A stretch of 64,000 bases of DNA from Cytophagales bacterium. GTDB taxonomy: Bacteria; Bacteroidota; Bacteroidia; Cytophagales; VRUD01. The notes beneath the pieces were generated by a model. The model had not been told where the DNA came from, did no database searches, and saw nothing but the letters and a program-made list of their open reading frames with translations. Below, in pieces: positions 1 to 64,000 of the stretch. Positions within the stretch are counted from its first letter, which is position 1. Every line of letters starts with the position of its first letter. The stretch lies in assembly GCA_019456305.1 (NCBI GenBank), contig VRUD01000012.1, positions 3,531 through 67,530 of the forward strand. The letters run 5' to 3'. The position numbers and the translations under genes were made by a program.

Positions 1-82
1 ATTTCCAGATGGGGTTTATTTCTACGTGATCAGCTTTTCAGAATCTGATCATTTTAAAGGCACGGTTACGATACTCCGATAA
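1..82 (+). CDS. 3' end of a CDS entering from the left edge; tail of a T9SS type-B (gliding-associated) C-terminal sorting domain
   Basis: Frame 2 reads ...FPDGVYFYVISFSESDHFKGTVTILR* (stop 80-82). Same ending pattern as the giant adhesin in this window (...PDGTYYYLIKAADKRPKHKWVYVVR*). Confidence 0.55.
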   Translation, partial: FPDGVYFYVISFSESDHFKGTVTILR

Positions 83-173
83 TCGGAATTTGAATCTCGA
101 GTACCCGGGATGAAAGTTTTTAACATATAAAGCTGTATTTTAAATAATCAGATATTGGATATTAGATATTTGC

Positions 174-233
174 CCTACTAATTACGAATTGGCGAATTAC
201 GAATTCGTAATTCGCCAATTCGTAATTGGTAGG
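174..233. repeat. 60-bp near-perfect palindrome built from AATTCGT-type units, centred on GAATTC
   Basis: cctactaattacgaattggcgaattacgaa|ttcgtaattcgccaattcgtaattggtagg; one mismatch (179/228). Ends 41 nt upstream of the Crp/Fnr ATG. Confidence 0.9.
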
Positions 234-273
234 AATTTACGAGCATCTATCAACATCCAATATCATTTTTATC

Positions 274-954
274 ATGGCAACGAACACTAAATTCTGGTAC
301 CTCGAAAATTTCATCTTATTTAGTTGTCTTTCCAAAGATGAAATGGGGGATCTTGCGCAAAAAACAACTATGCGTAACTGCTCAAGGGATAAATTTATTT
401 ACTTTCCTGATGAACCTTCCAGGAATATTTACTTTTTAAAAGAAGGGAGGGTGAAAATCGGTTCATATTCCGAAGATGGAAAGGAAATTATAAAGACAAT
501 TTTACAACCCGGGGAGATCTTTGGAGAATTATCAATAACAGGTGAAGAAAAAAGGAATGATTTTGCTCAAGCCATAGACGATAATGTGATGATATGTGTG
601 ATGAATATGAAGGATATGGAAGAATTGATGGAAAAAAACACCAAATTAGGAATGAGACTTACAAAGCTTATCGGTTTTCGCCTTAGAAAAGTAGAGAGGA
701 GATTAGAATCGCTTATTTTTAAAGACGCCCGCACCCGCATTGTTGATCTCATAAAAGATATGGCGACAGAAGATAGCAAAATGGTAGGCACCGAAACATT
801 GATCATGAACAATCTTACCCATCAGGATATGGCGAAGCTAACTGCCACTTCCCGTCAAACCGTAACCACCGTTCTGAATGAATTGCGTGAAAAAAATCTT
901 ATTTATTTTGACCGGAAAAGGATATTGATCCGGGATATTGGCAAACTGATATAG
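274..954 (+). CDS. Crp/Fnr family transcriptional regulator (cNMP-binding domain plus C-terminal HTH)
   Basis: cNMP-binding-like ...IYFLKEGRVKIGSYSEDGKEIIKTILQPGEIFGELS...; HTH ...LTHQDMAKLTATSRQTVTTVLNELREKNLI. First ATG at 274; the ORF-track start at 226 is a TTG inside the palindrome. Confidence 0.85.
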   Translation: MATNTKFWYLENFILFSCLSKDEMGDLAQKTTMRNCSRDKFIYFPDEPSRNIYFLKEGRVKIGSYSEDGKEIIKTILQPGEIFGELSITGEEKRNDFAQAIDDNVMICVMNMKDMEELMEKNTKLGMRLTKLIGFRLRKVERRLESLIFKDARTRIVDLIKDMATEDSKMVGTETLIMNNLTHQDMAKLTATSRQTVTTVLNELREKNLIYFDRKRILIRDIGKLI

Positions 955-960
955 GCGTTT

Positions 961-1052
961 AGGGCATCTCTAAAAACTACATATTTTTTAAAACACACCC
1001 CTTGCCCCTCTTGATAGAGGGGAATATATGGTGTAGTTTTTAGAGATGCCCT
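961..1052. repeat. 92-bp nested-hairpin element, copy A (copy B at 62288..62378)
   Basis: Outer 21-bp stem agggcatctctaaaaactaca / tgtagtttttagagatgccct, inner hairpin cccctc-ttgata-gagggg. 90/91 identical to copy B. Starts 7 nt after the Crp stop. Confidence 0.95.
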
Positions 1053-1142
1053 TTAGTTAGCGGTCATGCTATGGGAACACTGCAAACTTGGAACTGACGG
1101 ATATAAACCGCAACTTTGCACCGTAATCAAACTGCAATAAAT

Positions 1143-1397
1143 ATGGAACAACTATTAAACATCAACGACATCAAAAAACTTTATCCAGACGAGTGGGTTT
1201 TGATTGGTAATCCTATCATGGACGACAGTAAAATAAATGTTCTGTCTGGCATACCGATATATCACAGCAAAGACCAGAAAGAAGTTTGCTACATCGGCAG
1301 GGAAAAAACGGCTAACTTTGACAAAATCACTTTGGTTTTTACCGGAACATTTAAACCAATAAGAAAGATAACTGGTATTTTCAATCGCATCAAATAA
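1143..1397 (+). CDS. small DUF5678-like protein
   Basis: 84 aa from ATG 1143 (MEQLLNINDIKKLYPDEWVLIGNPI...). The YPDEWVLI-type motif fits my memory of DUF5678. Stop overlaps the next start (TAATG). Confidence 0.55.
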   Translation: MEQLLNINDIKKLYPDEWVLIGNPIMDDSKINVLSGIPIYHSKDQKEVCYIGREKTANFDKITLVFTGTFKPIRKITGIFNRIK

Positions 1398-1786
1398 TGA
1401 CATTTCCATTTGAACGAGACCCCGGCAGCGGACTAATCATTGTCAATACTGAAATTGACGGGAAGTATGAACTGAAGATGGTACTTGACACAGGAGCAAC
1501 CAACACAACTATTAACAGCAACGCATTGTATTTATTGGGTTACGACCTCAAGGATAACATCGGCAAAGTAGAAATTGAAACAGCTAACGGAGTTATAGAA
1601 ACAGAAGTTTTTGAAGTTGGCAGTTTCGATTCTCTTGGACAATCAAAAGACAAATTTCAAATTCAGGTTTACGACTTCTTAGCTCACGGTATTTTTTTTG
1701 ACTACAACGGACTTCTTGGACTGGACTTTTTAGAGGGGACAAAATTTTGCATTGACACGAAGTTAAACACAATAACATTGAGCTGA
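1397..1786 (+). CDS. retropepsin-like (clan AA) aspartic protease
   Basis: Single-lobe size (129 aa) with catalytic motif VLDTGATNTTI and C-terminal GLLGLDFL. Confidence 0.75.
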   Translation: MTFPFERDPGSGLIIVNTEIDGKYELKMVLDTGATNTTINSNALYLLGYDLKDNIGKVEIETANGVIETEVFEVGSFDSLGQSKDKFQIQVYDFLAHGIFFDYNGLLGLDFLEGTKFCIDTKLNTITLS

Positions 1787-1911
1787 TGAAAAATTTGACG
1801 CTTAATTTAAGACGACAGACCTTCGTGAACAGAGCAGCACGAACCGCTTACGAATATTTGTTGAGTACATTCGTAATTCGTGAAAATTCGTAATTTGTAG
1901 GAGATTACAAA

Positions 1912-2727
1912 ATGAAAAACCAGCTTATAGAAGCAGTTCAAAAGCTAAAAGAAAAAGGGATTACAAAACCACAAATCGGTATTGTATTAGGTACAGGATT
2001 AGGAAACCTGATAGAAGAAATTGATATTCAAGTGGAAATTGAATATAAAAACATCCCGCACTTTCCTCTTTCAACGGTTGAAACGCATTCCGGTAAGTTA
2101 ATTTATGGTGATATTTCAGGTAAAAAGGTCCTGGCAATGCAAGGACGTTTTCACTACTATGAAGGATATAGTATGAAACAAATTACTTTCCCGGTAAGGG
2201 TAATGAAACAATCAGGGATAAAATACCTCTTGTTATCAAATGCTGCCGGAAGTATGAATCCCCGGATCAGGAAAGGATCGTTAATGCTCATAGATGACCA
2301 CATCAACCTTTTGCCGGATAATCCGCTAAGGGGATCAAATTTAGATGAACAGGGCCCCCGTTTCCCTGACATGAGTGAACCTTATTCACCACAATTAAAC
2401 GAGAAGCTGGAAAAAATTGCAGATGAAGAAAATATCACATTACACAAAGGCGTATATGCAGCCGTTGCCGGGCCTAACCTGGAAACACGTGCAGAATATC
2501 GCTACCTGCGTGGTATGGGGGCTGATGTTGTAGGAATGTCAACTGTACCTGAAGTGATTGTAGCAAATCATTGCGGGCTGCCGTGTGCTGCCATCTCAGT
2601 GGTCACCGATGAATGTGATCCCGATAACCTTGCAAAAGTAAATATTGAGGAGATCATTGAAACTGCCAATAAAGCACAGGCTAAATTGACAAAGCTGTTT
2701 GTTGGTTTGGTAAAACAAAGAACATAA
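1912..2727 (+). CDS. purine nucleoside phosphorylase (trimeric PNP family, inosine/guanosine type)
   Basis: IGIVLGTGLGNL..., GRFHYYEGYS, LSNAAGS, GPRFPDMS, ETRAEYR, GADVVGMSTVPEV are all typical PNP-I blocks. Confidence 0.9.
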   Translation: MKNQLIEAVQKLKEKGITKPQIGIVLGTGLGNLIEEIDIQVEIEYKNIPHFPLSTVETHSGKLIYGDISGKKVLAMQGRFHYYEGYSMKQITFPVRVMKQSGIKYLLLSNAAGSMNPRIRKGSLMLIDDHINLLPDNPLRGSNLDEQGPRFPDMSEPYSPQLNEKLEKIADEENITLHKGVYAAVAGPNLETRAEYRYLRGMGADVVGMSTVPEVIVANHCGLPCAAISVVTDECDPDNLAKVNIEEIIETANKAQAKLTKLFVGLVKQRT

Positions 2728-2845
2728 TTTTATGAATTAAAATAATGAAACCACTAATTACACGAATTTAACTAATTAAGAATTACACTAATTTAATTTG
2801 TGTAATTCGTGGTTAAACATTGAGATTCCGTTACAAATATCTCTG

Positions 2846-3361
2846 ATGAACACAATTATCTGCCCCTTCTTATTCCTGACAATTTTTAATCTCGCTCTCA
2901 CTGCCTGCTCGCAGAACGATGATCTTGATAAAAAACTAAAAAACATATTAGAATACAGCGTTCCAATTATTAAAGTAGAAGAAGCGCTAACACAGGAACA
3001 AAAGGATAATGTTTATTTTTTAGACACCCGCTCCAATGAGGAATATCTTGTAAGCCACATCCCCAATGCAATCTGGACAGGCTTTGATAAATTTAATATT
3101 CAAAAAGTGCTCGATATTCCAAAGGATGCATTAATTATCACATACTGCTCAGTAGGTTACAGAAGTGAAAAGATCGGGGAAAAGCTGCAGGAATCCGGTT
3201 ATAAAAATGTTTGGAATCTATACGGTGGTATCTTTGAATGGGTAAACCAGGGAAATGAAGTTTATAACAAATTTGACCAACCCACAGATAGCGTGCATAC
3301 TTATAACAGGAGTTGGGCAAAATATTTAGAAAGAGGGATAAAGGTAGTAAGTAGTAAGTAG
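2846..3361 (+). CDS. rhodanese-like domain lipoprotein
   Basis: Lipobox LALTAC; rhodanese core ...FLDTRSNEEYLVSHIPNAI...ITYCSVGYRSEKIGEKL...GGIFEW. ATG at 2846; the longer ORF-track start lies in repeat sequence. Confidence 0.8.
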   Translation: MNTIICPFLFLTIFNLALTACSQNDDLDKKLKNILEYSVPIIKVEEALTQEQKDNVYFLDTRSNEEYLVSHIPNAIWTGFDKFNIQKVLDIPKDALIITYCSVGYRSEKIGEKLQESGYKNVWNLYGGIFEWVNQGNEVYNKFDQPTDSVHTYNRSWAKYLERGIKVVSSK

Positions 3362-3457
3362 TAAGCAGTAAGCAATAGGCAGTAGACAATAGACAGTAGA
3401 CAAAAGACAGTAGACAATAGACAGTAGACAATGGACAATAAGACAATAGATTAATTG
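3343..3457. repeat. heptamer tandem array (GTAGTAA / ACARTAG units), family 'cagtagacaat'
   Basis: ggtagtaagtagtaagtagtaagcagtaagcaataggcagtagacaatagacagtagacaaaagacagtagacaatagacagtagacaatggacaataagacaatagattaattg. Related arrays at 11425-11450, 52985-53045, 53212-53255 (inverted) and 59296-59340. Confidence 0.9.
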
Positions 3458-3518
3458 TTTTTTTTACAGGACGCACCTACGGTGCTTAATTTTTTATTGT
3501 TTTAAATTTTCTTATAAT

Positions 3519-3526
3519 TATCTTTG
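3519..3526 (+). promoter_or_regulatory. candidate Bacteroidota -7 promoter box (TAnnTTTG)
   Basis: TATCTTTG within ttatctttgca, 63 nt upstream of the 3589 start. The same ttatctttgc string recurs at 6525 and 27779, and on the minus strand at 23397. Confidence 0.4.
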
Positions 3527-3588
3527 CATCAATTATCATTCATTATTTTTACTTTTTACTTTTTACTTTTTATAGTGCATTTGGACCA

Positions 3589-4269
3589 GTGAAAGAGCTT
3601 CTGATCATCTTCGTCAAAAATCCTATTAAGGGCAAGGTAAAAACCCGTTTGGCCAAAACGATAGGAGATGATAAGGCTTTGCTAGTTTATCAATCCCTGT
3701 TGAGATATACAAACAGTGTTACAAAAAACATGGGCGTCAGTAAAGCTGTTTATTATTCTGATTTTATCCCTGAAAATGATATATGGACAGATGGAGTTTT
3801 TTTAAAATACTTACAAAAAGGGGAAAACCTGGGTGAAAGAATGAAAAATTCTTTTGAGCTTGCCTTTGAGCAGCATTATCAATCCGTTGTAATAATCGGC
3901 ACAGATTGCCCTACCCTATCCCAAAAGATCATTGAAGATGGTTTTTCTAAACTTAAAATTTTTGATTTTGTCACCGGCCCTGCCACTGATGGCGGTTATT
4001 ATCTTTTAGGGTTGAATGACCGCATACCTGCATGGCGTTCTATCTTACAAAATAAAAAATGGAGTACAAATACCGTTTTTAAAGAAACAATGAATGATAT
4101 TCAGAAATTAAATAAAACAGTCTGTGTTTTACAAAAATTATCAGATATTGATACGGAAAAAGACCTTTACAAATTACGAAGTACGAATGATGAATTCGTA
4201 CTTCATAAGATAAAATCCGAAATTCAAAATCCGAAATCCGAAACCACTAATTACACTAAATTAGTGTAA
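3589..4269 (+). CDS. DUF2064 / TIGR04282-family glycosyltransferase-like protein
   Basis: LLIIFVKNPIKGKVKTRLA..., VIIGTDCPTLS, GPATDGGYYLLGL. GTG start. The last ~20 codons (..KSEIQNPKSETTNYTKLV*) run into the repeat at 4212-4268. Confidence 0.65.
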   Translation: MKELLIIFVKNPIKGKVKTRLAKTIGDDKALLVYQSLLRYTNSVTKNMGVSKAVYYSDFIPENDIWTDGVFLKYLQKGENLGERMKNSFELAFEQHYQSVVIIGTDCPTLSQKIIEDGFSKLKIFDFVTGPATDGGYYLLGLNDRIPAWRSILQNKKWSTNTVFKETMNDIQKLNKTVCVLQKLSDIDTEKDLYKLRSTNDEFVLHKIKSEIQNPKSETTNYTKLV

Positions 4270-4329
4270 TGCTTAATTAGTGTAATTCGTGTAATTAGTG
4301 GTTTCATAATTCATAATTCGTAATTCATA

Positions 4330-4914
4330 ATGGCATACATAAAAATTATTCAGCCTGAAGAAGCCGATAAACGGTTAAAAGAGATTTATCAGGATGTAAT
4401 TAAACGCAGGGGCAAATTAGCTGAAGTTCATAAGGTCCAAAGCCTCAACCCTGAAACTATTGTCAAGCATATAGACTTGTATATGTCAATCATGTATGGG
4501 CGTTCACCATTAAGCAGGGCGCAGCGGGAAATGATCGGTGTGGTAGTTTCTGCTGCAAACCAGTGTACATATTGTATGATACATCATGGCATGGCTTTAA
4601 ACCATTACTGGAAAGATGAGAACAAAGTAGCTCAATTGCGATTAAATCTGTCCCGCCAGAGGCGGGATCAATCCCGGGTACCCGGGTTAAATAAGGTTGA
4701 TAAATTACTTTGCCAATATGCCCGGGATTTAACTAAAGAACCGGACCTGGCTAACGAAGAAAATCATGTTAAACCATTAAAACAAGCCGGCCTTGATGAT
4801 AGGGCAATCCTTGACGCAACGCTGGTAATTGCTTATTTTAATTTTGTCAACAGGATGGTGACTGGGCTGGGAGTTACGTTGGAGGAAGAAGAAGCGGGAG
4901 AGTATAAATATTGA
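4330..4914 (+). CDS. carboxymuconolactone decarboxylase / AhpD-like peroxidase-related enzyme
   Basis: AhpD-core CxxC-type block ANQCTYCMIHHG and C-terminal ...ILDATLVIAYFNFVNR. Contains an in-frame GC-rich hairpin pair at 4651-4686. Confidence 0.7.
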   Translation: MAYIKIIQPEEADKRLKEIYQDVIKRRGKLAEVHKVQSLNPETIVKHIDLYMSIMYGRSPLSRAQREMIGVVVSAANQCTYCMIHHGMALNHYWKDENKVAQLRLNLSRQRRDQSRVPGLNKVDKLLCQYARDLTKEPDLANEENHVKPLKQAGLDDRAILDATLVIAYFNFVNRMVTGLGVTLEEEEAGEYKY

Positions 4915-4942
4915 GTAGTGAACGGTTAGACAATCTTTTTTT

Positions 4943-6340
4943 ATGAATATTTCAAAACTATCTGTTTTTTCATTGCTCTCTATATTGATCTATACCAGCA
5001 GTTGCAAAACCATAAAACCCCAACGCCCCGAAAGCTCAACCTTTACAAAAACCCCTGCAAAAGAACTATCCGTTATCAATCTCCCTGTTGAATACGCTCT
5101 GCTAAATATGGAAAAAGAAATTAACGAAGCGTTTCAGGGTGAGATTTACAGAGATGACAGCTTTGAAGATAATGAAGGCGACAATCTTATGGTAAGGGCC
5201 TCCAAAATAGAAGCTATTACCTTATCAGCAAAAGGAAATGTGATCAGCACTGATATTCCGTTGCATATTTGGTGTAAGGTTCGCTGGCAGGAGAAAATAC
5301 TGGGAATTAAATTAACCAAAATCGCAGAGACCGATTTTGACATTGTATTTAAATTTAACACCCAATTTAATGTTGATAAAAAATGGAACTTAATTACCAA
5401 AACCGCATCAAGTGGGTATGAGTGGATTAAAAAACCGCTCATAAAGCTCGGGCCAATACATATCCCTGTTACAAACCTGATAGAAGATGTGATCAAAGAA
5501 AAAATGGATGAGGTGGCAAAGGAAATTGATGATGATATAAAAAATTCATTTGATGTAAGAGCGTATATAGATAGTCTTTGGTTAAATATTCAAGAACCCA
5601 TATTGATCAATGAAGATTATAACTTATGGTTAAAATTAGAACCTGTAAGTTTTGTTATGACCCCCATAAAAGGCTGGCAGAAGAAAATTTACCTCAATTT
5701 TGGGATCAATACATCGCTTGAAATCGTAACGGGAAAAAAACCACTTTATATTGTCAATACCTCACTTCCGGACCTGATGATCAGAAAGGATATTGATAAA
5801 AAATTCCATCTGGTGTTGGCAGCAGAGATCTCCTATGCCGATGCTTCTAAGCTGATGTCCGATAAGATGATCGGGGAGGTTTACGAATTTAAAAATAAAA
5901 AAATAAAAATTGAAGCGGTAGATATCTATGGCAGTGGTAAAGACCTTATTCTAATGCTTGACTTTTCGGGAGATATTAAAGGCACGGTCTATTTCAGTGG
6001 TTTGCCGGAGTATGATTCATTAACCAGTACAATATCAATTGAAAGCTTTGATTTTGATGTAAAGACTACAAAAGCATTGCTTAAATTAGCAGATTGGCTC
6101 CTTCATGCAGGTTTCAAACATAAGATCAAAACAGCGTTAAAATTCCCGCTAAAAGACAAAATTTCCGAAATAAATCAATTAATTGAAAGCAGCATCAAAA
6201 GCAATCAGATAGGAGAATCTATTATATTGAATTGTGATATCACTGATATATTTCCCAAAGAAATATACCTTACTCCCGAGGCTATTAAACTGATGTTAAT
6301 CATAGACGGGGAGGCGCAGTTACTAATAAAAGATTGGTGA
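4943..6340 (+). CDS. lipoprotein of unknown function (possibly DUF4403 family)
   Basis: Signal/lipobox ...LIYTSSC; 465-aa uninterrupted ORF. The family name is from memory only. Confidence 0.6.
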   Translation: MNISKLSVFSLLSILIYTSSCKTIKPQRPESSTFTKTPAKELSVINLPVEYALLNMEKEINEAFQGEIYRDDSFEDNEGDNLMVRASKIEAITLSAKGNVISTDIPLHIWCKVRWQEKILGIKLTKIAETDFDIVFKFNTQFNVDKKWNLITKTASSGYEWIKKPLIKLGPIHIPVTNLIEDVIKEKMDEVAKEIDDDIKNSFDVRAYIDSLWLNIQEPILINEDYNLWLKLEPVSFVMTPIKGWQKKIYLNFGINTSLEIVTGKKPLYIVNTSLPDLMIRKDIDKKFHLVLAAEISYADASKLMSDKMIGEVYEFKNKKIKIEAVDIYGSGKDLILMLDFSGDIKGTVYFSGLPEYDSLTSTISIESFDFDVKTTKALLKLADWLLHAGFKHKIKTALKFPLKDKISEINQLIESSIKSNQIGESIILNCDITDIFPKEIYLTPEAIKLMLIIDGEAQLLIKDW

Positions 6341-6345
6341 AAAAA

Positions 6346-6394
6346 CGCATAGAGCATAGCGCATAGCGCATAGAGCATAGAGCATAGCACATAG
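6346..6394. repeat. (RGCATAG)x7 heptamer array
   Basis: cgcatag agcatag cgcatag cgcatag agcatag agcatag cacatag, starting 6 nt after the stop of the 4943..6340 CDS. Puts TAG in all three frames. Confidence 0.95.
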
Positions 6395-6400
6395 TGCCAT

Positions 6401-6431
6401 AACCCCGCACTTAAATTTATGTGCGGGGTAA
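6401..6431 (+). terminator. stem-loop after the 4943..6340 CDS (possible terminator, no clear U-tract)
   Basis: aaccccgcac-ttaaatttat-gtgcggggt; 9-10 bp GC-rich stem. Confidence 0.35.
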
Positions 6432-6524
6432 CAAACAACCATTAACTAATAACTAAACACTAAACTACTTAATTGCTTTATATGTTTTACAACTTGACCT
6501 AAGCAGATAGGCAGTTAATTTTAT

Positions 6525-6532
6525 TATCTTTG
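6525..6532 (+). promoter_or_regulatory. candidate -7 promoter box (TAnnTTTG)
   Basis: TATCTTTG only 5 nt upstream of the ATG at 6537. This argues that the real start of the downstream gene is further in (6618). Confidence 0.35.
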
Positions 6533-6601
6533 CATAATGTTAAAACACCTCAAAAACGCAGAGCGCAAATCGCATAGCGGTGAACCCCGCCTGTGGCGGG
6601 G

Positions 6602-6637
6602 CCATGCTCTATGCTCTATGCGCTATGCGCTATGCGC
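6602..6637. repeat. (CTATGCK)x5 heptamer array, inverted relative to 6346..6394
   Basis: ccatgct ctatgct ctatgcg ctatgcg ctatgcg, preceded by hairpin ccccgcctgtggcgggg (6586-6602). Puts ATG in all three frames. Confidence 0.95.
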
Positions 6638-7268
6638 TTTATTTATTATTACTTCAGCGAAGTGTCATAGCCAATCCTTTAAGATCGCCAAGTTCAAATA
6701 CAATGGCGGGGGCGATTGGTATGCTAACAAAACCTCTCTGCCTAACCTGATCGCATTTTGTAATAAGAACCTAAAGATGAACATTGCTGCTGAGGAAGAT
6801 ATTGTAGAAGCAGGCAGTCAGGAATTATTTTCATATCCATTTGTACATATGACAGGCCATGGTAATGTGGTATTCTCAAAACAAGAAGCATACAACCTGA
6901 GAAAATACCTTATAGGCGGAGGCTTTCTCCATATTGATGATAATTACGGGCTGGATAAATTTATCCGGGTGGAAATGAAAAAGGTTTTCCCTGAACTGGA
7001 TTTTGTGGAGCTGCCTTTTGATCATCCTATCTACCATCAGAAGTATAATTTTCCAAAAGGTTTGCCCAAAATCCATGAGCATGACGGCAAGCCGCCACAA
7101 GGGTTTGGCCTGATCTATGAAGGACGCCTCGTTTGCTTTTATTCATACGAATGTGACCTGGGCAATGGCTGGGAAGACCAGGTTATTTATAATGATCCTG
7201 AAGAGATAAGACGACAAGCACTGAAAATGGGAGCCAATATTCTCTCATTTGCGTTGACCGATTATTAG
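6618..7268 (+). CDS. DUF4159 domain protein
   Basis: FKIAKFKYNGGGDWYANKTSLPNL...YPFVHMTGHGNVVFSKQEA..LRKYL..GGFLHIDDNYG. I prefer the start at ATG 6618 (MRYALCALFIITSAKCHSQ, signal-like). The maximal ORF begins at 6537. Confidence 0.75.
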   Translation: MRYALCALFIITSAKCHSQSFKIAKFKYNGGGDWYANKTSLPNLIAFCNKNLKMNIAAEEDIVEAGSQELFSYPFVHMTGHGNVVFSKQEAYNLRKYLIGGGFLHIDDNYGLDKFIRVEMKKVFPELDFVELPFDHPIYHQKYNFPKGLPKIHEHDGKPPQGFGLIYEGRLVCFYSYECDLGNGWEDQVIYNDPEEIRRQALKMGANILSFALTDY

Positions 7269-7301
7269 GAGGCTTTGCAAAACTCAATTGAAAACAAAAA
7301 A

Positions 7302-8144
7302 ATGTTATCAAAAAGAGCCAAAGACCTTATCAAACTCGCAAAGAATCCCAAATTTATATCAGGGATCTACAATTATTGCGACCGCTGGTGCGAAAAATGT
7401 CCAATGACCTCTAAGTGCCTGCTTTATGCCCAGGAAAAGGAAGAAATGAGCGATACTGATGTCAATGATATGGAAAATGAAAAATTTTGGGAAAAAATTC
7501 ATACAAATTTTGAGATGGTAAGGGAAATGATAGAAGAAGATGCCAAAAGACTGGGAATAGACTTGGATTTAAATGATCCTGAGTTGGAAGAGATATCAAA
7601 AAAAGAGGAACTTAAAGAAAAAGAAGCCGAAAACCATGAACTCTCCGGGGCTGCTATGAAATATTCAGAAATGGTAGATGTTTGGTTTAAAAATGAAAAA
7701 AAGCTCTTCGAGCAAAAGAGCGATGAATTGATCACCAATGTAAAAATTGGCCTGGACGAAAAAAAGGTACTTACGGAAGCTACTGAAATCGCTGATGCCA
7801 CAGAGGTGATCCGCTGGTACCAGCACCAGATATTCGTGAAACTGATGCGCGGGTTAACGAATGATGATGACCTTTTTGACGATTTTGAAGAAGACCTAAT
7901 CCAGAACGATGCGAATGGTTCTGTAAAGGTTGCTTTGCTGGGAATAGATCGCTCTATTGGCGCCTTTGAAACGCTGCGAAACTATTTCACTGAAAAAAAC
8001 GACTCTCTGCTGGATTTCCTCATTCACCTCGATCGTTTAAGGCGGAAAACCGAACAACATTTTCCCAATGCGCGAAAATTTATCAGAGCAGGATTTGATG
8101 ATGATTCGGATAAAGGGATTTTGGAAGTAGGAAAGAAGAAGTAA
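7302..8144 (+). CDS. hypothetical protein with N-terminal Cys cluster (CDRWCEKCPMTSKC)
   Basis: 280-aa ORF from ATG 7302, acidic and helical-looking. No family recognised. Confidence 0.6.
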   Translation: MLSKRAKDLIKLAKNPKFISGIYNYCDRWCEKCPMTSKCLLYAQEKEEMSDTDVNDMENEKFWEKIHTNFEMVREMIEEDAKRLGIDLDLNDPELEEISKKEELKEKEAENHELSGAAMKYSEMVDVWFKNEKKLFEQKSDELITNVKIGLDEKKVLTEATEIADATEVIRWYQHQIFVKLMRGLTNDDDLFDDFEEDLIQNDANGSVKVALLGIDRSIGAFETLRNYFTEKNDSLLDFLIHLDRLRRKTEQHFPNARKFIRAGFDDDSDKGILEVGKKK

Positions 8145-8150
8145 ATTAAG

Positions 8151-8241
8151 CATGGCGCATAGCGCATGGCGTCCACCCTCATTCAAGCTCTTTTTCCCCG
8201 CCAACTGGCGGGGCCATGCGCTATGCGCTATGCGCTATCGC
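8151..8241. repeat. GCATAG-family inverted repeat with central hairpin
   Basis: catggcgcatagcgcatggcg ... ccccgccaactggcgggg (8196-8213) ... gccatgcgctatgcgctatgcgctatcgc. The last codons and the TAG stop of the aminotransferase (..AIAHSA*) are made of repeat units. Confidence 0.9.
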
Positions 8242-9684
8242 TCCCAAAATAACTTTACACGCTTCTTTGATCTCTTCTTTTGTAATAATTAAAGGCGGTG
8301 TTATTCTCATAGCGCTGTCACAGTAAAGAAACCAATCAACAAAAACCCCGGTGGTGTCAGAAACCCTACCTGACTGTTCCGTATTTCTCGGGGAGATACA
8401 TTTATCAATGATAGATTTTAATTGATCATAAGATTCAAACTGAAGCGCCATCATCAGTCCTTTACTTCTGATAGCCTTGATTTTGGGATGTGCTAATAAT
8501 TCGATGAATAGTCTTTCTTTTTCCGCTACTACAGCCCCCCCCAACCCCCCCGAAGGAGGGGCTTTGCCAACGCTTTTGCCAGCCCCCCCTAAATCCCTCC
8601 TGCCACTATTTCTTACCGAATCGGTGAATGGGTGAATGGGTGAATCGGTGAATCGCTTCGTTTTCCTGTTCTCCGTTTCTCCGATTCTCCGGTTCTCCGA
8701 TTCAGGGGGGCTTGGAGTTAGAGGGGGGAGGGGGGGGCTGGCAGTTGGGCTGATTAGTTCCAAAGAAGCGAGCCCTGCAGCACAGCAGACGGGATGACCA
8801 CCAAAAGTAGTGATATGTCCTAAAACAGGATTGGTTTTTAAGACAGACATAATTTCCTTTGAAGAGATAAAAGCGCCAAGCGGCATACCCCCTCCGATCG
8901 CTTTGCCGCAGCATAAAATATCCGGCACAACGTCAAAATGCTCAAAAGCAAACAGCAATCCTGTTCTGCCAAAGCCTGTTTGAACCTCGTCAAAAATTAG
9001 AAGTGTGCCCGACTCGCTGCATTTGTTTCTCAGTGTTTTTAAATATTCTTTGTCAGGTATTATTACACCCGCTTCTCCCTGGATGGGCTCTATAATAACC
9101 GCTGCAATTTTATCTGTGATATATTCCAGATCTTCAGTGTCATTGAATTTTATATGTCTTACCTCCGGTAATAATGGCCTGAACGCTCTTTTAAACACTT
9201 CGCTCCCGTTTAATGATAAGGCGCCATGCGTAGAACCGTGATAGGCATTTTGAAGTGAAATAATTCCAGTTCTGCCGGTAAATCTTTTGGCTAATTTTAT
9301 CGCCCCTTCTACCGCTTCACTACCGGAATTAACAAAATAGGTGCATTCTAATTGAGCAGGAAGATTTTCAGCAAGCTTTTTGGCAAGCATTACCTGTGGC
9401 GTTTGCACCAATTCTCCGTAAGCCATCAGGTGAAGATATTTATCAAGCTGCTCCTTGATCGCTTTTATAACTTCTGGATGACGGTGGCCTACATTATTCA
9501 CGCCAATCCCGGATATCAGGTCTATGTACTTTTTCCTACTTGCCCCGCTTGTCCCGGTCCTATCGGGTTTTTTGGGGGCTTTTCCAAACATATATACTCC
9601 TTCTGCGTAGTCAATCTCAAGCATAGAAGGAAAATCAGAAGTTTGGGCTAAATGGTTCAGGAAATCTTGTTTTATTGTGTTCAT
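8221..9684 (-). CDS. class-III (acetylornithine/GABA-type) PLP aminotransferase carrying in-frame repeat insertions
   Basis: ISGIGVNNVGHRHPEV, FVNSGSEAVEGAIKLA, LIFDEVQTGFGRTG, CCGKAIGGGMPLGAF, GGHPVCCAAGLA. ATG at 9684. Repeat-derived segments at 8530-8757 and 9543-9567. Confidence 0.85.
   Translation of the reverse strand: MNTIKQDFLNHLAQTSDFPSMLEIDYAEGVYMFGKAPKKPDRTGTSGASRKKYIDLISGIGVNNVGHRHPEVIKAIKEQLDKYLHLMAYGELVQTPQVMLAKKLAENLPAQLECTYFVNSGSEAVEGAIKLAKRFTGRTGIISLQNAYHGSTHGALSLNGSEVFKRAFRPLLPEVRHIKFNDTEDLEYITDKIAAVIIEPIQGEAGVIIPDKEYLKTLRNKCSESGTLLIFDEVQTGFGRTGLLFAFEHFDVVPDILCCGKAIGGGMPLGAFISSKEIMSVLKTNPVLGHITTFGGHPVCCAAGLASLELISPTASPPLPPLTPSPPESENRRIGETENRKTKRFTDSPIHPFTDSVRNSGRRDLGGAGKSVGKAPPSGGLGGAVVAEKERLFIELLAHPKIKAIRSKGLMMALQFESYDQLKSIIDKCISPRNTEQSGRVSDTTGVFVDWFLYCDSAMRITPPLIITKEEIKEACKVILGAIAHSA
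8583..8744. repeat. 162-bp GC-rich palindromic element, intragenic copy A (copy B at 27238..27399)
   Basis: About 158/162 identical to 27238..27399. Built from C-run/G-run termini and 8-mer arrays (GGTGAATS)x4 and (CTCCGNTT)x3 that can pair. Confidence 0.95.
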
Positions 9685-9700
9685 GTATTTGTGTGTTAGT

Positions 9701-9740
9701 GTGTTCACGTGAGCACTTGAACATATGAACACGTGAACAC
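9701..9740. repeat. CACGTG-containing palindrome (gtgttcacgtg ... cacgtgaacac)
   Basis: 17 nt upstream of the aminotransferase ATG. A related 85-bp palindrome lies 10 nt upstream of the MuiA-like gene (48632..48716). Confidence 0.85.
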
Positions 9741-9763
9741 TTATTTAAGGGAATGATGTTGAT

Positions 9764-9771
9764 CAAATTTA
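9764..9771 (-). promoter_or_regulatory. candidate -7 promoter box for the aminotransferase gene
   Basis: Minus strand reads TAAATTTG (TAnnTTTG), 80 nt upstream of ATG 9684. Confidence 0.3.
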
Positions 9772-9780
9772 ATGGAATCA

Positions 9781-9943
9781 CCGATGCTAATATACGAATT
9801 ATACTAATTATACGAATATTAGGTACTGCTTAAATTTATGTTTTGCCTTTGTATCAATATGGATAAATACGTTTCAAGATAAATCATCATACTTTCTTCT
9901 TCTTCATTTGTATCATTCGCATACATTCGTATATTGGCATCGG
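9781..9943. repeat. 163-bp element bounded by 19-bp inverted repeats (ccgatgctaatatacgaat / attcgtatattggcatcgg)
   Basis: The right-arm 19-mer is identical to 15465..15483. Sits in a divergent promoter region. Confidence 0.9.
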
Positions 9944-10041
9944 TTTGACTCATTCTTGTATAGGCATTATCTACTAAATTATAGACCCCGAGTACTCGGG
10001 GGTCTTTAAGACTTTTTTAAGAGCCTAAAAAATTCAACCCT

Positions 10042-11331
10042 ATGAAATTCTTATTAATCATTATCATCTTTTCCTTCAATAAAGATTCTCTTTCCAAAGC
10101 CGCCCTGATTGATACTATGCTTGCCGATAAATATTTTAATAAAGCTACTCAACTATTTAATAATGCCCAATATGACAGCTCTGTATTCTATCTACAAAAA
10201 GCAAGCGATATTTACCTGGCTTTAGCAAAGTCTGTTGAAGGATCAGCACAGAATTCCCCCTCTCCACTTGTGGAGAGGGGGCAGGGGGTGAGGTGGAAAA
10301 AATATGTTGAATGTAATAATGTATTGGGCAATACTTTTTATACTATAGCTGAATATAATAAAGCTGTGGATCATTTTAGCATTTCCGCTAAAATTGGTTT
10401 ATTAAAATTGGGGGGTAAGCATCTCTATATTGCTGATGCTTATACGGGTCTGGGAGTTGTGTACTGGATGAGACGTGAAAATGATAAAGCGCTCAATTTT
10501 CAAAAAAAAGCCCTGGAAATAAAAAGTGCATTCTATGAAGGCGATCATCCTCATATTGGTTTGTGTTATAATAATATAGGACTTATTTATAATGATCAGG
10601 GCGATTATTATACCGCATTGGAATATTTTAACAAAGCATTATCAATCTACATGAAACACATTGCAAACCACCAGCATCCTTTGTTTACTGCTAGTTATAA
10701 TAATTTAGGTCTTGTATTTTTTAATATAAAAAACTATGCAAAAGCCATTGAATGTCATCAAAAATCCCTGGAAATAAAATTAAAGACATTGGGTCCGGAT
10801 CATCCTGATCTGGCTATAAGCTATAATAATCTTGGGGACGTTTATCGAATTTATGGCAACTATGACAAGTCGCTTGAGTATTTTCATAAAGCAAGAGTAC
10901 TCATAGAAAATAAAATTGGCAAACAGCATCCTTATATTGCCCTCTTTTATTTTAATATCGGAAAAGTATATGCAGATAAAAGAAACCATGATGAAGCAAT
11001 GAATTATTATCAGAAGGCATTGAAAGTTTCTGTAAATATTTTTGGTCAATACCACCCGGATGTAGCTGATACATATTATGAAACCGGGAACATATTTGCA
11101 GCAAAAAAGGAACTTAATACTACATTGATCTATTACCAGAAAGCCCTGAAATCATTATTCAAAGAATTTTCTAATAACAGGGTTTTTATTAATCCTGTAA
11201 TACCCACTACATTTGAGAGCAAAAAAGAACGGGAGGAGTTTCTTAAGAAAATAAATTCTTTGCCTCTTTTGCTCGATGTGTTAGAGAGCAAGGCAGAGGC
11301 GTTTTATGAGAAATGGAAGATGTCACCCTAA
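10042..11331 (+). CDS. tetratricopeptide-repeat protein (kinesin-light-chain-like TPRs), possibly C-terminally truncated
   Basis: About 7 TPR_12-like units (..HPDLAISYNNLGDVYRIYGNYDKSLEYFHKA..). In-frame hairpin element at 10256-10296. The stop lies inside a repeat (11322-11354). Confidence 0.75.
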   Translation: MKFLLIIIIFSFNKDSLSKAALIDTMLADKYFNKATQLFNNAQYDSSVFYLQKASDIYLALAKSVEGSAQNSPSPLVERGQGVRWKKYVECNNVLGNTFYTIAEYNKAVDHFSISAKIGLLKLGGKHLYIADAYTGLGVVYWMRRENDKALNFQKKALEIKSAFYEGDHPHIGLCYNNIGLIYNDQGDYYTALEYFNKALSIYMKHIANHQHPLFTASYNNLGLVFFNIKNYAKAIECHQKSLEIKLKTLGPDHPDLAISYNNLGDVYRIYGNYDKSLEYFHKARVLIENKIGKQHPYIALFYFNIGKVYADKRNHDEAMNYYQKALKVSVNIFGQYHPDVADTYYETGNIFAAKKELNTTLIYYQKALKSLFKEFSNNRVFINPVIPTTFESKKEREEFLKKINSLPLLLDVLESKAEAFYEKWKMSP

Positions 11332-11616
11332 AGGGTGACCACCCGAAGGGTGGGAAAATGCCCGCCTGCTAAAACAAAGTGACGTGCGGGGAAGATGGAA
11401 GGAAGAGTAGAAGTAGAAGTGGCAGTAAGCAGTAGACAATAGACTATGACTAATTACGAATCACTTCAAGAACAATAAAATAAAATAATCTGTGTTTAAA
11501 AATCCGGTAAATATCTTGAAAAAAATAACTTATATCCCCGCCTGCCACCCACCTGCCACAAGCCTGCCACAAGCCTTTAGCCTGTCCGCCAGACAGGCGG
11601 GCGGGCAGGTAAGCCT

Positions 11617-12648
11617 TTGGCGGGCAGGTCTGTAATCTGTATATTGATCTGTGTAATCTGTGTAAAAGCCCAGAATCATCATTTATCACAATTCACTTCT
11701 TTGCCCTTAAGTGTAAATCCTGCATTAACCGGTATAATCAAAAGTGAGATCAGGAGTATTGTAAATTACAGCAGCCAATGGACAACCCTGAGTTCTCCTT
11801 TTACTACTGTGGCTGCTTCTGTAGATATGCCATTTGAGCCGGATAAATTGAAATCAGGTTGGTTGGGAGGAGGATTGGTCATGTTGAATCATAAAGCAGG
11901 CGCTGGATACCTGGATTATTATAAGGGTTTGCTTTCCGGTTCATATTTAGTACCGCTCAATGAATGGTTTAAATTCCTGGGGGAAGGACATTATCTATCC
12001 TTTGGACTTCAAGTGGGCATGTTGCAGTTTACGAAGGATTTTAGTAAACTACCCGTTGATGAACAATTATTCAGTGGAACGATCAAGGAGACTAAATTGG
12101 ATATGCAAACTGGAATTTTGTGGTCTTATACACCTCACCAATGGTTGAAATTTTACACGGGGGTCGCATTATCTCATTTTTTAAAGGCAAAAGATCCGTT
12201 TATTGAGTATCATCCGGGTGATTTGAAAGAGATAGACCAATCAGGAATAAAACCTGTTTTTCACAGCAATGCAATAATATATTTAGGCAGCAGAATAGAG
12301 CTATCACCCTCCATATTATATATGTATCACAAACAAGCAAACCTGTCTAACCAGAGGCGGGATGAAATAACGCTTGGTACATCTGCTGGGTTCCATTTTG
12401 GAAAATATTATAACTGGAGCGCAACCTATTATTTAGGAACCTGGTATGGATTCAAAGATGAGGTAATGTTCATGGTAGGACTCAGATATCATAAGTGGAT
12501 GTTTGAGATAAGCACCGATGCTAAAATAGCCTTATTAAAACAGGCAAGTTTTGATGCGGAACATCCGGAGTTTACTTTCACATATTTAATTCATCTGCCG
12601 GGAGAAAAAGAAAAACAACGCCTGCCCTGGCTCAATCTTCAAGAATAA
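11617..12648 (+). CDS. PorP/SprF family type IX secretion system membrane protein
   Basis: AQNHHLSQFTSLPLSVNPALTG...VNYSSQW...SPFTT..ASVDMPF is the PorP/SprF N-terminal signature. Start uncertain (TTG 11617; the signal peptide is encoded by gtaatctgt repeats). Confidence 0.75.
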   Translation: MAGRSVICILICVICVKAQNHHLSQFTSLPLSVNPALTGIIKSEIRSIVNYSSQWTTLSSPFTTVAASVDMPFEPDKLKSGWLGGGLVMLNHKAGAGYLDYYKGLLSGSYLVPLNEWFKFLGEGHYLSFGLQVGMLQFTKDFSKLPVDEQLFSGTIKETKLDMQTGILWSYTPHQWLKFYTGVALSHFLKAKDPFIEYHPGDLKEIDQSGIKPVFHSNAIIYLGSRIELSPSILYMYHKQANLSNQRRDEITLGTSAGFHFGKYYNWSATYYLGTWYGFKDEVMFMVGLRYHKWMFEISTDAKIALLKQASFDAEHPEFTFTYLIHLPGEKEKQRLPWLNLQE

Positions 12649-12726
12649 TTAATGAAACAAGAACATAATTTCGTAAGTTGATTAAAAATTTCACCGCAAA
12701 GGTGCAAAGACGCTAAGAAAAAAACC

Positions 12727-12951
12727 ATGAATAGAGATAAATTTAAAACTTTGCGTCATAGCCCCGAGTACTCGGGGGTGAAAACATTGAAATGCCGGTA
12801 CATATTAATTATAACATTCATAATTCTTCATTTTATGATGTGCTTTCCTGTTAAAGCGCAAAATAGAGACACTACTGTAGCTAATTACTACTTCCATTTT
12901 GCCGACTCCCTCACCAAAGCCTCCCGATACGACAGCGCTATTTATTATTAA
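12727..12951 (+). pseudogene. short ORF resembling only the N-terminus of a TPR/regulatory protein (probable gene fragment)
   Basis: Signal-like segment, then ..ANYYFHFADSLTKASRYDSAIYY* ending abruptly. Contains a CCGAGTACTCGG copy at 12764-12775. Confidence 0.3.
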
Positions 12952-12980
12952 TTTTTTTATTTTTTAGCTAATAACTCAAA

Positions 12981-13943
12981 TCAGGGAATCTCACCATCCA
13001 ATATCTTTTTCAACTTTTCGTGATCAATATTACCTCCTGATATCACACATACTATTTTTTTACTTGCTGCTTTTCCTGTGAGGGCGGCTGCCAGGGAGGC
13101 AGCTCCTGCACCTTCAGCGATCATGCAGTTACGCTCTGCAAGCAGTTTAATGGCATCAGCGATTTGCTTCAGACTTACAACCAACGAGTCGTCTAACAGG
13201 TTACTTACCAAAGGCCACATTTCAGGTAAGATACCTGCGCTGCCCATCCCATCCACAAAGGTTGGAGTATATTTTACTTTTTCAGGTTTACCGGTTTTGA
13301 GTGATGCTGAAAGCGGACAGGCAGTGTCTACCTCACAGGCAAAAATTTTTGTATCAGGTTTAGTAGCTTTGATAGCAGAGGCGATACCACTGCTTAAACC
13401 GCCTCCTCCATAAGGTATGATCACCGCATCAACATCAGGCAGGTCTTCAAGGATCTCCAGACCGATCACACCATTACCTGCTATTACAGCCGGATCGCTT
13501 ACTGGATGTATAAACAATCCTTGCATGTCTTTATATTTCCTGTCAACTAGTACCTGCCACCAAACCTCAAAAGGAATTTTATCATACGTTGCCCCTAAGC
13601 GGCTAATGGCATTCAATTTTGTTTCCGGGGCGTGGTCCGGAACAATAACATGACAAGGTATTTTAAAATTCCGGGCAACCCATGCCACGCCCTGAGCCAT
13701 ATTTCCTGCACTTGCAGTATAAACACCGTTAGAAAGCTGTTGTTTTGAAGCTATACTCATAGCATTAAGCGCTCCCCGCAATTTAAATGACCCTATAGGC
13801 TGCAGATTTTCCGGTTTTAAGTAAATTTCTGCCGGTGAATCTTTAATATGAAAACGAATAAGCGGTGTACGGAAAACCTTTCTTTCAAGATTTTTTTGAG
13901 CAGCTTTTATAGCCGTAATTGGAATTGGGTTGGGTAATTGCAT
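12981..13943 (-). CDS. threonine/serine dehydratase-like PLP enzyme (IlvA/serine racemase fold-type II)
   Basis: PLP-lysine block ENLQPIGSFKLRGALNAM; glycine loop PYGGGGLSSGIA. Confidence 0.8.
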   Translation of the reverse strand: MQLPNPIPITAIKAAQKNLERKVFRTPLIRFHIKDSPAEIYLKPENLQPIGSFKLRGALNAMSIASKQQLSNGVYTASAGNMAQGVAWVARNFKIPCHVIVPDHAPETKLNAISRLGATYDKIPFEVWWQVLVDRKYKDMQGLFIHPVSDPAVIAGNGVIGLEILEDLPDVDAVIIPYGGGGLSSGIASAIKATKPDTKIFACEVDTACPLSASLKTGKPEKVKYTPTFVDGMGSAGILPEMWPLVSNLLDDSLVVSLKQIADAIKLLAERNCMIAEGAGAASLAAALTGKAASKKIVCVISGGNIDHEKLKKILDGEIP

Positions 13944-14004
13944 TTTTATAAGAATTTAGTTTGTTTTGCTGTAGCAAAATTTTTCCCAGTGTTTTTTCCA
14001 GTTT

Positions 14005-14214
14005 CATCAGAGTCTCCCGCCACTACAAACTTCATATCTGCCTGTTTTCGAAAAGTCAACACATTGCAGTCAGATATACCCAAAACTTAATTAGGGGACT
14101 CTGATGCACACGAAATCAAATACTATTTAATGTCCTTTCTATTCCATATCCATCAGAGTCCCCTTTTTAAGATCGTGGTATATTTGAATTTAGGAATTGC
14201 GGGAGACTCTGATG
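14005..14214. repeat. four alternating copies of CATCAGAGTC(T)CCC in the spacer between two minus-strand genes
   Basis: 14005-14020 fwd, 14094-14106 rev, 14151-14163 fwd, 14199-14214 rev. 1:4 pair over 16 bp and 2:3 over 13 bp; 1:2 and 3:4 can also pair. Confidence 0.9.
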
Positions 14215-14299
14215 GGACTTGAAATTTTTTGTAACTCATAATTTTCTACTGTTTAAGATTTCAAGTATCCAGTATCAAGTATCAAGCATCAAGCAGTAA

Positions 14300-15253
14300 T
14301 CAAATGCTTTTTTTGTAGACATAATATCCAGCCGCAAGATCCTCTACAGCCAGCCCCAGAGCCTTGAATATTGTAATTTCCTCCCGACTTTCTCTTCCCT
14401 TCACTTTTCTTAGCAGTACTTCTCCAATTTCTCCACCTATCTTCTCTTCTTTAATCAGCCCTTCTTTCTTAGGAATTAAGAAGTCGCCTGCCTCATTAAA
14501 TAATGATTCACGCCTGTCTGTAAATAATTTTGATCTTACAACCAATTCAGAATCCAACTCACGGCTTGAAGGCGTACATGCGCCTACTGCATTAATGTGT
14601 ACCCCTTGTTTGACCCATTCACCAGACAGTATTGGTTCTTTTGCAGCCGTTGTTGTACAAATAATATCTGCATCCTCAACTGTTTGCTGTACAGTTTTGC
14701 AAGCTTCTACCTTGAAATTAAGCTTCCCGGATTCATGTCTTACTAACTGTTCAGCATGTTGGTGGTTACGGCTCCAGATCTTAGCTTTTTCTATTTTTCT
14801 AACCAACGATATTGCTTCAAGGTGTCTGCTTGCCTGTACCCCCGAACCTAAGATAGCCAGGTTCCGGGCATCTTTATTCGCCAATGATCTTGTAGCAACT
14901 GCACTGACGGCTGCTGTTCTGATAGCTGTAACTTCTTCTGCATCAATAATTGAGAGCAGCTTTCCGTTTTTACTGTCAAACAATAGAATGACACCCTGGT
15001 GAGAACTCAAACCTGCCTTTTGATTTTCAGGAAATACGCTTATTACTTTAATTCCCATGATCCTGGTATCTCCTTCAAAAGCTGGCATCATGCCCAATAA
15101 TCCCTTTTTACCAGGAAGCCACATTATTGAACGTAGAGGTTGTATTGATGCATCTTCAGCTAAAGTTTTTAGAGCATTGGCCATCAAATCTATGCATTTG
15201 CCCATAGAAAGGTGGGCAGCCACCTGTTCCCCATTTACGGTAACAACTTTCAT
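14300..15253 (-). CDS. ornithine cyclodeaminase / mu-crystallin family protein
   Basis: ..IQPLRSIMW..., MGIKVISVFPEN, LAILGSGVQA Rossmann motif; length 317 aa. Confidence 0.85.
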   Translation of the reverse strand: MKVVTVNGEQVAAHLSMGKCIDLMANALKTLAEDASIQPLRSIMWLPGKKGLLGMMPAFEGDTRIMGIKVISVFPENQKAGLSSHQGVILLFDSKNGKLLSIIDAEEVTAIRTAAVSAVATRSLANKDARNLAILGSGVQASRHLEAISLVRKIEKAKIWSRNHQHAEQLVRHESGKLNFKVEACKTVQQTVEDADIICTTTAAKEPILSGEWVKQGVHINAVGACTPSSRELDSELVVRSKLFTDRRESLFNEAGDFLIPKKEGLIKEEKIGGEIGEVLLRKVKGRESREEITIFKALGLAVEDLAAGYYVYKKSI

Positions 15254-15263
15254 AAAATTTCCT

Positions 15264-15483
15264 CCGAGGCCAATATACGAATGAATGCGAATTATACGAA
15301 TACTTATAATGTTAATATTCTAATTTATACTAATGATACGAATAGGGTATAATGCTAATCCCGCAAATATGCGGGACTAATGATACGAATATTTTTACTC
15401 TGCTTCTTAATATAGATTTCTTTATTAGTATCATTAGTATTCATTCGTATATTAGCATTTTATTATTCGTATATTGGCATCGG
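15264..15483. repeat. 220-bp element bounded by the same inverted repeats as 9781..9943
   Basis: ccgaggccaatatacgaat ... attcgtatattggcatcgg (15465-15483), extra inner arm at 15443-15458, inner hairpin tcccgcaaatatgcggga. Confidence 0.9.
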
Positions 15484-15502
15484 GTAATAAAAGTAAATCT
15501 AT

Positions 15503-16519
15503 ATGATAATCGACCTGCGTAGCGACACCGTCACAAAGCCAACAAAACCCATGCTGGAGGCAATGTTCTCTGCCGAAGTAGGTGATGATGTATTTGAAGA
15601 AGATCCAACTGTTAAGAAGCTGGAACAAAAACTGGCTAAAATATTTAAGATGGAATCCGGGCTTTTTTGTCCATCCGGAACTATGTGCAACCAGATCGCA
15701 ATAAGGATCCATACACAACCAGGGGATGAAATTATTTGTGACGAATCAGCACATATTTATAATTTTGAAGGGGGTGGCCCGGCTACTAATTCGGGCGCTT
15801 CTATTAAAGTGATAAAAGGCGCAAATGGGATCATTTCTCCGGAAGATATAAAATCAAATACCAGGTCTGTTGCAGATTGGTATGCCAGAAGTCGAATGGT
15901 CTTTATTGAAAACACTTGCAATATAACAGGTGGTAATTACTATAGACTTGAACAAATTAAGGCGCTCTCAGCGGTATGTAAGGAAAATGAACTAAAATTT
16001 CACCTTGATGGTGCCAGGATTTTCAACGCATTAGCAGAAACAAGAGATTCTCCACAGGATTTCGGTCAATACTTTGATTCTATTTCTATAGTTTTATCAA
16101 AGGGTTTAGGTTGTCCTGTTGGATCTGTCATTTTAGGAAATAAAGATTTTGTTAAAAAAGCACGGAAAACCCGGAAAATTTTAGGAGGAGGAATGCGACA
16201 AGTAGGTTATTTCGCGGCAGCCGGATTATATGCCCTGGATCATCACATCGACAGGCTAAAAGACGACCATCAAAGAGCGAGAGCTTTACAGGATATTTTA
16301 GTGGAAATTCCATTTGTAGAAGAAATTTTGCCTGTTTACACCAACATTGTCATATTTAAATTAAACAACACCATGAATAGTGAAGATTTTGAAAATAAAT
16401 TATTAAAAGAAAACATCAAAGTAGTTCACCTGGACTCACGTACGATAAGGATGGTAACACATCTGGATTTTGATGATGAGATGCTTGAAAGGGTTTCTGA
16501 GGTATTAAGAAGTTTATAG
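15503..16519 (+). CDS. ltaE: low-specificity L-threonine aldolase
   Basis: IDLRSDTVTKPT..M..AM..AEVGDDVFEEDPTV..LE; LSKGLGCPVGS (PLP Lys). Confidence 0.85.
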   Translation: MIIDLRSDTVTKPTKPMLEAMFSAEVGDDVFEEDPTVKKLEQKLAKIFKMESGLFCPSGTMCNQIAIRIHTQPGDEIICDESAHIYNFEGGGPATNSGASIKVIKGANGIISPEDIKSNTRSVADWYARSRMVFIENTCNITGGNYYRLEQIKALSAVCKENELKFHLDGARIFNALAETRDSPQDFGQYFDSISIVLSKGLGCPVGSVILGNKDFVKKARKTRKILGGGMRQVGYFAAAGLYALDHHIDRLKDDHQRARALQDILVEIPFVEEILPVYTNIVIFKLNNTMNSEDFENKLLKENIKVVHLDSRTIRMVTHLDFDDEMLERVSEVLRSL

Positions 16520-16594
16520 TGACCTTTGAAAAACCTACTAAATCTTGCCATTCACCCTGTTAGATAATAAATTAATCTAAAAATATCCACTACC

Positions 16595-18220
16595 ATGAAA
16601 GCACTAATATTAATTTTAATTTTAATCGGATTACTTTTTATTGATTCTCTTTTTGCTCAAGGCAAAAAGGAAATGGACCTTGCAGATATTTTAGACGAGT
16701 GGGTGCTAAATGATGACTATAATCTGACTTTTGAGAATATCAGGATCATTGAAGATAGAGCCCGTGCCATTACCGGAATTACGCGGGATGGTCAACAAGC
16801 GTCTGTATGCCTCGCGCAGGAATATCTAAAACAAACCCACAGGGAAAAGCTCAAATATGATGATGAAGGTTACATCGAAATAAATAAATCAATCAGTTTT
16901 AAGAATTCAGAATCTGAAGACCAAGAACTTTCAGAGTTTTTTTTGAAGGGTATTGCAATCGATACCCTGAAAGTATTAGCCTCAAATCTAAATATTTTAA
17001 GAATGGAAAATGTTAAGATCAATTATCTGTTTATGGATGGATTTGTTGCGCGTGATCGTGCCGGCATTTCAACTGGAATGGCGCTTAGGCAAATTAATAT
17101 ATCCCAATGCTTTTTTAAGGGTGGGGTTAAAATTTTGAGCTTTGAAGTTGTAATGGCCTGGATTAAGGATTCTTATTTCGGTGATAATATCACAATTATG
17201 ATAGGGTCAAAGCATGGGTTATCATTTAGTGGTAACAGAGATTATATACTTAAAGATCGGGTAATCAACTTATCCGATTTTCCCAAAAAAAACTTGCAGT
17301 GGGCATCAGAACAAGTGGTTCCAAAAGATTATAAGATGATACGGATGTATTCATCCGTAGATGAGTGGTATGGTATCAAGGAAAATTTCTTTCCCAATCA
17401 CGAGGTTTTCATCGGAGCCAAAACCAATAATTTCTATTTGGATGATAATTTATTTGGGCACATTACTCTTCTCATAGAATTTAATTCCATCGTTTCAACC
17501 GGTAACCATTTAATTTATGGTTTCACTCCGAAATTTCAGCTTGCAGAAAAAGTAATTGATATTGAGTGGCCACAAATAAAAGACCGGTTTAGTATAAAAA
17601 TTGACTCTTTTTATGTTCATCCGGCTCATGAAAAAATAATATCAGATTGGGCTTATTATAAAAAGGTATCCCGGTTTCTATACAGTTTGTCTAATAATTA
17701 TAAACAAGCCGGTTTAATTCAGTACGCCAATGAGTGCCTGGTTTTGTTTAAGAATATTGAACTTGAACGATTAAAATTTATTTTCAAAAGCGAAGGTGGT
17801 TTTGAACATTATTTCAGGTGGAAACTGGCACAACTTCTTAAAATTTATGTTGACCACGGTACTAATCCTGCCAAAGCTATTACAGTTTCAATGTATGTGA
17901 TTTTCATATTTGCCATTTTCTACTTTTTCTTCCCTTCTGAATGGGATGTAACCTCCAAAAGCAGGTTAATTAAAGACTTCAAAGACTTCACCCGGAAGAA
18001 CAACAAAGGCTATTTCAGGCCATTTCTATCTATGCTATTGGGATTCATAATTTCTTTGATAAATGCCCTGACACTGTCTTTAAACTCTTTTACAACCCTT
18101 GGATTTGGCAGGATACCCACCAAAGGACTGGCCCGGTATGTATGCATTATCCAGGGATTTATTGGATGGTTCCTGCTGACTATCTTTACTGTTTCGTTGA
18201 TTAATCAAGTGTTGGCTTAA
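16595..18220 (+). CDS. membrane protein: signal peptide, ~430-aa unknown N-terminal domain, C-terminal 2-TM K-channel-like pore
   Basis: TM (ITVSMYVIFIFAIFYFFF), pore helix plus filter-like LNSFTTLGFGRIP, TM (YVCIIQGFIGWFLLTIFTVSLI). Confidence 0.7.
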   Translation: MKALILILILIGLLFIDSLFAQGKKEMDLADILDEWVLNDDYNLTFENIRIIEDRARAITGITRDGQQASVCLAQEYLKQTHREKLKYDDEGYIEINKSISFKNSESEDQELSEFFLKGIAIDTLKVLASNLNILRMENVKINYLFMDGFVARDRAGISTGMALRQINISQCFFKGGVKILSFEVVMAWIKDSYFGDNITIMIGSKHGLSFSGNRDYILKDRVINLSDFPKKNLQWASEQVVPKDYKMIRMYSSVDEWYGIKENFFPNHEVFIGAKTNNFYLDDNLFGHITLLIEFNSIVSTGNHLIYGFTPKFQLAEKVIDIEWPQIKDRFSIKIDSFYVHPAHEKIISDWAYYKKVSRFLYSLSNNYKQAGLIQYANECLVLFKNIELERLKFIFKSEGGFEHYFRWKLAQLLKIYVDHGTNPAKAITVSMYVIFIFAIFYFFFPSEWDVTSKSRLIKDFKDFTRKNNKGYFRPFLSMLLGFIISLINALTLSLNSFTTLGFGRIPTKGLARYVCIIQGFIGWFLLTIFTVSLINQVLA

Positions 18221-18406
18221 ATGTAGTTTGTTTGCGGAATTCTGTAAAAAATGCTAAATTTGAATAATTAAAATGAACATAATTTCGTAATTTGATTATT
18301 AGTGCTAAATAGATATATTATGTATTACATTTATTTATTTAAAATATTTCACCCTCACGGGTGATCACCCGAAGGGTGAGAAATTCCGATACGAAAATTA
18401 TCTGTG

Positions 18407-19249
18407 ATGAACCCCGAAGACAAAGATATAGATATAGAATTTACCGAGCTTGAGAAGCTCACCTCCGCTATAAAAGAGACGTACAATTACGATTTCACAA
18501 ACTATGCAATGTCTTCTTTCAGAAGAAGGACATGGAGAATTTTAGAAAAATATGAGCTGGATTCTGTGGAGGTGTTAACAAAAAAAATTCAGGATGACAT
18601 CAATTTTTTCAAAGAGGTGCTCTCAGAAATTACCGTTAGTGTTACCGAAATGTTCAGAGACCCATCCATGTGGCAAATACTGCGAGACGATGTAATTCCG
18701 GATATCATACAGAGACCAAAGATCATTAATATCTGGCATGCAGGATGTTGTACAGGAGAAGAGGTTGTTTCAATTGCCATATTATTAAAGGAAATGGAAT
18801 TATTAGACTTTGCACGTATTACAGCTACTGATATTGACCACGTAATATTAGAAACAGCTTCAAAATGTACGCCTCCCTTGAGGCATATGGATATTTACAT
18901 AAAAAATTATACGGAATTTTCAGGGAAAGCAAAATTAAGTGATTATTACAAAGAGGAGAATGGCCTGGCTAAGATGGACAGGTCTTTGATGGAAAAAGTA
19001 ACATTTAAAGAACACGACCTTGTTGCCGGCAAACCCTTTTCAAAATTTGATCTCATTATTTGCAGGAATGTGATGATCTATTTTAACCAGAAATTACAAA
19101 ATAACGTACTAAAATTATTACACCAAAGTTTAGAAATGAACGGATATCTGATCATAGGACAACAAGAGTCTTTGATATGGTGTGAAATAGCGAATAAATT
19201 CAGTGTAGTGAACTACAGGGAAAAAGTTTATAAAAAAATAGCAGAATAG
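18407..19249 (+). CDS. cheR: CheR-type protein-glutamate O-methyltransferase
   Basis: YDFTNYAMSSFRRR..., TEMFRDPSMW, INIWHAGCCTGEEVVSIAILL, DLIICRNVMIYF. Confidence 0.85.
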   Translation: MNPEDKDIDIEFTELEKLTSAIKETYNYDFTNYAMSSFRRRTWRILEKYELDSVEVLTKKIQDDINFFKEVLSEITVSVTEMFRDPSMWQILRDDVIPDIIQRPKIINIWHAGCCTGEEVVSIAILLKEMELLDFARITATDIDHVILETASKCTPPLRHMDIYIKNYTEFSGKAKLSDYYKEENGLAKMDRSLMEKVTFKEHDLVAGKPFSKFDLIICRNVMIYFNQKLQNNVLKLLHQSLEMNGYLIIGQQESLIWCEIANKFSVVNYREKVYKKIAE

Positions 19250-19253
19250 CTGA

Positions 19254-19300
19254 CCCCGAGTGGTAGAGACGTTGCATTGCAACGTCTCTACCACTCGGGG
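19254..19300 (+). terminator. perfect 22-bp stem / 3-nt loop hairpin after cheR (repeat family 'ccgagt..tagagacg')
   Basis: ccccgagtggtagagacgttgc-att-gcaacgtctctaccactcgggg. Related hairpin at 63681..63739. Confidence 0.5.
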
Positions 19301-19333
19301 ACAACTATTTGTACATTTCGAAAATATATTTAA

Positions 19334-19903
19334 ATGAATACAAACAATAGTTATGAAGCAATCGTGATAGGCGGCTCTGCAGGGAGTTTTAAGATGGTAT
19401 TGAAAATTTTAAATAAGATACCTGCCAACTTTAAGTTGCCCATTATCATGGTCTTACACCGCCTGAAGGATGTAAAGCATGGCTTTAAAGAAGCATTATC
19501 CATTAAATCAACCAAACCTGTTTATGAGCCTTCTGACAGTGAAGTTATTAAAAGTGGGAATGTGTACCTTGCTCCTGCAAATTATCATATAGTGGTTGAA
19601 CCCGGTTTTAAATTTTTCCTTTCCAAAGGAAAAGTAGTGCACCACTCACGTCCGTCCATTGATATCACCTTTAATTCTGCCGCTAATGTTTATAAAAACA
19701 AACTGATAGGGATCTTGCTGTCAGGTGCTAATAAAGATGGTGCGTCGGGGATGAAAAAAATAAAAGACAAAGGCGGCTTAACTATCATACAGGACCCGGC
19801 TGAATGTTTGGTAGATACCATGCCTGTAGCGGCATTAAATGTAACAGAAATTGACCATATTTACAAAGTAAATGAAATCATTAAATTTTTGAACAGGTTA
19901 TAA
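19334..19903 (+). CDS. cheB: CheB-type protein-glutamate methylesterase, catalytic domain only (no receiver domain)
   Basis: IVIGGSAGS..., VLHR, SRPSIDITF, LSGANKDGASGMKKIKDKGGLTIIQDP. Confidence 0.85.
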   Translation: MNTNNSYEAIVIGGSAGSFKMVLKILNKIPANFKLPIIMVLHRLKDVKHGFKEALSIKSTKPVYEPSDSEVIKSGNVYLAPANYHIVVEPGFKFFLSKGKVVHHSRPSIDITFNSAANVYKNKLIGILLSGANKDGASGMKKIKDKGGLTIIQDPAECLVDTMPVAALNVTEIDHIYKVNEIIKFLNRL

Positions 19904-19937
19904 ATTCCTATTTTCAATCAACCTTTTTATTTCTTGT

Positions 19938-20000
19938 TTAGTTTAAGAGTTTTTTTGCCTCTTTTTGAAAGTTCTCAGTTGAAATTACCTTAACACTCAT
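19938..20000 (-). pseudogene. 20-codon remnant resembling the N-terminus of a RelE/ParE-type toxin
   Basis: MSVKVISTENFQKEAKKLLN*. Its ATG overlaps the last codons of the upstream antitoxin-like ORF by 11 nt, a typical TA arrangement. Confidence 0.3.
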
Positions 20001-20208
20001 TCAAAAATTCTCTTAAAGTTTTTCCCTTTTTCTTTCCTTTTTTAATTTCTTCTACTTCATCAAGGGCATTTGCAATTCCATTCAGAACCTTAATCTTGTT
20101 TTGCAGTTTTTCGTGTTCATTTTTAAATCTTTCCCAATTTTTCATTGGAATGACAACTGCTGTGTTATGTCCGTTCTGGTCAGTGATATATTTTAGTTGA
20201 AGTTCCAT
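19990..20208 (-). CDS. small antitoxin-like protein (unassigned family)
   Basis: MELQLKYITDQNGHNTAVVIPMKNWERFKNEHEKL...; 72 aa from ATG 20208. Confidence 0.5.
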   Translation of the reverse strand: MELQLKYITDQNGHNTAVVIPMKNWERFKNEHEKLQNKIKVLNGIANALDEVEEIKKGKKKGKTLREFLNEC

Positions 20209-20457
20209 TTTAGTTGGTTTTTTGTAAATATAACGAATTTTATTAATTGTTAAAAATTTTTGAGTCAATAATTTTACGTTACTATTATAGAAAAGTTTTT
20301 TTCGTTCGCTCTTTAATCAGTTGTAGGTATTCTTTTTTCAATTCTTCTGCTAAAAAACAAATCTGAATAAATTCGATTATATTTTTTATAAATGAAAGCT
20401 TTTAAGCTACTTAGATGAATATACCATGATCACGGATATTCCCAAATTCATTCATTC

Positions 20458-21612
20458 TCACCTTACAATCATAAATTTGGTAATAGCATGCCTCCCTTCA
20501 TTATTATCTACTTCCATAAAATACACTCCATTGCTCCAACCTTGAATAGAAATACTAGTAGTGTTTTGTTCGTTTACATCAATATTATTCACTTCAACAC
20601 CTAACGCGTTTAAGACCCGAATTGAGATTATAGTAGATTCATTCCACTTTATCGTTACAAAATCCTGAGCAGGATTAGGGTAAATCTTCACCTCCAGGCC
20701 ATTTTCGTTCAAATGATCAATTCCGGTTGAGCTAATTCTTCCTTTGATATCATATTTAGCAAAAAACTCCCAAATTTTAAATGAGGCATCAATGTCGTAG
20801 TTGGTAGTTCCAATTACTATGGGTGCCCCAGGCCAGGTGTGTGCTCCGTTAATTATTTTATAATGCTCTACTTCTACTCCGTTAATACCATTTTGATAGA
20901 GATGATGCTCTGCAGTACAACCATCTAATGTATCAATATCAGGCACATTAGTAACAATTGCAGGGGTATCGCACTGATTGAAACTCACCCAATAGCCGAG
21001 CGTATTATCAATAGATTCAATAGAGCCGGCTATGCCATTGTAGGGTACAGTAGGGTCTGCAGTTCCATGAATTTCCATCACCGGCATTGGATGCTGAGGG
21101 TTGCAGGACAGTGACTGGTTAAAATTCATGGTTCCGGTAACCGATGCAATAGCTGCAATACGATTACTCAGCTCGCAGGCCAACGTATAACTCATAAATC
21201 CACCATTAGACATGCCGGTGCTATAAACCCTGTTAAGATCAATATTATATTCTGAAGCAAGAGAATCTATCAATGCTCCAGTAAAACCGATATCATCAAC
21301 GATACCGCCCCAATTAGCGTTCCAGTAAGGTTGTCCATTGATATCCAACGTACCCATTGGATGCACTAATAAAAAGCCCGCAGTGTCTGCAATCATGCGG
21401 AAGTCACCATAAAACATCTGCTGATTGGCATTGCTGGTATAACCATGGAAATTAATTACCAGAGGAGCTGGACTTCCAGGTGAATATGTTGCAGGTACAT
21501 ATAAAATATATGATCGTTGTAATCCATCATGTGTAATGGTGTCATTAATCGTTTGTTGACCGAGGCAGAGAGTCGCTGCTAAAGAAAAACAGATGAGAAA
21601 TAGAGGGTTCAT
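20458..21612 (-). CDS. secreted PHB-depolymerase-family esterase (LpqC-like) with T9SS C-terminal sorting domain
   Basis: INFHGYTSNANQQ, nucleophile elbow GMSNGGFMS, IHGTADPTVPY; CTD ..KIYPNPAQDFVTIKW...GVYFMEVDN. ATG at 21612. Confidence 0.8.
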   Translation of the reverse strand: MNPLFLICFSLAATLCLGQQTINDTITHDGLQRSYILYVPATYSPGSPAPLVINFHGYTSNANQQMFYGDFRMIADTAGFLLVHPMGTLDINGQPYWNANWGGIVDDIGFTGALIDSLASEYNIDLNRVYSTGMSNGGFMSYTLACELSNRIAAIASVTGTMNFNQSLSCNPQHPMPVMEIHGTADPTVPYNGIAGSIESIDNTLGYWVSFNQCDTPAIVTNVPDIDTLDGCTAEHHLYQNGINGVEVEHYKIINGAHTWPGAPIVIGTTNYDIDASFKIWEFFAKYDIKGRISSTGIDHLNENGLEVKIYPNPAQDFVTIKWNESTIISIRVLNALGVEVNNIDVNEQNTTSISIQGWSNGVYFMEVDNNEGRHAITKFMIVR

Positions 21613-21741
21613 AGAATTTGAACAGATTTTATCTTTTGAACTTGAATTTAAAACCAACGTCTGCAATATACAAAAAGTAGTAAATCTGTATTTATTTATT
21701 GATTTCATATTGTAAGGATAAAAGAGCCTTTATTTTGCTCA

Positions 21742-22023
<282 letters not shown>

Positions 22024-23355
22024 CTATGTTGTAGGTAGTTCTCTTTTAATTAATTGTTCAAAACCCGGACTCATATAAAAAGCTTTGGTTTTTTTATTCG
22101 TTTGTATAATTTCCAAATATCCTTTGTTAACAAGTTCTGTTAAATCATTTCTCCCTGTCTGATTAGATACGTTAAGTCTGGTTTCAACTTCCTTTACAGT
22201 TAGTAATATATCAGGTTCCTCATAAATCCATTTTATTATCATTGCCTGGCGTTCATTAAGTCCTTTGATTCGTTGAAAGTGTATAAATCGTTTCTTCTCA
22301 TTAATTTTTCTTTGAATATACTCTCTTAAACTTTCATAAGCTAAATTCATAGTTTTTAGCTTGTAATTAATAAAGTAAGTCAAGTCATTTTCATCTATTT
22401 CGCTATGGATGAATGATAAAGCATATTGAGTTTTGCTTTTTACGATTAGCCTTGAAATAGAAAGATATTCAGTCAACCAATAACCACTTCTAAGTAAGAA
22501 CCAATAGAATAATGCTCTTGCACATCTTCCGTTTCCATCTACAAAAGGATGAATGAAACCGATCATGAAATGAATAATACACCCTTTAATAATTGGATGG
22601 ATGAATTGATCATTGTTCTTTTCATTAAAGAAGGAAAATAACTCCTCCATTAGTTTTGGCACCTCTTTGTAATCAGGTGGAGTATGAATAATTTCACCGT
22701 CTGTTGCGTCAATTACATTTACGTCATTATTTTCTCTGTAAGCTCCTTCATCATTTGAGTCGTCTAATGTTCGACTTGTAATTAACTCATGAATTTCAAA
22801 TAGCTTATCAATGGTTAAAGACTCATTTTGTATTTCAGCTATATGTTTAATTGTTAAGTAATTATTTACGATCATCTGCTCAGATTTATTTCTTGGTTTT
22901 TTACTTTTTCTGAGCATTTCTTTAGCTTTTTTCCTGGTAGTAACGGCTCCCTCAATTTGGCTTGAAGCAATTGCCTCTTCCATTATAGAACTAATCAGGT
23001 ATCTTTTTTTATCCTCTTTTGGGATTACGCTTTTTGTTCCCAATTGACCTCCAATATTTAAATCGAATTCGTGAAGCTTTTTCTGAATAAAATCGGTTAA
23101 ATTGAATTTGAAATTATATTTCCCAAATTTCAAATGCTTGGCATGAATCGCACGACTGAATTTGATTGCTGCCCATAGAATTTTTGCGTCCTTTTTTTGC
23201 TGCAGTTTTTGATATTTTACCTCATCCCAGTAAAGGTACCTTTCATTAATATTTTTTATTAATGACTGAAACGTACTATCCCTAAGCAGTTTAATTCCTT
23301 CATTAATGTATCTGTATTTCATCCAGCTAGCAGGGGGGTGTTCAGTTTTTCTCAT
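22024..23355 (-). CDS. Fic family protein (class II-like, N-terminal inhibitory motif) with C-terminal winged-helix domain
   Basis: Fic motif HPFVDGNGRCAR; inhibitory-helix motif SSQIEG upstream of it; C-terminal ..NVSNQTGRNDLTELVNKGYLE. Confidence 0.9.
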   Translation of the reverse strand: MRKTEHPPASWMKYRYINEGIKLLRDSTFQSLIKNINERYLYWDEVKYQKLQQKKDAKILWAAIKFSRAIHAKHLKFGKYNFKFNLTDFIQKKLHEFDLNIGGQLGTKSVIPKEDKKRYLISSIMEEAIASSQIEGAVTTRKKAKEMLRKSKKPRNKSEQMIVNNYLTIKHIAEIQNESLTIDKLFEIHELITSRTLDDSNDEGAYRENNDVNVIDATDGEIIHTPPDYKEVPKLMEELFSFFNEKNNDQFIHPIIKGCIIHFMIGFIHPFVDGNGRCARALFYWFLLRSGYWLTEYLSISRLIVKSKTQYALSFIHSEIDENDLTYFINYKLKTMNLAYESLREYIQRKINEKKRFIHFQRIKGLNERQAMIIKWIYEEPDILLTVKEVETRLNVSNQTGRNDLTELVNKGYLEIIQTNKKTKAFYMSPGFEQLIKRELPTT

Positions 23356-23452
23356 TTCCTAAAATGTCCTAATTTATGAAAAATTTGGAAATAATGCAAA
23401 GATAGTGATTTTTCCTAAAATGTCCTGATTTTTAAATAATTTGGAAATAATG
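23356..23452. repeat. two 41-bp direct repeats (37/41) abutting the fic start codon
   Basis: 23356-23396 and 23412-23452: ttcctaaaatgtcctRattt.t.aa.aatttggaaataatg. Confidence 0.9.
23397..23404 (-). promoter_or_regulatory. candidate -7 promoter box for fic, located between the two direct repeats
   Basis: Minus strand reads TATCTTTG (within ctatctttgca), 42 nt upstream of the ATG. Confidence 0.4.
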
Positions 23453-23647
23453 ACGGTTTCTCTCTTTACTTTTGAATTACCGCAACGGGAGTCTGTACAT
23501 CAACACCTGCAAGATATTAAAAAAGTATTTAGGATTTCTGTTTTTGGATTTAGAAAGTTAATAGTGAGAATTATAAACAGTGAGAGGTTAATGCACAGTC
23601 TGACGATTGGTATAAAGGGCGTTTTAATACCCTTTGTTTATCGTTTT

Positions 23648-26600
23648 CTAATGTTTTATCAATTTAACATACCCGGAACTCACGCCATTACTCAATTTTA
23701 AAACGTACACCCCTTTCATCATTTTTACTACGTTATCATCAAGTTCAATCATATGATCCCCTGCAAATTGATACTGATCAACCAAAATAGCTATTTTCTT
23801 ACCCGGCAAATCAAAAATATTCAGCACAATATGTCCCGGCTCGTTCAACCGGTATGAAATAGTAATGCTTTCATCAAAAGGATTCGGATAAACCCGTAAC
23901 CCGAAACCCGAAACCCGAAACTCATTTATAGCAGTGGGGTTTTGAAATACCTGCCCGTCAGAGGAAGTAATATTTGACAACAGGCCTGCACCGTTTTCGG
24001 CCTTCACAGAAAAATAATAGGACTGCCCAACGATCAGGGTTAAGCCGGTATCTGTCAAAGTAACTATACCATTATCTGTCCAGCCAACGATGTCGCTGTC
24101 TCCGGGCATAGTACCTATGGCATACCGGTATTTTGCTATACCTGAATTGGTGTCGGTTGAAGGGGCCCAGTTAGCGGTAAGCTCCCCGGCAATGTAGGTG
24201 GTATCAATATCGGCAGCAGCGCCATCGTTAATAGCAGCAATGTCAGCAGGTGTAGTCCAGTCTATGTTTACACTTAATCCGGCAGGGGCAGACCAATTTT
24301 CTGCCGAATCTTTCACAATAGAGACTATTTTACAGGATGGTGTGGCCGGGCCTGCATTTTGAAACCTGATGTCATTGGCAGCTGCAGAGCCAAGGGTGAT
24401 CAATTCGGAATTGGCCCTAACTTTATATACTTTCAGGTCATCATACATCACGTTGGCATTGCCTGTTCTCAATGATATATAACTTCCGGTAGAATATGGT
24501 GAAGGATCAATCCACGAAGATACGAGTTGATCATCACGATACCCCTTTATTTCCCCTGTGGCAGGATTAAAGATCACCTTAAAGTCATACCACACACCGG
24601 GGTCTAAAATACAGGGGTCATTGGTTTGAATGGCCCAGGTATCATTTGTTACTTTATAGATCTGGCATTTATCCTGGTCAACGCGGTAGTACACGAAATA
24701 TGAATTTCCCCTGTTGGGCAGCGAGCCGTCATCAGAGAAGAAATGAATGCCGCTTCTCCGGTTAACACCTGAGCCGTTCATGTTTGCCTGCCAGTGGTAC
24801 AAATATATTTGTGTAGAACCCTGAGCTAATGAAGCATAAATATTGGTATTTCCCTGGCTTTCATCCGTTTGATGAATGGCGCCTGAATTGATCACCCAGA
24901 TACCGGCAGTATCCGTCCAATCCGGGTGAATGGCAATGTCAAAATGGTCATTAAAGAAACCATTATTGTCATTGGCTCTCCATTCAACGCCATTGAGATC
25001 AAGCGCCTGGTAAAATTGCAGATCAAGGCCGCTGCCTCCGGGATTATCTGCATCCGTAAACGTTGCCATGAAATCGGTTGTTTCAAAAAAACCCGGATTA
25101 CTGATTGATGTGGCGGGAGGCAAAAAGTCAACAGAGTCTAAATTGCAGCTCCAAATGGCATCCCAACCCGGGTTTACTGCTGAACCATCTGATGTAAACC
25201 TGAAGGTAATATCACCGCCCGAAGAAACGATGGTACCGGGCGAATTGGTACCGGTGAAAGGACTTCCGGGAATTTGTGGCGAGGCTGTACCTGGGCCGTC
25301 ATGTATATATAAATAATCCCAATTCAATTCAATATCAAAAAAAGTAAAGGACACAGTGATTGAAGCAGCGCCAGCAGGAGAAATGGTAAATAGATGGTCT
25401 TCATTATTGAAATAGGTTCCCAATTCACCGCCTGAATCTCTGAATAAACCCGAGCATAATGTTGTTGTTTGTGATTGGGCAGCAGGCGTGTTAAAGGAGG
25501 AACCACCAAAGCCGGAAGAATCAGCTACACACAATGTAGAAACCTGCCAGTAATAAATGGCATTGGAGGCAAGGCCTGTCAGGGTATAATTATTGGATGA
25601 AACATTTACGTAAGTCCAGGAGGCATCAAGATTTCGTTTGTATTTTAAAAGATACCCCAATGCACCTGCCACAGTGTCCCAGGTCAGGTCTGTGGTAAAA
25701 GCAGCCATATTACTTTCAGTGAGGTTGGTCGGTAGAGGACATGCCAGGGGAATCGTGTCTGATGTCCAGGCAGCTTCCCAGCCGGGATTGTTGGTGTTGC
25801 AGTCCGAACGAAATTCGATCAAAAAAGAGCCGCTTTGTGCAGTGATCGTCCCGGGTGAATTGGTGCCGGTATAAACGCCTGTCAGCGGATCATCTACCGT
25901 GGTTCCGTCATAAATATACAAGTAATCCCAGTCTGTTTCCAGGTCAAAAGAAAGGTAGGTTAGAGTCACCGAAGCAGCTCCGGCCGGGCTGATCAGCCAG
26001 AAGGATCGTTCATCATCAGCATAATTGGAAGCCGGCCCTCCGCTGTCATAAAATGTGTCGGATGAGGCCGTGTAGGTAGTAACAACCATACTATCATTGA
26101 TCAACTGGTAAAAATATTTCCAGTCCCAGTAAATACCCGGGTCGGTGTGCGTTTGATTTGGATAATGCTGGTGTCCCTTGATTTTAATACATCCCCCAAG
26201 CAGGCAGCTTGAGCTGCTGCCGGAACAGGCAGGCCCGGAATACGTTCTTAAAGGATTAATCCCGTAGTCATTGCAGATATCTTTTACAAGGTCTGCCGAA
26301 GCCTGGTACATTACCTGTGTGTACCAACCGGGCTGGCCGGCATATCCTTCATGCTCCAACCCAATGGTATATGGATTTTCTGAACCAACGTGCCAGCCTT
26401 TATCAACTTCGCAAACCATTTGCGTGATCTGTCCGTCTAAAGAACGTAATACGTAGTGAGCAGATACATTAGCAGCCGGATTCTGAAACCAGGAAATGGC
26501 TCCCGCATAAGATCCTTCAATATCGTGAATAACAACAGCAGAAATTAGTGTACCAGCCCTTGAAGAATAGTTGGAGGGGTCGGCCGGAACCCAAGTCACA

Positions 26601-27649
26601 CCTGGATAATCTATGCACGGTTGATTTGGTGATTTGATCTTATATTGAATATTATCATCACCGGTAACCGTATTATTGTTGATCATTACTTCTTTGGAAG
26701 ATAAGACACGGTAATTGTTCTTTCCAAAAACTTTTTGCAGGTTAATGTTATGATCCGGAATATTAAATGCTGAACAAAACTCACTATCATTCAATAAAGT
26801 CAATACTGAATAAATATGCGAATTAATTGCAAAATCATTAACCGTATTGTCATTCCGGGCAGGGCGAAAGCCAGTGGCTTTCGAGCCAGCCTGAGGGATG
26901 GAGCCAATGGGAATGGCTGAGCGAGGAATCTCCTTTGGATTTACCACCGAGTTCTCGGGGCGCGCGATTTTTGAATCCACGTGTAATTCACTCAACTCAA
27001 CAATAATTGTGATATAATCCACTGGATTTGCAGTGTGAATATTTTTGGAGTTTATTAGTGACGAAAATGCCGCTGCATAAGCCAAAATATTCTGACGAGG
27101 GTCGTTGATAATATCCTCTACAGCTATTCCTGAAAGGTTTGAAACAAGCTCCAGGTTATTTCTAAAATATCCTTTACCATCCAGCACAAGCCCCATTACA
27201 CCGTAGTAAGCAGGCAGACCTGTGCAGCTTAGAGCAGTCCCCCCTAAATCCCTCCTGCCACTATTCCTTACCGAATCGGTGAATGGGTGAATCGGTGAAT
27301 CGGTGAATCGCTTCGTTTTCCTGTTCTCCGTTTCTCCGATTCTCCGGTTCTCCGATTCAGGGGGGCTTGGAGTTAGAGGGGGGAGGGAGGGGCTGGCAGG
27401 GATAATATGCCTGATTCGGGTATTGGTATAGGCAATGGCTTCTAATAATCCCCCGGGTATGTCGGGATAATTAAGATATGCTTCCTGAAAATAATTTTTG
27501 TATTGTGTATCGGGTGCAACTGAAGGAGCAGCCCCCATTGAGCGGATTGCTTGTGCAAAACACTCTCCGCTCCAACCAAAGCCATGTGTGTAGCAGGCAA
27601 ACAACTGGTTTATGAACAATAATAAAAGTAGTAAGATTTTTTGTACCAT
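23648..27649 (-). CDS. large secreted multidomain protein: unknown N-terminal domain, PGRP/Amidase_2 N-acetylmuramoyl-L-alanine amidase, 2 CUB-like, FN3, LamG-like, FN3, T9SS CTD
   Basis: Amidase_2: VVIHDIEGSY..AISWFQNP.ANVSAHYV......Q.V....KGWHVG..N.YTIGLEHEG. CUB-like: DSGGP.SNY.....FWLISPAGAASVTLTY.SFDLE..WDYLYIYDG (twice). CTD: VYPNPFDESITISYRL...GVYVLKL. ATG at 27649. Confidence 0.85.
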   Translation of the reverse strand: MVQKILLLLLLFINQLFACYTHGFGWSGECFAQAIRSMGAAPSVAPDTQYKNYFQEAYLNYPDIPGGLLEAIAYTNTRIRHIIPASPSLPPLTPSPPESENRRIGETENRKTKRFTDSPIHPFTDSVRNSGRRDLGGTALSCTGLPAYYGVMGLVLDGKGYFRNNLELVSNLSGIAVEDIINDPRQNILAYAAAFSSLINSKNIHTANPVDYITIIVELSELHVDSKIARPENSVVNPKEIPRSAIPIGSIPQAGSKATGFRPARNDNTVNDFAINSHIYSVLTLLNDSEFCSAFNIPDHNINLQKVFGKNNYRVLSSKEVMINNNTVTGDDNIQYKIKSPNQPCIDYPGVTWVPADPSNYSSRAGTLISAVVIHDIEGSYAGAISWFQNPAANVSAHYVLRSLDGQITQMVCEVDKGWHVGSENPYTIGLEHEGYAGQPGWYTQVMYQASADLVKDICNDYGINPLRTYSGPACSGSSSSCLLGGCIKIKGHQHYPNQTHTDPGIYWDWKYFYQLINDSMVVTTYTASSDTFYDSGGPASNYADDERSFWLISPAGAASVTLTYLSFDLETDWDYLYIYDGTTVDDPLTGVYTGTNSPGTITAQSGSFLIEFRSDCNTNNPGWEAAWTSDTIPLACPLPTNLTESNMAAFTTDLTWDTVAGALGYLLKYKRNLDASWTYVNVSSNNYTLTGLASNAIYYWQVSTLCVADSSGFGGSSFNTPAAQSQTTTLCSGLFRDSGGELGTYFNNEDHLFTISPAGAASITVSFTFFDIELNWDYLYIHDGPGTASPQIPGSPFTGTNSPGTIVSSGGDITFRFTSDGSAVNPGWDAIWSCNLDSVDFLPPATSISNPGFFETTDFMATFTDADNPGGSGLDLQFYQALDLNGVEWRANDNNGFFNDHFDIAIHPDWTDTAGIWVINSGAIHQTDESQGNTNIYASLAQGSTQIYLYHWQANMNGSGVNRRSGIHFFSDDGSLPNRGNSYFVYYRVDQDKCQIYKVTNDTWAIQTNDPCILDPGVWYDFKVIFNPATGEIKGYRDDQLVSSWIDPSPYSTGSYISLRTGNANVMYDDLKVYKVRANSELITLGSAAANDIRFQNAGPATPSCKIVSIVKDSAENWSAPAGLSVNIDWTTPADIAAINDGAAADIDTTYIAGELTANWAPSTDTNSGIAKYRYAIGTMPGDSDIVGWTDNGIVTLTDTGLTLIVGQSYYFSVKAENGAGLLSNITSSDGQVFQNPTAINEFRVSGFGLRVYPNPFDESITISYRLNEPGHIVLNIFDLPGKKIAILVDQYQFAGDHMIELDDNVVKMMKGVYVLKLSNGVSSGYVKLIKH
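27238..27399. repeat. 162-bp GC-rich palindromic element, intragenic copy B
   Basis: See 8583..8744. Same orientation and same reading frame within a different gene. Confidence 0.95.
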
Positions 27650-27665
27650 AGGATAATTTTTGTTT

Positions 27666-27799
27666 AAATGACTATCCGCCTTTATAAACAATATTAGTCC
27701 CGTAGGGACGACCTGTTTGTAGAAAAAATGTCAATACAGCAATAAGCTCCGTAGGAGCGACCTGTTAAAACTTTTGTTTATCTTTGCGGATAGTCATTT
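27666..27799. repeat. 25-bp imperfect inverted repeats enclosing two 21-bp direct repeats
   Basis: aaatgactatccgcctttataaaca ... tgtttatctttgcggatagtcattt. Inside are gtcccgtagggacgacctgtt (27707) and gctccgtaggagcgacctgtt (27746). Confidence 0.85.
27779..27786 (+). promoter_or_regulatory. candidate -7 promoter box for gldH
   Basis: TATCTTTG, 70 nt upstream of ATG 27856, embedded in the right inverted-repeat arm. Confidence 0.4.
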
Positions 27800-27855
27800 T
27801 TGTTTATTTTACAAAAATATAAAAAATCAGGCTTATATACAAAATTTTTATTGAA

Positions 27856-28326
27856 ATGAAAAAGATCACCTGTCTTTTACTATTAGTAAGTTTCTTTGCC
27901 TGCAACCCAAACCGTATTTACAATGAATACGAAGGAATCCCTGGTATGGTCTGGGAAAGCAGTAATAAACTTAACTTTGAAGTGGAGATTGAAGATACAA
28001 TTTCTACCCATAAATTAATTATTGCCATAAGCCATGGAACCTATTATATTTTCAACAATCTGATCATTAACGTGACGACCACTACCCCCTCCGGCCGGCA
28101 AAATGAAAAAAGATATGAGTTGCAATTAAAAGATGAAAATGGTGACTGGAAAGCCTTAGGCGCTGGCGATTATTGGGATATTGAGATACAGGTTGAGGAA
28201 GGTATCAGGTTTTATGAAACAGGAACCTACAAATTTGAAATAGAACAGCTTGTAGCTGACCAATTACCGATGGTGATGGAGGTGGGGTTGATCATAGAAA
28301 AGGAAGATTGTAGCCCGGATTGTTGA
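27856..28326 (+). CDS. gldH: gliding motility lipoprotein GldH
   Basis: 156-aa lipoprotein (LLLVSFFAC). The ..W....L.F.V.I.DT......I.I.H...Y.F.NL....T..PSG...Y.L.L.D..G.W.G.G pattern matches my memory of GldH. Confidence 0.7.
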   Translation: MKKITCLLLLVSFFACNPNRIYNEYEGIPGMVWESSNKLNFEVEIEDTISTHKLIIAISHGTYYIFNNLIINVTTTTPSGRQNEKRYELQLKDENGDWKALGAGDYWDIEIQVEEGIRFYETGTYKFEIEQLVADQLPMVMEVGLIIEKEDCSPDC

Positions 28327-28341
28327 GCTTCAGCGAAATCA

Positions 28342-28400
28342 CCCCGCCTATCCCGATCCTATCGGGGAGTACTCGGGGGGGGGGATCCCGGGTACTCGGA
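28342..28400. repeat. cluster of short GC-rich palindromes (cccgatcctatcggg; gagtactcgg; cccgggtactcgg)
   Basis: 28342-28367 is 23/26 identical to 9543-9567, which lies inside the aminotransferase CDS. Confidence 0.9.
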
Positions 28401-28452
28401 TGAAACGATTAGGCAATTTATATTTTAAAGACCCTGTTTAAATTAACGACTT

Positions 28453-28616
28453 CACCTAACCCCCTCTCCACTAACGTGGAGAGGGGGAACTTTGAAGGGT
28501 AGAACATAAAATATTGAATACATCTATTATAATCAAGACTGCAGAGGAACAAAAAAAGAAATTAGAAAAAACTCCCCCTCTCCACGTTAGTGGAGAGGGG
28601 GCCGGGGGGTGAGGTG
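28453..28616. repeat. 164-bp element whose two arms are themselves hairpins (ccctctccac-NNNN-gtggagaggg)
   Basis: Left 28453-28487, right 28574-28616. The same ~41-bp unit lies in the TPR CDS (10256-10296); a variant is at 34211-34243. Confidence 0.9.
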
Positions 28617-28912
28617 AACGGTATAACAAACTGGTGCTCCCGCTTTTGTTCAGTTTTTTGCGTACAATATGCCCCAAATATAAGCCGAAACACCCAAGAA
28701 TATATCTTTGATAGCAACTAACTTACTGATATTCAATAACTTACAATTTAAAGTAAAGAGGGGTGACGAAAACAGGAATAGAATAACATTTTAAATTGAC
28801 TTCAAAAAAATATCGAATATCAAACACCGAATAATGAATGTAAAATTTGACATTGGTTATTCAATGGTCATTGGTATAGCGCCATCCACTGGATGACGGA
28901 AAGTTGGTTAAC

Positions 28913-29797
28913 TTAATCACCTATCCTAACACATCTCATTGAGGCGGAAGCGTGGTGAAAACCTTCATAGGGAAAAGTAATTGTTTCATTTTTTTCCCGT
29001 AATGCAATACTGTAAATTAAAGGGTAGTAATGATCTGGTGTAGGATGCGCTAATTTTGAAATTTTGCCCCAATCGCGATAATCAATCAGGGCCTGGTAGT
29101 TGCCATCAAGCAAAGCATCTTTTATTTTTTCATCAAACTCTACTGCCCAATCAAAGGGCTTGGCATTTATATCTGAAAAATCAAATATGCTTAAATTATG
29201 AGTAATGTTACCGCTTCCTATAATTAATACTCCTTTTTTCCGGAGGGACGCTAATTCCCTTGCGAGGTCATAATGATATTGAGCAGGTTTGTAATAATCA
29301 ATGCTCATTTGAAAAAGAGGTATATCCGCTTTAGGATATAATCGCCTCAAAATCGCCCAGGTACCATGGTCGTAGCCCCAATCGGTATCCCATTTTACCT
29401 CCGTCTTTTTCACAAGGGATTGTACTTCCTTTGCCAATGCCGGTGAGCCGTGAGAAGAATATTTCACTTTATAGAGTTCCTGCGGAAAACCGGAGAAATC
29501 ATAGATCATTTTTGGGTTGACAGAACCATTCACATAAGTGCCTCTTGTCAGCCAATGTGCTGAGATACAGAGTATCGCTTTGGGAGTCGGTATCCGGGCT
29601 GCTAACTTTCCAAGACTTTTTGTAAAATCATTGTCCTCAATGGCATTCATAGGCGACCCGTGCCCACAAAACAAAACAGGCATTTTTTCATCTGATTCGG
29701 GTAATTCCTTTAAAGATTTAGCGAAAGATGACAATTTTATTGTTCCCATTGCTAAGGTTCCTAACCCAATTGCTTTTAAAAATTCTATGCGATTCAT
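28913..29797 (-). CDS. 4,5-DOPA dioxygenase extradiol (LigB/YgiD class III extradiol dioxygenase), exported
   Basis: PVLFCGHGSPMNAIEDNDFTKSL...AILCISAHW...IYDFSGFP. N-terminal signal/TAT-like segment. ATGA overlap with bcp. Confidence 0.85.
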   Translation of the reverse strand: MNRIEFLKAIGLGTLAMGTIKLSSFAKSLKELPESDEKMPVLFCGHGSPMNAIEDNDFTKSLGKLAARIPTPKAILCISAHWLTRGTYVNGSVNPKMIYDFSGFPQELYKVKYSSHGSPALAKEVQSLVKKTEVKWDTDWGYDHGTWAILRRLYPKADIPLFQMSIDYYKPAQYHYDLARELASLRKKGVLIIGSGNITHNLSIFDFSDINAKPFDWAVEFDEKIKDALLDGNYQALIDYRDWGKISKLAHPTPDHYYPLIYSIALREKNETITFPYEGFHHASASMRCVRIGD

Positions 29798-30261
29798 AAT
29801 TGATCTTTATTCATAGTTTTAAGAATTTTCAGTGCTTCATCAATATGTTGCTGGGGATTTAACTGAGAATCAAAAATGTGGCGGATAATTCCTTGCTTAT
29901 CAATTATATAAGTCACCCTCCCTGGAAAAAACCCTAATGTTTTAGTCACTCCATATCGTTTTCTAACTTTGCCTCCCTGATCACTCAGTAGAGTAAAAGG
30001 CAGGTCGTATTTTGCACAAAAATTTTTATGCGAATCTTCCGAATCTGAACTAATTCCAATTACCATTGCTCCTTGTTCGGTAAAGACTTCATAATTATCT
30101 CTGAAAGCTTTTGCCTCAATGGTGCACCCGGGGGTATCATCTTTGGGGTAAAAATAAAGTACTATATTTTTTGTGCCCGTTAAATCAGATAACCGTACGC
30201 TATTGCCATGTTGGTCAGGAAGTTCAAAATCCGGTGCTTTATCTTCTGTTTCCGTTTTCAT
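29794..30261 (-). CDS. bcp: thioredoxin-dependent peroxiredoxin Bcp
   Basis: APDFELPDQ.G..V.LSDL.G...VLYFYPKDDTPGCT.EA..FRD. Confidence 0.9.
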   Translation of the reverse strand: MKTETEDKAPDFELPDQHGNSVRLSDLTGTKNIVLYFYPKDDTPGCTIEAKAFRDNYEVFTEQGAMVIGISSDSEDSHKNFCAKYDLPFTLLSDQGGKVRKRYGVTKTLGFFPGRVTYIIDKQGIIRHIFDSQLNPQQHIDEALKILKTMNKDQL

Positions 30262-30263
30262 AT

Positions 30264-30917
30264 TTATAATTTCTTTGCTTCTATGGTGAAGCTTACAACG
30301 GCTTCATCATCCACCCCCATCCCGCCATAATCATCCAGGTGGAAATCTTTTCTGTCAATTGTAACTTTACCCGAAAACTTCGCTACCATGGTTCCGTTCT
30401 TTTCCTCCAAACCGTTGTAATTAAATGGAACTTCAACGGTTTTGGTAACATCTTTAATGGTCAGATCCCCTTTTGCGATATACCCTTTATCCACCTGGCT
30501 AATACGACTGCCTTTAAAAGTAATTGAAGAATATTTTTCAACATCAAAAAAATCATCGCTTTTCAGGTGATTATCCCGCTTTTTTATACCTGTATTTATC
30601 GTTCCGGGCTTTAAAAACAATTCAATAATTGACTCGCTGATATTTTTTGCAATAACAACTTGTCCCTTCAGCCCTCCCATTGTACCCTTGACATTCATTA
30701 CCCACATGTTTCCGATTTTAAAACCGATGGTTGAATTGCTGGCATCAATTCCCCATGTACCAACTGCCTCTGACAGATCAGGATTGTCCTGGTATGCGAT
30801 ACCGGAATTTATATCTTTACTCCAATTAAAAGTAAATGCAGCAAGGCACAGAATTACGAAACCTGCTAAGCAAAATATCAGGCTTGTGCGATTCCATTGT
30901 GTAAATGTTTTTTTCAT
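30264..30917 (-). CDS. YceI family periplasmic protein
   Basis: ..W.ID...S.IGFKI......VKG......G...; DLTIKDVTK.VE.PF; ATG at 30917. Confidence 0.75.
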   Translation of the reverse strand: MKKTFTQWNRTSLIFCLAGFVILCLAAFTFNWSKDINSGIAYQDNPDLSEAVGTWGIDASNSTIGFKIGNMWVMNVKGTMGGLKGQVVIAKNISESIIELFLKPGTINTGIKKRDNHLKSDDFFDVEKYSSITFKGSRISQVDKGYIAKGDLTIKDVTKTVEVPFNYNGLEEKNGTMVAKFSGKVTIDRKDFHLDDYGGMGVDDEAVVSFTIEAKKL

Positions 30918-30996
30918 CTTGCAAATAAACAAAATATTTGAAGAAGTATGATAAGGAAGTGTAAAATATTCTATATATGATTACTCATTTATTCTT

Positions 30997-32277
30997 TTAT
31001 TCCATTATTATTTTCCCGGTTTTAATAATTTGCCTTTCGTTTTGCAATTTGAAGAAATACATTCCAATGGCGAGGTTTTCTCTTGTAATTTTAAATTTAT
31101 TTGTCGTAATACCCTCTAATCGTTTTACTTCCCTGCCAAATAGATCGTAGAGAAAAAATGAAACCGGCCCGGTATTGTCCGGCACACCTGAAATGGCAAT
31201 AGTGGCTGAAGTGCTGATCGGATTTGGATACACTTCAATACTACCCTGAGTAATTGCAAAAGGGTCATCATTGATCCCAACGCTCTGGTCAAAAAACAGC
31301 GCACCCATATCCGCTCTTGAACCATCGGGGTCATTCGGGCTGTTAAGGTCACCAGCATCAATGCAGGGTGAGGCGGACTGCAAGTTATAATCAAAATTGT
31401 TGGTATCTGCAAAAACAGGATTTAGATCCATGTTGCCCGTTCCAGTCCATCCACCTTCTATATTGCTGTATGATATTATTACGGTATTATTTACAGTATC
31501 TATTATGAATATACTTTGGCTGTTATTCCCCCATATTATTGTATTGGTGATAGTTACTGACGAGGTATCCCGGATTAATATTCCATTTCCGTTATATACA
31601 ACTGTGTTGTTGACCACTTTGGCAGAGGTATTAACTAAATCAATACCGTGTGGTGAATCACCCCATGAACCTGTTATTAAGTTATACGCTATATAGGGTT
31701 CACCGCCTTTACAAGCGACACCGCCTCCAATAAAGTTGTAACCACCCCCATTATAGATAATATTATTCCTTGTGATGACAGCAGACGAATTTTCACAATA
31801 AATACCACCTCCGTATGCAAAAGATACAGTATTTGAATCAATTAAATTATGATTTATAGTTGGAGAGGAGTTAATACAGGATACGCCTCCACCTGAACCA
31901 TTCAGCCAACTTGCCCCCAATCCGTTTCTTATTGTAAATCCGGTTATCATTGCTGTTGTGTCTTCTCCATTTTTAAAGGTGACTACACTACTGCTATCCC
32001 TGCCATCAATTATAGTTTGACTTATGTAAGATTTATCACCTGTTGTTAGAAAAAGGGAGCCTACGATTATATTCTTGCCGGTAAAATCGATGTTTTCAAA
32101 GTAAGTACCGGGTGAAACAAGAACCGTGTCCCCGGCAGTTGCAGCGTCAATACCTTGCTGAATTGTCGGGTAATCATTTGGTATGGAAATGATATTTGCG
32201 TAGCCGTAACCTGATAGCAGAATAAGCGCTACCAATTTGGCCACAAAACTATTTTTAATACTTATTTTGGAGTTCAT
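30997..32277 (-). CDS. secreted right-handed parallel beta-helix repeat protein with T9SS CTD
   Basis: Repeated ..N.I..N....GGG... beta-helix turns; CTD EVYPNPISTSATIAISG...GMYFFKLQN. ATG at 32277; the longer ORF-track start runs into the tRNA. Confidence 0.75.
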   Translation of the reverse strand: MNSKISIKNSFVAKLVALILLSGYGYANIISIPNDYPTIQQGIDAATAGDTVLVSPGTYFENIDFTGKNIIVGSLFLTTGDKSYISQTIIDGRDSSSVVTFKNGEDTTAMITGFTIRNGLGASWLNGSGGGVSCINSSPTINHNLIDSNTVSFAYGGGIYCENSSAVITRNNIIYNGGGYNFIGGGVACKGGEPYIAYNLITGSWGDSPHGIDLVNTSAKVVNNTVVYNGNGILIRDTSSVTITNTIIWGNNSQSIFIIDTVNNTVIISYSNIEGGWTGTGNMDLNPVFADTNNFDYNLQSASPCIDAGDLNSPNDPDGSRADMGALFFDQSVGINDDPFAITQGSIEVYPNPISTSATIAISGVPDNTGPVSFFLYDLFGREVKRLEGITTNKFKITRENLAIGMYFFKLQNERQIIKTGKIIME

Positions 32278-32312
32278 GGCTTTAGGTTTTAGTTTTTTTA
32301 AAGAAAGACGTT

Positions 32313-32389
32313 TGGCGAACCTGGAGGGATTCGAACCCCCAACCTGCACATCCGTAGTGTGCTGCTCTATCCAGTTAAGCTACAGGTCC
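32313..32389 (-). tRNA. tRNA-Arg (anticodon ACG), CCA encoded
   Basis: Minus strand GGACCTGTAGCTTAACTGGATAGAGCAGCACACTACGGATGTGCAGGTTGGGGGTTCGAATCCCTCCAGGTTCGCCA. 7-bp acceptor stem, 5-bp anticodon stem, loop CUACGGA, GTTCGAATC T-loop. Confidence 0.9.
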
Positions 32390-32499
32390 GATTCATTTGT
32401 TGATTTGTTGATTTTGAGATTTAGTAATCTTGTAAAAAACAAAGTTAGATAATTATATGCTAAAAAAACAAAATCAGTCATAAACCGGTAAATTATTAT

Positions 32500-32507
32500 T
32501 ATATTTG
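32500..32507 (+). promoter_or_regulatory. candidate -7 promoter box
   Basis: TATATTTG, 35 nt upstream of ATG 32542. Confidence 0.35.
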
Positions 32508-32541
32508 CCCGCAAATACAAGAGAAACTAAAATCTAATAAA

Positions 32542-33267
32542 ATGAAAAATCTAAAATTATCTTTACTAGCCTTAACTTGCTTTGTAAATTATTCATTTGC
32601 TCAGAATAATAAACCAGCTACTCCCACGGGTAGTACCAAAAAACCCGATATACCAGGTAATCTTATTTTTGATATCGGTTTTAATCAATGGGCCAATGTT
32701 CCTGAAGATATTGAGCTGAACATCTGGAAATCAAAGGGTTTGAACATTTATTATATGTACGAAATAGAGTTAGGTACTGAAAAGCTTACTTTTAATCCGG
32801 GTTTCGGTGTGGGATTGGACAATTATAATTTTGAAAAAGAAAACACTTTGATCTATAAAGGTATAGATACGCTGGATAATAAAATACTAATATTTTCTAA
32901 TGATACTTTCAACACTGATCGTACCTATAAAAAATCCAAATTATCAGTAAATTATATTGACATACCTATAGAATTTATGTACAGAAGTCATAAAGAAAAG
33001 AAAAAAGCATTTATGTTCGCACTGGGCGGTAAGATTGGTTTGCTTATCCAGGCACATACCAAAGTGAAATATAAGAAAGACGGTGAAACTATCAAAGAAA
33101 AATTACATAGTAATTTTTTCATAGAACCCTTCAGATATGGTGTTACCACCAGGATAGGTTATGGGGGGCTGAACCTGTTTGGTTATTACAGCCTGTCAAA
33201 AATGTTTAAGAAAGATAAAGCCCCTGAGATGACGCCATTAATGCTTGGATTTACTTTAATGATTTAG
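32542..33267 (+). CDS. outer-membrane beta-barrel protein (PorT/OmpA-beta-barrel-like)
   Basis: Signal peptide ..NYSFAQ, alternating beta-strand pattern, C-terminal ..MLGFTLMI. Confidence 0.55.
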   Translation: MKNLKLSLLALTCFVNYSFAQNNKPATPTGSTKKPDIPGNLIFDIGFNQWANVPEDIELNIWKSKGLNIYYMYEIELGTEKLTFNPGFGVGLDNYNFEKENTLIYKGIDTLDNKILIFSNDTFNTDRTYKKSKLSVNYIDIPIEFMYRSHKEKKKAFMFALGGKIGLLIQAHTKVKYKKDGETIKEKLHSNFFIEPFRYGVTTRIGYGGLNLFGYYSLSKMFKKDKAPEMTPLMLGFTLMI

Positions 33268-33341
33268 GATGGTGGAATTTCTTTGATTAGTTCTTTATTA
33301 AAAAAAGATATATAAAAGTTGGATATTATAAAATATAATAG

Positions 33342-33349
33342 TATATTTG
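33342..33349 (+). promoter_or_regulatory. candidate -7 promoter box with no ORF for about 240 nt downstream
   Basis: TATATTTG, followed by structured sequence (two hairpins at 33385-33445). Confidence 0.25.
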
Positions 33350-33586
33350 GGCTTTCAAAAGTTCATCCCTTGCTAGTCGGGATTAAGGGGGATGGAGCGA
33401 AAGGTTCCTTTCGGGACATGCTTAACGATAATTTTTGATGGGCTTTTCACAAATAATACAGTTTCTCGGAAAAAGAAAGTAATTGATGAAATTTAGTTAC
33501 TAATAAAAAGCACCAACTTTTGTCTATTAGACCATAATTTTATTACTTATTTATTTTTCACCTTTCACTTTTTAATTTTTCTTACA

Positions 33587-34114
33587 ATGAACAACACACT
33601 TGTAGAAGATACTATTTATACTTACAATGATCTGACTTTTTTACCGGACGGAAATTATGAAATTATTAATGGAAAACATATAGATATGTCACCTGCTGGC
33701 TTTTTACACGGAAATTTTGAAAGTATTTTTTCCGATTTATTACGAAAACATTTTGGGAAAAAGGGGTATGTTGCAGTAGGAGAAATTGGCATAGTGATCA
33801 GTAAAGCGCCCTTTACCCTCAGAGCTGCTGATGTAGTTTACATTAGTAAAGAGACGTATCCCCGGAAACCAGTGGGGATGCTTGAAATACCCCCTGATCT
33901 GGTTATTGAAATCATATATGAAAGCAGGAAGGGAATTGAGGAAAAGGTCAATGATTATTTATCAATAGGGGTAAAAAGAATTATTGTTACAGATATTCCA
34001 AATTCCACTGTCACAATATATCAACACGGCAATAATACGCCTGAATATTATACTTTTGAAGATGAATTTGAACTTTTTGACGGTGTAAAAATAATAATGA
34101 ATAAAATAATATAA
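33587..34114 (+). CDS. Uma2 family (DUF820) putative endonuclease
   Basis: ...YEIINGK...MSPAG..HG........L......KGYVAVGEIGI.........AADVVYISKE......PDLVIEI. Confidence 0.8.
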   Translation: MNNTLVEDTIYTYNDLTFLPDGNYEIINGKHIDMSPAGFLHGNFESIFSDLLRKHFGKKGYVAVGEIGIVISKAPFTLRAADVVYISKETYPRKPVGMLEIPPDLVIEIIYESRKGIEEKVNDYLSIGVKRIIVTDIPNSTVTIYQHGNNTPEYYTFEDEFELFDGVKIIMNKII

Positions 34115-34119
34115 TTATT

Positions 34120-34527
34120 ATGATATTTCGAACAACTATATACAGCAGCTCTTATAAATTCTTGAAGATATTGCTGATGATGATCCTATTTTCTTCTACC
34201 TGTTTTTTCTCCTCTCTCCTTTGGAGAGGGACCGGGGGTCAGGCTTTTGCCCAGGTATCAAATGAAAAAAAAACAGTAGTAAAACAGTCTGTAAATCAAT
34301 TATCCAAAGAGCTTGAAGGAACCTGGCAAATACAGGTGATCAATTCCCGGAAAATGCCTGCTATACCTATCCAGGTTGTTGAAACAATTGAACAAAGAAG
34401 ATTGGATAATGATACTTCTTATTATTATTTAGATCCCGATATTAGGATAATGATATTACCAAGAAAGGTCATTTCAAATAAAAACTTTCAAAAGTTAGAA
34501 AAAATTACCTATATTAGCATAGATTAG
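34120..34527 (+). CDS. hypothetical secreted protein
   Basis: 135-aa ORF 5 nt after Uma2 and 21 nt before the adhesin gene. The signal region contains a repeat-family hairpin (34211-34243, ..SSLLWRGTGGQAFA). Confidence 0.5.
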   Translation: MIFRTTIYSSSYKFLKILLMMILFSSTCFFSSLLWRGTGGQAFAQVSNEKKTVVKQSVNQLSKELEGTWQIQVINSRKMPAIPIQVVETIEQRRLDNDTSYYYLDPDIRIMILPRKVISNKNFQKLEKITYISID

Positions 34528-34548
34528 GATAATTTTCAACAGACAATT

Positions 34549-37500
34549 ATGAATTTAAAAACCTTCATTGTCTTATTCGTATTTTACAACTGGTTTACCG
34601 GTAATTTATTCGCCCAATCAAATGATTGTGCAACTGCCACACCAATAGACCTTTCTACCGGTTCTGCTTGCGTTACAGGAACTACTGTTGGCGCTACCAG
34701 TGATAATATTTTATACGGGGGTTGTAATACTTCAGCAGTTAACGAAGTTTGGTATACTTTTGTAACTAATGGAACGGTTAATGATTTTACAGTCACTCCC
34801 GCAACTTTAACTAACTCGATGATCGTAGTAGACGGTACCGGGTGTATTGATGGTGTATTTCAAACTTGTGCAGCAGTTATGGGAAGCAGTACAGTAACTG
34901 ATTCCTGGAGCTTCCCTCCGGGTACACAGGTTTGGATAGCTGTAGCAAGTAATCAAGGTACGGAAGGGATTTTTGACCTATGCATCACCTCATCAACTCC
35001 CCCACCTGCTCCAGGAAAAACCTGTGCTACAGCTACGCTGATTTGTGATAAAACTCCTTTTAGTCTCACAAGCACGCCTATGGGTTCAAGTGGCCTACAA
35101 CCTTCATGTTTTTTAAATGCTGTTCAACAGGATGTCTGGTATCAGTTTACCGTTGGTCAAACCGGTACTTTGGAATGGCTCGCTACACTTGTTGGTGGTC
35201 AGGCTGAATATGACTGGGCAATTTTTGATATTACTATGGGCTGCCCCGGTATTGAAGTTTCCTGCAACTATAATTTTGCAACTGGCAACAGCGGGAGTGT
35301 AGGAATGCAGTCAGGTGTCATGGGCTGCCCCCCGGCTATGGGTTCACCGTCAATTAAGGAAAAATGTCAACCCATCACAGTTACTGCAGGAAATACATAC
35401 GTGATCTTAATTGACAACTGGTCTGCAAATGGCGTAGGCTTTGACTTCACCTGGGGCGGAACTTTTGAAATGGCGCCCACTTCCGCTTTAATAGTTTCAC
35501 CTGATACAGGATGCGGCTCAGTTACGGCATGCTTTACGAATAACAGTGTTGGTGCAACGAGCTATGACTGGAATTTTGGTGACGGCTCTATGAATTCTAC
35601 TGCCTTTACTCCGCCTTGTCATACCTATTCTACACCGGGAACGTACTTAATTTCCTTAACCACTACCTCAGCTTCGGGTTGTACAGACGTCTCTTCTGCG
35701 TCCGTACAGGTATTCCAGGGGCCTACTTCCATTTTTACTGCTTCCCCATCACCAATCTGTATAGGCGATACCGCTATCATCACCTATGCCGGCAACGCAA
35801 CACCAGGGGCAACCTATACATGGAATTTTGCTGGCGGTACCATTATCACCGGTACAGGACAAGGGCCTTATGCAATTGGTTGGTCCACATCAGGAGTAAA
35901 AAATATTACGCTGCAGGTTACAGAAAACGGGTGTCTATCTACAATTACCACTATTTCAATAACCGTAACGCCCGCACCAACCTCAACGTTTACCGCTACA
36001 ACGCCACTTTGTTTTGGTGATTCCTCTGTGGTCACTTATACCGGCACAGCGGGTGTTGGCGCTGCGTATAACTGGGACTTTGACGGAGGGATTATCCTCT
36101 CAGGAACCGGACAGGGGCCCTATCAAATTAGTTGGTCTACTTCGGGTATAAAAAATATTACCCTTTATGTTATTGAGAATGGGTGTTCTTCTGATACTAC
36201 TACAATATCGGTTACAACACCGGCTCCCCTTACCCTAACGCTTTCTAAAACTGATGTAACCTGCTTTGGCGCCTGTAATGGCACTGCTTCTGCTTCAGCA
36301 GTTACCGGGGGTACCTCCCCCTATACATATCTTTGGGATGATCCATTATCACAAACTACAGTTACTGCTACAGGTTTATGTGCAGGAACCTATGCCGTTA
36401 CAGTAACCGATGCTAATGGATGTACAATTACCTGTGGCGGCTTTTTATTAACTTGTTTTGAAATTACAAGCATTTTGGTTGATGTATGCACAGCAGGTAA
36501 CGAAGGAGAACAGGAAATGTTTGCATTTCAGGTTGGGAGCAGTTCATTGAATACTGCTGATATGAGCGTTGTCTGGCCCAATAATTCCTGGAAGGGTGTA
36601 TGTACTGACCCGGTCTTTGTGGCTGATGCAAACAGCACCATTACCGGTGGCGGGTACCTGGTAGAACCACCGGGCGGTATCATACCTGCCGGTGCTTCGG
36701 TAATTATGGTTACAAGCACGGCCTTTAATACTTCTTTTGCCAGCTTTGTGGATCTCAGCGATACGGTTTATATCATATTCCAGTGTGCAGGCAGTCTGAC
36801 TGGCCATTTTGCCAACTATTCAGCAGGAGGCGGAACCAGAACATTAACCGTTACTTTTGCCGGCTGTGGCGCTGATATTGTTTCTTATGAAAGGGATTTG
36901 CTTAGTTCATCAAATGGAGCAGCCGTTAACTATGATTTTGCAGGAAATCCTACTTATTTCAACAACGGTTGTACCGCACCTTTTGATAACTTTGCTGCAA
37001 CACTTTGCGTTATCGTTTCTGAACCAGCTCCAATATCCTTATCCACCACTACATCCCCCACCACCTGTGCCGGTGACTGTGACGGATCTGCTACGGTAGT
37101 TGTTGATTCAGGCGGTACGCCCGGTTTTACTTATTCATGGAATGATCTTGGTTCACAGACTACTGCTACTGCCACAGGACTATGTGCCGGTATTTTTACA
37201 GTGGTGGTTACAGATGCCAATGGATGCACGGCAACTGCAACTGACACAGTGAATGATGGCCCGCTTGCTTTAGCCGGATTTACCTACAATGGAAATCAAT
37301 GTTTAACCGGCAACAACTTTATTTTTACGAATACGGGAACGCCTCCTGGACCTGGGATAAGCTATACCTGGAGTTTTGGAGATATGGGTACAAACACATT
37401 AGAAAATCCCACCCATACTTATGCTGATACCGGAAGCTATACCGTTATACAAACAGTGACCAATGGAGTTTGTTCTGCTGTTTTCTCAATAGTCATAACG

Positions 37501-40500
37501 GTTTTTCCTGAACCAACAGCTTCTATTGCCGGAACCAATGTTACCTGTAATGGAGTTTGTAACGGTGCAGCAGACCTTACAGTTACAGGAGGAACAGGGC
37601 CATATACCTGGCTGTGGAGCCCTGGTGGAGAAATTACCGAAGATCTGATAGGATTATGTCCCGGAACTTATGATGTCACCGTTACTGATGTGAATGGCTG
37701 CCAGGACAGCGCTGTAATTGTGATTACAGAACCGCCTTTATTATCCTTGTTAATTTCAAAAACCGACCTTATCTGCAATGCCGTATGTAACGGAACGGCT
37801 GACCTAACCGTTACAGGAGGTACTACACCTTATACATATTTGTGGTCGCATGGTCCAACAACCCAGGATGTAACCGGGCTTTGTGCCGGTACCTACCAGG
37901 TTGTTGTTACCGATTCGAATGGCTGCCAGGATTCTATTTCTGTAGTAATTACGGAGCCCACAGCATTATCACTATCCGTTTCCGGAACCAACCTTATTTG
38001 TAATGGCATGTGTGATGGTGCAGCAGATCTCACTGTTATAGGCGGTACTACCCCTTATACTTATGCGTGGTCGCATGGCCCTGCAACCCAAGATGTAACG
38101 AGTCTTTGTGCAGGTACTTACGAGGTGATTGTAACTGATTCCAATAGCTGTCAGGATTCCATTGATGTTATTATAACTGAACCTCCCCTTCTCACAGTTG
38201 CTGCTACAAGCACCGATCTGCTTTGTAATGGAGTATGTGATGGCACTGCTTCTGCTGCCGTTTCGGGTGGAACAAGTCCCTACACCTACCAATGGGATGA
38301 TCCTGCAGGTCAAACTACCGCAATTGCTGATAGCCTGTGTGCAGGAACATACCAGGTAGTGGTTACCGATACCAATGGCTGCCAGGATTCTGCAACTGTT
38401 ATTATCAACCAACCTCCTGTTTTAAGTACACTCATTATTGGCGACAGTCTAAATTGTAATGGTGTGTGCGATGGTGCGGCAGATCTGACCGTTGTCGGTG
38501 GAACGCCACCCTATACCTATTTATGGTCAAACCTTGAAACTACCCAGGATATATCCGGTTTATGTGCAGGTCTGCATACTGTTGATGTTTTTGATGTGAA
38601 TGGGTGCAATATGTTTGATGCTATAGTCATCGGTGAACCTCCTTTGCTAACGGCAAGCATTGTTGATTCAAATGTCAGTTGTAATGGAGTTTGTGATGGC
38701 GCTGCAGATGTGACCGTTTCAGGCGGCATACCCTCGTATTCCCACTCCTGGTCAAACCTTCAAACCACCGAAGATATAACGGCTTTATGTGCCGGTACTT
38801 ATGCTGATACCATAAGGGATGCCAATGGATGTACGGTGATCGTAAGTACAGTGATCAGCGAACCTACAGCACTTGCAACCTTAATAGCAGGTACGGATAT
38901 TACTTGTAATGGTGTCTGTGACGGTGCTGCCGACTTAACCGTTACCGGTGGTACTACACCCTATACCTTTTCGTGGTCAAATGGACCTACAACTGAAGAT
39001 ATTTCGGTGTTGTGTGCCGACACATTTAATCTTGCCGTCACAGATTCCAACGGATGTACCATTTCAGATTTGGTGATCATAAATGAGCCTCCGGTTCTTT
39101 TAACAACCATTTCCGGAACAAATGTCACTTGTAATGGAGCTTGTAACGGATCGGCAGACCTTACTGTTACCGGAGGCACACCCGGCTATTCTTATTTGTG
39201 GAGCCCCGGTGGAGAAACTTCGCAAGACCTGATGGGAGGCTTGTGTCTCGGTACCTATGATGTAACCGTTACCGATTTGAATGGCTGCCAGGATAGCGCC
39301 ACAGTGATCATTACCGAACCTTTGGTTCTTTCAACTGCCGTTGCCGGAACTAATGTTAGTTGTAATGGATTTTGTAATGGATCGGCAGACCTGACCGTTA
39401 CAGGCGGCACACTGCCTTATTTGTTCTTATGGTCAAACCTTCAAACCACAGAAGATATTTCCGGCTTGTGTGCGGATACGTTTAGCGTTACGGTTACCGA
39501 TTCCAATCTATGTACAGGTTCAGAAACTGTTATTATCACGGAACCCCCTCTGCTGACGGCTAATGTAGTTGGTACCAATATTAGCTGCAACAGCGTCTGT
39601 GACGGATCAGCAGACCTTACCGTTTCAGGGGGTACGCTGCCTTATTCCTATCTATGGTCCAATACTGATACTACAGAAGATATATCCGGTTTATGTCCGG
39701 GAACTTATAGCGTAACGGTCACGGATTCTAATGGATGTACAGCTTCAGACAGTGCAATTGTTATTGAGCCAACCCCTATTGCGCTTACCGTTTCAGGCAC
39801 GGATGTAACCTGCAATGGCGCCTGTGACGGACAAGCAAGCGCCAGCGTCTCTGGCGGAACTACCCCTTATACTTACCAATGGAATGATCCATTTTTACAA
39901 ACCACACCAACTGCTGATAGCTTGTGCGCAGGTACTTACCAGGCGCTCATAACCGATGCAAACGGCTGCCAGGATTCTGCAACCGCTGCCATCATTGAGC
40001 CTCCGGTATTAACTGCTTCTACCGCAGGAAATGATGCAAGCTGTAATGGCGTATGTGACGGTGATGCTACTGTAACTCCTTCAGGTGGTACATCACCCTA
40101 TACCTATCAATGGGATGATCCCTCATTCCAGATAAACGACACGGCAACCGGTTTATGTGCGGATACAGTCAACGTAACAGTGACAGATTCCAACGGATGT
40201 ACTTTTGATACAAGCTATACGGTAAATGAACCAGCTGCCATGACGCTAACCCCCGGTAGCGTAGATGCCACCTGCGGGATAGCAAATGGAGAGGCATCAG
40301 TGTTCGTTTCAGGCGGTACGAGCCCTTATACCTATTTGTGGTCACCGGGTAGTCAAACTACCGATACGATTACAGGACTATCTGCAGGCGCCTATACGGT
40401 TGTGGTTACAGACGCAAATCTTTGCAGTGATTCAATAACCATATCCGTAAACGATGCCGGAGCTCCCACTGCCAGTATAGTAGATAGTATAAATGTTAGT

Positions 40501-43500
40501 TGTAATGGAGGCAATGATGGCAGCGCTACAGCGACAGGTTCTGGTGGTGTGAGACCCTTCACCTGGTCTTGGTCACCTCCTGCTGTAAGTACTGATTCAT
40601 TTGCTACAGGTTTACAAGCCGGAACTTACACAATAACCATCACTGATGATTTAGTATGCGTAGCCACAGCAACAGTAACCATATCAGAACCACTTGTCCT
40701 GATAGCTTCCATTACTTCAAATGTGCCGGTGGCTTGTAATGGTGATAGTACAGGCAGCGCTACAGTTTCTGTTTCCGGTGGTACACCGGGTTATACCTAT
40801 TCCTGGTCGCCTTACGGTGGAACGGGATCCATTGCCGTAAACTTGATTGCAGGAACTTATACGGTTACCGTTACCGATACAAACGGATGTGATACAACCG
40901 CCTCTGTTACCATCAGCGAACCTCCCCCTCTTACAACAGCTATTACAGATACAAGTGTAAGCTGTAACGGTACCTGTGACGGTGCAGCCGATCTGACCGT
41001 TACCGGAGGAACTTTTCCTTATATATTTTCATGGTCCAATACAGCTACTACTGAAGATATAGCCGGTTTATGCGCTGATACTTTTTATATTTTGGTTACC
41101 GATCTTAATTTATGTACTATATCAGACAGCGTGATCATCACTGAACCTGATTCACTTATTGCCGGCATAGCCGGTACGAATGTGAGTTGTAAAGACTCTT
41201 GTAATGGTGCAGCAGATCTAACGGTTTCAGGAGGCACACTTCCCTATTCCTGGTTATGGTCAACTTCAGATATAATTGAAGACCTGGCCGGCTTATGTGC
41301 AGCTACTTATAGTGTTACTGTTACGGATTCCAACGGATGCACCGTTTCGGAAAGCATCATTATCAGTGAACCTGGCGTACTTGCCACCGGCATTACAGAC
41401 ACGAATGTGAGTTGTTTCGGAGCTTGTGACGGGTCAGCAGATCTGACAGTGGCAGGCGGCACCTCGCCTTATACATACCTCTGGTCAAACGGATTTACAA
41501 CCCAGGATATTTCAGCATTGTGCCCTGATACTTTTATCGTAACCGTTACCGATACCAATTTATGTACAATATCAGATACTGCGATCATTACACAACCTAA
41601 CGTACTTACCGCAGCCATAGCCGGAACAAATGTAAGTTGTAACTTAGCTTGTGACGGTACAGCAATCCTGACTGTAACGGGTGGCACACTGCCAACTACT
41701 TTTTTATGGTCAAACGGAGCAGGAACGAAGGATGTTTTTAGCTTATGTGCCGATACTTACAACGTTACGGTTACCGATGCCAATGGTTGTACTGCTGCGG
41801 ATACGGTGATCATCTCTGAACCTTTAGCGCTTACTGCATCCATAGCAGGAACAAATGTAAGCTGTAACAGCGCCTGTGATGGTGTGGCTGACCTGACCGT
41901 TACAGGTGGTACAGCGCCTTATGATTACCTGTGGTCAAACCTTGCTACCATAGAAGACATATCCGGCTTATGTGCTGATACCTACAACGTTACCGTTACC
42001 GATACGAATGGATGTACAGCTTCAGATACTGTGATCATTACTGAACCATTGGCGCTAACCGCAGCCATAGCCGGAACAAATGTAAGTTGTAACGGAGATT
42101 GTAATGGTGCAGCAGACCTAACCGTTGCAGGCGGTATTTTACCCTATTCTTATTCATGGACAAGTGGAGATAGTATTGAAGATCTAATAAACTTATGTGC
42201 AAACGTTTATGATGTTACCGTTACCGATAGCAACGGATGCACGGTTATCACCGGCATTGTAATTAGTGAACCTGCTGCGCTTACTTCCAACATTGCAGGA
42301 ACAGATCTTAGTTGTAATGGCGCCTGTGACGGAGCAGCGGATCTAAGCGTAATAGGCGGCGTCATTCCATACACTTATTCCTGGTCAAGTGGAGATTCTA
42401 CAGAAGACCTGACCAATATTTGCGCTGACACTTTTATTGTTACTGTTACAGATTCCATTGGATGTACATTATCTGATACCATCATCATTACCGAACCTGC
42501 AATACTCATAGCAACCGATTCAGCTACGAATGCCAGTTGTAACGGAGGTTCTGACGGGGCAATTGATCTTACTGTTACCGGTGGTACGCTTACCTATACC
42601 TATGTATGGTGCCACGGGCCCACGAGCGAAGATGTAACCAACCTGATTGCCGGCAATTATTGTGTTACTGTGACAGATGGTAATGGGTGTACAGCTACAG
42701 ATAGTGTAACCATCAGCGAACCCGATTCGTTAGTATTGACAACCTCAACGATTGACGCAAATTGCGGTCAGAATGACGGACAAGCTTCTGTGATCGTTAC
42801 AGGCGGTGTTGTTCCATATTCTTACTCATGGAATACCTTTCCTGTGCAAGCAAATGATACTGCTTTTAACTTGCTATCAGGAATTTATACAGTTACGGTT
42901 ACTGATTCCAATATTTGTACACAAACAGCCACTGTAACAATTAGTGATTTAGGTGGCGGTACGCCAACAATTACCTTGAATAAGAATGAAACCTGTTTTA
43001 ATTTTCCTTGTGATGGGTCAGCCACTGTTACAATGACAGGGGGTACGCCTGGTTTTACTTATTTATGGGACAATTCAGATCCTGATTCTACTGCAACAAC
43101 GTTATGTGCAGACACACATACAGTAACGGTGACTGATGCAGTGGGCTGTGTTTCTATTGCACAGGTGGTCATTACTAAACCAGATGCAATAAATATTAAC
43201 ATTTCTTCCTCTGGCGCTCTTTGTAATGGCGATAGTTCCGGTGTGGCAACAGCCACAGTTACAGGAGGCACGCCAGGATATACATATTCATGGACGTCTT
43301 ACGGAGGGAATGATTCAATTGCCGACAGCTTGATTACCGGGGTTTATACGCTTGTTGTTTTGGATGCTGCCGGATGTTTTGCTGCGGGCGCTACAGTCAT
43401 TGGTGAACCGCCTCCTTTAACTGCAACGGTTACAGTCACGAATGCTTCCTGTAATGGCTACTGTGATGGTTTAGCCACGGTAACACCCTTAGGAGGCACA

Positions 43501-46500
43501 TTTCCTCCTTATTTCTATTTATGGTCAGATGGTCAGGATACTTCTACTGCTGTCGGCTTATGCGCAGCTACTTATTGTGTAACAGTTACAGACGCGAACA
43601 ATTGTACATGGGATACCTGTGTTACTGTGAATGAGCCGCCTGCTATTGTGCTTACAACCGGCACAATAGATGCTACCTGTGACAGCAGCAATGGAGCAGC
43701 TTTTGTAAATATTGTTTCAGGGGGCATAGCTCCTTTCACATACCAGTGGAATGATGGGGGCTCACAAATAACTGATACTGCTACCGGTTTACCTTCAGGA
43801 ACCTATACTGTGGTTGTTACAGATTCAACCGGCTGCCTGAATTCTGCTACTGTCGTAGTTATAGATGTAGGGTCTCCAACGGCTGCGATTATTTCAAGCG
43901 GGGATGCAAGCTGTTTTGGTTTATGTGACGGGTTTGCTGTTGTGAGTGCAGCAGGCGGGACTTCTCCATATACCTATTTATGGGATGACTCTAATTCAAC
44001 CACCGGTGCGTCAACAGGGAATATTTTATGTGCCGGGTTTTATTCTGCTACTGTAGCGGATGTAAATGGCTGCAAAGCTTTTGATACGATCACGATCAGT
44101 GAGCCGGATTCTTTAATTGCTGCCTTTACTACGGTAGATGAGGGCTGCTACAATGCCTGTGACGGGCAAGCCACGGTAAGTGTAATCGGGGGGACAGCGC
44201 CTTTCAGCTATCTATGGATCAATGATCCTCTATTCCAGACCACTCCAACGGCAGACAGCTTATGTGGCGGCACCTATACGGTTCAAATTACTGATAGTAA
44301 TGGCTGTATCTCTGCTGCTGATGTTACAGTTGCTGCTGCCCCCTTACTTGATATAGCGCCAATAATCACTACCGATGCTACTTGTGATTCTGCCAATGGT
44401 ACTGCATCTGCTACTGTGATCGGTGGCGTTTTTCCTTATACTTATTTATGGGTAAATGGCAGTGGAGATACAGTATCCACTTCATCAATTGCTACGGGGC
44501 TGCCAGGAGGCGTATATACAATAACCGTTACAGATGCTACCGGATGTGATACTTCAGCGATTGCCAATGTGAATGACGAACCCATACCTACACTTTCACT
44601 AAATTCTATTGTTGATCTTACCTGTTTTGGAGATAGTAGCGGTTCAATAACGGTTTCCATAGCATCCGGAGGCGCTCCGCCTTTTAGCTTTAGCTGGGAT
44701 AATGGAGATACAACAGCTACCGCTAACAATCTTACAGCAGGAACTCATATTGTTGTAGTAACAGATTCAAACGGCTGTATTGCATCTGCAGACACCACCC
44801 TTACAGAACCATCTCCTATTAACGCTGCCATTTCATCCCAAACTCCACCTACTTGTCCCGGAGCTTGTAATGGACTGGCTACGGTCAGTTCATCTGGCGG
44901 AACTACTCCATACACCTACCAATGGGATGATCCTTTAGCACAGACAACCGTAACTGCTGTTGGCTTATGTGCAGACACCCATATTGTATATGTATCAGAT
45001 GCAAATGGCTGTCCGGGAGATAGCAGCACGGTAATACTTGTTGATCCGGATACCATTGTAATAACGCCTGTTTTAATTCAAAACATAAGTTGTAGTGGGT
45101 TTTGTGATGGGGTAATTACAGTTACCGTTTCAGGCGGTACTCCAAGCTATATTTCTTATTGGCCTGCTACAAATGATTCTGCACTTACTGCAACCAACTT
45201 GTGCCCTGGTACCTATACCGTATTGGTTACAGATGACAATAACTGCCTGGAATCTGATACTTTTTCAATCAGTCAACCACCTACCCTTGTGTTATCATTG
45301 GATACTTCATTGGCTGATACCTGCGGCAGGTCCAGTGGCATAGCTATGGTCAATACAAGCGGTGGAGCTTCTCCTTATTCTTATTCATGGAACACATTTC
45401 CGGTTCAAACCAATGATACTGCTACCGGTTTAGCAACCGGGACCTATACCGTAACGGTAACAGATACGAACGGATGTATGGACAGCATAAACGTAGTTGT
45501 TGATAATATTCCGGGCCCTGCTATTGACACTTTGCTCATTTTACAGCAAATAATTTGTACAGGCGATAGCAATGGAATCGTTACAGTTACCGTAAAGGAA
45601 GGCGCACCACCCTATACCTATAGCTGGTCACCAATAGCAGGGAGCGCTGATACTGTTTATGGTTTATATGGCGCTCAATGGTATGCGGTTACGGTTACAG
45701 ATAATAATGGTTGCTTCACTGAGGATAGTATTTTGGTTCCCGAACCTGCTGCTTTAACTGCTAACATCACTAATTCTCCTGAAAGCTGCACCTTTGCCTG
45801 TAATGGTACTGCCATGGTTTCTATTTTAGGCGGAATACCTCCTTACACCTATCAGTGGAAGGATTCGCTTGGAATAATAATACCTGGAGAAACAAATTCA
45901 ATTGTCACAAGCCTATGTGCCGGAACTTATGGTGTAACTGTGACAGATAGTATAGGATGTGTGACCAATTCAAGCGTTTCAATCTCATCGTCCGTTTTTT
46001 CTTCCGGTACAACTATTACCGATGTAAGCTGTAAAGGATTATGTGATGGCAGTGTTACGATATCTCCCAGTGGAGGAGGTAATGGCCCTTATCTTTACTT
46101 TTTTGACAGGGATAGTTTTGCTATCGCTTTAGCTGATACTACTGTGGTTGGTTTATGCCCGGGATCTTATCAATATTCTATATTAGATACTATCCTGGGC
46201 TGTTTTACAGAAGATTCAATAGCAATTACCGAGCCTGCTTCATTGTTTGCAACAAAAAAGCGTACACCTGAAATTTGTACCAATAGCCAAGGTACTGCAT
46301 CAATATTGCCAACAGGGGGAACTCTTCCCTATACATACAACTGGACAAGTGGCGATACTACCCAAACAGCAACGGGCTTAACTGAAGGAATTGATACTGT
46401 AACAGTAACCGATAATAACGGATGTACCATTTTAGATACGGTAATGATCAGTAGAATTTACGATACCCTGATAACAACAATTGATACTTTATCAGAAAGC

Positions 46501-46989
46501 TGTGGCGCGACTATAAGAGTAACCGGAGGAGTACCACCTTATACTTATCAATGGAGTGATCCTACCGGACAACTTGATTTAACCAACGAAAAGGATAGTA
46601 TTGTAACTAATTTAGTAGCAGGAACCTTTGATGTTGTTGTTACTGATCTCAATGGATGTACTGTACTTAGACCGGTGAATGTAGTTTGTGCGTGTAATCC
46701 AGAACCCTATAATAGTTTTTCACCCAACAGCGATGAGGTTAATGATCTCTGGATAATTGCTAACATAGCGCCTTGCAGCCCGATTGAAGTAATCATTTTC
46801 AATAGATGGGGAGATGTGGTATGGAAGAATAGTGATGGCATTTATGATAATGAAAATGTAAAGGCAAGGCATGTCTGGGATGGTACATACTACAGAAATG
46901 GTTCACCTGTTCCTGATGGCACCTATTACTACCTGATCAAAGCTGCTGATAAAAGGCCGAAGCATAAGTGGGTTTATGTTGTGCGGTAA
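34549..46989 (+). CDS. giant (4146 aa) cell-surface adhesin: N-terminal Cys-containing modules, PKD domains, about 42 SprB-type repeats, T9SS type-B C-terminal domain
   Basis: Repeat signature C.G.C(D/N)G.A...(T/S)GGT.PYTY.WS......D...LCAGTY.V.VTD.NGC, counted 42 times. PKD: Y.W.FGDG......P.H.Y...G.Y. CTD: ..YNSFSPNSDEVNDLW.I.......IFNRWGDVVW....Y......WDG......VPDGTYYYLI. Confidence 0.95.
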   Translation: MNLKTFIVLFVFYNWFTGNLFAQSNDCATATPIDLSTGSACVTGTTVGATSDNILYGGCNTSAVNEVWYTFVTNGTVNDFTVTPATLTNSMIVVDGTGCIDGVFQTCAAVMGSSTVTDSWSFPPGTQVWIAVASNQGTEGIFDLCITSSTPPPAPGKTCATATLICDKTPFSLTSTPMGSSGLQPSCFLNAVQQDVWYQFTVGQTGTLEWLATLVGGQAEYDWAIFDITMGCPGIEVSCNYNFATGNSGSVGMQSGVMGCPPAMGSPSIKEKCQPITVTAGNTYVILIDNWSANGVGFDFTWGGTFEMAPTSALIVSPDTGCGSVTACFTNNSVGATSYDWNFGDGSMNSTAFTPPCHTYSTPGTYLISLTTTSASGCTDVSSASVQVFQGPTSIFTASPSPICIGDTAIITYAGNATPGATYTWNFAGGTIITGTGQGPYAIGWSTSGVKNITLQVTENGCLSTITTISITVTPAPTSTFTATTPLCFGDSSVVTYTGTAGVGAAYNWDFDGGIILSGTGQGPYQISWSTSGIKNITLYVIENGCSSDTTTISVTTPAPLTLTLSKTDVTCFGACNGTASASAVTGGTSPYTYLWDDPLSQTTVTATGLCAGTYAVTVTDANGCTITCGGFLLTCFEITSILVDVCTAGNEGEQEMFAFQVGSSSLNTADMSVVWPNNSWKGVCTDPVFVADANSTITGGGYLVEPPGGIIPAGASVIMVTSTAFNTSFASFVDLSDTVYIIFQCAGSLTGHFANYSAGGGTRTLTVTFAGCGADIVSYERDLLSSSNGAAVNYDFAGNPTYFNNGCTAPFDNFAATLCVIVSEPAPISLSTTTSPTTCAGDCDGSATVVVDSGGTPGFTYSWNDLGSQTTATATGLCAGIFTVVVTDANGCTATATDTVNDGPLALAGFTYNGNQCLTGNNFIFTNTGTPPGPGISYTWSFGDMGTNTLENPTHTYADTGSYTVIQTVTNGVCSAVFSIVITVFPEPTASIAGTNVTCNGVCNGAADLTVTGGTGPYTWLWSPGGEITEDLIGLCPGTYDVTVTDVNGCQDSAVIVITEPPLLSLLISKTDLICNAVCNGTADLTVTGGTTPYTYLWSHGPTTQDVTGLCAGTYQVVVTDSNGCQDSISVVITEPTALSLSVSGTNLICNGMCDGAADLTVIGGTTPYTYAWSHGPATQDVTSLCAGTYEVIVTDSNSCQDSIDVIITEPPLLTVAATSTDLLCNGVCDGTASAAVSGGTSPYTYQWDDPAGQTTAIADSLCAGTYQVVVTDTNGCQDSATVIINQPPVLSTLIIGDSLNCNGVCDGAADLTVVGGTPPYTYLWSNLETTQDISGLCAGLHTVDVFDVNGCNMFDAIVIGEPPLLTASIVDSNVSCNGVCDGAADVTVSGGIPSYSHSWSNLQTTEDITALCAGTYADTIRDANGCTVIVSTVISEPTALATLIAGTDITCNGVCDGAADLTVTGGTTPYTFSWSNGPTTEDISVLCADTFNLAVTDSNGCTISDLVIINEPPVLLTTISGTNVTCNGACNGSADLTVTGGTPGYSYLWSPGGETSQDLMGGLCLGTYDVTVTDLNGCQDSATVIITEPLVLSTAVAGTNVSCNGFCNGSADLTVTGGTLPYLFLWSNLQTTEDISGLCADTFSVTVTDSNLCTGSETVIITEPPLLTANVVGTNISCNSVCDGSADLTVSGGTLPYSYLWSNTDTTEDISGLCPGTYSVTVTDSNGCTASDSAIVIEPTPIALTVSGTDVTCNGACDGQASASVSGGTTPYTYQWNDPFLQTTPTADSLCAGTYQALITDANGCQDSATAAIIEPPVLTASTAGNDASCNGVCDGDATVTPSGGTSPYTYQWDDPSFQINDTATGLCADTVNVTVTDSNGCTFDTSYTVNEPAAMTLTPGSVDATCGIANGEASVFVSGGTSPYTYLWSPGSQTTDTITGLSAGAYTVVVTDANLCSDSITISVNDAGAPTASIVDSINVSCNGGNDGSATATGSGGVRPFTWSWSPPAVSTDSFATGLQAGTYTITITDDLVCVATATVTISEPLVLIASITSNVPVACNGDSTGSATVSVSGGTPGYTYSWSPYGGTGSIAVNLIAGTYTVTVTDTNGCDTTASVTISEPPPLTTAITDTSVSCNGTCDGAADLTVTGGTFPYIFSWSNTATTEDIAGLCADTFYILVTDLNLCTISDSVIITEPDSLIAGIAGTNVSCKDSCNGAADLTVSGGTLPYSWLWSTSDIIEDLAGLCAATYSVTVTDSNGCTVSESIIISEPGVLATGITDTNVSCFGACDGSADLTVAGGTSPYTYLWSNGFTTQDISALCPDTFIVTVTDTNLCTISDTAIITQPNVLTAAIAGTNVSCNLACDGTAILTVTGGTLPTTFLWSNGAGTKDVFSLCADTYNVTVTDANGCTAADTVIISEPLALTASIAGTNVSCNSACDGVADLTVTGGTAPYDYLWSNLATIEDISGLCADTYNVTVTDTNGCTASDTVIITEPLALTAAIAGTNVSCNGDCNGAADLTVAGGILPYSYSWTSGDSIEDLINLCANVYDVTVTDSNGCTVITGIVISEPAALTSNIAGTDLSCNGACDGAADLSVIGGVIPYTYSWSSGDSTEDLTNICADTFIVTVTDSIGCTLSDTIIITEPAILIATDSATNASCNGGSDGAIDLTVTGGTLTYTYVWCHGPTSEDVTNLIAGNYCVTVTDGNGCTATDSVTISEPDSLVLTTSTIDANCGQNDGQASVIVTGGVVPYSYSWNTFPVQANDTAFNLLSGIYTVTVTDSNICTQTATVTISDLGGGTPTITLNKNETCFNFPCDGSATVTMTGGTPGFTYLWDNSDPDSTATTLCADTHTVTVTDAVGCVSIAQVVITKPDAININISSSGALCNGDSSGVATATVTGGTPGYTYSWTSYGGNDSIADSLITGVYTLVVLDAAGCFAAGATVIGEPPPLTATVTVTNASCNGYCDGLATVTPLGGTFPPYFYLWSDGQDTSTAVGLCAATYCVTVTDANNCTWDTCVTVNEPPAIVLTTGTIDATCDSSNGAAFVNIVSGGIAPFTYQWNDGGSQITDTATGLPSGTYTVVVTDSTGCLNSATVVVIDVGSPTAAIISSGDASCFGLCDGFAVVSAAGGTSPYTYLWDDSNSTTGASTGNILCAGFYSATVADVNGCKAFDTITISEPDSLIAAFTTVDEGCYNACDGQATVSVIGGTAPFSYLWINDPLFQTTPTADSLCGGTYTVQITDSNGCISAADVTVAAAPLLDIAPIITTDATCDSANGTASATVIGGVFPYTYLWVNGSGDTVSTSSIATGLPGGVYTITVTDATGCDTSAIANVNDEPIPTLSLNSIVDLTCFGDSSGSITVSIASGGAPPFSFSWDNGDTTATANNLTAGTHIVVVTDSNGCIASADTTLTEPSPINAAISSQTPPTCPGACNGLATVSSSGGTTPYTYQWDDPLAQTTVTAVGLCADTHIVYVSDANGCPGDSSTVILVDPDTIVITPVLIQNISCSGFCDGVITVTVSGGTPSYISYWPATNDSALTATNLCPGTYTVLVTDDNNCLESDTFSISQPPTLVLSLDTSLADTCGRSSGIAMVNTSGGASPYSYSWNTFPVQTNDTATGLATGTYTVTVTDTNGCMDSINVVVDNIPGPAIDTLLILQQIICTGDSNGIVTVTVKEGAPPYTYSWSPIAGSADTVYGLYGAQWYAVTVTDNNGCFTEDSILVPEPAALTANITNSPESCTFACNGTAMVSILGGIPPYTYQWKDSLGIIIPGETNSIVTSLCAGTYGVTVTDSIGCVTNSSVSISSSVFSSGTTITDVSCKGLCDGSVTISPSGGGNGPYLYFFDRDSFAIALADTTVVGLCPGSYQYSILDTILGCFTEDSIAITEPASLFATKKRTPEICTNSQGTASILPTGGTLPYTYNWTSGDTTQTATGLTEGIDTVTVTDNNGCTILDTVMISRIYDTLITTIDTLSESCGATIRVTGGVPPYTYQWSDPTGQLDLTNEKDSIVTNLVAGTFDVVVTDLNGCTVLRPVNVVCACNPEPYNSFSPNSDEVNDLWIIANIAPCSPIEVIIFNRWGDVVWKNSDGIYDNENVKARHVWDGTYYRNGSPVPDGTYYYLIKAADKRPKHKWVYVVR

Positions 46990-46993
46990 ATAT

Positions 46994-48622
46994 TTATAAC
47001 TGCGAAACCGTTTTCCCCTTCGGATATTTCACTGAAAACTTAAAGAGCACTTTCTTCGTTTCAGCAGGTTTGAGGGCTAATTTCCAGGTGAGTTTCCCGG
47101 TGTTTTTATTGTAAACAGCGCCGGAAGATTCAATGAGCTCTACCTCTATCTGGCTCTGTTTGGAAACAGGCGCCTGGTCTTCAATGGTTATTTCAATAAG
47201 GTCTCTTTTGATATTTCTTACAGAAAGCTCATAGGCAAAAGTTTCTTTTATATTGGTGCCTATCACTCTTCTCTTAGTAAGGTCTTTTATCTTTTCACGC
47301 TTGATGATCACCTTTTTATCTCTGCCTAAGGAAATATCCAGCGTATCTCTTATGTTTTGCACATCCAGTATTGATTCTGCTACATAAGTTCCCTCAAAAT
47401 AGATGTTTGCCTTACCGGAAAGTAAATTGTACTCTTCCCAGCCGGTTACTTCCGCTACCAGAAAAGCATCTTTATCCATTTTGGGAATTGCAAAATGTTT
47501 GTAGCCGGCAGAAAGCTCGTATTTTTGTATATCTATTAGTTTTGGCTTGCCATCGGATGAAACCGAGTAAGGCAGGGCGATCTTGAATTCAGTGGCTACA
47601 GACGACTCGGTTACTTGTGTAAAATCTGCTATGGATTCAGCTTTTTCCATTTCCTCGAGTGTTACTGCATAATCTGCTCTACTGCTTGCTGCAGGTGCAG
47701 GAAAAGACCTGCTCTGTGGCTTCATCTTACCTTTTTTCTGATACGATATTACAACAGGCGTATAAAAATCCACATACCAGGCAGCTAATGAAGGTTTGGT
47801 ACCACCCTGGGCAGGATTTGCGGTAGAAAGAGTAAATTTTACTTTGTTCCAATCTACGCCTGTGTTCTGCCATACATTGGCTTTATAGCTTAACTGGATG
47901 GGGCTCCTGGTGTCTTTAGCTCTTAAGTCATATATCGGGACCCAGCCTGCATTTTGAACTAAATAATTTAATTCCAACGTAGCTGTGGTTTTTGCTTTTG
48001 CAGAAACGCTCACCAAGATTTCACCCGTAGGCTGGTTTCTTCTTTTATTGAGCTCATTGAGCTGGCTATTAATTTTTACTACCCTTTTGTTTATTTTTTG
48101 CATTTTTCTATCATTTTTCAAACGCCTGTTTCTAATGTCGGTCAACCTGGTTCTGAAGAAATCTGCGGCTCGCTGCAATTCAGCTATTGAAACCCCATTA
48201 TCCTGTCCGCCAATAGCCTGGTTTTTAAGGATCATAATTTCTTCTTTGGTCAAAACATCCACTACATTGGCATACTGTTCCAACTCCCTCTGATAGTATC
48301 TTAGAGAATCTTCTAATTTAATAAGCTTCGGTGTTTTTTTCTGCTGATCCAGATAATTGACCTTATGCTGCACAGACATGATAACGATGCCCCCTTTACC
48401 CGAAGCCTGGATGCTTTGCTTATCTATATATGCGGATAGATTGTCAAAAACCAGGTTGGTTAAACCTGCATCAACAGTAGTCTTAGCGGCCCTGGTTATT
48501 TGTGCTTTGTTAAGAAATACCGTTACATGCTTAATATTTGAAGCGAGTGTTTTCTCTGTGTCAGCATTTGCTGAATATATAGTTGAGAATAACGCAATAA
48601 TGAATAAAGAGCTATTTTTCAT
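46994..48622 (-). CDS. DUF4139 / mucoidy-inhibitor MuiA family protein
   Basis: N-terminal ..I..VTVFLNKAQITR......D.G...L.F..LS..ID..SIQA.G.G; coiled-coil middle; 542 aa. Confidence 0.7.
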   Translation of the reverse strand: MKNSSLFIIALFSTIYSANADTEKTLASNIKHVTVFLNKAQITRAAKTTVDAGLTNLVFDNLSAYIDKQSIQASGKGGIVIMSVQHKVNYLDQQKKTPKLIKLEDSLRYYQRELEQYANVVDVLTKEEIMILKNQAIGGQDNGVSIAELQRAADFFRTRLTDIRNRRLKNDRKMQKINKRVVKINSQLNELNKRRNQPTGEILVSVSAKAKTTATLELNYLVQNAGWVPIYDLRAKDTRSPIQLSYKANVWQNTGVDWNKVKFTLSTANPAQGGTKPSLAAWYVDFYTPVVISYQKKGKMKPQSRSFPAPAASSRADYAVTLEEMEKAESIADFTQVTESSVATEFKIALPYSVSSDGKPKLIDIQKYELSAGYKHFAIPKMDKDAFLVAEVTGWEEYNLLSGKANIYFEGTYVAESILDVQNIRDTLDISLGRDKKVIIKREKIKDLTKRRVIGTNIKETFAYELSVRNIKRDLIEITIEDQAPVSKQSQIEVELIESSGAVYNKNTGKLTWKLALKPAETKKVLFKFSVKYPKGKTVSQL

Positions 48623-48631
48623 GATAAAATA

Positions 48632-48716
48632 GTGTTTAATGTTGTTTAGGTGTTCGCGTGTTCATGCGTTCAAGAGAACTAACATTAACACGTGAATACT
48701 TGAACACATTAACACA
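48632..48716. repeat. 85-bp imperfect palindrome of the tgaacacgtg family
   Basis: gtgtttaatgttg...gtgttcgcgtgttcatgcg...cacgtgaatacttgaacacattaacac. 10 nt upstream of ATG 48622. Confidence 0.8.
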
Positions 48717-48759
48717 TTTGGCTCTATTCTAAATATTGGTTGATAGTAATTATAAAAAC

Positions 48760-48922
48760 AGTTGGCAGTTGGCATTTTCAAGTTGGTTCCGAGTACTCGG
48801 GAGCAATTGGCAGTTGGCAAAAAACTCCCTCGTCAAAGGCGAGGAAAGATTTGCCAACTGCCAACTGCATTTTGCCAACTTATTGAATTTACTGAGCCGA
48901 AAACCGATCCCGAGTACTCGGG
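48760..48922. repeat. composite repeat: (CAGTTGG)n arrays in inverted orientation plus two exact CCGAGTACTCGG palindromes
   Basis: cagttggcagttggca (48760), caattggcagttggca (48804), tgccaactgccaactg (48852); CCGAGTACTCGG at 48789-48800 and 48910-48921. Confidence 0.9.
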
Positions 48923-48965
48923 ATCATCCAATATTTAGAAAAGAGCCACACATTTTTAAGATCTC

Positions 48966-50105
48966 TCATTTCAATATCTCTTTCCCTATCACCATTTTTT
49001 GAATCTCAGAAGTACCCTCACCAATTGTACACAGTTTTGAATCCCTGTAATATTTTTCGGCAGGATAATCTTTGGTATAGCCGTAGCCTCCAAATATTTG
49101 TACAGCTTCGTTGGAGACCCTCACCGAAACTTCTGAAGCGTAATATTTAGCCATTGATCCTTCTTTATTAACAGAAAAGCCCCTGTTTTTCAGATCGGCT
49201 GCTCTATAGATCAATAATTTTGCTGCTTCTATTTCGGTAACCATATCCGCAAGTTTAAACGCAATAGCCTGAAATTCTGATATTTTTTTGTCAAATTGTT
49301 CTCTTTCTTTGGAATAGGCGAGTGCCGCTTCATAAGCACCTTCGGCAATTCCCAGTGCAAGCGCAGCAATAGATATCCGTCCACCGTCCAATACTTTCAT
49401 AGCCTGGCCAAAGCCTTCCCCTACTTTGCCCAGCATATTATCTGCTTCCACACGGCAATTTTCAAAGATCAGCTCAGTGGTTTCAGAAGCGCGCATGCCA
49501 AGCTTGTTCTCTTTCCTGCCGGAAGAAAATCCGGGTGTGCCTTTTTCAACAACAAAAGCTGTGCTGTTATGACTCTCACGCGGCTTTCCTGTACGAACGA
49601 TAACCACTGCCACATCACCGGACTTGCCATTGGTGATAAAGTTTTTAGTTCCATTGATCACCCAGTGATCACCGTCAGGAATTGCTGTTGTTCTCATAGC
49701 TGCGGCATCAGAACCTGTATTGGGTTCTGTCAATCCCCAGGCGCCTATCCATTCAGCGGTTGTTAGTTTAGGCAGCCATTTGTTTTTTTGCTCTTCAGTT
49801 CCAAACTGGAGAATATGGCCGGTACACAAAGAGTTATGTGCTGCTAACGAAAGCCCGATAGACCCGTCTATCTTAGATATTTCAGAGATAACAGTTACGT
49901 ATTCCAGGTATCCGAATCCGGCTCCGCCATATTTTTCGGGCACCAATACGCCCGTCAACCCCAGCTTGCCCATTTCTTTAAATACCTTGACAGGAAATTC
50001 CTGGCTTTCATCCCATTCCATCATTTTGGGTTTGATGTACTTTTCTCCAAAATCACGGATCATCCGGGAGATCATGTTTTGGTTTTCTGTGAATTTAAAA
50101 TCCAT
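48966..50105 (-). CDS. acyl-CoA dehydrogenase (short/branched-chain type)
   Basis: MDFKFTENQ.MI...RDF....I.P.....D....FP; GAWGLTEP..GSDA; YASE......N.A.QI.GGYGY..DYP.EK..RD.K...I.EGTSEIQ. ATG at 50105. Confidence 0.9.
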   Translation of the reverse strand: MDFKFTENQNMISRMIRDFGEKYIKPKMMEWDESQEFPVKVFKEMGKLGLTGVLVPEKYGGAGFGYLEYVTVISEISKIDGSIGLSLAAHNSLCTGHILQFGTEEQKNKWLPKLTTAEWIGAWGLTEPNTGSDAAAMRTTAIPDGDHWVINGTKNFITNGKSGDVAVVIVRTGKPRESHNSTAFVVEKGTPGFSSGRKENKLGMRASETTELIFENCRVEADNMLGKVGEGFGQAMKVLDGGRISIAALALGIAEGAYEAALAYSKEREQFDKKISEFQAIAFKLADMVTEIEAAKLLIYRAADLKNRGFSVNKEGSMAKYYASEVSVRVSNEAVQIFGGYGYTKDYPAEKYYRDSKLCTIGEGTSEIQKMVIGKEILK

Positions 50106-50324
50106 AACGTACGAATGGGTGCCAGGTGGAAACCCCGAAGAATTTTCCCCCGAGTCATTCGGGGGGACAGGCGGGGCAGGCACCTGACACCACATTAAAA
50201 AGACAAAAGTAAAAAATTTTATTCCTTTTTACTTCTTTTTTGAGGATTTTTACTGAGAAACAGGCTATCTGGCAGGGAATATTGTAATATCAAAGCAGAA
50301 AGGTTTTATTTTTAAAAATTTTTA

Positions 50325-51080
50325 TTAATAGTAATAATACTCCTCCGGCACTTTCTTGTAAATTGGTATCAGCCAGCCAAATTTTATCCCCCATAGCGTA
50401 TCAAATCTTTTCGTTTCGTCCTTTGCCATGGTATCAAAATTAAAATCCCGCCTGCTTTTGGTCCATGCCTGGGTAAATTCAATATTGATGAAAAAGTTAA
50501 TCCGCTTTTTTTTATCCAGGTAGAGGTAGCCAAAACTTTCCGTTATCGCTGATCCATTGGTCAGTCTGTCATAGCCTTTAATATAATCTCCGGCTATTTG
50601 TGGTACTGTCCGGGTAATATCCTGTATCTTTATTTTATGTTGCAACAAGCCATATCCTATCAATACAAAGCATCCTGAGTTGGCATTAGCCTTTAATATT
50701 TTATAATTCCATAATTTACCAACTTTTATAAAAGGTAATTTCATTCCTCTTTCAGAGATCCTTACTTCGGCAAACAACCCATCGCTCCCAATGATCTCCC
50801 CACTTTCTGTTTTTATACCGTCTAAAATATTATCCTCCTTTACATTGTCACCCCATAAAAAATTGCCATCAATGCCAATTATCCAGTTGCTTTTCGTTTT
50901 GAAAAAGAACCCTCCTCCAATCTCTGCATTATTGCCAAATCTGTCCGCCATATCACCTCCGGGTAATTCATAGCCTGTATTAACAAAAAAAACAGGTATA
51001 TTCGCAGCAGTGTCCTTTATTTGCGCAACCAGGGTAAAGGGGGAAAGCGCATAGAGCATAGAGCATAGCGCATAGCGCAT
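50325..51080 (-). CDS. hypothetical exported/outer-membrane-like protein; start uncertain
   Basis: I prefer ATG 51080 (MRYALCSMLYALSPFTLVAQ, signal-like, encoded by CTATGCG repeat units). The maximal ORF extends to 51245 entirely through repeat DNA. Confidence 0.55.
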   Translation of the reverse strand: MRYALCSMLYALSPFTLVAQIKDTAANIPVFFVNTGYELPGGDMADRFGNNAEIGGGFFFKTKSNWIIGIDGNFLWGDNVKEDNILDGIKTESGEIIGSDGLFAEVRISERGMKLPFIKVGKLWNYKILKANANSGCFVLIGYGLLQHKIKIQDITRTVPQIAGDYIKGYDRLTNGSAITESFGYLYLDKKKRINFFINIEFTQAWTKSRRDFNFDTMAKDETKRFDTLWGIKFGWLIPIYKKVPEEYYYY

Positions 51081-51228
51081 GGTGTATAGCATATGGCGCA
51101 TGGTGTATAGCATATGGCGCATGGCGGGCATATGCCCGACCGTATGGTCGCATGACGTATGGCGAATAACGCATAGAGCAAGGACCATAGCATTGAACGC
51201 CATGCACTTTGCTCTATGCGCTATGCTC
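51047..51228. repeat. GCATAG-family array plus a 21-bp tandem duplication and palindromes
   Basis: gcgcatagagcatagagcatagcgcatagcgcat; gcgcatggtgtatagcatatg x2 (51075-51116); ggcatatgcc; ...gctctatgcgctatgctc. Confidence 0.9.
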
Positions 51229-51252
51229 ATAACAACTTTGGTCATTTCAAAA

Positions 51253-51260
51253 CAAAATTA
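51253..51260 (-). promoter_or_regulatory. candidate -7 promoter box for the 50325 gene
   Basis: Minus strand reads TAATTTTG. Confidence 0.25.
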
Positions 51261-51440
51261 GTAATTTTAATCATAAAAATATAATTTTGCATACCTTTGC
51301 GTATTGATGTTATTAAAGTTTAATATACAAATGCAGTAGTAAAGCTCTATCATGATGAATTGGGGACAGTAAATTTAATGGAGTTCCTATACGCTCATTC
51401 TGACAATTTGATTATCACAATTTCCGATCTAACCAATAAT

Positions 51441-51605
51441 TTTAGTTCATGGTTTTTGGTTATTAGTTTTAGTTATTTGGTTATTAGTTTTAGTTCATTG
51501 GTTCAATAGTTTGCTAATGCCGGACTCATGGCACGACCAACAAACTAAAAAACTATAACCATAAACTATCAAACCATAACCAAAAACTAACAACCAAAAA
51601 CTAAA
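51441..51605. repeat. about 165-bp imperfect palindrome of AT-rich (TTAGTTT/GGTTAT) units upstream of ugd
   Basis: Left arm tttagttcatggtttttggttattagttttagtt... pairs with right arm ...aaccataaccaaaaactaacaaccaaaaactaaa. GC-rich loop ctaatgccggactcatggcacgacc. Confidence 0.85.
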
Positions 51606-51631
51606 TATTTTGCCATTTTTAATTCGCAATT

Positions 51632-52945
51632 ATGAATATAGCAGTAATTGGAACCGGTTACGTAGGCCTGGTTACAGGAACCTGTCTGGCAGAAACAGGT
51701 AATAGTGTAATATGTGTTGATATTGATGTGGAAAAGGTCCGGAAAATGAAACAGGGCATCGTCCCGATTTATGAACCTCACCTGGATATTATTTTCAAAA
51801 GAAATCTAAATCAAGGAAGATTAAGCTTTACAACCAGCCTTGAAAAAGCTGTAGCAGAAGCCAGCATCATATTTTTAGCATTACCCACACCTGCTGATGA
51901 GGATGGTTCGGCAGACCTCTCTTATGTTCTTGGTGTTGCTGAAGGGTTAGGGAAGCTTATTAATGATTATAAGGTGATCGTGGATAAGAGTACCGTACCA
52001 GTTGGAACGGCTGAAAAAGTAAGAAAAGCCGTATCAAAAAATGCTAAAAACGATTTCGATGTGGTTTCAAATCCAGAATTTTTGAGAGAGGGATATGCCG
52101 TTGATGATTTTATGAAGCCTGACAGAGTAGTCATCGGTACGAATTCAGAAAGGGCAAAAAAGATCATTGAAGAGCTTTATAAACCATTCGTTCGCCAGGG
52201 TAACCCCATCATTTTTATGGACGAAAAGTCTGCAGAGCTTACGAAATATGCTGCAAATGCTTTTCTGGCCACTAAAATCTCTTTCATGAATGAGATTGCC
52301 AATTTGTGTGAAAAAATGGGCGCTGATGTTGATATGGTTAGAAGTGGAATTGGAGCGGACAATCGTATAGGAAAGCGTTTCCTGTTTGCTGGAATTGGTT
52401 ATGGCGGGAGTTGTTTTCCAAAAGACGTCCGGGCGCTTGCTAAATCTGCCAGTGAATACCAGTATGATCCCAAAATCCTTAAAGCAGTAATGTCGGTCAA
52501 TGAAACGCAATCCCTTGTAATTGTGACAAAGATAAAAGAATATTACCAGGGTCATCTGAAGGGAAAGAAAATAGCGATCTGGGGGCTGGCATTTAAGCCG
52601 GATACCGATGATATCCGGGAGGCTCCTGCTTTAATTGTCATTCGTGAATTATTAAAAGATGGCGTAAAAATAACAGCTTTTGATCCTGAAGCAATGGATA
52701 ATGTAAGGAAAAAAGGGATTAAAATTACGTTTGCCAATGATCAATATGGTGCTCTTGAAAATGCTGACGCATTGATCATAGCTACGGAATGGTCAATATT
52801 CAGAACACCCGATTTTGATAAAATTGTAAAGCTCATGAAACAAAAAGTGATCTTCGATGGCAGGAATTTATACGATACTGATCAAATGAAAAAATTGGGG
52901 TTTTACTACAATAGTATTGGTAGGGAAGTTGTAAAAAGGAAATAA
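51632..52945 (+). CDS. ugd: UDP-glucose 6-dehydrogenase
   Basis: MNIAVIGTGYVGLVTGTCLAE.GN.V.CVD.D..KV..M..G..PIYEP.L; GGSCFPKDV; WGLAFKP.TDD.REAP. Confidence 0.9.
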   Translation: MNIAVIGTGYVGLVTGTCLAETGNSVICVDIDVEKVRKMKQGIVPIYEPHLDIIFKRNLNQGRLSFTTSLEKAVAEASIIFLALPTPADEDGSADLSYVLGVAEGLGKLINDYKVIVDKSTVPVGTAEKVRKAVSKNAKNDFDVVSNPEFLREGYAVDDFMKPDRVVIGTNSERAKKIIEELYKPFVRQGNPIIFMDEKSAELTKYAANAFLATKISFMNEIANLCEKMGADVDMVRSGIGADNRIGKRFLFAGIGYGGSCFPKDVRALAKSASEYQYDPKILKAVMSVNETQSLVIVTKIKEYYQGHLKGKKIAIWGLAFKPDTDDIREAPALIVIRELLKDGVKITAFDPEAMDNVRKKGIKITFANDQYGALENADALIIATEWSIFRTPDFDKIVKLMKQKVIFDGRNLYDTDQMKKLGFYYNSIGREVVKRK

Positions 52946-52978
52946 AGGAATAAGGAAATAGGGAATTCATCAATTAAT

Positions 52979-53262
52979 GGTAATTCAATGGCAAAGGACA
53001 GTAGACAATAGACAAAAGACAAATAGACAATAAACAAGACAATTGCAATCAAGTTATAATAGAATATTATGTTTAAATTTAAAGAATTAACCGTGTAAAT
53101 ATATTTCTGAAAAAACTAAAAATGATTGGTTTGAAAAAGAACACGAGATTGGTAAAATGTTAAATCATATGATAAATTATCCTGAAAAATATACACGTAA
53201 AAAAAACAATTAATCTATTGTCTTATTGTCCATTGTCTATTGTCTACTACCATTGAATTACT
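52979..53262. mobile_element. inverted-repeat-bounded 284-bp element containing a gene remnant (possible decayed four-helix-bundle/23S-IVS-protein-type cassette)
   Basis: Arms: ggtaattcaatgg + (ACAATAG)n ... (CTATTGT)n + ccattgaattac. The right arm is the reverse complement of 3421-3457. Confidence 0.5.
53091..53213 (+). pseudogene. start-less ORF fragment resembling the C-terminus of a four-helix-bundle (23S rRNA IVS) protein
   Basis: ..YISEKTKNDWFEKEHEIGKMLNHMINYPEKYTRKKNN*. The ..IS...f..l......EIgKMLn.lI.. pattern is from memory of that family. Preceded by an in-frame stop, with no start codon. Confidence 0.35.
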
Positions 53263-53267
53263 ACTGA

Positions 53268-54257
53268 ATGACACCTAAATCAAGGTCTCAAAATAACAAA
53301 TGCACGCTGGTAACCGGCGCTGCAGGATTCCTCGGTTCTCATCTTTGTGACAGGCTTATCAAAGAAGGCTTTCATGTGATCGGGATTGATAACCTGATAA
53401 CGGGCAGCTTAAAAAATATTGAACACCTGTTTCCTTTAAAAGAGTTTGAGTTCTATCATCATGACGTTTCAAAGTTTGTACATATTCCCGGTAACTTAGA
53501 CTATATTCTTCATTTTGCATCCCCGGCCAGCCCGATAGATTACCTGAAAATGCCCATCCAAACGCTTAAAGTCAGTTCATTGGGGACACATCATCTTTTA
53601 GGTCTTGCAAAAGCTAAAAATGCTACGATACTGGTCGCTTCTACATCTGAGGTTTATGGCGATCCGCTTCAGCATCCACAAAGTGAAGACTATTGGGGAA
53701 ATGTCAACCCGATCGGTCCAAGAGGTGTGTATGATGAGGCAAAGCGATTCCAGGAAGCTATTACCATGGCATATCATAGATTTCATAAGATTGATACACG
53801 TATAGCCCGTATTTTTAATACCTACGGGCCAAGAATGAGGCTTGATGACGGACGTGCCCTGCCGGCATTCATAAGCCAGGCAATCAGGGGTGAAGATATT
53901 ACCGTTTTTGGTGACGGCTCACAAACCCGCTCATTTTGTTACGTAGATGACCTGGTAGAAGGGATATTCAGATTACTGATGAGTGATTACGTATATCCTC
54001 TTAACATTGGCAACCCTGATGAAATAACGATCAAAGAATTTGCTGAAGAGATCATTAAATTGGTAGGTGGCAAGTCGGCAAAGATAGTTTATAAGCCATT
54101 ACCTGAAAATGACCCAAAACAGCGAAGGCCTGATATAACCAAAGCCAAAGCCATACTGGGGTGGCAACCAAAGATTTCAAGGAGTGAAGGTTTAAAAATA
54201 ACATTAGAATATTTTAACAAAGTATTGGTTGAAAACATTGAAAAAGTTGGCAGTTAA
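53268..54257 (+). CDS. UDP-glucuronate decarboxylase (UDP-xylose synthase)
   Basis: [17 protein letters not shown]...G..V.G.DN..TG...N..HL; [29 protein letters not shown]; [12 protein letters not shown]...DGR; [14 protein letters not shown]. Confidence 0.9.
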
Positions 54258-54294
54258 CAGTTGACAGCAGACAATTTTGTTAACTGCTTTTATT

Positions 54295-54870
54295 ATGAAC
54301 TATTTTGCCCACGAAACCACAGTAATTGATGAAGGCTGCCAGATAGGTGACGGCACTAAGATCTGGCATTTTTCGCATATTATGCCAGATTGCGTGATAG
54401 GCAAAAACTGTAATATCGGGCAAAATGTAGTTATTTCACCACAAGTTGTCTTGGGTAATAATGTCAAGATACAAAATAATGTGTCGGTTTATACCGGGGT
54501 GACCTGTGAAGATGATGTGTTTTTAGGTCCATCCATGGTTTTTACGAATGTAACCAACCCGAGAAGCGCTGTAAACAGGAAAGAGCAGTACGAAAAAACG
54601 CATGTAGGCAAGGGAGCTACTATCGGAGCCAATACAACCATTATTTGCGGCAATGATATTGGGACTTTTGCGTTTATCGGTGCAGGAGCAGTTGTTACAA
54701 AGGCTGTACCTCCTTATGCCCTGGTAGTAGGAAATCCCGCAAGGCAAATTGGCTGGATGAGTGAATATGGGCACCGGCTGGATTTTGATGGGAATGGGTT
54801 GGCAACTTGCCCTGAAAGTGATGAAAAATACGCTTTGCAAGGTAATGAGGTAACAAAGTTGGCAATTTAA
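54295..54870 (+). CDS. left-handed beta-helix N-acetyltransferase, WbpD-like (acts on a UDP-2-acetamido-3-amino-2,3-dideoxy-hexuronate-type substrate)
   Basis: [27 protein letters not shown]....[11 protein letters not shown]......[36 protein letters not shown]. Confidence 0.8.
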
Positions 54871-54882
54871 GAACATAACTAT

Positions 54883-55038
54883 GAGTCCACTCTAAAAAGT
54901 AAAAAATTGAAAAGAAATCGTTTCTCGCAAAGACGCAAAGTTCGCAAAGGATTGAATATCAATTAGTTAAGTATATAACTTTGCGCTCTTTGTCCCGAGT
55001 ACTCGGGAAGAACCAAAAACACTTTTTAGAGTGGACTC
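54883..55038. repeat. 156-bp element bounded by perfect 18-bp inverted repeats
   Basis: gagtccactctaaaaagt (54883-54900) / actttttagagtggactc (55021-55038). Interior holds cgcaaagacgcaaagttcgcaaagg (compare 12694-12716) and CCGAGTACTCGG (54995-55006). Confidence 0.9.
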
Positions 55039-55157
55039 AACTATATAAATTGATTAAAAAGTAATATAGCCACTAATTATTTCTATAATAAATAAATTCG
55101 TGAAAATTAGTATAATTCGTGGCTAAACATTGAAATTCCGATACTAAAAAATCAGTC

Positions 55158-55724
55158 ATGAGTACATTAAAGCAAAAAAAACTTTTTGAAAGAAATCAAA
55201 GAATCTGTAAACAGATTTTAAGCGGTAAACACCTTACCAAAGTTAATAAAGAATTCGGATTAACCTACACTAGAGTACAACAGATTTTATCTGAAAAATT
55301 CAATATAAGCTATCAGGACATACTCAAAGAAAGAAGGCAAAAATTATTTCAGCATCGCCTTAAATTAATAACTGAAAAAGCTAAAGAATTAGGAAGAATA
55401 CCAACCCGAAGAGAAATGAGCAAAATTTTCGGTATAGTGGGCTCTCGTCATATTTCTTATGCAAAAATTCTAAAACAAAAAGGTTATCAGTACGCAAAAA
55501 AAGGTTCATCATCAAACCGAATAGATGACGAAGCATTATTACAATATCTTAAAGATCTATCCAACCGGCTTGGCAGAACTCCTGGTGCTAAAGATATTAA
55601 CAGGGGCCAAAAATTTTCTCATCTAAGCTATTATAATCATTTTGGCTCTATTACAAAAGCCCAAAAGTTAGCAGGGCTAAAACCCAACAAAAGGGGTTAT
55701 ACTTCAAATATTTTTAAAAAATAA
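55158..55724 (+). CDS. small basic protein with N-terminal HTH-like segment and two homing-endonuclease-associated (HNH_repeat-like) repeats
   Basis: ..KELGRIPTRREMSKIFG.. and ..LSNRLGRTPGAKDIN.......YYNHFGSITKAQKLAGLKP (GRtP...FGSw..A...AGL pattern). Confidence 0.55.
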   Translation: MSTLKQKKLFERNQRICKQILSGKHLTKVNKEFGLTYTRVQQILSEKFNISYQDILKERRQKLFQHRLKLITEKAKELGRIPTRREMSKIFGIVGSRHISYAKILKQKGYQYAKKGSSSNRIDDEALLQYLKDLSNRLGRTPGAKDINRGQKFSHLSYYNHFGSITKAQKLAGLKPNKRGYTSNIFKK

Positions 55725-55725
55725 A

Positions 55726-57015
55726 GTGTACAAAAAATTAATCAATAAAGAATCTTACCTCGCAGTAATAGGCCTTGGCTACGTGGGCTTGCCCATTGCG
55801 CTGGAATTTGCCAAAAAGGTAAAAGTGATCGGCTTTGATATCAACGCTAAAAAAGTGGGCATGATGAAAGATCATGTTGACCCAAGCGGTGAACTTGAAC
55901 CAAAAGCGTTTGAAAATTGCGATATAATTTTTACTCACAACACTGAAGACCTCAAAAAAGCCGCCTTTTACATAGTTGCCGTACCAACACCGATTGATGT
56001 TTATACCATACCTGATCTTAATCCTTTGCTTTCAGCCACCCGTACAGTTGGTAAGGTATTAAAAAAGGGAAACTATGTTGTATATGAATCCACGGTTTAT
56101 CCCGGATGTACCGAAGAGGAGTGCATACCAATTCTTGAACAGGGATCAGGGTTGAAATTTAAAAAGGATTTTAAGGTCGGCTATTCACCTGAAAGGATCA
56201 ACCCGGGTGATAAGGAGCACACATTACCGAATATAATAAAAGTTGTTTCAGGATGTGATAAGGAATCGCTGGAAAATATTGCTAAGATATATGAAATAGT
56301 TGTAAGCGCTGGTATTCATCGTACCTCTTCTATCAAAGTAGCCGAAGCTGCCAAGGTTATTGAGAATACGCAAAGAGATCTCAATATCGCTCTTATGAAC
56401 GAATTGTCAAGGATCTTTGACAGACTCAATATTAATACTTACGAGGTATTGGAGGCAGCCGGAACGAAATGGAATTTTTTAAAATTTGTCCCGGGTTTGG
56501 TGGGGGGGCATTGTATTGGCGTTGATCCTTATTATCTTACATACAAAGCAAAGGAATTAGGGCATAATCCTAAAGTAATTTTAAGCGGTAGGCAGATAAA
56601 TGACGGGATGGGGGCTTTCATTGCTAAAAAAACTGTACAATTAATGATAGAATACGGCAAAGATATTTATAGATCCAAAGTATTGATCATGGGGGTTACT
56701 TTTAAAGAAAATGTGAGCGATATCAGAAATTCAAAAGTCGCTGACATTGTAAATGAACTAATATCTTTTAGCGTTGAAATTGACATTGTTGATCCTCTTG
56801 CATCTTCAGATGAACTAAAGGAGGTATATGGTTTGACATTAGCTAAGAAAATTGGAAAAAATTATGAAGCCATCATCATTGCTGTTAATCATAAAGAATA
56901 TGCTGACCTGAATGAATCCTATTTTCAGTCTATTACCAATAATAATGCTGTGATTGTTGATGTTAAAGGTATTTATAGAAATAAAATTAAGAATTTGACT
57001 TACTGGAGCCTTTAG
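55726..57015 (+). CDS. nucleotide-sugar 6-dehydrogenase (TviB/WbpO/WbpA-like UDP-N-acetyl-hexosamine dehydrogenase)
   Basis: AVIGLGYVGLPIALEFAKK..V.GFDIN..KV; VYESTVYPG.TEE.C.P.LE; GGHCIGVDPYYL. GTG start 1 nt after the preceding stop. Confidence 0.85.
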   Translation: MYKKLINKESYLAVIGLGYVGLPIALEFAKKVKVIGFDINAKKVGMMKDHVDPSGELEPKAFENCDIIFTHNTEDLKKAAFYIVAVPTPIDVYTIPDLNPLLSATRTVGKVLKKGNYVVYESTVYPGCTEEECIPILEQGSGLKFKKDFKVGYSPERINPGDKEHTLPNIIKVVSGCDKESLENIAKIYEIVVSAGIHRTSSIKVAEAAKVIENTQRDLNIALMNELSRIFDRLNINTYEVLEAAGTKWNFLKFVPGLVGGHCIGVDPYYLTYKAKELGHNPKVILSGRQINDGMGAFIAKKTVQLMIEYGKDIYRSKVLIMGVTFKENVSDIRNSKVADIVNELISFSVEIDIVDPLASSDELKEVYGLTLAKKIGKNYEAIIIAVNHKEYADLNESYFQSITNNNAVIVDVKGIYRNKIKNLTYWSL

Positions 57016-57020
57016 AAGAA

Positions 57021-57100
57021 GTTGGCAGTTGGCAGTAGGCAGTTGGCAGCAGGCAGTTGGCATAGGGTAGAAGATGGTAATACGGTAATACGGTAATATG
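57021..57100. repeat. tandem heptamer array (GTTGGCA-type x6) followed by (GGTAATAC)x3
   Basis: gttggca gttggca gtaggca gttggca gcaggca gttggca; ggtaatacggtaatacggtaatatgg. Confidence 0.9.
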
Positions 57101-57158
57101 GCATTTTGAAATATTAATATTTTGATATATAAACCTTTTTTTATCCAAATTCGATTTT

Positions 57159-58199
57159 TTGTCAAATAAAAAAAAAATACTCGTAACAGGAGGAGCGGGC
57201 TTTATAGGTTCTCATACAGTAGTGGAATTATTTAATGCCGGTTATCAACCCATTATTATAGACAATTTTGTTAATTCCAGTCCTTATGTTCTGGAAGCGC
57301 TGGAAAAGATACTTGGCGAGCAGGTAAAGTGTCACAAAATTGATTGTTGTGATGATGGTGCATTGGCTAAAGTTTTTTCTTCTGAAGAAAATTTTTTCGG
57401 GGTTATTCATTTTGCTGCCTATAAAGCTGTAGGAGAATCTGTAGAAGAGCCGTTAAAATATTACAAAAATAATATTGGCTCAACCGTGGCTTTACTGCAG
57501 GCAATGCTAAAGTACAATATTAATAACCTGGTTTATTCTTCATCCTGCACGGTTTATGGCCAACCGGAAAAAAACCCTGTCAATGAGGAGTCACCTGTTA
57601 TCCCGGCAGAGTCACCTTATGGAAAGACCAAACAGATATGTGAAGAAATTATACGAGACGCGATTAATGCTGTAAATCAGATTAGCAATCCAACCTTCAA
57701 AGCAATTTCATTAAGGTATTTTAACCCTATCGGAGCACATCAATCGGCTCTTTTGGGTGAGCTGCCCCTTGATGTTCCAAATAATCTTGTGCCTTACATC
57801 ACCCAAACCGCTGCAGGGACCAGAAAAGAATTAACAGTGTTTGGGAATGATTATGACACCCCGGACGGTAGTTGTATCAGGGATTATATCCATGTGGTTG
57901 ACCTGGCAATTGCTCATGTAAAAGCAATAGAATTTCATAATAATACAGGGTACGAAGTTTTTAATATCGGTACAGGAAATGGCAATAGTGTGCTGGAAGT
58001 TGTTGAAACCTTTGAAAAAGTTACAGGCTTAAATCTAAAGTATAAGATAGGAAAAAGGAGGCAAGGTGATATTACTAAAATTTATGCTGAAGTTAATAAA
58101 GCCAAAAAAGTTTTGGGCTGGGAAACTAAATTAACGCTTGAAGATGCTTTGAGAGATGCGTGGAATTGGCAGTTACAATTAAAGAATATAAAAATTTAA
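57159..58199 (+). CDS. galE: UDP-glucose 4-epimerase
   Basis: KILVTGGAGFIGSH.V.EL...G....I.DN..NS; SSSCTVYG.P...P..E; PYG.TK...E; RYFNP.GAH.S. Apparent TTG start; no in-frame ATG upstream of the Rossmann motif. Confidence 0.85.
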   Translation: MSNKKKILVTGGAGFIGSHTVVELFNAGYQPIIIDNFVNSSPYVLEALEKILGEQVKCHKIDCCDDGALAKVFSSEENFFGVIHFAAYKAVGESVEEPLKYYKNNIGSTVALLQAMLKYNINNLVYSSSCTVYGQPEKNPVNEESPVIPAESPYGKTKQICEEIIRDAINAVNQISNPTFKAISLRYFNPIGAHQSALLGELPLDVPNNLVPYITQTAAGTRKELTVFGNDYDTPDGSCIRDYIHVVDLAIAHVKAIEFHNNTGYEVFNIGTGNGNSVLEVVETFEKVTGLNLKYKIGKRRQGDITKIYAEVNKAKKVLGWETKLTLEDALRDAWNWQLQLKNIKI

Positions 58200-58202
58200 A
58201 CT

Positions 58203-59300
58203 TTGGAAAAAAATATTCTAATTACCGGAGGTGCAGGTTTCATCGGCTCGCACGTAGTAAAACTGTTTGTCAATAAATATCCTCACTACAAGATATTTAA
58301 CCTGGACAAGCTTACATACGCTGGTAATCTTGCCAACCTTAAAGATATTGAAGAAGTACCCAATTACACATTCATTAAAGGCGATATAGCTGAACCTTCT
58401 TTTATTGATGGCCTGTTTGGTAAATATAAGTTTAATTCAATTATTCATTTAGCGGCCGAGTCCCATGTTGACAGATCTATCGTCAGCCCGATGGATTTTA
58501 TTCAAACAAACATCATCGGGACAGTGAATCTGTTAAATGCAGCAAGGCAAATATGGGAGAAATACTCCACTATTAGCCAAAACCTTGAATCAAAAACCCG
58601 GAACCCGAAACCCGAAACCCGAAACTTGTTCTATCATATTTCCACAGATGAAGTCTACGGATCATTAGATGATAGCGGATTTTTCATTGAATCTACTCCT
58701 TACGATCCCCGTTCACCCTACTCTGCTTCAAAAGCCAGCTCTGACCATTTTGTAAGGGCTTATCATAATACCTATAAATTGCCGTTCGTGATCTCCAATT
58801 GCTCTAATAATTACGGACCTAACCAGTTTCCTGAAAAGCTAATTCCACTATGCATCAATAACATTAAGAATAATAAACCGCTTCCAATTTATGGTAGGGG
58901 TGAAAATATACGTGACTGGCTATATGTTGAAGACCATGCAAGGGCGATTGATTTGATTTTCCATAAAGGCAATGTTGGAGATACCTATAATGTAGGTGGT
59001 GTAAATGAGTGGAAAAATATTGACCTGATCAGGCTTCTTTGCAGGATAATGGATAAAAAGACCGGACGGCCTGCAGGAAGTTGTGGCAGTCTGATCACTT
59101 TTGTAAAAGACCGTCAGGGGCATGACCTTCGCTACGCTATTGATGCTTCTAAAATCATGAATGAATTGGGGTGGAAACCATCTCTGAAATTTGAAGCAGG
59201 CCTTGAAAAAACGGTTGACTGGTATTTAGCAAATCAGCAGTGGCTGGAGAGTGTTACTTCAGGCGCTTATCAGAAGTATTACCAGGAGCAATATGGGTAG
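58203..59300 (+). CDS. rfbB: dTDP-glucose 4,6-dehydratase, with an in-frame heptamer-repeat insertion
   Basis: ILITGGAGFIGSH.V......YP.Y.I.NLDKLTYAGNL.NL; HLAAESHVDRSI; HISTDEVYGSL; PYSASKASSDH.VRAY; SNCSNNYGP.QFPEKLIP. Apparent TTG start. Repeat at 58594-58625. Confidence 0.9.
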   Translation: MEKNILITGGAGFIGSHVVKLFVNKYPHYKIFNLDKLTYAGNLANLKDIEEVPNYTFIKGDIAEPSFIDGLFGKYKFNSIIHLAAESHVDRSIVSPMDFIQTNIIGTVNLLNAARQIWEKYSTISQNLESKTRNPKPETRNLFYHISTDEVYGSLDDSGFFIESTPYDPRSPYSASKASSDHFVRAYHNTYKLPFVISNCSNNYGPNQFPEKLIPLCINNIKNNKPLPIYGRGENIRDWLYVEDHARAIDLIFHKGNVGDTYNVGGVNEWKNIDLIRLLCRIMDKKTGRPAGSCGSLITFVKDRQGHDLRYAIDASKIMNELGWKPSLKFEAGLEKTVDWYLANQQWLESVTSGAYQKYYQEQYG

Positions 59301-59508
59301 TAAGTAGACAGTAGACAGTAGACAGTAGACAATTGACAAAAAAAAGAGACAGCAGGGAATGGCTTATAGTTTTAACTGTGACTATTTACTAATTTACAAT
59401 ATCTAATTTTCCACATGAGCCTGAAGAAATTCAGGTTTATAAATTCAATAATTCAACTTTAAATTCGTATATTCGCATATAAGATTATATAAATATAAAA
59501 ACATTTTG

Positions 59509-59516
59509 TAATTTTG
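59509..59516 (+). promoter_or_regulatory. candidate -7 promoter box for sucA
   Basis: TAATTTTG, 27 nt upstream of ATG 59543. Confidence 0.35.
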
Positions 59517-59542
59517 TAATCTGTGTAAACTTGTTTATTAAC

Positions 59543-62278
59543 ATGGACAACTTTTCTTACATTTCAAATGCCGACCCATCCTATATTGATGTGCTTTACA
59601 AAAATTACCGTGAAGACCCCCATTCAGTGGATATTAGCTGGAAAAAATTCTTTGAGGGATATGATTTTTCATTAGCGAAATATGGAGATAACGGTGGGTC
59701 AACAGTGGCCGCAGAAGTTCCGGAAACATTTCTTAAAGAAGCAAATGTTTTAAACCTGATCAGGGCTTACAGACAACGAGGGCATCTGTTTACCAAAACC
59801 AATCCAGTCAGGGAACGAAGGGAGTATAAGCCAACCCTTGAATTGCATAATTTCAATTTATCTGATGAAGACCTGGACACTGTTTTCCAGGCAGGTGTGA
59901 ATATTGGAATTGGCCCCGCAAAATTGAGCCATATCATTGCGCATCTTCAGCAAACCTATTGCCAGTCAGTTGGCGCTGAGTATATGTTTGTTCGTAAACC
60001 GGAGGTGGTAGAATGGCTGCGGGAAAAAATGGAAACCACTAAAAATACGCCCGACTTTTCAATAGACGAGAAGAAGCATATCCTCCGTAAATTAAATGAA
60101 GCGGTTGCCTTTGAACAATTCCTGCACACTAAATTTGTAGGTCAAAAGAGGTTTTCATTAGAGGGCTGTGAAACCATTATTCCTGCTTTAGACGCAGTGA
60201 TACAAAAAGGAAGTGACCTTGGCATTGAAGAATTTGTGATCGGAATGGCACATCGAGGCAGGTTAAATGTGCTTGCAAATACATTGCATAAATCTTACGA
60301 AGAAATTTTTGACGAATTTGAAAGCAGGGCCTACGAAGATACCTTATTTGACGGTGATGTTAAATACCACATGGGATTTTCAAGCGATGTAACTATGGCA
60401 TCGGGTAAAAAAGTTCACCTTTGCCTTGCAGCCAATCCTTCTCACCTGGAAGCTGTGGATCCTGTTGTTGAAGGTATGACACGTGCAAAATTAGATGTTA
60501 AATATGATTATGACAGCAACAGAATAGCCCCGATCCTGATACATGGCGATGCTTCCATAGCAGGCCAGGGCGTAGTATATGAAGTGCTCCAAATGTCTCA
60601 ATTGGATGGCTATAAAACAGGCGGTACGATACATATTGTAATTAATAACCAGATCGGTTTCACGACAAATTATTTAGATACGCGGTCAAGCACTTATTGC
60701 ACTGACCTGGCAAAGGTTACACAATCACCGGTGTTTCATGTCAATGCCGATGATGTTGAAGCTATTGTATTTACCATACAATTAGCCATGGAATTCAGGC
60801 AAAAATTTCACCGCGATGTTTTTATTGACTTGTTAGGATATAGAAAACATGGACACAACGAAAGCGATGAGCCTAAATTTACACAGCCTCTTTTTTATAA
60901 AGCAATTGCAAAACATCCCAATCCCAAAGAAATATACAAGCAAAAACTGAAAGAAAATGGAAACTTTGACGCTTCTATAGCCCAGGAAATAGAGGCAGAA
61001 TTTAAAAATTTGCTGCAGAAAAAATTAGACAAGGTAAAGACCCGGAAACCTGGGGTGACAAAGGTTGAAAAAACCTTAAACGCACAATGGTCGAATTTAA
61101 GAATATCCGAAGAAAAAGATTTTGAAAAATCTCCGGGTACTGGGGTAGATAAGAAGATACTTAATAGGATTGGCATGAAAATGCTGGAAATCCCTTCTGA
61201 AATTAAAGTATTTAAAAAAATTGAGAAGCTGTTTGAAGAGCGAAAAAATATGATCAGGGAAGGCAAGTTAGATTGGGCATTGGGAGAACTATTGGCCTAT
61301 GGTACGCTGGTGGATGAAGGATACCAGGTTAGATTTAGCGGACAGGATGTAGAAAGAGGTACTTTTTCACATCGCCATGCGGTTGTAAAATTAGAGGATT
61401 CCGATGAGGAATATATTCCTTTGCAATATATCAGTGTTAAACAAGCTCCATTCAAAATTCATAATTCATTGCTTTCTGAATATGCTGTATTGGGTTTTGA
61501 ATACGGATATTCAAGCGTTTCTCCTAACTGTTTGGTGATCTGGGAGGCACAGTTTGGAGATTTTGCCAATGGCGCTCAGATCATCATTGATCAATTTATC
61601 AGCAGCGCTGAAGACAAATGGATGAGACAAAATGGATTAACCATGTTTTTGCCCCACGGCTATGAAGGCCAGGGCTCTGAACATTCAAGCGCTCGTTTGG
61701 AACGGTTCCTTTCACTTTGTGCAGAAGACAATATGCAGATCGTCAATTGCACAACGCCCGCCAATTTCTTCCATGTGCTGCGCAGGCAAATGCACCGGGA
61801 ATTTCGTAAACCAACCATTGTTTTTACGCCTAAAAGTTTGTTACGTCATCCTCGGTGTGTTTCTAAAATTGATGAATTTACAAAAAACGGGTTTAAAGAA
61901 GTAATAGATGATGATCTGATCAATAAGGATAAGGTTAAAAAAGTATTATTCTGCAATGGAAAAATATACTATGACCTGCTTTCGAAAAGAAGCGATTTAA
62001 AAATAAAGGATGTGGCCTTAATTAGAATAGAGCAACTGTATCCTTTCCCGCTGAAGCAATTGAAAACTATCATAACCACCTATAAAGCTGTAAAAGAGTG
62101 GTTCTGGGTGCAGGAAGAACCTGAAAATATGGGAGCGTGGTCGTTTTTGTTAAGAACTTTTAAGGAAGTTGATTTGCAATTGATCTCAAGGCATGAAAGT
62201 GCAAGTCCGGCTACAGGTTCCAGTAAGCAGCATGCGATGCAGCAGGAAGAGATTTTGGAAAAAGCGCTGAATGGTTAA
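59543..62278 (+). CDS. sucA: 2-oxoglutarate dehydrogenase E1 component
   Basis: NADPSYID.LY..Y..DP.SVD..W..FF; G.KRFSLEG.E..IP; MAHRGRLNVLAN; GDA..AGQGVVYE; LLPHGYEGQGPEHSSAR-like LPHGYEGQGSEHSSARLERFL. Confidence 0.95.
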   Translation: MDNFSYISNADPSYIDVLYKNYREDPHSVDISWKKFFEGYDFSLAKYGDNGGSTVAAEVPETFLKEANVLNLIRAYRQRGHLFTKTNPVRERREYKPTLELHNFNLSDEDLDTVFQAGVNIGIGPAKLSHIIAHLQQTYCQSVGAEYMFVRKPEVVEWLREKMETTKNTPDFSIDEKKHILRKLNEAVAFEQFLHTKFVGQKRFSLEGCETIIPALDAVIQKGSDLGIEEFVIGMAHRGRLNVLANTLHKSYEEIFDEFESRAYEDTLFDGDVKYHMGFSSDVTMASGKKVHLCLAANPSHLEAVDPVVEGMTRAKLDVKYDYDSNRIAPILIHGDASIAGQGVVYEVLQMSQLDGYKTGGTIHIVINNQIGFTTNYLDTRSSTYCTDLAKVTQSPVFHVNADDVEAIVFTIQLAMEFRQKFHRDVFIDLLGYRKHGHNESDEPKFTQPLFYKAIAKHPNPKEIYKQKLKENGNFDASIAQEIEAEFKNLLQKKLDKVKTRKPGVTKVEKTLNAQWSNLRISEEKDFEKSPGTGVDKKILNRIGMKMLEIPSEIKVFKKIEKLFEERKNMIREGKLDWALGELLAYGTLVDEGYQVRFSGQDVERGTFSHRHAVVKLEDSDEEYIPLQYISVKQAPFKIHNSLLSEYAVLGFEYGYSSVSPNCLVIWEAQFGDFANGAQIIIDQFISSAEDKWMRQNGLTMFLPHGYEGQGSEHSSARLERFLSLCAEDNMQIVNCTTPANFFHVLRRQMHREFRKPTIVFTPKSLLRHPRCVSKIDEFTKNGFKEVIDDDLINKDKVKKVLFCNGKIYYDLLSKRSDLKIKDVALIRIEQLYPFPLKQLKTIITTYKAVKEWFWVQEEPENMGAWSFLLRTFKEVDLQLISRHESASPATGSSKQHAMQQEEILEKALNG

Positions 62279-62287
62279 AAAAGCATT

Positions 62288-62378
62288 AGGGCATCTCTAA
62301 AAACTACATATTTTTTAAAACACACCCCTTGCCCCTCTTGATAGAGGGGAATGTATGGTGTAGTTTTTAGAGATGCCC
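62288..62378. repeat. nested-hairpin element, copy B, in the sucA-sucB spacer
   Basis: 90/91 identical to 961..1052 (single a/g difference). Confidence 0.95.
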
Positions 62379-62397
62379 ATTATTTAATAAAAAAACT

Positions 62398-63642
62398 ATG
62401 AGCATAGAAATAAAAGTCCCAACCGTAGGCGAATCCATCACAGAGGTCACCGTAGCAAACTGGATGAAAAATGATGGAGATTACGTGGAATTAGATGAAA
62501 TTTTGTGTGAATTAGAATCAGATAAAGCTACTTTTGAGCTGAATGCAGAAGCTGCAGGCCTTTTACATATTATAGCTAAGGAAGGTGATACGCTGGAGAT
62601 CGGAGCAATTATTTGCAATATAGATACGGATGTTTCAGCTAAACCTAAGGAGAAAGCTTCTCAAACTGAACCTGCAATACCTGTAGAAACTCAACCAGCT
62701 ATTCAAAAAGATACCCCTGATCTCCCTGAAAAAACAGAAAAGGTTGTTGAAACTGCTGAAGTTGCAGGAAAGAGCAATTATGCTGCAGATCATCCATCCC
62801 CTGCTGCTGCTAAAATTTTAGATGAAAAAGGTATGAAACCTGGAGAGGTTGATGGAACCGGTAAAGACGGCAGAATTACTAAAGAAGATGCCATAAAAGC
62901 CGAAAAGCAGCCAGCAACAAGTACCCTACATCCGGCATTCAACCGCATCGAAAGACGTGAAAAAATGTCAAGTTTCCGGAGAACCATTTCCAGAAGGTTG
63001 GTCGCAGTAAAGAACGAAACTGCCATGCTCACCACCTTCAATGAAGTGAATATGAAGCCTATTATGGATCTGCGAAAAAAGTACAAAGAACCATTTAAAG
63101 AAAAATATGAGGTAGGCCTGGGTTTTATGTCGTTCTTTACCAAAGCCTGTTGCCTGGCGTTGCAGGAATTTCCTGCGGTAAATGCGATGTTAGATGGAGA
63201 CGAGATCATTTATCATGACTTTTGCGATATTTCTATTGCAGTATCAGCCCCAAAAGGATTGGTGGTTCCTGTAGTAAGAAATGCAGAATCTTTGAGCTTT
63301 GCAGAAATAGAGAAAGAAATTGCAGATCTGGCTGCCAAAGCAAGAGACAACAAGATCACCATTGAAGAGATGACCGGTGGAACATTCTCAATTACAAACG
63401 GAGGTGTGTTCGGCTCCATGATGTCAACCCCCATTCTCAACCCGCCTCAATCTGCTATCCTGGGTATGCACAATATCGTTGAAAGGCCCGTTGCCATAAG
63501 TGGCGAAATAGAAATCCGCCCCATGATGTTCGTAGCATTGTCATACGATCACAGGATCATTGATGGCAGAGAGTCTGTGAGTTTTCTGGTGAGGGTGAAA
63601 GAGCTGCTGGAGGATCCTGCGAGGTTGTTGTTGGGGATTTGA
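62398..63642 (+). CDS. sucB: dihydrolipoyllysine-residue succinyltransferase (E2 of 2-oxoglutarate dehydrogenase)
   Basis: Lipoyl domain ..[11 protein letters not shown]; PSBD ..SPAA.K...E.G......GTGK.GRITKED; catalytic ..[16 protein letters not shown]. Confidence 0.95.
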
Positions 63643-63680
63643 TTTTTTGGGGGATAAAAATCATTATTACGAGGACATAG

Positions 63681-63739
63681 GCGTGCCACCCCCGAGTAGA
63701 GACGCCCAATTTGGTCGTCTCTACTCGGGGGTGGCACGC
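63681..63739 (+). terminator. 24-bp-stem hairpin after sucB (same family as 19254..19300)
   Basis: gcgtgccacccccgagtagagacg-cccaatttggt-cgtctctactcgggggtggcacgc. Confidence 0.5.
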
Positions 63740-63800
63740 TTGGTTAATATCTTAATAATTTTTTGTATATTTGAAAAAAATAATATAAAAATGTTTAACT

Positions 63801-64000
63801 ATGTTACCTACCCAAACCATAAAATTAGATAAAGAGCAGTTGCATTTCCTCAAAAGGCATAAAGAATATGGTTTTCATAGTGAAAGTGAATTATTGCGAT
63901 TTGCCCTTGAACTCTTTAAAAAAAAAATCAGCAAAAAAAATGAATTAATAAAATCTGCTGATTTATATGCAGAATTGTATGAAAAAGATAAAGAAACGCA
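63801..64000 (+). CDS. 5' part of a small antitoxin-like (ribbon-helix-helix/CopG-like) ORF running off the right edge
   Basis: MLPTQTIKLDKEQLHFLKRHKEYGFHSESELLRFALELFKKKISKKNELIKSADLYAELYEKDKET... Open to the window end; not in the supplied ORF track because no stop is reached. Confidence 0.45.
   Translation, partial: MLPTQTIKLDKEQLHFLKRHKEYGFHSESELLRFALELFKKKISKKNELIKSADLYAELYEKDKET

Follow-up and report, generated by a model that had tools for sequence, protein, structure and literature searches.

The window, that is, the whole 64-kb stretch of DNA analysed here, carries among others a Crp-family gene, cheR and cheB, sucA and sucB, and a polysaccharide cluster at 51.6-59.3 kb. Tandem arrays of 7- and 8-nt units, palindromes and longer hairpin elements lie between these genes and in part inside them, as follows (I numbers denote inverted repeats; z is the folding z of the spacer).

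150-233, no strand assigned: AGATATT x3, then a perfect 30+30 nt palindrome (174-233) of AATTACG/CGTAATT units, just upstream of the Crp-family gene (TRF; I13, arms 97% complementary and 0 nt apart; z = -13.2).
959-1059, plus strand: copy A of a 101-nt hairpin element (GGGCATCTCTAAAAACTAC...GTAGTTTTTAGAGATGCCC), beginning 8 nt past the stop codon of gene 274-954 (self-BLAST).
2741-2814, plus strand: copy 1 of a 74-nt palindromic element with the words ACTAATTACAC/ACGAATT (I24).
3344-3450, plus strand: array of about 15 units grading from GTAGTAA through GCAGTAA to ACARTAG and containing the TAG stop of ORF 2798-3361 (TRF).
3546-3572, plus strand: TTTTTAC x3.9, perfect (100%), 16 nt upstream of ORF 3589 (TRF).
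4212-4331, minus strand: AAAATCC array, inverted copy of the 74-nt element (4242-4311) and TTCATAA array, spanning the C-terminus and stop of ORF 3589-4269 and reaching the start of the next gene (I11, I19).
6346-6432, plus strand: RGCATAG x7, then core hairpin CCCCGCAC-N10-GTGCGGGG, beginning 6 nt past the stop of ORF 4943-6340; the RGCATAG arm pairs with 6601-6638 at 95% (TRF; I5).
6553-6640, plus strand: composite hairpin of a GCAGAGC/GCAAATC/GCATAGC arm, core CCCCGCC-TGT-GGCGGGG and inverted arm (CTATGCK)x5; the inverted arm holds in-frame ATGs and overlaps the 5' end of the DUF4159 ORF.
8150-8242, no strand assigned: RGCATGG/RGCATAG arm, core CCCCGCC-AACT-GGCGGGG and inverted arm, separating convergent genes; the right arm holds the TAG stop of an aminotransferase gene (minus strand; z = -7.8).
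8580-8744, plus strand: copy of a 165-nt MITE-like element with G/C-rich termini, GAATCGGT x4.8 and TTCTCCGA x4.4, the latter an imperfect inverted arm.
9668-9945, no strand assigned: divergent promoter region that holds a GTGTTCA/TGAACAC palindrome at 9668-9740 and, inverted to each other, ATACGAAT/ATTCGTAT arms at 9780-9820 and 9900-9945 (TRF, I18).
9987-10000, no strand assigned: REP-like palindrome CCCGAGTACTCGGG, with more copies at 12763, 48788, 48909 and 54994 and degenerate copies at 96, 4673, 26946 and 28387.
11406-11445, plus strand: degenerate AGTAGAA/AGTAAGC/AGTAGAC/AATAGAC array, preceded by two GC hairpins that come after ORF 10042-11331 (TRF).
14261-14293, minus strand: GTATCAA/TACTTGA (TCAAGTA) array x4.7, beginning 7 nt past the stop of minus-strand ORF 14300-15253 and carrying TGA in sense orientation (TRF).
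15264-15480, no strand assigned: inverted ATACGAAT-word arms flanking a CCCGCAAATATGCGGG hairpin between divergent genes (I7, I14; z = -7.5).
19245-19309, no strand assigned: 32+32 nt GC-rich palindrome (CCCCGAGTGGTAGAGACG...) in the cheR-cheB spacer, with a related palindrome at 63681-63739 (I12 and I16; z = -13.2 and -11.0).
23890-23922, plus strand: AAACCCG x4.6 within a 1347-aa ORF on the minus strand.
27235-27399, plus strand: other copy of the 165-nt element, lying in frame within the same 1347-aa ORF, which encodes an amidase/CUB/FN3 type IX secretion system (T9SS) protein.
48640-48868, no strand assigned: GTGTTCA/AACACAT palindrome, followed by GTTGGCA arms at 48759-48820 and 48852-48890, with a CCGAGTACTCGGG insert splitting them and a terminator-like hairpin in the loop (z = -11.2).
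51046-51228, no strand assigned: RGCATAG x11.6 plus inverted arm x4, located upstream of minus-strand ORF 50325 or overlapping its 5' end (TRF; I9, I17).
51442-51604, no strand assigned: TTAGTTT/TGGTTAT arrays plus inverted AACCATA/AAACTAA arrays, period 7/21, upstream of ugd (TRF; I2, I22).
52936-53271, plus strand: AAGGAAAT array running over the stop codon of ugd; the entire spacer, as far as the next start codon, is enclosed by an ACARTAG arm (52992-53037) and an inverted one (53214-53246; I1, 58-nt arms; z = -6.3).
54883-55042, no strand assigned: nested hairpin in which GAGTCCACTCTAAAAAGT/ACTTTTTAGAGTGGACTC form the outer arms and CGCAAAG/CTTTGCG words the inner part, with CCCGAGTACTCGGG inserted (z = -7.1).
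57020-57098, plus strand: GTTGGCA x6, 5 nt past a stop codon, then GGTAATAC x2.9, with no inverted partner (TRF).
58594-58626, plus strand: AAACCCG x4.6 within rmlB (dTDP-glucose 4,6-dehydratase).
59297-59338, plus strand: AGTAGAC x4.1, 100% matches, its first TAG being the rmlB stop codon.
62286-62386, plus strand: copy B of the 101-nt hairpin element, filling the sucA-sucB spacer (z = -7.7).

These repeats are far more frequent than chance allows. TRF returned 30 period-7 and 19 period-8 rows in the window, against 2.0 and 1.85 in dinucleotide shuffles, and arrays cover 118 bases per kb outside ORFs but 13 inside them (about 9-fold). The two commonest families, both of which put TAG every 7 nt, are RGCATAG (6346-6394, 6604-6638, 8150-8242 and 51046-51228) and ACARTAG (3373-3450, 52992-53037, 53214-53246 and 59303-59338). 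TRF also delimits arrays of AATTCGT (176-231), GTTGGCA (57020-57066 and 48759-48868), AAACCCG (23890-23921 and 58594-58625), GAATCGGT (8618-8655 and 27273-27310) and GGTAATAC (57076-57098), and some arrays are perfect, with 100% unit identity. The palindrome CCCGAGTACTCGGG has 9 matches in the window where 0.04 are expected, lies nested within GTTGGCA hairpins and CGCAAAG hairpins, and was found in none of the 203 loci examined outside the window. An earlier note on this DNA had described such repeats; every example array of it that was checked was found, at most a few bases off, and its figure of about 15 recurring families is fair, the count here being about 15-20. The repeats it described are thus real, but their extent was overstated. 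Arrays were said to lie in nearly every spacer and each spacer to fold into a long hairpin, whereas among spacers of at least 40 nt a period-7/8 array is present in 16/32, and an array and/or strong hairpin in 22/32; folding z falls below -3 in 17/33 spacers (0/30 coding controls). About 60% of arrays have an inverted partner no more than 400 nt away, and composite modules follow the order array, core hairpin, inverted array.

That the repeats are assembly artefacts is hardly credible. Over 1029-3016 and 3199-8666, a range that includes about ten arrays, the window agrees at 100% identity with two further assemblies made from the same sample, and all available assemblies, which represent one strain, are identical. 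ORFs end, start or stay in frame through the arrays, with stop codons inside them, and the same architecture recurs elsewhere: 80 related MAG loci show it, as do at least 120 metagenome contigs and viral contigs of IMG/VR. It is true that contigs built from short reads of this sample are interrupted at repeats (959-1059 and 2741-2814 hold the ends of L002, and L203 stops in the 165-nt element), and that one scaffold departs from the window by a 182-nt junction, although this junction lies away from any array.

Whole modules, consisting of an array with its unique flank, recur at unrelated loci with 97-98% identity. For example, the two copies of the 101-nt element (959-1059 and 62286-62386) are 97% identical by self-BLAST, those of the 165-nt element (8580-8744 and 27235-27399) 97.6%, and a 50-nt array plus flank at 3418-3467 matches inverted 53197-53246 at 98%. 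The 33-nt AAACCCG array is shared at 97% between 23890-23922 and 58594-58626, a 33-nt core hairpin plus arm at 94% between 6594-6626 and 8206-8238, and the 74-nt element at 88% between 2741-2814 and inverted 4242-4311; a module of about 40 nt is common to the 9668-9945 and 15264-15458 regions. This recurrence and the perfect arrays support the earlier suggestion of an active or recently active generator, as do independent gains in several relatives at the orthologous sucA-sucB spacer.

Four arrays are translated inside ORFs. The 165-nt element encodes the same inserted peptide of about 52 aa in two unrelated ORFs; its 8580-8744 copy sits in frame in a class-III aminotransferase ORF, whose homologues align only as far as the insertion point at residues 327-328. 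In rmlB, the AAACCCG array encodes KTRNPKPETRN in a variable loop, which is 5 residues longer than that of the closest solved homologue. Units whose length is not a multiple of 3, as here, are the classical design of phase-variation switches. A subset of arrays might accordingly be contingency switches, in which gain or loss of 7- or 8-nt units frameshifts or re-spaces genes for surface structures: rmlB belongs to the O-antigen/rhamnose pathway, another in-ORF array lies in a T9SS-secreted surface protein, and the polysaccharide cluster is the richest part of the window in arrays. However, most arrays follow stop codons of housekeeping genes, where a change of length would do nothing, and one in-ORF array sits in an aminotransferase, so that we regard such switches as improbable.

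Orthologous spacers were compared for one case, sucA-sucB, in 54 relatives. This spacer is at most 32 nt long and unstructured in 32/54 of them, while in the window it is 119 nt, mostly the 101-nt element. In at least 7 other relatives it is 45-270 nt long and holds strong array hairpins that are lineage-specific, so that the hairpins are insertions and no conserved signal. Measured against the ancestral state, the repeats are shown to have been gained in at least one orthologous spacer. Relatives have the same architecture with different words. Period-7 arrays number 2.97 per 10 kb in the window, where the median of 80 related loci is 0.44 and one relative reaches 3.08; the window is at the high end among relatives, though not unique. 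Its density was earlier called unusual for a bacterial genome, which holds against chance and most relatives, but repeats of this kind are already known (STRR, LSSR and the TAACTGA repeats of PMC4679880).

Arrays are closely tied to the ends of genes. At 10/14 stop boundaries an array lies within 7 nt of the stop codon, against 2.3 expected, and several ORFs end within an array or at its first unit. The proposal that arrays are all-frame stop barriers is right in its arithmetic and agrees with these ORF ends, but it is no general rule: GTTGGCA, AAACCCG and GAATCGGT are stop-free words, four arrays lie inside ORFs, and in relatives the stop-bearing arm comes second or first equally often (3 vs 5). 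In our view the stop content filters the places in which an array can be tolerated, and is not what the arrays are for.

HutP is a ring protein that binds UAG-N4 repeats. By analogy with it, or with translational regulators that have been proposed to act on TAACTGA repeats, the arrays might be periodic binding sites for an RNA- or DNA-binding regulator. The TAG placed every 7 nt by the two commonest families would fit, and regulatory roles have been proposed for heptamer repeats (PMC4679880; bioRxiv 10.1101/2022.06.06.494920). Orientation relative to genes is also non-random for the GCATAGC word, with GCATAG in sense after stops and CTATGC before starts (52 vs 14 boundary contacts), and hairpins of the same form are built from this word in at least 120 metagenome contigs, whose GC spans 34-70%, and in IMG/VR viral contigs. 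Nevertheless, at least 15 words coexist in 64 kb and differ again in each relative, so that many binding specificities would be required; copy number and spacing are irregular, both orientations occur as hairpin arms, and the window contains no HutP, TRAP or similar gene. A regulator of this type is therefore doubtful.

A function of the RNA in processing, stability or insulation had been suggested earlier; on this view long stems would terminate or insulate transcription, be cut by RNase III or protect 3' ends. The stems are indeed long and strong, and they lie exactly between stop codon and next start or ribosome-binding site in the window, metagenome and viral contigs; in contig L208 the order is stop, 12 nt, hairpin, Shine-Dalgarno (SD) sequence, ATG. 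The GCATAGC family always has its stop-bearing arm first, an arrangement in which terminating ribosomes would not enter the stem, and at least 7 relatives gained a hairpin independently between sucA and sucB. Against this, the short unstructured spacer of 32/54 relatives indicates that no hairpin is required there, and hairpin position is not conserved at this one spacer. Summed MFE is -1225 kcal/mol for sense and -1299 for antisense, leaving the sense strand no G-U folding advantage, and element copies inside ORFs fold 15-20 kcal/mol worse in sense. Terminator-like sites of a hairpin plus T-run occur at chance frequency (17 vs 15.2, and 12 vs 14.3), an Rfam search matched no family, and for most GCATAGC pairs the complementarity between the two arms does not exceed that with arms of other loci, though this is a weak test. 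The repeats are palindromic at the DNA level and have no sense-RNA advantage. The proposed RNA role is thus without support from these analyses, and we consider it unlikely, if somewhat less so than the two roles discussed above.

Instead, the window probably combines slippage arrays resembling STRR and LSSR with palindromes resembling REP and MITE sequences, both kept at gene boundaries through the filter of selection. Rather than a dedicated regulatory system, the repeats resemble small selfish or neutral pieces of inserted DNA, of a general kind already known. The host is a gliding, uncultured bacterium of class Bacteroidia, in which DNA-level repeats of two intertwined kinds have probably colonised the non-coding space: tandem arrays of 7-8-nt units, which would grow and shrink by replication slippage, and short GC-rich REP-like palindromes with 70-170-nt MITE-like hairpin elements, which would spread as copies from locus to locus and also enter one another. 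The composite modules could be the joint product of both kinds. A hairpin-recognising transposase encoded elsewhere in the genome is a candidate for the copying agent, as is recombination or template switching between copies. The layout would then be the residue of purifying selection and deletion bias. Arrays bearing TAG, TAA or TGA may lie flush with or replace the 3' ends of ORFs, where they would be tolerated since units repeating every 7 nt bring a stop into each frame; the opposite, complementary arm (CTATGC), stop-free and with ATG in every frame, can presumably overlap a 5' end, and stop-free words such as GAATCGGT and AAACCCG may survive in frame within tolerant protein loops. If the RNA hairpins affect mRNA stability, processing or read-through, such effects would have arisen as a by-product or by later co-option.

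Several observations weigh against this combination of slippage and insertion. The 64 kb contain no candidate gene for mobilisation, be it a transposase, a RAYT (REP-associated tyrosine transposase) or another; target-site duplications were not definable; the one strain available shows neither array-length variation nor polymorphism between empty and filled sites; and sucA-sucB is a single spacer. In addition, arrays are tightly placed at stop and start codons in many taxa and viral contigs, and GCATAGC hairpin polarity is fixed across very different genomes (22:0); these two features are not easily explained by a purely neutral model and could reflect function.

STRR are short tandemly repeated repetitive heptanucleotide sequences of heterocystous cyanobacteria, with the words CCCCAGT, TTGGTCA and CAACAGT; these words are not used in the window, whose host belongs to Bacteroidota. 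LSSR are long simple sequence repeats (Mrazek et al. 2007, as summarised in PMC4679880). The window resembles STRR and LSSR in the dominance of 7-nt units, mainly non-coding location, many words per genome, frequency far above chance, sporadic phylogenetic distribution and slippage as presumed generator, but its arrays are mostly hairpin arms round a GC-rich core, stop-anchored and copied with unique flanks. TAACTGA intergenic direct repeats were described by MacGregor (2015, PMC4679880) from Beggiatoaceae, Cyanobacteria and five Bacteroidetes, and in the Bacteroidetes "other heptamer direct repeats" occur in the same spacers. They too are heptamers with all-frame stops, adjoin gene boundaries and are patchily distributed across phyla; however, most of their sets comprise 2-6 copies placed immediately before start codons, and inversion is very rare among them (a single indirect repeat in the genome studied there; PMC4679880), whereas the window's words differ and its arrays mostly follow stops in inverted pairs. 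REP, BIME and RAYT-mobilised REPIN sequences are likewise short high-copy GC-rich extragenic palindromes (PMC3116915, PMC2817692, PMC8266576), which form long hairpins from inverted doublets, are nested or mosaic, lie just past stops and have fixed outer-to-inner polarity. A REP is one conserved palindrome of about 20 nt, while stems here are tandem 7-8-nt units, no RAYT is seen in the window, and the conserved 5' GTAG of REP is found only as part of certain words (ACAGTAG). In-frame insertion into ORFs is a property of MITEs and Rickettsia palindromic elements (RPE). The window shares with them non-autonomous 70-170-nt hairpin elements in near-identical dispersed copies, and two copies of one element are translated in frame within unrelated proteins; its families are unrelated to theirs, its arms are internally periodic, and it differs in lacking an identified target-site duplication or parent IS. 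Tiny palindromes inserted within repeat arrays recall the small dispersed repeats (SDR) of Nostoc (Elhai et al. 2008, cited in PMC3116915).

The repeats of the window are strongly non-random. A tandem-repeat finder (TRF) run on the window returned 101 rows. A repeat run with unchanged settings gave 30 rows of period 7 and 19 of period 8, whereas 20 dinucleotide shuffles averaged 2.0 and 1.85; an excess over the shuffles is also seen at periods 14, 16, and 21. After merging, the period-7/8 arrays form 49 blocks totaling 1690 nt. Their coverage per kb is 118 nt in spacers and 13 nt in ORFs, where many "coding" arrays fall in ORF extremities or start-codon extensions. The earlier note had claimed heptamer arrays and GC-rich palindromes in nearly every spacer. 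Those of its example words that were checked were found by TRF at or near its coordinates, and the palindromes are also real: CCCGAGTACTCGGG has nine matches with up to two mismatches (0.04 expected), seven of them in spacers, and there are 101 inverted-repeat pairs with partners at most 250 nt apart. However, the occupancy is lower than claimed. Among spacers of at least 40 nt, 16 of 32 have a period-7/8 array; a folding score relative to shuffles (z) below -3 is found in 17 of 33 spacers versus 0 of 30 coding controls, and the union of both measures reaches 22 of 32, so that the repeats occupy about half to two-thirds of the spacers. Assembly artefact, which the note itself had named as fatal to its claim, is ruled out, since window 1029-3016 and 3199-8666, with about ten arrays, is 100% identical in two other assemblies of the same sample. 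In one ENA scaffold of this sample, scaffold_4437 (locus L203, 1-60), window 3016 is fused directly to 3199 at a GTTTAT/GGTTAT microhomology, skipping 182 nt of a rhodanese ORF (3017-3198). This junction is either an assembly chimera or a population deletion variant.

Heptamer arrays in cyanobacteria are known as STRR. STRR/LSSR are head-to-tail arrays of a 5-11-nt unit, mostly of 7 nt, and the period-7 and period-8 arrays of the window resemble them in being above chance and mainly non-coding. They differ from strict STRR in their host, whose markers and SucA relatives all point to Bacteroidota, and in their words, as no TRF unit in the window equals the STRR1-3 words CCCCAGT, TTGGTCA, and CAACAGT. 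According to the summary in PMC4679880, the long simple sequence repeats (LSSR) of some bacteria are dominated by heptamer arrays (Mrazek, 2007). In five Bacteroidetes, TAACTGA and "other heptamer direct repeats" have already been described, with their origin, role, and spread left open (MacGregor, 2015; PMC4679880), and the role of heptamer repeats is called "not very well worked out" in a Nostoc preprint (10.1101/2022.06.06.494920). As a short imperfect palindrome concentrated in spacers, CCCGAGTACTCGGG is like REP/REPIN. REP/REPIN palindromes have a conserved GTAG on their 5' side. In the window, ACAGTAG and GTAGTAA units placed 5' of core hairpins contain GTAG, RGCATAG units in this position contain ATAG, and the CCCGAGTACTCGGG copies have no fixed GTAG flank. 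No match to the RAYT transposase (Y1_Tnp) was found among the ORFs of the 64-kb window, and NCBIfam gave no candidate generator gene among its unannotated ORFs. The words GTTGGCA/TGCCAAC, compared by eye with integron attC, do not fit RYYYAAC/GTTRRRY and were rejected as attC sites. GC palindromes, doublets of hairpins, and insertion in frame all have precedents in REP/REPIN, MITE, and RPE, and the repeats of the window fit known kinds. The joint occurrence of periodic arms around core hairpins, module copying, stop-codon anchoring, and the polarity of GCATAGC is less familiar. Cyanobacteria and giant sulfur bacteria are the best-known hosts of the STRR/LSSR phenomenon, which is hereby extended to an uncultured lineage of Bacteroidia.

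The arrays in the window are arms of nested, copied hairpin elements, not free-standing microsatellites. In the recurrent module, tandem units make up the 5' arm, a short GC-rich hairpin forms the core, and the complementary units follow as the 3' arm; some arms bracket a whole spacer at long range.

Hairpin modules and long-range arm pairs in the window
6553-6640: module, GCAGAGC GCAAATC GCATAGC / CCCCGCC-TGT-GGCGGGG / (CTATGCK)5
8150-8242: module between convergent genes
6351-6388 with 6601-6638: long-range arms bracketing a spacer, 95% complementary
52970-53027 with 53214-53271: long-range arms bracketing a spacer

Small palindromes are inserted into array arms; for example, CCGAGTACTCGGG interrupts a GTTGGCA arm at 48788 and also lies within a CGCAAAG hairpin at 54994. 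The same design is found twice in one relative (L011), as (GTTCAAA)n / CTTCGTAG-ACAC-CTACGAAG / (CTTTGAA)n and as (AATAACG)n / GC hairpin / (CGTTATT)n. A test for polar growth of arrays gave only a weak asymmetry, with an array-like neighboring unit in 51% versus 34%, and the idea was dropped. Other structures are present as well. Between two minus-strand genes, four CCATCAGAGTCYCC copies at 13995-14224 form two nested long hairpins (13995-14042 with 14177-14224, and 14070-14116 with 14141-14187; z = -7); this structure has no Rfam match and is therefore a MITE or an unknown structured RNA. Upstream of a Fic-domain gene, 23356-23460 holds two copies of a direct repeat of about 75 nt that is not of the heptamer type (TTCCTAAAATGTCCTRATTT...TTTGGAAATAATG). 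In the comparison locus L065, inverted heptamer arrays at 14215-14281 and 14693-14747 enclose a small ORF that by eye looks like a four-helix bundle of the 23S rRNA intervening-sequence protein type, a hint that small cargo genes can be flanked by array hairpins.

Self-BLAST of the window found units larger than single words at more than one site.

Units shared between sites of the window (self-BLAST)
959-1059 and 62286-62386: 101-nt hairpin, 97% identity
8580-8744 and 27235-27399: 165-nt element, 97.6% identity
2741-2814 and 4242-4311: 74-nt element, inverted, 88% identity
3418-3467 and 53197-53246: array end with unique flank, inverted, 98% identity
6594-6626 and 8206-8238: core hairpin with arm, 94% identity
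23890-23922 and 58594-58626: AAACCCG array, 97% identity

Because these supra-word units are common to unrelated sites, slippage in situ alone cannot make this pattern. The 165-, 101-, and 74-nt elements, with two copies each and all hairpin-forming, are like MITEs. The two 165-nt copies aligned with their flanks give no clear duplicated target, in a comparison of two copies per family only, and no parent autonomous element with the same termini was found within the 64-kb window. Each 165-nt copy is in frame with a minus-strand ORF, one for a class-III aminotransferase and the other for a 1347-aa secreted amidase, and both contribute the same peptide of about 52 residues. Both ORFs stay open, so that the proteins would bear a Pro/Ser/Arg-rich, repeat-encoded loop. 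Solved homologues of the aminotransferase align only as far as the insertion point, and a protein search with the 52-aa insert gave no matches. The whole aminotransferase insert (8536-8790) is 83 aa, the 165-nt element being joined by a G/C-rich piece (8536-8580) similar to part of a second element end. In RmlB, an AAACCCG array codes for a surface loop that is five residues longer than in the closest structure. Translated arrays are also seen in relatives: AAAGTTC/AAACTTTC arrays within the inter-domain linker of sucB (E2) at L022 13069-13097, L040 13181-13216, and L066 13107-13138 read KVQSLKVES..., and AACCATT arrays lie inside ORFs at L039 6854-6886 and 9549-9580, at least one of them in an E2-like linker. 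Here, flexible linkers seem to have been recruited from tandem repeats, recalling the report on Borg tandem repeats (10.1101/2022.05.18.492195).

Two explanations had been offered for the repeats, a shared function such as RNA processing or stability and an active or recently active generator. The genes sucA and sucB are adjacent in 54 relatives; the spacer between them is at most 32 nt long and unstructured in 32 of these, and in 7 it has 67-267 nt, with z at or below -4 and lineage-specific arrays. The spacer in the window is 119 nt, mainly the 101-nt element, with z = -7.7. From this ortholog comparison, the hairpins were gained repeatedly in a spacer that was ancestrally short, and they are no conserved signal. 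It also argues that array hairpins need not be functional, because most relatives have a short spacer without structure and others have independently gained different array hairpins. For the 23 elements with known transcription direction, the folding energy sums to -1225 kcal/mol in sense and -1299 kcal/mol in antisense, so that sense is not better, and for the copies within ORFs the sense fold is weaker by 15-20 kcal/mol. Such strand-symmetric palindromy is as expected for DNA-level elements. Intrinsic terminators (stem-loop with T-run) are not enriched (17 versus 15.2 expected and 12 versus 14.3 expected), and few repeat hairpins have a T-run (3473-3485, 48825-48847, and 9986-10001). In an Rfam scan of the window, tRNA-Arg alone passed the threshold and no repeat family was found at gathering or permissive thresholds; sub-threshold matches were miRNA-precursor models, i.e., generic long hairpins. 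The Bacteroidetes promoter TTTG-N17-23-TAnnTTTG has 8 matches versus 4.2 expected, which does not place the arms relative to transcription starts, and a sigma-70 consensus scan is not applicable to this phylum. The ortholog, strand, terminator, and Rfam results favor selfish or neutral DNA over a dedicated RNA function, with secondary effects possible. A shared RNA function is thus not supported; the recently active generator is borne out by modules copied at 97-98% identity and by the lineage-specific sucA-sucB gains. With moderate confidence, we propose that slippage-prone STRR/LSSR-like arrays would have combined with REP/MITE-like palindromes, that insertion and copying of both would take place at the DNA level, and that selection would filter them to gene boundaries and tolerant loops.

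Placement at gene ends is not random. At 10 of 14 stop-side spacer boundaries, an array overlaps the boundary or lies within 7 nt of it, versus 2.3 expected when arrays are placed randomly within their own spacers (simulation, P < 5e-5), and four stop codons lie inside arrays.

ORFs whose stop codons lie inside arrays
2798-3361
8221-9732, minus strand
51632-52945
58203-59300

The earlier argument that a 7-nt period carries a stop codon through all frames is therefore both correct and relevant. We read stop content as a filter on which arrays are tolerated, because several families lack stops, translation runs through some arrays, and stop-bearing arms of relatives come second as often as first. 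In the window, five arm pairs are stop-first, two are equal, and none is stop-second. A general rule of "stop-bearing arm first" holds for the window and for GCATAGC, but not for other words in relatives, with 3 stop-first versus 5 stop-second pairs and with a CTTTGCG-first pair in L005 whose polarity is opposite to that of GCATAGC. ORFs 6537-7268 and 50325-51245 share their 5' ends with the CTATGC arm, which has no stops and provides ATGs in frame; MRYALCALFIIITSA... reads like a signal peptide. The ORF starts 6537, 51245, and 226 run on through stop-free repeat arms. These elements explain practical effects: short-read assemblies of this organism shatter at them, gene callers extend ORFs through stop-free arms, and proteins gain repeat-encoded inserts and termini.

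Heptamer arrays, and the GCATAGC hairpin among them, are found far beyond the window. At least one period-7 array occurs in roughly half of 80 related loci, with a median of 0.44 arrays per 10 kb versus 2.97 in the window and 3.08 in one locus. A (GCATAGC)x3 scan found at least 120 JGI metagenome contigs and 11 contigs from IMG/VR. Since the contigs listed range in GC from 0.34 to 0.70 and several use Shine-Dalgarno sites, many taxa carry these arrays. Among the matches listed, an inverted arm of the (GCTATGC) type lies within 300 nt in 22 of 108 non-redundant loci, always downstream (22 versus 0 upstream). Gene boundaries within 40 nt number 52 on the 5' side of the GCATAG strand (30 stops and 22 starts) and 14 on the other side. 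In a test for arm-to-arm co-evolution, arms score 17.9 against their own partners and 17.0 against arms from other loci, so that own partners are no better; this comparison is biased by ascertainment of the loci and is given no weight. The polarity may come from ORF-end compatibility, one arm having TAG and the other ATG and no stops, or from descent from a mobile ancestor. A bolder alternative is that (GCATAGC)n - loop - (GCTATGC)n is a polarity-fixed, phage-carried, cross-phylum "gene-boundary module", in which the 5' arm would give all-frame stops to the upstream gene and the stop-free 3' arm all-frame ATGs to the downstream gene. It would owe its spread to a mobilisation system, so far unrecognised, that is specific for hairpins, or its retention to a conserved function between cistrons. 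The 22:0 polarity over GC of 34-70%, the boundary bias, hairpins between phage structural genes, and window ORFs that end and apparently also start inside arms are in its favor, and the selfish-repeat reading explains these only partly; even so, we regard it as unlikely. Fixed polarity and cross-phylum use nevertheless give a testable lead on how heptamer repeats spread, a question left open by MacGregor (2015; PMC4679880). In about 120 nt viewed around the match, the IMG/VR contigs L208, L209, and L211 have an identical intercistronic order of TAA, 12 nt, (GCATAGC)3, a 7-nt loop, a GCTTTGC-type arm, AGGAGG, and ATG. In the viral contigs L215 and L221, ACAGTAG arrays begin exactly at stop codons.

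About 87% of the window consists of ORFs with clear Pfam assignments, and its GC content is about 39%. SprB, CHU_C, PorP/SprF, GldH, and four Por_Secre_tail proteins mark a gliding member of Bacteroidota. SucA is at most 66% identical to any protein in one-genome-per-species GTDB, and its best 80 matches are all from uncultured Bacteroidota/Bacteroidia MAGs, e.g., Ca. Pollutiaquabacter. Exact protein matches come only from short contigs of one metagenome sample (SAMN11268109 / SRR8799001). An 84-aa ORF at 21742-21996 matches an ABC ATPase in no more than its N-terminal Walker-A part and is a gene remnant occupying a 315-nt "spacer" between two minus-strand genes. A small ORF with the homing-endonuclease-associated HNH_repeat domain (55158-55724, within a polysaccharide cluster) and a Uma2-family putative endonuclease (33587-34114, upstream of the SprB gene) may each be mobile or selfish, with no evidence tying either to the repeats. 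The listed ORF 30997-32349 overlaps a same-strand tRNA-Arg(ACG) at 32313-32389, so that its start codon is mis-called. The gliding adhesin (34549-46989; 46994-48622 is listed alongside), which is 4146 aa long and combines SprB repeats with a CHU_C sorting domain, has 225-nt DNA repeats with 70-73% matches at 37810-38243 and 41538-42239, and the window start (1-90) lies inside another CHU_C-type C-terminal domain. SprB-type adhesin repeats with a CHU_C C-terminal domain are ordinary for the phylum.

Follow-up and report, generated by a model that had tools for sequence, protein, structure and literature searches.

Two arrays of a 7-nt unit, inverted with respect to each other, stand on either side of the start region of a DUF4159 gene in the DNA studied here, and the second of them is read as part of the gene. 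The question that this locus raises is whether such an array supplies the start codon and the signal peptide of the protein, as the earlier note on this DNA had claimed for this gene and for a second one (50325-51245, minus strand), or whether it lies inside a gene that starts elsewhere. The window, by which we mean the whole stretch of 64,000 nucleotides that was analysed, is part of a 4.25-Mb Cytophagales genome with 37% G+C.

A lineage-specific family of heptamer hairpins

The three-unit pattern of the GCATAG/CTATGC family, GCATAGNGCATAGNGCATAG, was matched 18 times in the window with no more than two mismatches, against 0.01 matches expected from dinucleotide shuffles. In the whole genome the unit family occupies 144 loci, and its typical copy is a hairpin in which a (NGCAWRG)n 5' arm is followed by a core and then by a (CYWTGCN)n 3' arm; the core is often ccccgcc-N3-4-ggcgggg, and either a small GC hairpin or another core is found there. 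The GCATAG-type arm, which bears TAG, precedes the CTATGC arm in every two-armed locus, and this order is identical on either strand. Predicted folds of these elements range from -45 to -80 kcal/mol, with z-scores of -3 to -7. Period-7 arrays number 1,403 in this genome and fall in 257 unit families; such an array is followed within 250 nt by the reverse-complement unit in 105 cases and by the same unit in 25.

The GCATAG/CTATGC unit is lineage-specific. Its pattern had 97 matches in this genome and 0-1 per genome in 30 other Cytophagales, all of which come from other families of the order, and arrays of the unit are present in metagenomic contigs of close relatives. The close relatives used throughout (L021, L022, L123, L124 and L125) are metagenomic contigs that were recovered by protein identity.

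A repeat of 7 nt places its triplets in every reading frame, so that TAG on one strand, or ATG on the other, occurs in all three frames; this had been pointed out in the earlier note, and both the arithmetic and the ORF translations bear it out. The CTATGC 3' arm contains no stop in any frame, and its three frames are cyclic shifts of a single, mostly hydrophobic heptapeptide, LCAMRYA, or LCSMLYA where the T-variant unit is present.

Two separate elements at the DUF4159 gene

The features of this region are as follows, with the evidence for each in brackets.

6346-6394, plus strand: lone F-type array (RGCATAG)x7, with TAG in all three frames (sequence, TRF, pattern matches)
6404-6429, plus strand: GC-stem hairpin ccccgcac...gtgcgggg (sequence, fold)
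6525-6532, plus strand: promoter box TATCTTTG, a match to the Bacteroidota -7 box TAnnTTTG (conserved in L021 and L022)
6537-7268, plus strand: DUF4159 ORF from the conserved ATG, 243 aa (ORF, Pfam, relatives)
6557-6638, plus strand: palindromic heptamer-array element, in frame in the DUF4159 presequence (sequence, TRF, ORF, fold)
6618-6620, plus strand: in-frame ATG within the right arm, the start given in the earlier note and the weaker alternative (sequence, ORF, fold)

TRF reported one period-7 array at 6346-6394 (7.0 copies, 88% matches) and another at 6604-6638 (5.0 copies, 96% matches). The former begins 5 nt past the TGA stop (6338-6340) of the DUF4403 gene and has no right arm adjoining it. 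The latter belongs to the element at 6557-6638, which consists of a left arm (6557-6579), a core GC hairpin (6585-6601) and a right arm (CYATGCK)x5 (6602-6638), has a predicted fold of -45.3 kcal/mol (z = -3.0) and encodes ..AERKSHSGEPRLWRGHALCSMRYALCA; its left arm is degenerate and holds a single TAG, which is out of frame. The earlier note had treated 6346-6394 and 6602-6637 as an inverted pair. Both arrays are real, but they are not two arms of one repeat, because the array at 6602-6638 has its own left arm at 6557-6579, with which it pairs around 6585-6601.

Comparison with the relative L021 points the same way. After the DUF4403 stop, where the window has 6346-6394, L021 carries a complete 49-nt hairpin of the GCATAG family, and this hairpin ends upstream of the conserved promoter box, just ahead of a block common to L021 and the window, AATTAATTTTATTATCTTTGCAYAATGTTAAAACAC. 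We also considered a single inverted repeat that had been split by an insertion (6346-6394 plus 6602-6638), and rejected it because the conserved promoter and ATG lie between the two arrays, because the hairpin upstream in L021 is complete, and because the second array has a left arm of its own. MITEs are recognised by terminal inverted repeats together with a target-site duplication; the arms here are inverted, and a comparison with L022 and L021 showed no flanking direct repeat at 6557 and 6638, at element boundaries that are not fixed to the base.

Two further differences between the relatives were observed here. A 120-nt stretch of the window (6395-6514) that holds the ccccgcac..gtgcgggg hairpin and an AT-rich run of AACTAA-like heptamers is missing in L021. 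Upstream of its DUF4159 gene, L022 has an intergenic (TTGACAR)n hairpin with a cccgagtactcggg-like core (L022:1-100), in the same position as in the window and with an unrelated unit.

A probable leaderless start for the DUF4159 gene

The sequence TAnnTTTG is the sigma-A -7 box of Bacteroidota, with its G at -5 (PMC6847099; PMC9723704), and this position of the G is also the rule in F. johnsoniae (PMC6847099). When 4 nt separate the box from an ATG, transcription would therefore start on the A of that ATG. In this genome TAnnTTTG is followed by the first ATG of a long ORF at spacing 4 in 30 unrelated genes, compared with 1-8 genes at spacings of 0-3 and 5-10, and the proteins of the spacing-4 class have normal-looking N-termini throughout. 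TAnnTTTG-N4-ATG thus looks like the signature of a distinct class of leaderless mRNAs in this genome, and it could serve as a practical rule for the lineage, marking leaderless genes and resolving ambiguous starts. The DUF4159 gene is a member of this class: 4 nt separate its TATCTTTG box from the ATG at 6537.

The earlier note had placed the start of the gene at the array ATG at 6618, which is indeed in frame with DUF4159, and it had correctly read MRYALCA as translated repeat. Its start codon fares less well, since the ORF is open from 6537 and this upstream ATG is conserved in L021 and L022. Between 6537 and the Pfam DUF4159 domain, which begins at residue 49 of the ORF opened at 6537, the only in-frame ATG, GTG or TTG codons are those at 6537 and 6618; between array and conserved mature domain there is no start codon in this gene, and none in the 50325 gene.

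The relatives show what stands at this site with the element and without it. In L022 (DUF4159 protein 88% identical) the sequence TATCTTTG-CATC-ATG leads directly into MFKLIRIFFYILICFGSSYSQ|SFKIAKL; no array is present, the ATG is the sole possible start, and MFKLIRIFFYILICFGSSYSQ following it is a normal signal peptide. In L021 (91% identical) box and ATG are likewise present, and they are followed in frame by another array, (YCATGCAK)x5, and by a hydrophobic core of its own. This array of an 8-nt unit lies at L021:425-485 in the DUF4159 presequence, and the JGI gene start is an ATG inside it. In the window, the ATG at 6537 is followed by the hairpin element in frame and then by LFIITSAKCHSQ|SFKIAKF. 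All 27 distant DUF4159 orthologues have ordinary signal peptides of 20-27 residues, which end in ..AQ or ..GQ just before KIAKLKY.

Based on these comparisons, translation of the DUF4159 gene most likely starts at the conserved ATG 6537, which would be at the first base of a leaderless mRNA; we read it in this way because the box is conserved, because the spacing is that of the TAnnTTTG-N4-ATG class, and because the array-free L022 has the same ATG. A start at 6537 gives a presequence of 46 residues in which the array provides about five residues of the hydrophobic core: the right arm encodes ..HALCSMRYALCA, which is the YALCA of a 12-residue uncharged core, YALCALFIITSA. The non-array remainder of that core is about seven residues (LFIITSA), compared with 10-16 residues at this place in array-free relatives. 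Hence the suggestion in the earlier note that array residues serve as signal-peptide core is upheld, as the array lies within the presequence and only those seven or so core residues are not its own. A start at 6618 is possible as the weaker alternative; it would give a 19-residue signal, MRYALCALFIITSAKCHSQ, which is more canonical-looking than the 46-residue version, and in the predicted fold this ATG sits in an unpaired bulge and is not clearly hidden.

The 50325 gene carries the same kind of element

51046-51228, minus strand: compound GCATAG/CTATGC element, in frame in the presequence of the 50325-51245 gene (TRF, ORF, fold, L125)
51243-51260, minus strand: conserved start region of the same gene, comprising the TAATTTTG box at 51253-51260, 7 nt, and the ATG at 51243-51245 (relatives)

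The product of this gene belongs to a beta-barrel-like outer-membrane protein family, and a Pfam search of the protein found no family. Arrays of the GCATAG/CTATGC family lie at 51046-51126 and 51198-51228, the 3' arm (51046-51080, minus strand) encodes MRYALCSMLYAL, and the ORF is open from the ATG at 51245 on the minus strand through the whole element. The presequence that starts there is unusual, with 75 residues and two hydrophobic stretches. The 7-nt spacing between box and ATG is not an enriched spacing class genome-wide.

In this case too the upstream start is shared by relatives that differ in their arrays. L124, whose protein is 83% identical, lacks the array; its box and ATG are those of the window and stand 7 nt apart, and its signal peptide is MINNTICEQRRIVILTIILLYPFILVAQ. 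L125 (81%) begins alike, with MTKVVMSIAHRAK.., and also carries the element, which has diverged in its middle and differs by a net 3 nt in length but is still open and in frame. In L123, the closest relative (92%), the upstream region has been replaced, and a three-unit array reads ALCAILYAL with no in-frame ATG, so that the start must be upstream of the array. All seven distant orthologues have ordinary signal peptides, in the 20-27-residue range of both gene families. Moreover, in the array-bearing versions the non-array remnant of the core is just SPFTL(I/V)A, about seven residues (SPFTLVA in the window), and from this short remnant it appears that array residues replace a lost native core, which in L124 is IVILTIILLY.

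The 50325 gene thus likely behaves as the DUF4159 gene does, with translation from the ATG at 51245 reading through the element. The earlier note had likened the two genes to each other; the array-encoded presequence holds for both, and the donated start is unlikely, given the conserved ATG at 51245 and the array without in-frame ATG in L123. A comparison with array-free orthologues had been proposed there as a check, and its outcome is divided in the same manner: the upstream ATG that L022 and L124 share speaks against a donated start, and the longer cores of array-free relatives speak for array residues that stand in for part of the core.

Another repeat is found close by in the window. At 51442-51604 a 21-nt unit forms inverted arrays, (TTAGTTATAGTTATTTGGTTA)n and its complement, just upstream of a UDP-glucose dehydrogenase-like gene that starts at 51632.

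Array arms in presequences across the genome

With gene models that were crude ORF-based calls, we found 46 frames in the genome in which a CTATGC-type array leads into an ORF of 100 codons or more, and by inspection 19 of them have a signal-peptide, lipoprotein or membrane-anchor segment after the array. A non-array ATG stands in frame upstream of the element, before any stop, in 13 of these 19 if, as a strict filter, A or T is required after the ATG, and in 16 when judged by eye. For the other two frames of the same loci, an upstream in-frame ATG was present in 2 of 38, both inside the element (Fisher p about 9e-7). The upstream non-array ATGs usually read MK.., ML.. or MS.., with lysine or arginine nearby. 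If array ATGs were sufficient as starts, there would be no reason for the older upstream ATG to be kept in frame. Elements with two stops able to block the frame were open in 3 of 5 cases, too few to be significant alone.

Three genes are different. In C96, C98 (MltG-like) and C77 (a 910-residue outer-membrane-type protein), stops within the element itself close the upstream frame, and ahead of the membrane segment only the ATG in the last 3'-arm unit can serve as a start. Either initiation at an array ATG occurs in these genes, or these ATGs are native and the array merely abuts them. At least 13 genes of cytoplasmic type have an evident native start that follows the end of the array by 1-6 codons. 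The TAACTGA repeats of Beggiatoaceae are similar in this respect, most of them being found no more than several nucleotides upstream of a start codon (PMC4679880).

Array-encoded signal-peptide residues are thus supported by the comparisons, and a donated start codon mostly is not. A general donation of start codons, of the kind that the earlier note had proposed for two genes, would not be expected to leave an upstream ATG in frame in 13-16 of the 19 genes, compared with 2 of the 38 control frames.

Arrays at gene 3' ends

8150-8242: complete element between convergent genes (TRF, ORF, fold)

The opposite arm acts on the other end of genes. Of 154 F-type (GCATAG) arrays, about 30 end an ORF of at least 100 aa with the TAG of their first or second unit, and the tails of these ORFs read ..SA*, ..HSA* or ..HGA*. 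More broadly, arrays of 7-9-nt units start between -21 and +10 nt from the stop in about 470 of 3,787 crude gene models.

The element at 8150-8242 is an example in the window. It has a left arm at 8150-8171, which begins 5 nt past the TAA of the 7275-8144 gene, a core hairpin at 8196-8213, and a right arm at 8214-8242 that overlaps the end of a class-III aminotransferase gene and gives it its TAG (8221-8223, minus strand); TRF arrays were reported at 8150-8171 and 8216-8242. The predicted folds of the two strands are -55.4 and -53.5 kcal/mol, and the element fills the convergent intergenic gap exactly. The C-terminus of the aminotransferase is ..ILGAIAHSA*, of which the last residues, AHSA, are array-encoded, compared with ..ILSCIG*, ..ILEAIDA* and ..ILEAID* in orthologues; the extension is therefore about three residues. 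The earlier note was right that this gene ends ..AIAHSA-TAG within the array. Its wider statement that arrays are co-opted as gene termini holds insofar as they supply TAG stops to about 30 genes, but 'co-opted' overstates the case, as tolerated insertions fit. Supply of stop codons by arrays is true, of an already known kind, and small in effect.

Other repeats are also read as protein in this part of the genome. Relative to its orthologues the aminotransferase (8221-9732, minus strand) has three in-frame insertions, of about 13 aa near residue 50, of about 70 aa, and of about 13 aa near the C-terminus; the one of about 70 aa consists of 8-mer arrays (8618-8703), with a copy at 27273-27358. 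At 37810-38243 and 41538-42239 the window holds 225-nt tandem repeats (about 1.9 and 3.1 copies, 70-73% matches), which are probably repeated protein domains of a large surface protein.

Proposed explanation and alternatives

We propose, with a probability of about 0.68, that the GCATAG/CTATGC copies are neutral or selfish hairpin elements at permissive sites, and that the DUF4159 gene starts at 6537 and the 50325 gene at 51245, with the elements being read through. Hairpin-forming simple-sequence elements would spread or turn over fast in this lineage, because orthologous sites in relatives hold different units or none, and they would be kept where they are harmless. Three kinds of place may tolerate them: intergenic positions that directly adjoin stop and start codons; the 3'-terminal codons of a gene, since the 5' arm stops all three frames; and the signal-peptide region, since the 3' arm is stop-free and its translations (LCAMRYA or LCSMLYA) are mostly hydrophobic. 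Signal peptides accept changes of length and sequence and are cleaved off, which would make an array harmless there. In the DUF4159 gene, the mRNA from the TATCTTTG box would begin at ATG 6537 and the ribosome would read through the element. This proposal takes as established the structure and positions of the family, the conserved upstream ATGs and boxes, the array-free, ancestral-like state in relatives and the in-frame bias; we infer from them which ATG the ribosome chooses, that the long presequences still direct export, and that the arrays arrived by insertion or by in-situ array turnover.

If so, simple-sequence hairpin repeats appear to find a safe harbour in cleavable signal peptides, and generic repeat DNA can encode part of an export signal that works. 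This would bear on the fast turnover of signal peptides, on how repeat-rich genomes tolerate thousands of arrays, and on the annotation of gene starts, where callers choose array ATGs, as JGI did in L021.

The alternative that survives best, although we consider it unlikely, is that a working start (6618; about 51080) and the n- and h-regions of the signal peptide both come from the 3' arm, in which case the upstream ATG would be a 5' UTR relic or untranscribed. Presequences from these two positions would be 19-20 residues long and orthologue-like, with an MR n-region, an uncharged core of 12-16 residues and an xxQ/AQ end; moreover, ATG 6618 is unpaired in the predicted fold, the JGI call for L021 begins at an array ATG, and C96, C98 and C77 have no start other than that of the last array unit. 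However, the upstream ATG and box are conserved in relatives and provide the sole start in those that are array-free, and 6537 stands exactly at the leaderless spacing. If the upstream ATG were unused, one would not expect its frame to be kept in 13-16 of the 19 genes, compared with 2 of the 38 control frames, nor across the diverged middle of the L125 element, and the L123 array has no in-frame ATG to donate. Bacteroidota initiate without Shine-Dalgarno sequences and favour unstructured, A-rich initiation regions (PMC6847099), whereas ATG 6618 sits in a structure of -45 kcal/mol.

A related and more doubtful idea is that the ATG-bearing, stop-free hydrophobic arm works as an all-frame N-terminus cassette, from which signal peptides and membrane anchors would arise or be restored time and again. 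Whether the reading frame is disturbed by an insertion, by the slip of one unit or by a rearrangement upstream, one of the array ATGs would always be in frame, and translation could restart there with a hydrophobic core already provided. Candidates for such events are C96, C98 and C77, and also L123, in which the upstream region has been replaced and the array-encoded core retained.

We regard it as improbable that the arrays form contingency loci, in which gain or loss of a 7-nt unit would switch an exported protein off and on or move initiation to another array ATG. The repeat does lie in the leader-coding region, its unit length is not a multiple of 3, and relatives vary in array content at the same site. 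Against this, the arrays are imperfect and have no more than 5 units, the genes are conserved and of housekeeping type across the order (28/31 genomes), the family is mostly intergenic, and the differences among relatives are not simple changes in unit number and preserve the frame.

Least probable of all is that functional RNA or DNA hairpins were selected at gene boundaries, as terminators or REP-like mRNA-stabilising 3' hairpins, with the signal-peptide copies as accidental spill-over: arrays do stand tightly at stop codons, 8150-8242 fills its convergent gap exactly at about -55 kcal/mol on both strands, and the heptamer arrays of Xanthomonas and Nostoc, most of which are transcribed, cluster no further than 50 bp from stops (PMC4692102), but no U-tract follows the hairpins, many copies are upstream of start codons or within coding regions, the unit families are unrelated and number in the hundreds, and the different or missing units at orthologous sites argue against a site-specific selected function.

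Comparison with known systems

Heptanucleotide repeats are known as the TAACTGA repeats of Beggiatoaceae, cyanobacteria and some Bacteroidetes (MacGregor 2015, PMC4679880) and as the GGGAATC / GGGGAYT arrays of Xanthomonas and Nostoc (Rehm et al. 2015, PMC4692102). Like these long simple-sequence repeats, and like cyanobacterial STRR, the repeats described here are tandem 7-nt units far above chance (5-11.6 copies by TRF) at hundreds of loci per genome, which are mainly noncoding and intergenic and lie a few nucleotides from start or stop codons. Forward TAACTGA repeats likewise close every reading frame, and they overlap the stop codon of the gene upstream (PMC4679880). In Xanthomonas some repeats overlap stop codons, and convergent inverted pairs able to form stem-loops are frequent (PMC4692102), as they are here. 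The present family differs in its unit, which is another sequence and lineage-specific, and in its fixed polarity, with the stop-bearing arm followed by the ATG-bearing arm around a GC hairpin core. It also differs in that one arm is translated within signal peptides, of which the TAACTGA and Xanthomonas/Nostoc papers make no mention; the term 'signal peptide' has 0 occurrences in PMC4692102. A literature search for palindromic repeats in signal peptides found no paper describing heptamer hairpins that are translated as signal peptides.

REP/REPIN-RAYT systems share with this family short dispersed palindromes at gene ends, but the elements here have no conserved GTAG-type head and their arms are tandem repeats. 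The genome encodes 5-7 Y1_Tnp proteins, and no GCATAG arrays flank the Y1_Tnp genes at the five clear ones, which have other small hairpin families instead; we therefore rejected a link between a RAYT (Y1 transposase) and the GCATAG arrays. These five Y1 (IS200/RAYT-like) genes (C110:30173-30517, C97:26165-26503, C154:5468-5812, C83:16786-17130 and C83:36072-36416) are each flanked by their own small hairpin repeats, for example agccctgaaagggc, tcgctcctaacggagcga and aaccgttttaacggtt, and look like REP-RAYT-type pairs.

The CTCTT repeat in the leader of Neisseria opa genes is a feature of a single-locus family with proven slipped-strand on/off switching. As in opa, the repeat inside the signal-peptide coding region here has a unit length that 3 does not divide, and it is translated as a hydrophobic part of the signal. 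In contrast to opa, the element here is generic and genome-wide and occurs in unrelated housekeeping-type genes.

The Rickettsia palindromic elements (RPE), to which we liken this family by behaviour only, are likewise dispersed palindromes that are found both between genes and in frame in intact genes. Here too the same palindrome is intergenic and in frame in intact conserved genes (6557-6638, 51046-51228), and orthologues without the element exist (L022 and L124, and the 27 and 7 distant orthologues), which fits an insertion of the element into an older gene. Both are carried at structurally permissive places, and the aminotransferase here holds further in-frame repeat insertions. The organisms and the repeat architecture are unrelated, however, and the arms of the present elements are tandem heptamers that change length in steps of 7 nt. 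Unlike those of RPE, the in-frame copies here concentrate in cleavable presequences and not in surface loops.

Follow-up and report, generated by a model that had tools for sequence, protein, structure and literature searches.

The 64-kb window, that is, the whole stretch of Cytophagales DNA analyzed here, carries on its minus strand two unrelated genes that contain nearly the same segment of sequence. The first gene (8221-9732) is an intact open reading frame (ORF) for an aminotransferase of the acetylornithine/putrescine type; its assignment to class III, already made in an earlier note on this DNA, is borne out by a match to the Pfam family Aminotran_3 (E-value 3e-92). The true start of this protein is likely M17, at position 9684, and the closest solved structures are those of putrescine and acetylornithine aminotransferases. 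The second gene (23648-27691) encodes a 1347-residue N-acetylmuramoyl-L-alanine amidase that is secreted via the T9SS and in which Pfam recognizes Amidase_2, CUB and fn3 domains followed by a Por_Secre_tail, the T9SS C-terminal sorting domain. The earlier note had also described this second host as an unrelated secreted amidase.

Repeat finding and pairwise alignment in the 64-kb window delimit the shared segment at 8580-8744 (copy A, minus strand, within the aminotransferase) and 27235-27399 (copy B, minus strand, near the N-terminus of the amidase). The two copies form a direct repeat with 161 of 165 positions identical (98%) and mismatches at 8583, 8611, 8638 and 8733; the match of 158/162 positions previously reported between 8583..8744 and 27238..27399 is reproduced exactly by pairwise alignment. 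A 20-mer from the loop of the element occurs in the window in copies A and B only, against a chance expectation of 0. Both copies are in frame with their hosts. Copy A supplies residues T330-A384 of the aminotransferase (TASPPLPPLTPSPPESENRRIGETENRKTKRFTDSPIHPFTDSVRNSGRRDLGGA), and the string LPPLTPSPPESENRRIGETENRKTKRFTDSPIHPFTDSVRNSGRRDLGG, which had been read in both proteins, is indeed common to the aminotransferase and the amidase. As first observed, the element is richer in GC than its surroundings, with 59% in the insert, compared to 41.7% in the aminotransferase gene and 39.4% in the window. Stop codons interrupt five of the six frames of the element, and the sole open frame, correctly recorded in the earlier note as free of stops, is the one used in both host genes. 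The identical orientation and reading frame of copies A and B, which had been put forward as a further peculiarity, are real, but because five frames are stopped, they reflect a survivorship filter and do not count as additional evidence.

The element is an imperfect palindrome of about 160 nt that consists of terminal inverted repeats (TIRs) of about 17 nt, arms of tandem octamers and a 16-nt loop. In copy A, the left TIR arm GCCAGCCCCCCC (8578-8589, plus-strand sequence) is the perfect complement of the right arm GGGGGGGCTGGC (8731-8742, plus-strand sequence), making a perfect pair of 12 nt. One arm of the stem contains four tandem octamers GGTGAAT(G/C) (8623-8654), which are separated by the unpaired central loop GCTTCGTTTTCCTGTT (8655-8670, 16 nt) from four tandem octamers CTCCGNTT in the opposite arm (8671-8702), where 7 of 8 positions pair with the GGTGAATS units. 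The previous count of four GGTGAATS units holds, whereas the facing units number four rather than three. The family terminus conforms to the consensus CAGCCCCCCCT(C)TAA(C/A)TCC; over 11 copies, the consensus termini are CAGCCCCCCCTCTAACTCC / GGATTTAGGGGGGGCTG, and they are conserved between copies. When folded as DNA, the element forms a long imperfect hairpin of -37.5 kcal/mol (z -5.0), and as mRNA-sense RNA, it reaches -65.9 kcal/mol (z -4.2); both folds are better than those of shuffled sequences, in agreement with the long imperfect palindrome seen at the outset. The product of the open frame is a low-complexity peptide, and no transposase is encoded in the copies, which range from about 120 to 175 nt. 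The peptide has no match in Pfam or NCBIfam at E <= 10, and a search of Rfam with the element gave no match at the gathering score, only generic hairpins with E >= 0.1.

Comparison with homologs indicates that the segment is an insertion in both hosts. Aminotransferase homologs are about 393 residues long, and the linker between ...LASLELI and KE.LF spans 11-13 residues in these proteins versus 77 in the window protein; the figure of about 35 residues given for the family in the earlier note was too high. The segment is missing in about 65 aligned aminotransferase homologs, all of which have the short linker at this position. Likewise, 11 of 11 aligned amidase homologs lack the 55 residues; in these, a few residues separate ...TRI.HI... 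from SCTGLP..YGVMGL. AlphaFold2 modeled the aminotransferase with good overall confidence (pTM 0.80). In this model, the insert (model residues 315-379, that is, ORF numbering minus 16) is a coil with pLDDT < 50 between two confident helices, one (298-311) that closes the PLP domain and one (383-396) that opens the C-terminal domain. The element peptide is thus predicted to form a disordered loop, in line with the surface loop that the earlier note had suggested looking for. The aminotransferase gene is not a pseudogene, a possibility that the earlier note had raised, because the ORF is intact, all family-invariant residues are retained, and dN/dS against the closest relatives is 0.08-0.13, indicative of strong purifying selection; this value pertains to the gene outside the inserts and was computed after dropping the alignment columns adjacent to them.

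We identified three metagenomic relatives of the aminotransferase for which DNA is available (L001, L002 and L003, from samples JGI 3300022665, SRR12068625 and SRR29093000). Outside the inserts, these are 95.7%, 95.2% and 81% identical to the window gene, respectively. L003 has a plain 13-residue linker at the insertion site and therefore represents an empty site. L001 carries at the same site a different palindrome of 111 nt with perfect 15-nt termini (AGCCCCCCTTAGTCC / GGACTTAGGGGGGCT), and L002 carries yet another GC-rich, hairpin-bearing sequence that is distinct from those of both the window and L001. Thus, the 165-nt element is absent from relatives whose flanking gene sequence is 95-96% identical to that of the window, which is the outcome that the comparison with sister strains proposed in the earlier note was meant to reveal. 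Alignment with the closest relative, L002, leaves window positions 8530-8757 as a non-homologous block, exactly the interval originally delineated.

After removal of the 165-nt element, the window retains 45 extra nucleotides (8536-8580), which match the right half of the palindrome in L001. The GC-rich hairpin adjoining the element (8530-8582) is present as first described, and owing to this homology, can be recognized more precisely as the remnant of an older resident element, a different GC-rich palindrome (8533-8579, minus strand) that encodes GKSVGKAPPSGGLGG. The 165-nt element arrived beside or inside this older palindrome. The sense strand of the remnant ends with ...GGGGGGGGCTGTAG, and the remnant could be REP-like. 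Copies A and B differ by 2.4%, compared to a dS of about 0.16 between the strains, which fits the arrival of the element after the strains split. Two more palindromes affect the same gene. A separate 42-nt in-frame GC hairpin in the region encoding the N-terminal part of the aminotransferase (9537-9578, minus strand; PKKPDRTGTSGAS region) is present in the window and in L001 and is missing in L002 and L003. At the opposite end, a heptamer-repeat palindrome, (GCGCTAT)n plus CCCCGCCAACTGGCGGGG (8192-8236), overlaps the 3' end of the gene and provides the last residues of the protein along with its stop codon; the C-terminus differs in each of the relatives.

Further copies, which the earlier note considered to be expected of a selfish repeat, were found outside the window. 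Exact-word scans produced no family members: among genome contigs, the loop 20-mer had only 6 single matches, all unrelated and in high-GC or unrelated genomes, and among metagenome contigs, a 19-mer had only 3 chance matches. A word-indexed protein search with the element peptide returned one match, the 57-residue P0121. This is a spurious ORF read from an intergenic copy of the element that has become shorter (L011) and that lies, in a Bacteroidetes MAG, immediately 3' of a CHU_C gene. Three octamers are missing from one arm of this copy, which folds no better than shuffled sequences (z -1.1). The existence of such a decayed intergenic copy points to a DNA element rather than a protein module.

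An exhaustive HMMER search of 1.84 billion representative proteins detected the element peptide, at 64-98% identity, in 13 further host proteins, so that the element is found in frame in 15 unrelated proteins altogether (2 in the window and 13 elsewhere). The protein collection does not include the window's own proteins. Two other hits, P0253 (from the fluke Clonorchis) and P0256, were discarded as low-complexity artefacts caused by tandem repeats. All real matches with a named source come from Bacteroidota MAGs (Cytophagales bacterium and Bacteroidetes bacterium), several others being unnamed, and no Rickettsia appears among the source-named matches in this search. The 13 hosts span at least two Bacteroidota MAGs as well as other metagenomes. 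In the Cytophagales bacterium MAG (proteins MBW80...; ENA ERZ23499938), they include biotin carboxylase, inositol monophosphatase, SAM hydroxide adenosyltransferase, aspartate kinase (two copies), an NAD-dependent epimerase and a PglZ response regulator. An ABC ATPase, a lipoprotein and a Reg_prop sensor are encoded in the MAG that harbors the intergenic L011 copy, and a PAS protein, two TPR proteins and a SpoIIE-like protein (a label assigned by sequence reading) come from other metagenomes. Comparison of the biotin carboxylase with solved structures of biotin-dependent carboxylases shows that the 42 residues encoded by the element were inserted cleanly, residues 278 and 279 being contiguous in the PDB chain. 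For several hosts, the NCBI gene model is far shorter than the ENA call from the same cluster.

At the DNA level, we searched the window and 88 kb of the Cytophagales bin (152 kb) with an nhmmer profile derived from five copies. It recovered the two window copies and eight copies in the 88 kb of the bin, all 10 of them genic and in the sense orientation, in a sample biased toward genic copies because most of those outside the window had been located via proteins. One copy, in a GT2 glycosyltransferase gene, was found de novo by nhmmer, having been missed in the protein searches. Together with the intergenic L011, the DNA copies number 11. Some of them contain nested smaller palindromes or expanded octamer arrays. 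The window and the Cytophagales bin also have other repeat families in common, at 97-99% identity, and the window copies of these lie between ORFs of at least 150 aa. This level of identity implies that the window organism and the bin are close relatives and that both are rich in small repeats.

The element is dispersed, its presence is lineage-specific, its insertions are clean, only one of its frames is open, and the insertion site turns over between strains. We consider it probable that these sequences are a family of non-autonomous, MITE/REP-like palindromic mobile elements that persist as in-frame passengers, akin to the Rickettsia palindromic elements (RPEs), in Cytophagales (Bacteroidota). 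Four other explanations have to be weighed against this one.

The hairpin might be kept for a role at the RNA level, as a translational pause site or a determinant of mRNA stability or processing, with the peptide as a by-product. The stability of the mRNA-sense hairpin is compatible with such a role, and so is the position of the aminotransferase insert, precisely at the boundary where the large PLP domain gives way to the C-terminal domain. However, the positions in the other hosts are not systematically domain boundaries, the biotin carboxylase copy being located inside the ATP-grasp domain. Furthermore, the stem shows no covariation, with compensatory change in 1 of 33 pairs among ten aligned copies that are too alike to be informative; no intrinsic-terminator tail follows the hairpin; the L011 variant, devoid of three octamers, has lost the fold; and near-identical strains do without the element. 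We therefore regard an RNA-level role as unlikely.

Another explanation holds that the peptide serves the hosts as a functional module, for instance a disordered linker, a tag or an interaction motif, and has been spread by recombination because of this benefit. The peptide is certainly recognizable across all 15 host proteins, but its evolution shows no sign of such a benefit. Among the copies, pN/pS is 0.83 in the translated frame versus 0.62 and 0.92 in two untranslated frames, and since the value for the translated frame falls within the range of the untranslated ones, no constraint on the peptide is visible. Judging from these substitution patterns, the element peptide is apparently close to neutral, with no constraint beyond maintenance of the open frame. 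The hosts are also hard to reconcile with a common function, as they include cytoplasmic enzymes, a secreted amidase and a lipoprotein. An intergenic copy exists, palindromic DNA with inverted termini would be superfluous for a peptide module, and the peptide itself is predicted to be disordered and belongs to no Pfam or NCBIfam family. A beneficial module thus appears very unlikely.

It is also conceivable that the insert never reaches the finished protein, being removed or skipped as an intron, an intein or a segment subject to translational bypassing. GC-rich hairpin inserts that are bypassed by the ribosome are known from some AT-rich mitochondrial genomes and offer an analogy. Yet, every genic copy is open and its length is divisible by three, neither of which would be needed if the insert were removed. 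No intron or ribozyme was matched in Rfam, and the candidate assignments to inteins and group I or II introns were rejected after searches of Rfam, Pfam and NCBIfam without a match; termini or a size typical of inteins were not seen either. Removal or bypassing is extremely unlikely in our estimation. Finally, although repeats can attract misassembly, we attach hardly any weight to an assembly artefact or to dead host genes, given that the same family recurs in frame in independent ENA, NCBI and JGI assemblies, both window ORFs are intact with unique sequences flanking the repeat, and the aminotransferase has kept its invariant residues at a dN/dS of 0.08-0.13.

Returning to a mobile palindromic passenger as the preferred explanation, we infer that the element transposes, that an enzyme mobilizes it and that the inserts are translated. 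The element would be moved in trans, presumably by an enzyme encoded elsewhere. No transposase or RAYT is present among the Pfam matches of the 30 scanned ORFs out of the 43 window ORFs of at least 150 aa, nor among the genes called on the related contigs (88 kb). Copies A and B are flanked by the trinucleotide CAG, which does not border the copies in L011, L015, L016 and L021; no unambiguous target-site duplication can be defined from the flanks, and in the relatives, the same site holds other elements. Insertions would land anywhere, but a copy within a gene would survive only in the sense orientation, in the single stop-free frame, with a length divisible by three and at a tolerant position. 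The surviving copies would then be transcribed with the host gene and translated into its protein, adding a low-complexity peptide of 42-55 residues rich in Pro, Ser, Gly and charged residues that probably behaves as a disordered surface loop and a neutral passenger. Once occupied, such a loop would become a hot spot where new elements insert beside older ones, insert into them or replace them, which would result in near-identical strains that differ at that loop.

Among the known systems, RPE-1 and related families, which have been described (PMC10969869; PMC3733652), are the most obvious counterparts. Like the RPEs, the present element is a dispersed palindromic repeat in the range of about 100-165 bp that encodes no product of its own, has no known dedicated transposase and is repeatedly found in frame, at fold-compatible positions, in unrelated conserved genes. 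The behavior matches as well, with the element in frame in 15 hosts, orthologs that lack the segment and a host gene under purifying selection. The orthologs without the segment, the additional copies and the intact host support the proposal in the earlier note of a selfish in-frame palindromic repeat comparable to those of Rickettsia. The differences are equally clear. Whereas RPEs are found in Alphaproteobacteria, the element analyzed here comes from several MAGs of Bacteroidota/Cytophagales; it is GC-rich in an AT-rich genome, has G/C-run termini and arms of tandem octamers, and displays strain-level turnover and nesting at one site. We know of no sequence similarity between this element and the RPEs. 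NCBIfam includes the TIGRFAM models of RPE domains. Membership by sequence in a described RPE family, all of which are known only from Rickettsia, was rejected, as there was no NCBIfam or Pfam match at E <= 10 and no source-named match from Rickettsia.

Intragenic REPs with GTAG or CGTC tags and the RAYT transposases have been reported as well (PMC3733652). The element resembles REP/BIME sequences, such as the intragenic GTAG/CGTC REPs of Opitutus terrae, in that these are GC-rich stem-loops that cluster and nest and are sometimes located in frame inside ORFs or provide neighboring genes with stop codons, as other palindromes in the window do. However, REPs are 20-40 bp long and carry the GTAG or CGTC tag, whereas the present element has no such tag, measures about 160 nt and ends in TIRs of about 17 nt. 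Assignment to a REP/RAYT system was rejected on the basis of this length, the ends without GTAG/CGTC and the lack of a Y1 transposase in the scanned ORFs.

The size class, TIRs, non-autonomy, foldback structure and occasional in-frame genic copies are features shared with MITEs, including ERIC, BOX, QMITE1 of Coxiella, MITEb and MITEe of Anabaena, and Correia/NEMIS. As expected of a MITE, the element is short (below about 300 bp), encodes no transposase, occurs in multiple copies and has terminal inverted repeats. It differs in that no target-site duplication or parent IS was found, and in that the share of in-frame genic copies is unusually high (10 of 10 in 152 kb, albeit in a genic-biased sample). 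Bacterial MITEs that form in-frame fusions have been reviewed (PMC10969869), and such fusions have been called "not unusual", RPEs being the most extreme example (PMC10969869; PMC3733652). More distant parallels can be drawn in terms of hairpins built of short tandem units, insertion of repeats into repeats and the colonization of AT-rich genomes by GC-rich palindromes. These features are seen in the cyanobacterial STRR heptamer repeats, very small nested dispersed repeats and yeast mitochondrial GC clusters, which involve other organisms and other sequences and are analogies only. Our literature search, the coverage of which was limited and does not prove absence, found no such family described in Bacteroidota or Cytophagales. 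The element apparently represents a second, independent and apparently recent RPE-like system that has not been described in Bacteroidota.

It is possible, although we put this forward tentatively, that the lineage hosts a currently active population of GC-rich palindromes from multiple families that is rewriting the loops and termini of proteins. The pointers in this direction are the strains that are about 95% identical and differ in the loop palindrome, the nesting of elements, and the C-termini and stop codons supplied by palindromes.

RPEs are the textbook case of selfish DNA that survives in functional genes by being translated. To our knowledge, mostly short REPs or isolated cases of MITEs have been documented outside Rickettsia. 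The element described here resides in core enzymes, namely, biotin carboxylase, aspartate kinase and an ArgD-like aminotransferase. The inserts add 40-70 residues to proteins and may confuse gene calling. The near-identical strains provide natural alleles with and without the element for the study of neutrality, movement and the origin of disordered loops. Should the active population prove real, it would amount to an RPE-like system in free-living bacteria that offers presence/absence alleles, and both the emergence of new protein segments from selfish DNA and the mobilizing enzyme would become open to direct study.

Copies of the 165-nt element, the GC-rich palindrome with tandem-octamer arms that the aminotransferase and the secreted amidase both host, also lie within genes of the related Cytophagales bin. 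One aspartate kinase gene of this bin carries two in-frame copies (contig L018, 1572-1726 and 1995-2131), and a diverged copy, in which the octamer array is expanded and an additional hairpin is nested inside, is present in a GT2 glycosyltransferase gene (contig L020, 5502-5638). For four of the host genes, the ENA protein greatly exceeds in length the NCBI protein, from a metagenome-assembled genome, of the same 90% cluster, the NCBI length being given first: 307 vs 561 residues for P0242/P0257, 232 vs 320 for P0243/P0258, 318 vs 533 for P0245/P0259, and 407 vs 581 for P0248/P0261. The short NCBI versions of these four proteins start slightly upstream of an element copy, and it seems that gene calling or annotation is disturbed in these element-bearing genes or else that the assemblies differ.

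The aminotransferase contains further small palindromes. A 42-nt GC hairpin (9537-9578, minus strand) is inserted in frame in its N-terminal part. The window and the metagenomic relative L001 both have this hairpin, but the relatives L002, which is 95% identical, and L003 lack it, a presence/absence polymorphism among close relatives. At the other end, a palindrome of heptamer repeats (8192-8236) overlaps the 3' end of the gene and supplies both the last residues of the protein (…AIAHSA) and the stop codon; the C-termini of L001, L002, and L003 are all different, diverging right after ...VILGA/EA. In the amidase, about 40 residues (HVDSKIARPENSVVNPKEIPRSAIPIGSIPQAGSKATGFRPARNDNTV; 26828-26995, minus strand) make up a second lineage-specific segment, which is missing from all 11 aligned homologs, has a GC content of 52%, and encloses several small hairpins.

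A second palindrome family has the form CCCCCTCTCCAC....GTGGAGAGGGGG followed by GGGGGTGAGGTG. One member (10256-10296) lies in frame in the TPR gene at 10042-11331, where it encodes ...SPSPLVERGQGVRW..., and two copies are intergenic (28460-28493 and 28568-28624). Two near-perfect palindromes with arms of 29-32 nt (19245-19309 and 63681-63739), which share CCCCGAGT(GG)TAGAGACG and contain a GTAG motif, are located where ORFs end or no more than about 40 nt away, the ORFs being those of CheR (end at 19249) and of 2-oxoacid dehydrogenase E2 (end at 63642), and are probably REP-like or terminator elements. Further short GC-rich hairpins (4648-4686, 6570-6616, and 50145-50194) lie within ORFs or at their 5' edge, namely in those for a CMD-family protein, a DUF4159 protein, and an acyl-CoA dehydrogenase, in the latter two cases at the putative N-terminus; some of these hairpins may appear genic merely through an over-extended ORF start.

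Nearly all large direct-repeat families of the window come from a single ORF of 4146 residues (34549-46989, plus strand) in which a 225-nt (75-residue) unit with the motif C..G.Y.V.VTD.NGC recurs dozens of times in diverged form, and whose product looks like a gliding or adhesin protein of the SprB/CHU type. Other dispersed families, of about 70-260 nt, are 90-99% identical to sequences in contigs L015, L018, L019, and L020 of the related bin (959-1055 and 62286-62388; 52992-53246; 51431-51614; 54871-55041; 2744-2814 and 4240-4307). In contrast to the 165-nt family, their window copies lie between ORFs of at least 150 amino acids.

Many palindromes in the window have stems of tandem heptamers, (GCATAGM)n, (TAGACAR)n, or (AAACCCG)n, and are often centered on a CCCCGCC....GGCGGGG core (6342-6397 / 6601-6640, 8150-8236, and 51030-51228; 3348-3452, 52967-53271, and 59284-59360; 4213-4245, 23890-23922, and 58580-58626). 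The STRR heptamer repeats of cyanobacteria have a similar architecture, and the 165-nt element follows the same building principle in its octamer arms.

Follow-up and report, generated by a model that had tools for sequence, protein, structure and literature searches.

The question raised by this locus is how a conserved enzyme came to carry dispersed repeat DNA within its reading frame, and what became of the inserted DNA and of the enzyme. The window, by which we mean the whole stretch of 64,000 nucleotides analysed, encodes on its minus strand, at positions 8221-9684, a class-III aminotransferase of the acetylornithine/putrescine type (ATG at 9684; Pfam PF00202, E = 2.8e-92). Among 31 genomes of the order, 29 encode an ortholog with 54-68% identity. 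These orthologs are about 393 aa long, compared with 487 aa for the window protein, in which every invariant column of an alignment of 73 sequences is retained. Alignment with 11 orthologs revealed three extra segments in the window protein, of 13, about 75 and 13 aa. Insertion 1, at positions 9541-9579 with boundaries defined to within about 3 nt, is 39 nt long, in frame, and adds its 13 aa to an N-terminal turn. Insertion 2, at 8518-8748, corresponds to the segment of about 75 aa (residues 313-389); it is missing from orthologs, and numerous ORFs elsewhere in the genome match it with 69-98% identity. Insertion 3 was found by alignment at approximately 8353-8391 and provides the last 13 aa (SPRNTEQSGRVSDTT, residues 432-444). 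The gene thus contains three repeat-derived insertions, where the initial annotation had proposed at least two, and two of the three probably stem from the same family of small units.

Read on the minus strand, the region of insertion 1 is GVYMFG-KAPKKPDRTGTSGASR-KKYIDLISG. Orthologs hold about 3 residues at this place, and the net gain is 13 residues (39 nt), not 16. The initial annotation had placed a 25-mer, ccccgcttgtcccggtcctatcggg, at 9543-9567 and had given it 23/26 identity to an intergenic palindrome cluster. The position of the 25-mer is exact and the identity is lower, at 22/25, or 22/26 when base 26 (T vs G) is included. With up to 3 mismatches, its sole relative in the window lies at 28342-28366, none being expected from 100 shuffles. 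The core of the repeat, hereafter called the unit, is 21 nt long and reads GCCTGTCCCGAT-NNN-ATCGGG. It is formed by a 5' tag GCCTGT, a 6-bp stem CCCGAT/ATCGGG and a 3-nt loop, and comprises 18 specified bases. The aminotransferase copy, GCTTGTCCCGGTCCTATCGGG, is located at 9547-9567 on the plus strand, antisense to the gene. It has the 6-nt 5' tag, the 6-bp stem with one G.T pair and a CCT loop, differs by 2 mismatches from the consensus GCCTGTCCCGATNNNATCGGG, and is read PDRTGTS in the protein.

We counted the core, leaving its loop free, in the 4.25-Mb genome and in third-order Markov simulations used as a control. The genome contains 7 copies with no mismatch, 21 with at most 1, 34 with at most 2, 67 with at most 3 and 126 with at most 4 mismatches, while the corresponding simulated numbers were 0, 0, 0, about 1 and about 9, respectively. 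The inserted DNA is therefore derived from a repeat, as had been proposed, and belongs to a dispersed family with 34 copies at 2 mismatches or less. At 1 mismatch or less, the 21 copies found here compare with 0 to 1 per genome in 150 other members of the order, and a control with the reversed pattern gave 0.

The remainder of insertion 1 is less easily assigned. In its general layout, an outer GCCCC/GGGGC stem surrounds the 21-nt unit and a T6 run. On the 5' side, at 9538-9546 on the plus strand, an extension ACTTGCCCC looks like an imperfect duplicate of the first 9 nt of the unit, and with it the family match grows to about 30 nt. The exact 11-mer ACTTGCCCCGC was found only here and at C127:1936, where it adjoins another unit, and the motif CTTGYCCC precedes units at C120, C84 and C92 as well as in the relative P0001 described below. 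Of the 39 inserted bases, no more than 21-30 are covered by the family match. For the right-hand 9-12 nt (T6 G4-5) we found no match; these bases pair with the left GCCCC to form the outer stem. Within the genome, we detected no other unit copy sharing the TTTTTTGGGGGC tail, no second copy of the whole 39/50-nt insert and no de-nested 'empty' host (GCCCC-T6-GGGGGC, CTTGCCCCTTTTTTGGGGGC). The sequence CTTGCCCCTCTTG proved to be part of an unrelated 74-copy element. Rfam returned no family for the unit at the gathering threshold, generic hairpin matches appearing only below it, and only tRNA on six unit-bearing loci of other phyla. A full-text literature search with the unit sequence retrieved chance primer matches and no relevant paper.

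The history of insertion 1 could be followed by comparing occupied and unoccupied sites. We measured the spacing between the AEGxY and YxDLISG motifs in 171 orthologs. It is exactly 8 residues in 168 of them, the exceptions being the window protein (21), P0001 (22) and P0035 (18), the latter belonging to an unrelated lineage and carrying at the same turn a different GC-rich insert of 10 aa. These 168 orthologs lack the extra residues, in agreement with the initial annotation. A database search provided three much closer relatives, P0001, P0002 and P0003. P0001, 94% identical outside the inserts, has a diverged version of insertion 1, longer by one residue. The insertion is missing from P0002 and P0003, whose identities, again outside the inserts, are 93% and 81%, respectively. 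In the DNA alignment, the empty site of P0002 and P0003 passes directly from TATGGGAAGG to ATGGTAAAAAGTAC, and the filled site has GCCCCCAAAAAACCCGATAGGACCGGGACAAGCGGGGCA between TTTGGAAAA and AGTAGGAAAAAGTAC; the 39-42 nt present in the window and in P0001 are exactly missing from P0002 and P0003. The extra segment is an insertion, and its polarity is that of a gain. Divergence at four-fold sites is 0.10 between the window and P0001, 0.14 between the window and P0002 and 0.13 between P0001 and P0002, values that fit a single insertion on the branch common to the window and P0001. Insertion 1 would then have been gained after the split of the P0002 lineage and before that of the P0001 lineage. 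No intermediate state was seen among the relatives examined, and a metagenome scan for nearer relatives of the aminotransferase gave nothing above about 62% identity. Nowhere did we find the same extra residues devoid of repeat homology: P0001 alone shares them, and it does so with the same, partly decayed repeat.

We then asked what the limits of the unit are. The intergenic copy of the window, GCCTATCCCGATCCTATCGGG (28346-28366, plus strand), is nested after the CCCC of a palindrome composed of CCCC and GAGTACTCGGGG (28342-28345 and 28367-28378), and once the 21 nt are excised an empty-site paralog appears. The 14-nt palindrome CCCGAGTACTCGGG has 197 exact copies in the genome. It represents one of the host repeats of the unit (CCCCGAGTACTCGGGG, the unit standing after its CCCC). 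In another host the unit lies in the loop between GCCCCCCTAAATCCCCCC and GAAGGGGGG, a repeat also written GCCCCCCTAAATCCCCCC followed by GAAGGGGGGACTTTGCC, and in a third, likewise a hairpin family, it occupies the loop between GGTGTCAGGT and GTTTCCACCTGACA. An excision test was performed on the 67 copies, shifting the two ends independently by -3 to +3 nt and searching for the joined flanks (13 + 13 nt) with at most 2 mismatches. Empty paralogs were recovered along the diagonal corresponding to exactly 21 nt, with counts of 2, 4, 10, 10, 12, 7 and 5, and 41 of the 42 combinations of other lengths gave 0 paralogs. Empty paralogs are thus restored by removal of 21 nt and by hardly any other length, which makes the unit a discrete nested module. 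Exactly 21 nt separate the filled from the empty member of a pair, apart from at most one ambiguous G where the flanks join, and such exact pairs occur in at least 3 unrelated host repeats. As empty hosts far outnumber filled ones, insertion is a more economical direction than an exact deletion of 21 nt. Judged from these copy numbers only, nesting would have proceeded by insertion.

Insertion 3 shows a GGTGGTGTCAG..CCTGAC hairpin at 8350-8374 followed by a unit-like stretch, GACTGTTCCGTATTTCTCGGG, at 8372-8392. On the plus strand, positions 8350-8392 read GGTGGTGTCAGAAACCCTACCTGAC-TGTTCCGTATTTCTCGGG, that is, a degenerate hairpin of the GTGTCAGGTG type and then the unit-like stretch. In a BLAST search against the genome, the best matches were with unit copies, such as that at C94:96149 (26 nt, 85% identity), and with a composite at C134 in which the same two modules are adjacent (43 nt, 70% identity). 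The unit-like stretch has 5 mismatches in the window and 4 in P0002, and from these matches a degenerate member of the 21-nt unit family is probably present in insertion 3. It is common to the window and P0002 and occurs in a shorter form in P0001 and P0003, and is therefore older.

Residence inside coding DNA is not limited to the aminotransferase. Among the 34 copies with at most 2 mismatches, 24 (71%) are located inside stop-free ORFs of at least 200 aa. As 79.4% of the genome positions lie in such ORFs, the unit does not depart significantly from this baseline (p = 0.2), whereas only 32% of the copies of the palindrome CCCGAGTACTCGGG lie in such ORFs. The unit amounts to 7 codons, and 38 of the 67 copies have no stop in any of the six frames, compared with 9.6% of random 21-mers. 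All six frames are used, the commonest reading, PDxIGTG, being in the frame of the aminotransferase copy PDRTGTS. The host ORFs are genuine genes. The unit is found in frame in TruA, which is about 30 residues longer than its E. coli counterpart, and in ClpB, which also contains a 10-residue CQVETPDTT insert derived from a hairpin of the GTGTCAGGTG family. The other in-frame carriers are Lnt, ParC (topoisomerase IV subunit A), an SLT/LysM protein and a family-5 solute-binding protein.

An exact scan with one genome per species detected the unit in at least 120 stretches distributed over many phyla. Multicopy genomes include two Candidatus Poribacteria (G151, with 81-86 copies on one chromosome, and G152, with 28), a Desulfobacteraceae MAG (G153, 33 copies), the hydrothermal 'BMS3Abin03' (G154, 13 copies) and a WOR-3 genome (G155, 15 copies), the reversed control giving 0 in all five. 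In the loci of other phyla, 20 of 124 unit copies (16%) fall in ORFs of at least 200 aa, compared with 73% of control positions. The module is thus widespread and normally extragenic, and its near-random presence inside genes is peculiar to this Cytophagales lineage. The Poribacteria arrays make use of modules that are also seen here, namely CCCGCCTGT 9-mers, tandem CCTGYCCCGATNNNATCGGG hairpins and GGGGATTTAGGGGG. In the complete Poribacteria chromosome G151, the strand bias of the copies (55 plus, 26 minus) shows no switch relative to dnaA (4.9 Mb), which lends no support to lagging-strand targeting. As to a phage vector, no sign was seen, the unit being present in only 4 IMG/VR contigs. In G154 we found no empty host of the composite in which the unit stands between GTCATTCCCACT and GAAAGTGGGAAT, so that precise nesting is established in the window's own genome only.

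What does insertion 1 do to the enzyme? It extends the turn of the N-terminal beta-hairpin from 8 to 21 residues. In an AlphaFold2 model of the aminotransferase (mean pLDDT of 80), it appears as a loop between strands 31-34 and 52-55 with a pLDDT of about 62; insertion 2 is predicted to be disordered (pLDDT below 50 for residues 316-381) and insertion 3 has a pLDDT of about 60. Between the window and P0001, 4 of the 13 insert residues differ and a 3-nt indel is present, compared with 6% differences in the core, the insert value being an estimate from 13 codons. At the nucleotide level the insert has diverged by about 0.10, which is the rate at four-fold sites and hence neutral-like. The fold energy of insertion 1 is -7.9 kcal/mol in the window (z = -1.96) and -2.4 kcal/mol in P0001, where the hairpin has decayed. 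It could be argued that insertion 1 was retained for a function, either because the loop adds an interaction, a localisation or a regulation, or because an mRNA hairpin about 100-140 nt into the coding sequence tunes translation or stability. The gene is indeed intact and conserved with all family-invariant residues kept, the insert is kept in two lineages, and its plus strand folds somewhat better than shuffles. Such a role nevertheless appears very improbable to us: the nearest insert-free relative is otherwise 93% identical, divergence of the insert residues exceeds that of the core about 5-fold and an indel was tolerated, the hairpin has decayed in P0001, unrelated proteins make use of the unit in all six frames, and the loop itself is predicted with low confidence. 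We infer that insertion 1 serves no function in the enzyme. On the sequence comparisons, the 13 residues are apparently a tolerated passenger in a surface turn, drifting at about the neutral rate.

The reading that we consider likely is that insertion 1 is an in-frame passenger copy of a 21-nt hairpin module, which has drifted neutrally since its arrival. A very small, hairpin-forming and non-autonomous repeat would have landed in frame, the 21-nt module being copied as one piece into other sequences. A frequent landing site would be located just after a C-run, on the 5' side of other small palindromes, suggesting a preference for C-run/G targets. Within the 39-nt insertion, the module would be accompanied by the 9-nt imperfect duplicate of its own 5' end, the T6 run and the outer 5-bp stem. 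Insertion 1 would have persisted because its length is a multiple of three, because the module is free of stops in most reading frames and because the site is a permissive surface turn. The unit would move by copy-and-paste as a defined 21-nt hairpin, probably via single-stranded hairpin DNA in replication or repair.

How the piece is moved can be approached from the transposases of the genome. Five full-length Y1_Tnp genes of the IS200/RAYT type, about 150 aa long, are present, each with small hairpins alongside. If the unit were a classical REP or REPIN, it would be moved by a genome-encoded RAYT (a Y1 HUH transposase), and the intragenic copy would be a transposition product. The REP-like build of the unit, with a short 5' tag followed by a hairpin, speaks in favour of this origin, and intragenic REPs are known (PMC3733652). 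However, it is other hairpin families (GCCCTGAAAGGGC, CGCTCCGTTAGGAGCG and AACCGTTAAAACGGTT) that flank the Y1 genes, the unit bears no GTAG or CGTC tag, and it is not linked to Y1 genes. Indeed, the flanks of about 1.5 kb around the Y1 matches of the window's genome contained no unit with at most 3 mismatches, and those around 29 Y1 matches in the five other unit-rich genomes (G151-G155) contained two marginal 3-mismatch matches only. On balance a classical REP system seems unlikely. The Y1 proteins might still act in trans. It might also be supposed that no dedicated mobility is involved, copies being generated at stalled forks when hairpins undergo gene conversion or the template switches between them, or the 39 nt having arisen locally by slippage of A/T runs and convergent GC-rich sequence, with a family resemblance that is partly coincidental. 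The T6/G5 part of the insert, which matches no family, the A-run slippage seen in P0001 and the tandem arrays of the same hairpins in Poribacteria, which resemble local amplification, would be accounted for in this way. We hold this origin to be improbable, more so than a RAYT-driven one: a match with 2 mismatches over 18 specified bases has a chance expectation of about 0 in 8.5 Mb, a further 9 nt of flank are common to another copy, and the exact 21-nt filled and empty pairs in at least three unrelated host repeats demand that a defined piece was transferred, whatever the enzyme. The passenger copy of a mobile module remains our preferred account, and we compared this module with the small repeats already described.

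By its behaviour, the unit is closest among described systems to the small dispersed repeats (SDRs) of cyanobacteria, as far as these are presented in the sources cited here. SDR5 is reported to be inserted between the third and fourth bases of the HIP1 palindrome in Nostocaceae (PMC4390886, citing Elhai et al. 2008, Genome Res 18:1484; see also PMC3116915), and the unit is likewise a very small module set precisely in other short repeats. As with those SDRs, it is a discrete module of about 20-30 nt for which both filled and empty hosts exist, and from these descriptions neither the Nostocaceae SDRs nor the 21-nt unit have a known transposase. They differ in phylum and probably in sequence; moreover, most copies are here intragenic and, at 21 nt, compatible with codons.

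The in-frame survival of the unit resembles that of the Rickettsia palindromic elements (RPE) and of intragenic REPs (PMC3733652). RPEs measure about 100-150 bp and encode a conserved peptide in one frame (as summarised in PMC10969869). RPEs and the unit alike are selfish palindromic repeats that occupy unrelated housekeeping genes without breaking the reading frame; there they form a surface segment that does not inactivate the protein, and several can occur per gene. Like an RPE, the unit lies in frame in intact and unrelated genes and is missing from orthologs, the latter point having been established for the aminotransferase. In contrast to RPEs, the unit is only 21 nt long (39 nt for the insert) and occurs in all six frames, its host belongs to Bacteroidota (Cytophagales) and not to Rickettsia, and we saw no relation between the sequences.

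Intragenic REPs have been described for the GTAG/CGTC super-families (PMC3733652), and REPINs and RAYTs are documented elsewhere (PMC3116915, PMC6006769). The unit has in common with REPs and REPINs that it is a 20-40-nt hairpin repeat with a short unpaired 5' tag, forming a multicopy, lineage-specific family of which some copies lie in coding sequence and add residues. It is a short imperfect palindrome with 34-67 dispersed copies where 0-1 are expected. Unlike REPs, GCCTGTCCCGATNNNATCGGG contains neither the GTAG nor the CGTC tetranucleotide by which they are recognised (PMC3733652), and, save for the two marginal matches, no RAYT flanked by units, as in a REPtron, was found in six genomes (the window's own, G000, and G151-G155). 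REPs are mainly extragenic, which holds for the unit in other phyla (16% in ORFs of at least 200 aa) but not here (71%), and the 18 specified bases of the unit recur in several phyla. Finally, the unit shares with MITEs its non-autonomous and multicopy nature and the possibility of in-frame fusions, yet apart from its own hairpin it lacks terminal inverted repeats, it shows no target-site duplication, and its size is lower by an order of magnitude.

The filled, empty and decayed series, the 21-nt excision test, the ORF occupancy relative to its baseline and the cross-phylum distribution are new here. A single conserved enzyme offers a natural series of an empty site, a filled site and a decayed filled site, in which selfish hairpin DNA lengthens protein loops. 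The module has exact ends, and its size of 7 codons together with its lack of stops explains its life inside genes. The contrast between near-background ORF occupancy here and an extragenic location in other phyla makes a difference in tolerance or targeting testable. The presence of the same module across phyla, with no linked transposase, points to a conserved mechanism that moves or generates such hairpins. It is conceivable, although we put it forward only tentatively and do not hold it to be probable, that GCCTGYCCCGAT-NNN-ATCGGG is a pan-bacterial mobile hairpin module of 21 nt and 7 codons, devoid of a linked transposase and travelling with the companions CCCGCCTGT and GGGGATTTAGGGGG. 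In the present lineage it would have escaped intergenic confinement and inserted near-randomly in coding DNA, since its length and composition give in-frame, stop-free loops of 7 residues. If this were true, such modules would be a general and unrecognised source of loop insertions in proteins, and would offer a handle on the enzyme that moves them.

The composite GGTGTCAGGT[GCCTGCCCCGAATTCCTCGGG]GTTTCCACCTGACA is itself dispersed in the genome of the window, at no fewer than six sites (C49:2829, C52:13698, C87:18549, C94:20331, C101:32101 and C129:21293), the majority of which lie within long ORFs where it is translated as CQVETPRNSGQAPDTT. Within the window, a stretch resembling the 21-nt hairpin unit with 2 mismatches, GCCTGTCCAGATTGCATTGGG, was located at 3062-3082 (C27:6592), inside an ORF of 189 aa. 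The occupancy of ORFs of at least 200 aa was calculated for other repeat families of this genome. For the GCCCCCCTAAATCC family (106 copies) it reached 92%, above the baseline of 79%, and for the 14-nt palindrome CCCGAGTACTCGGG it was just 32%. Two in-frame repeat inserts were also observed in ClpB (C78:16328 region). One forms a 10-residue loop, CQVETPDTT, in the second AAA+ domain and derives from the GTGTCAGGTG hairpin family, and the other is a copy of the 21-nt unit read as ACPDPIGE close to the C-terminus.

The window also contains two of the 74 genomic copies of a near-invariant element of about 75 nt, taaaaactacatattttttaaaacacaccCTTGCCCCTCTTGatagaggggaatgtatggtgtagtttttag, at 971-1043 (C27:4531) and 62298-62370 (C27:65858). 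This element, unrelated to the 21-nt unit, has the appearance of a MITE or of an IS terminus. In the unit-rich Candidatus Poribacteria chromosome G151, intergenic arrays were identified at L254:218-340 and 990-1110 and at L255:180-270 and 790-1050. They open with a conserved leader aagtccccctgacaagtggtacatccc, which was not found in the genome of the window, and continue with CCCGCCTGT 9-mers, hairpin units of 20 nt arranged in tandem, and GGGGATTTAGGGGG.

In the class-III aminotransferase, the site of insertion 2 is a hot spot. Comparison of L013:2259-2370 with window 8518-8748 and with L014 revealed inserts in the window protein and in its close relatives P0001, P0002 and P0003, all differing in length and content, that of P0001 being made of GCCCCCCTAAGTCC-type copies. 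At exactly the beta-turn that carries insertion 1, the ortholog P0035 (L103:2965-4203, locus GC of 54%) exhibits a 10-residue GC-rich insertion, GPALGSTADASGNTKS. P0035 belongs to an unrelated lineage and its insertion is independent of that of the window; thus, this beta-turn is generally permissive.
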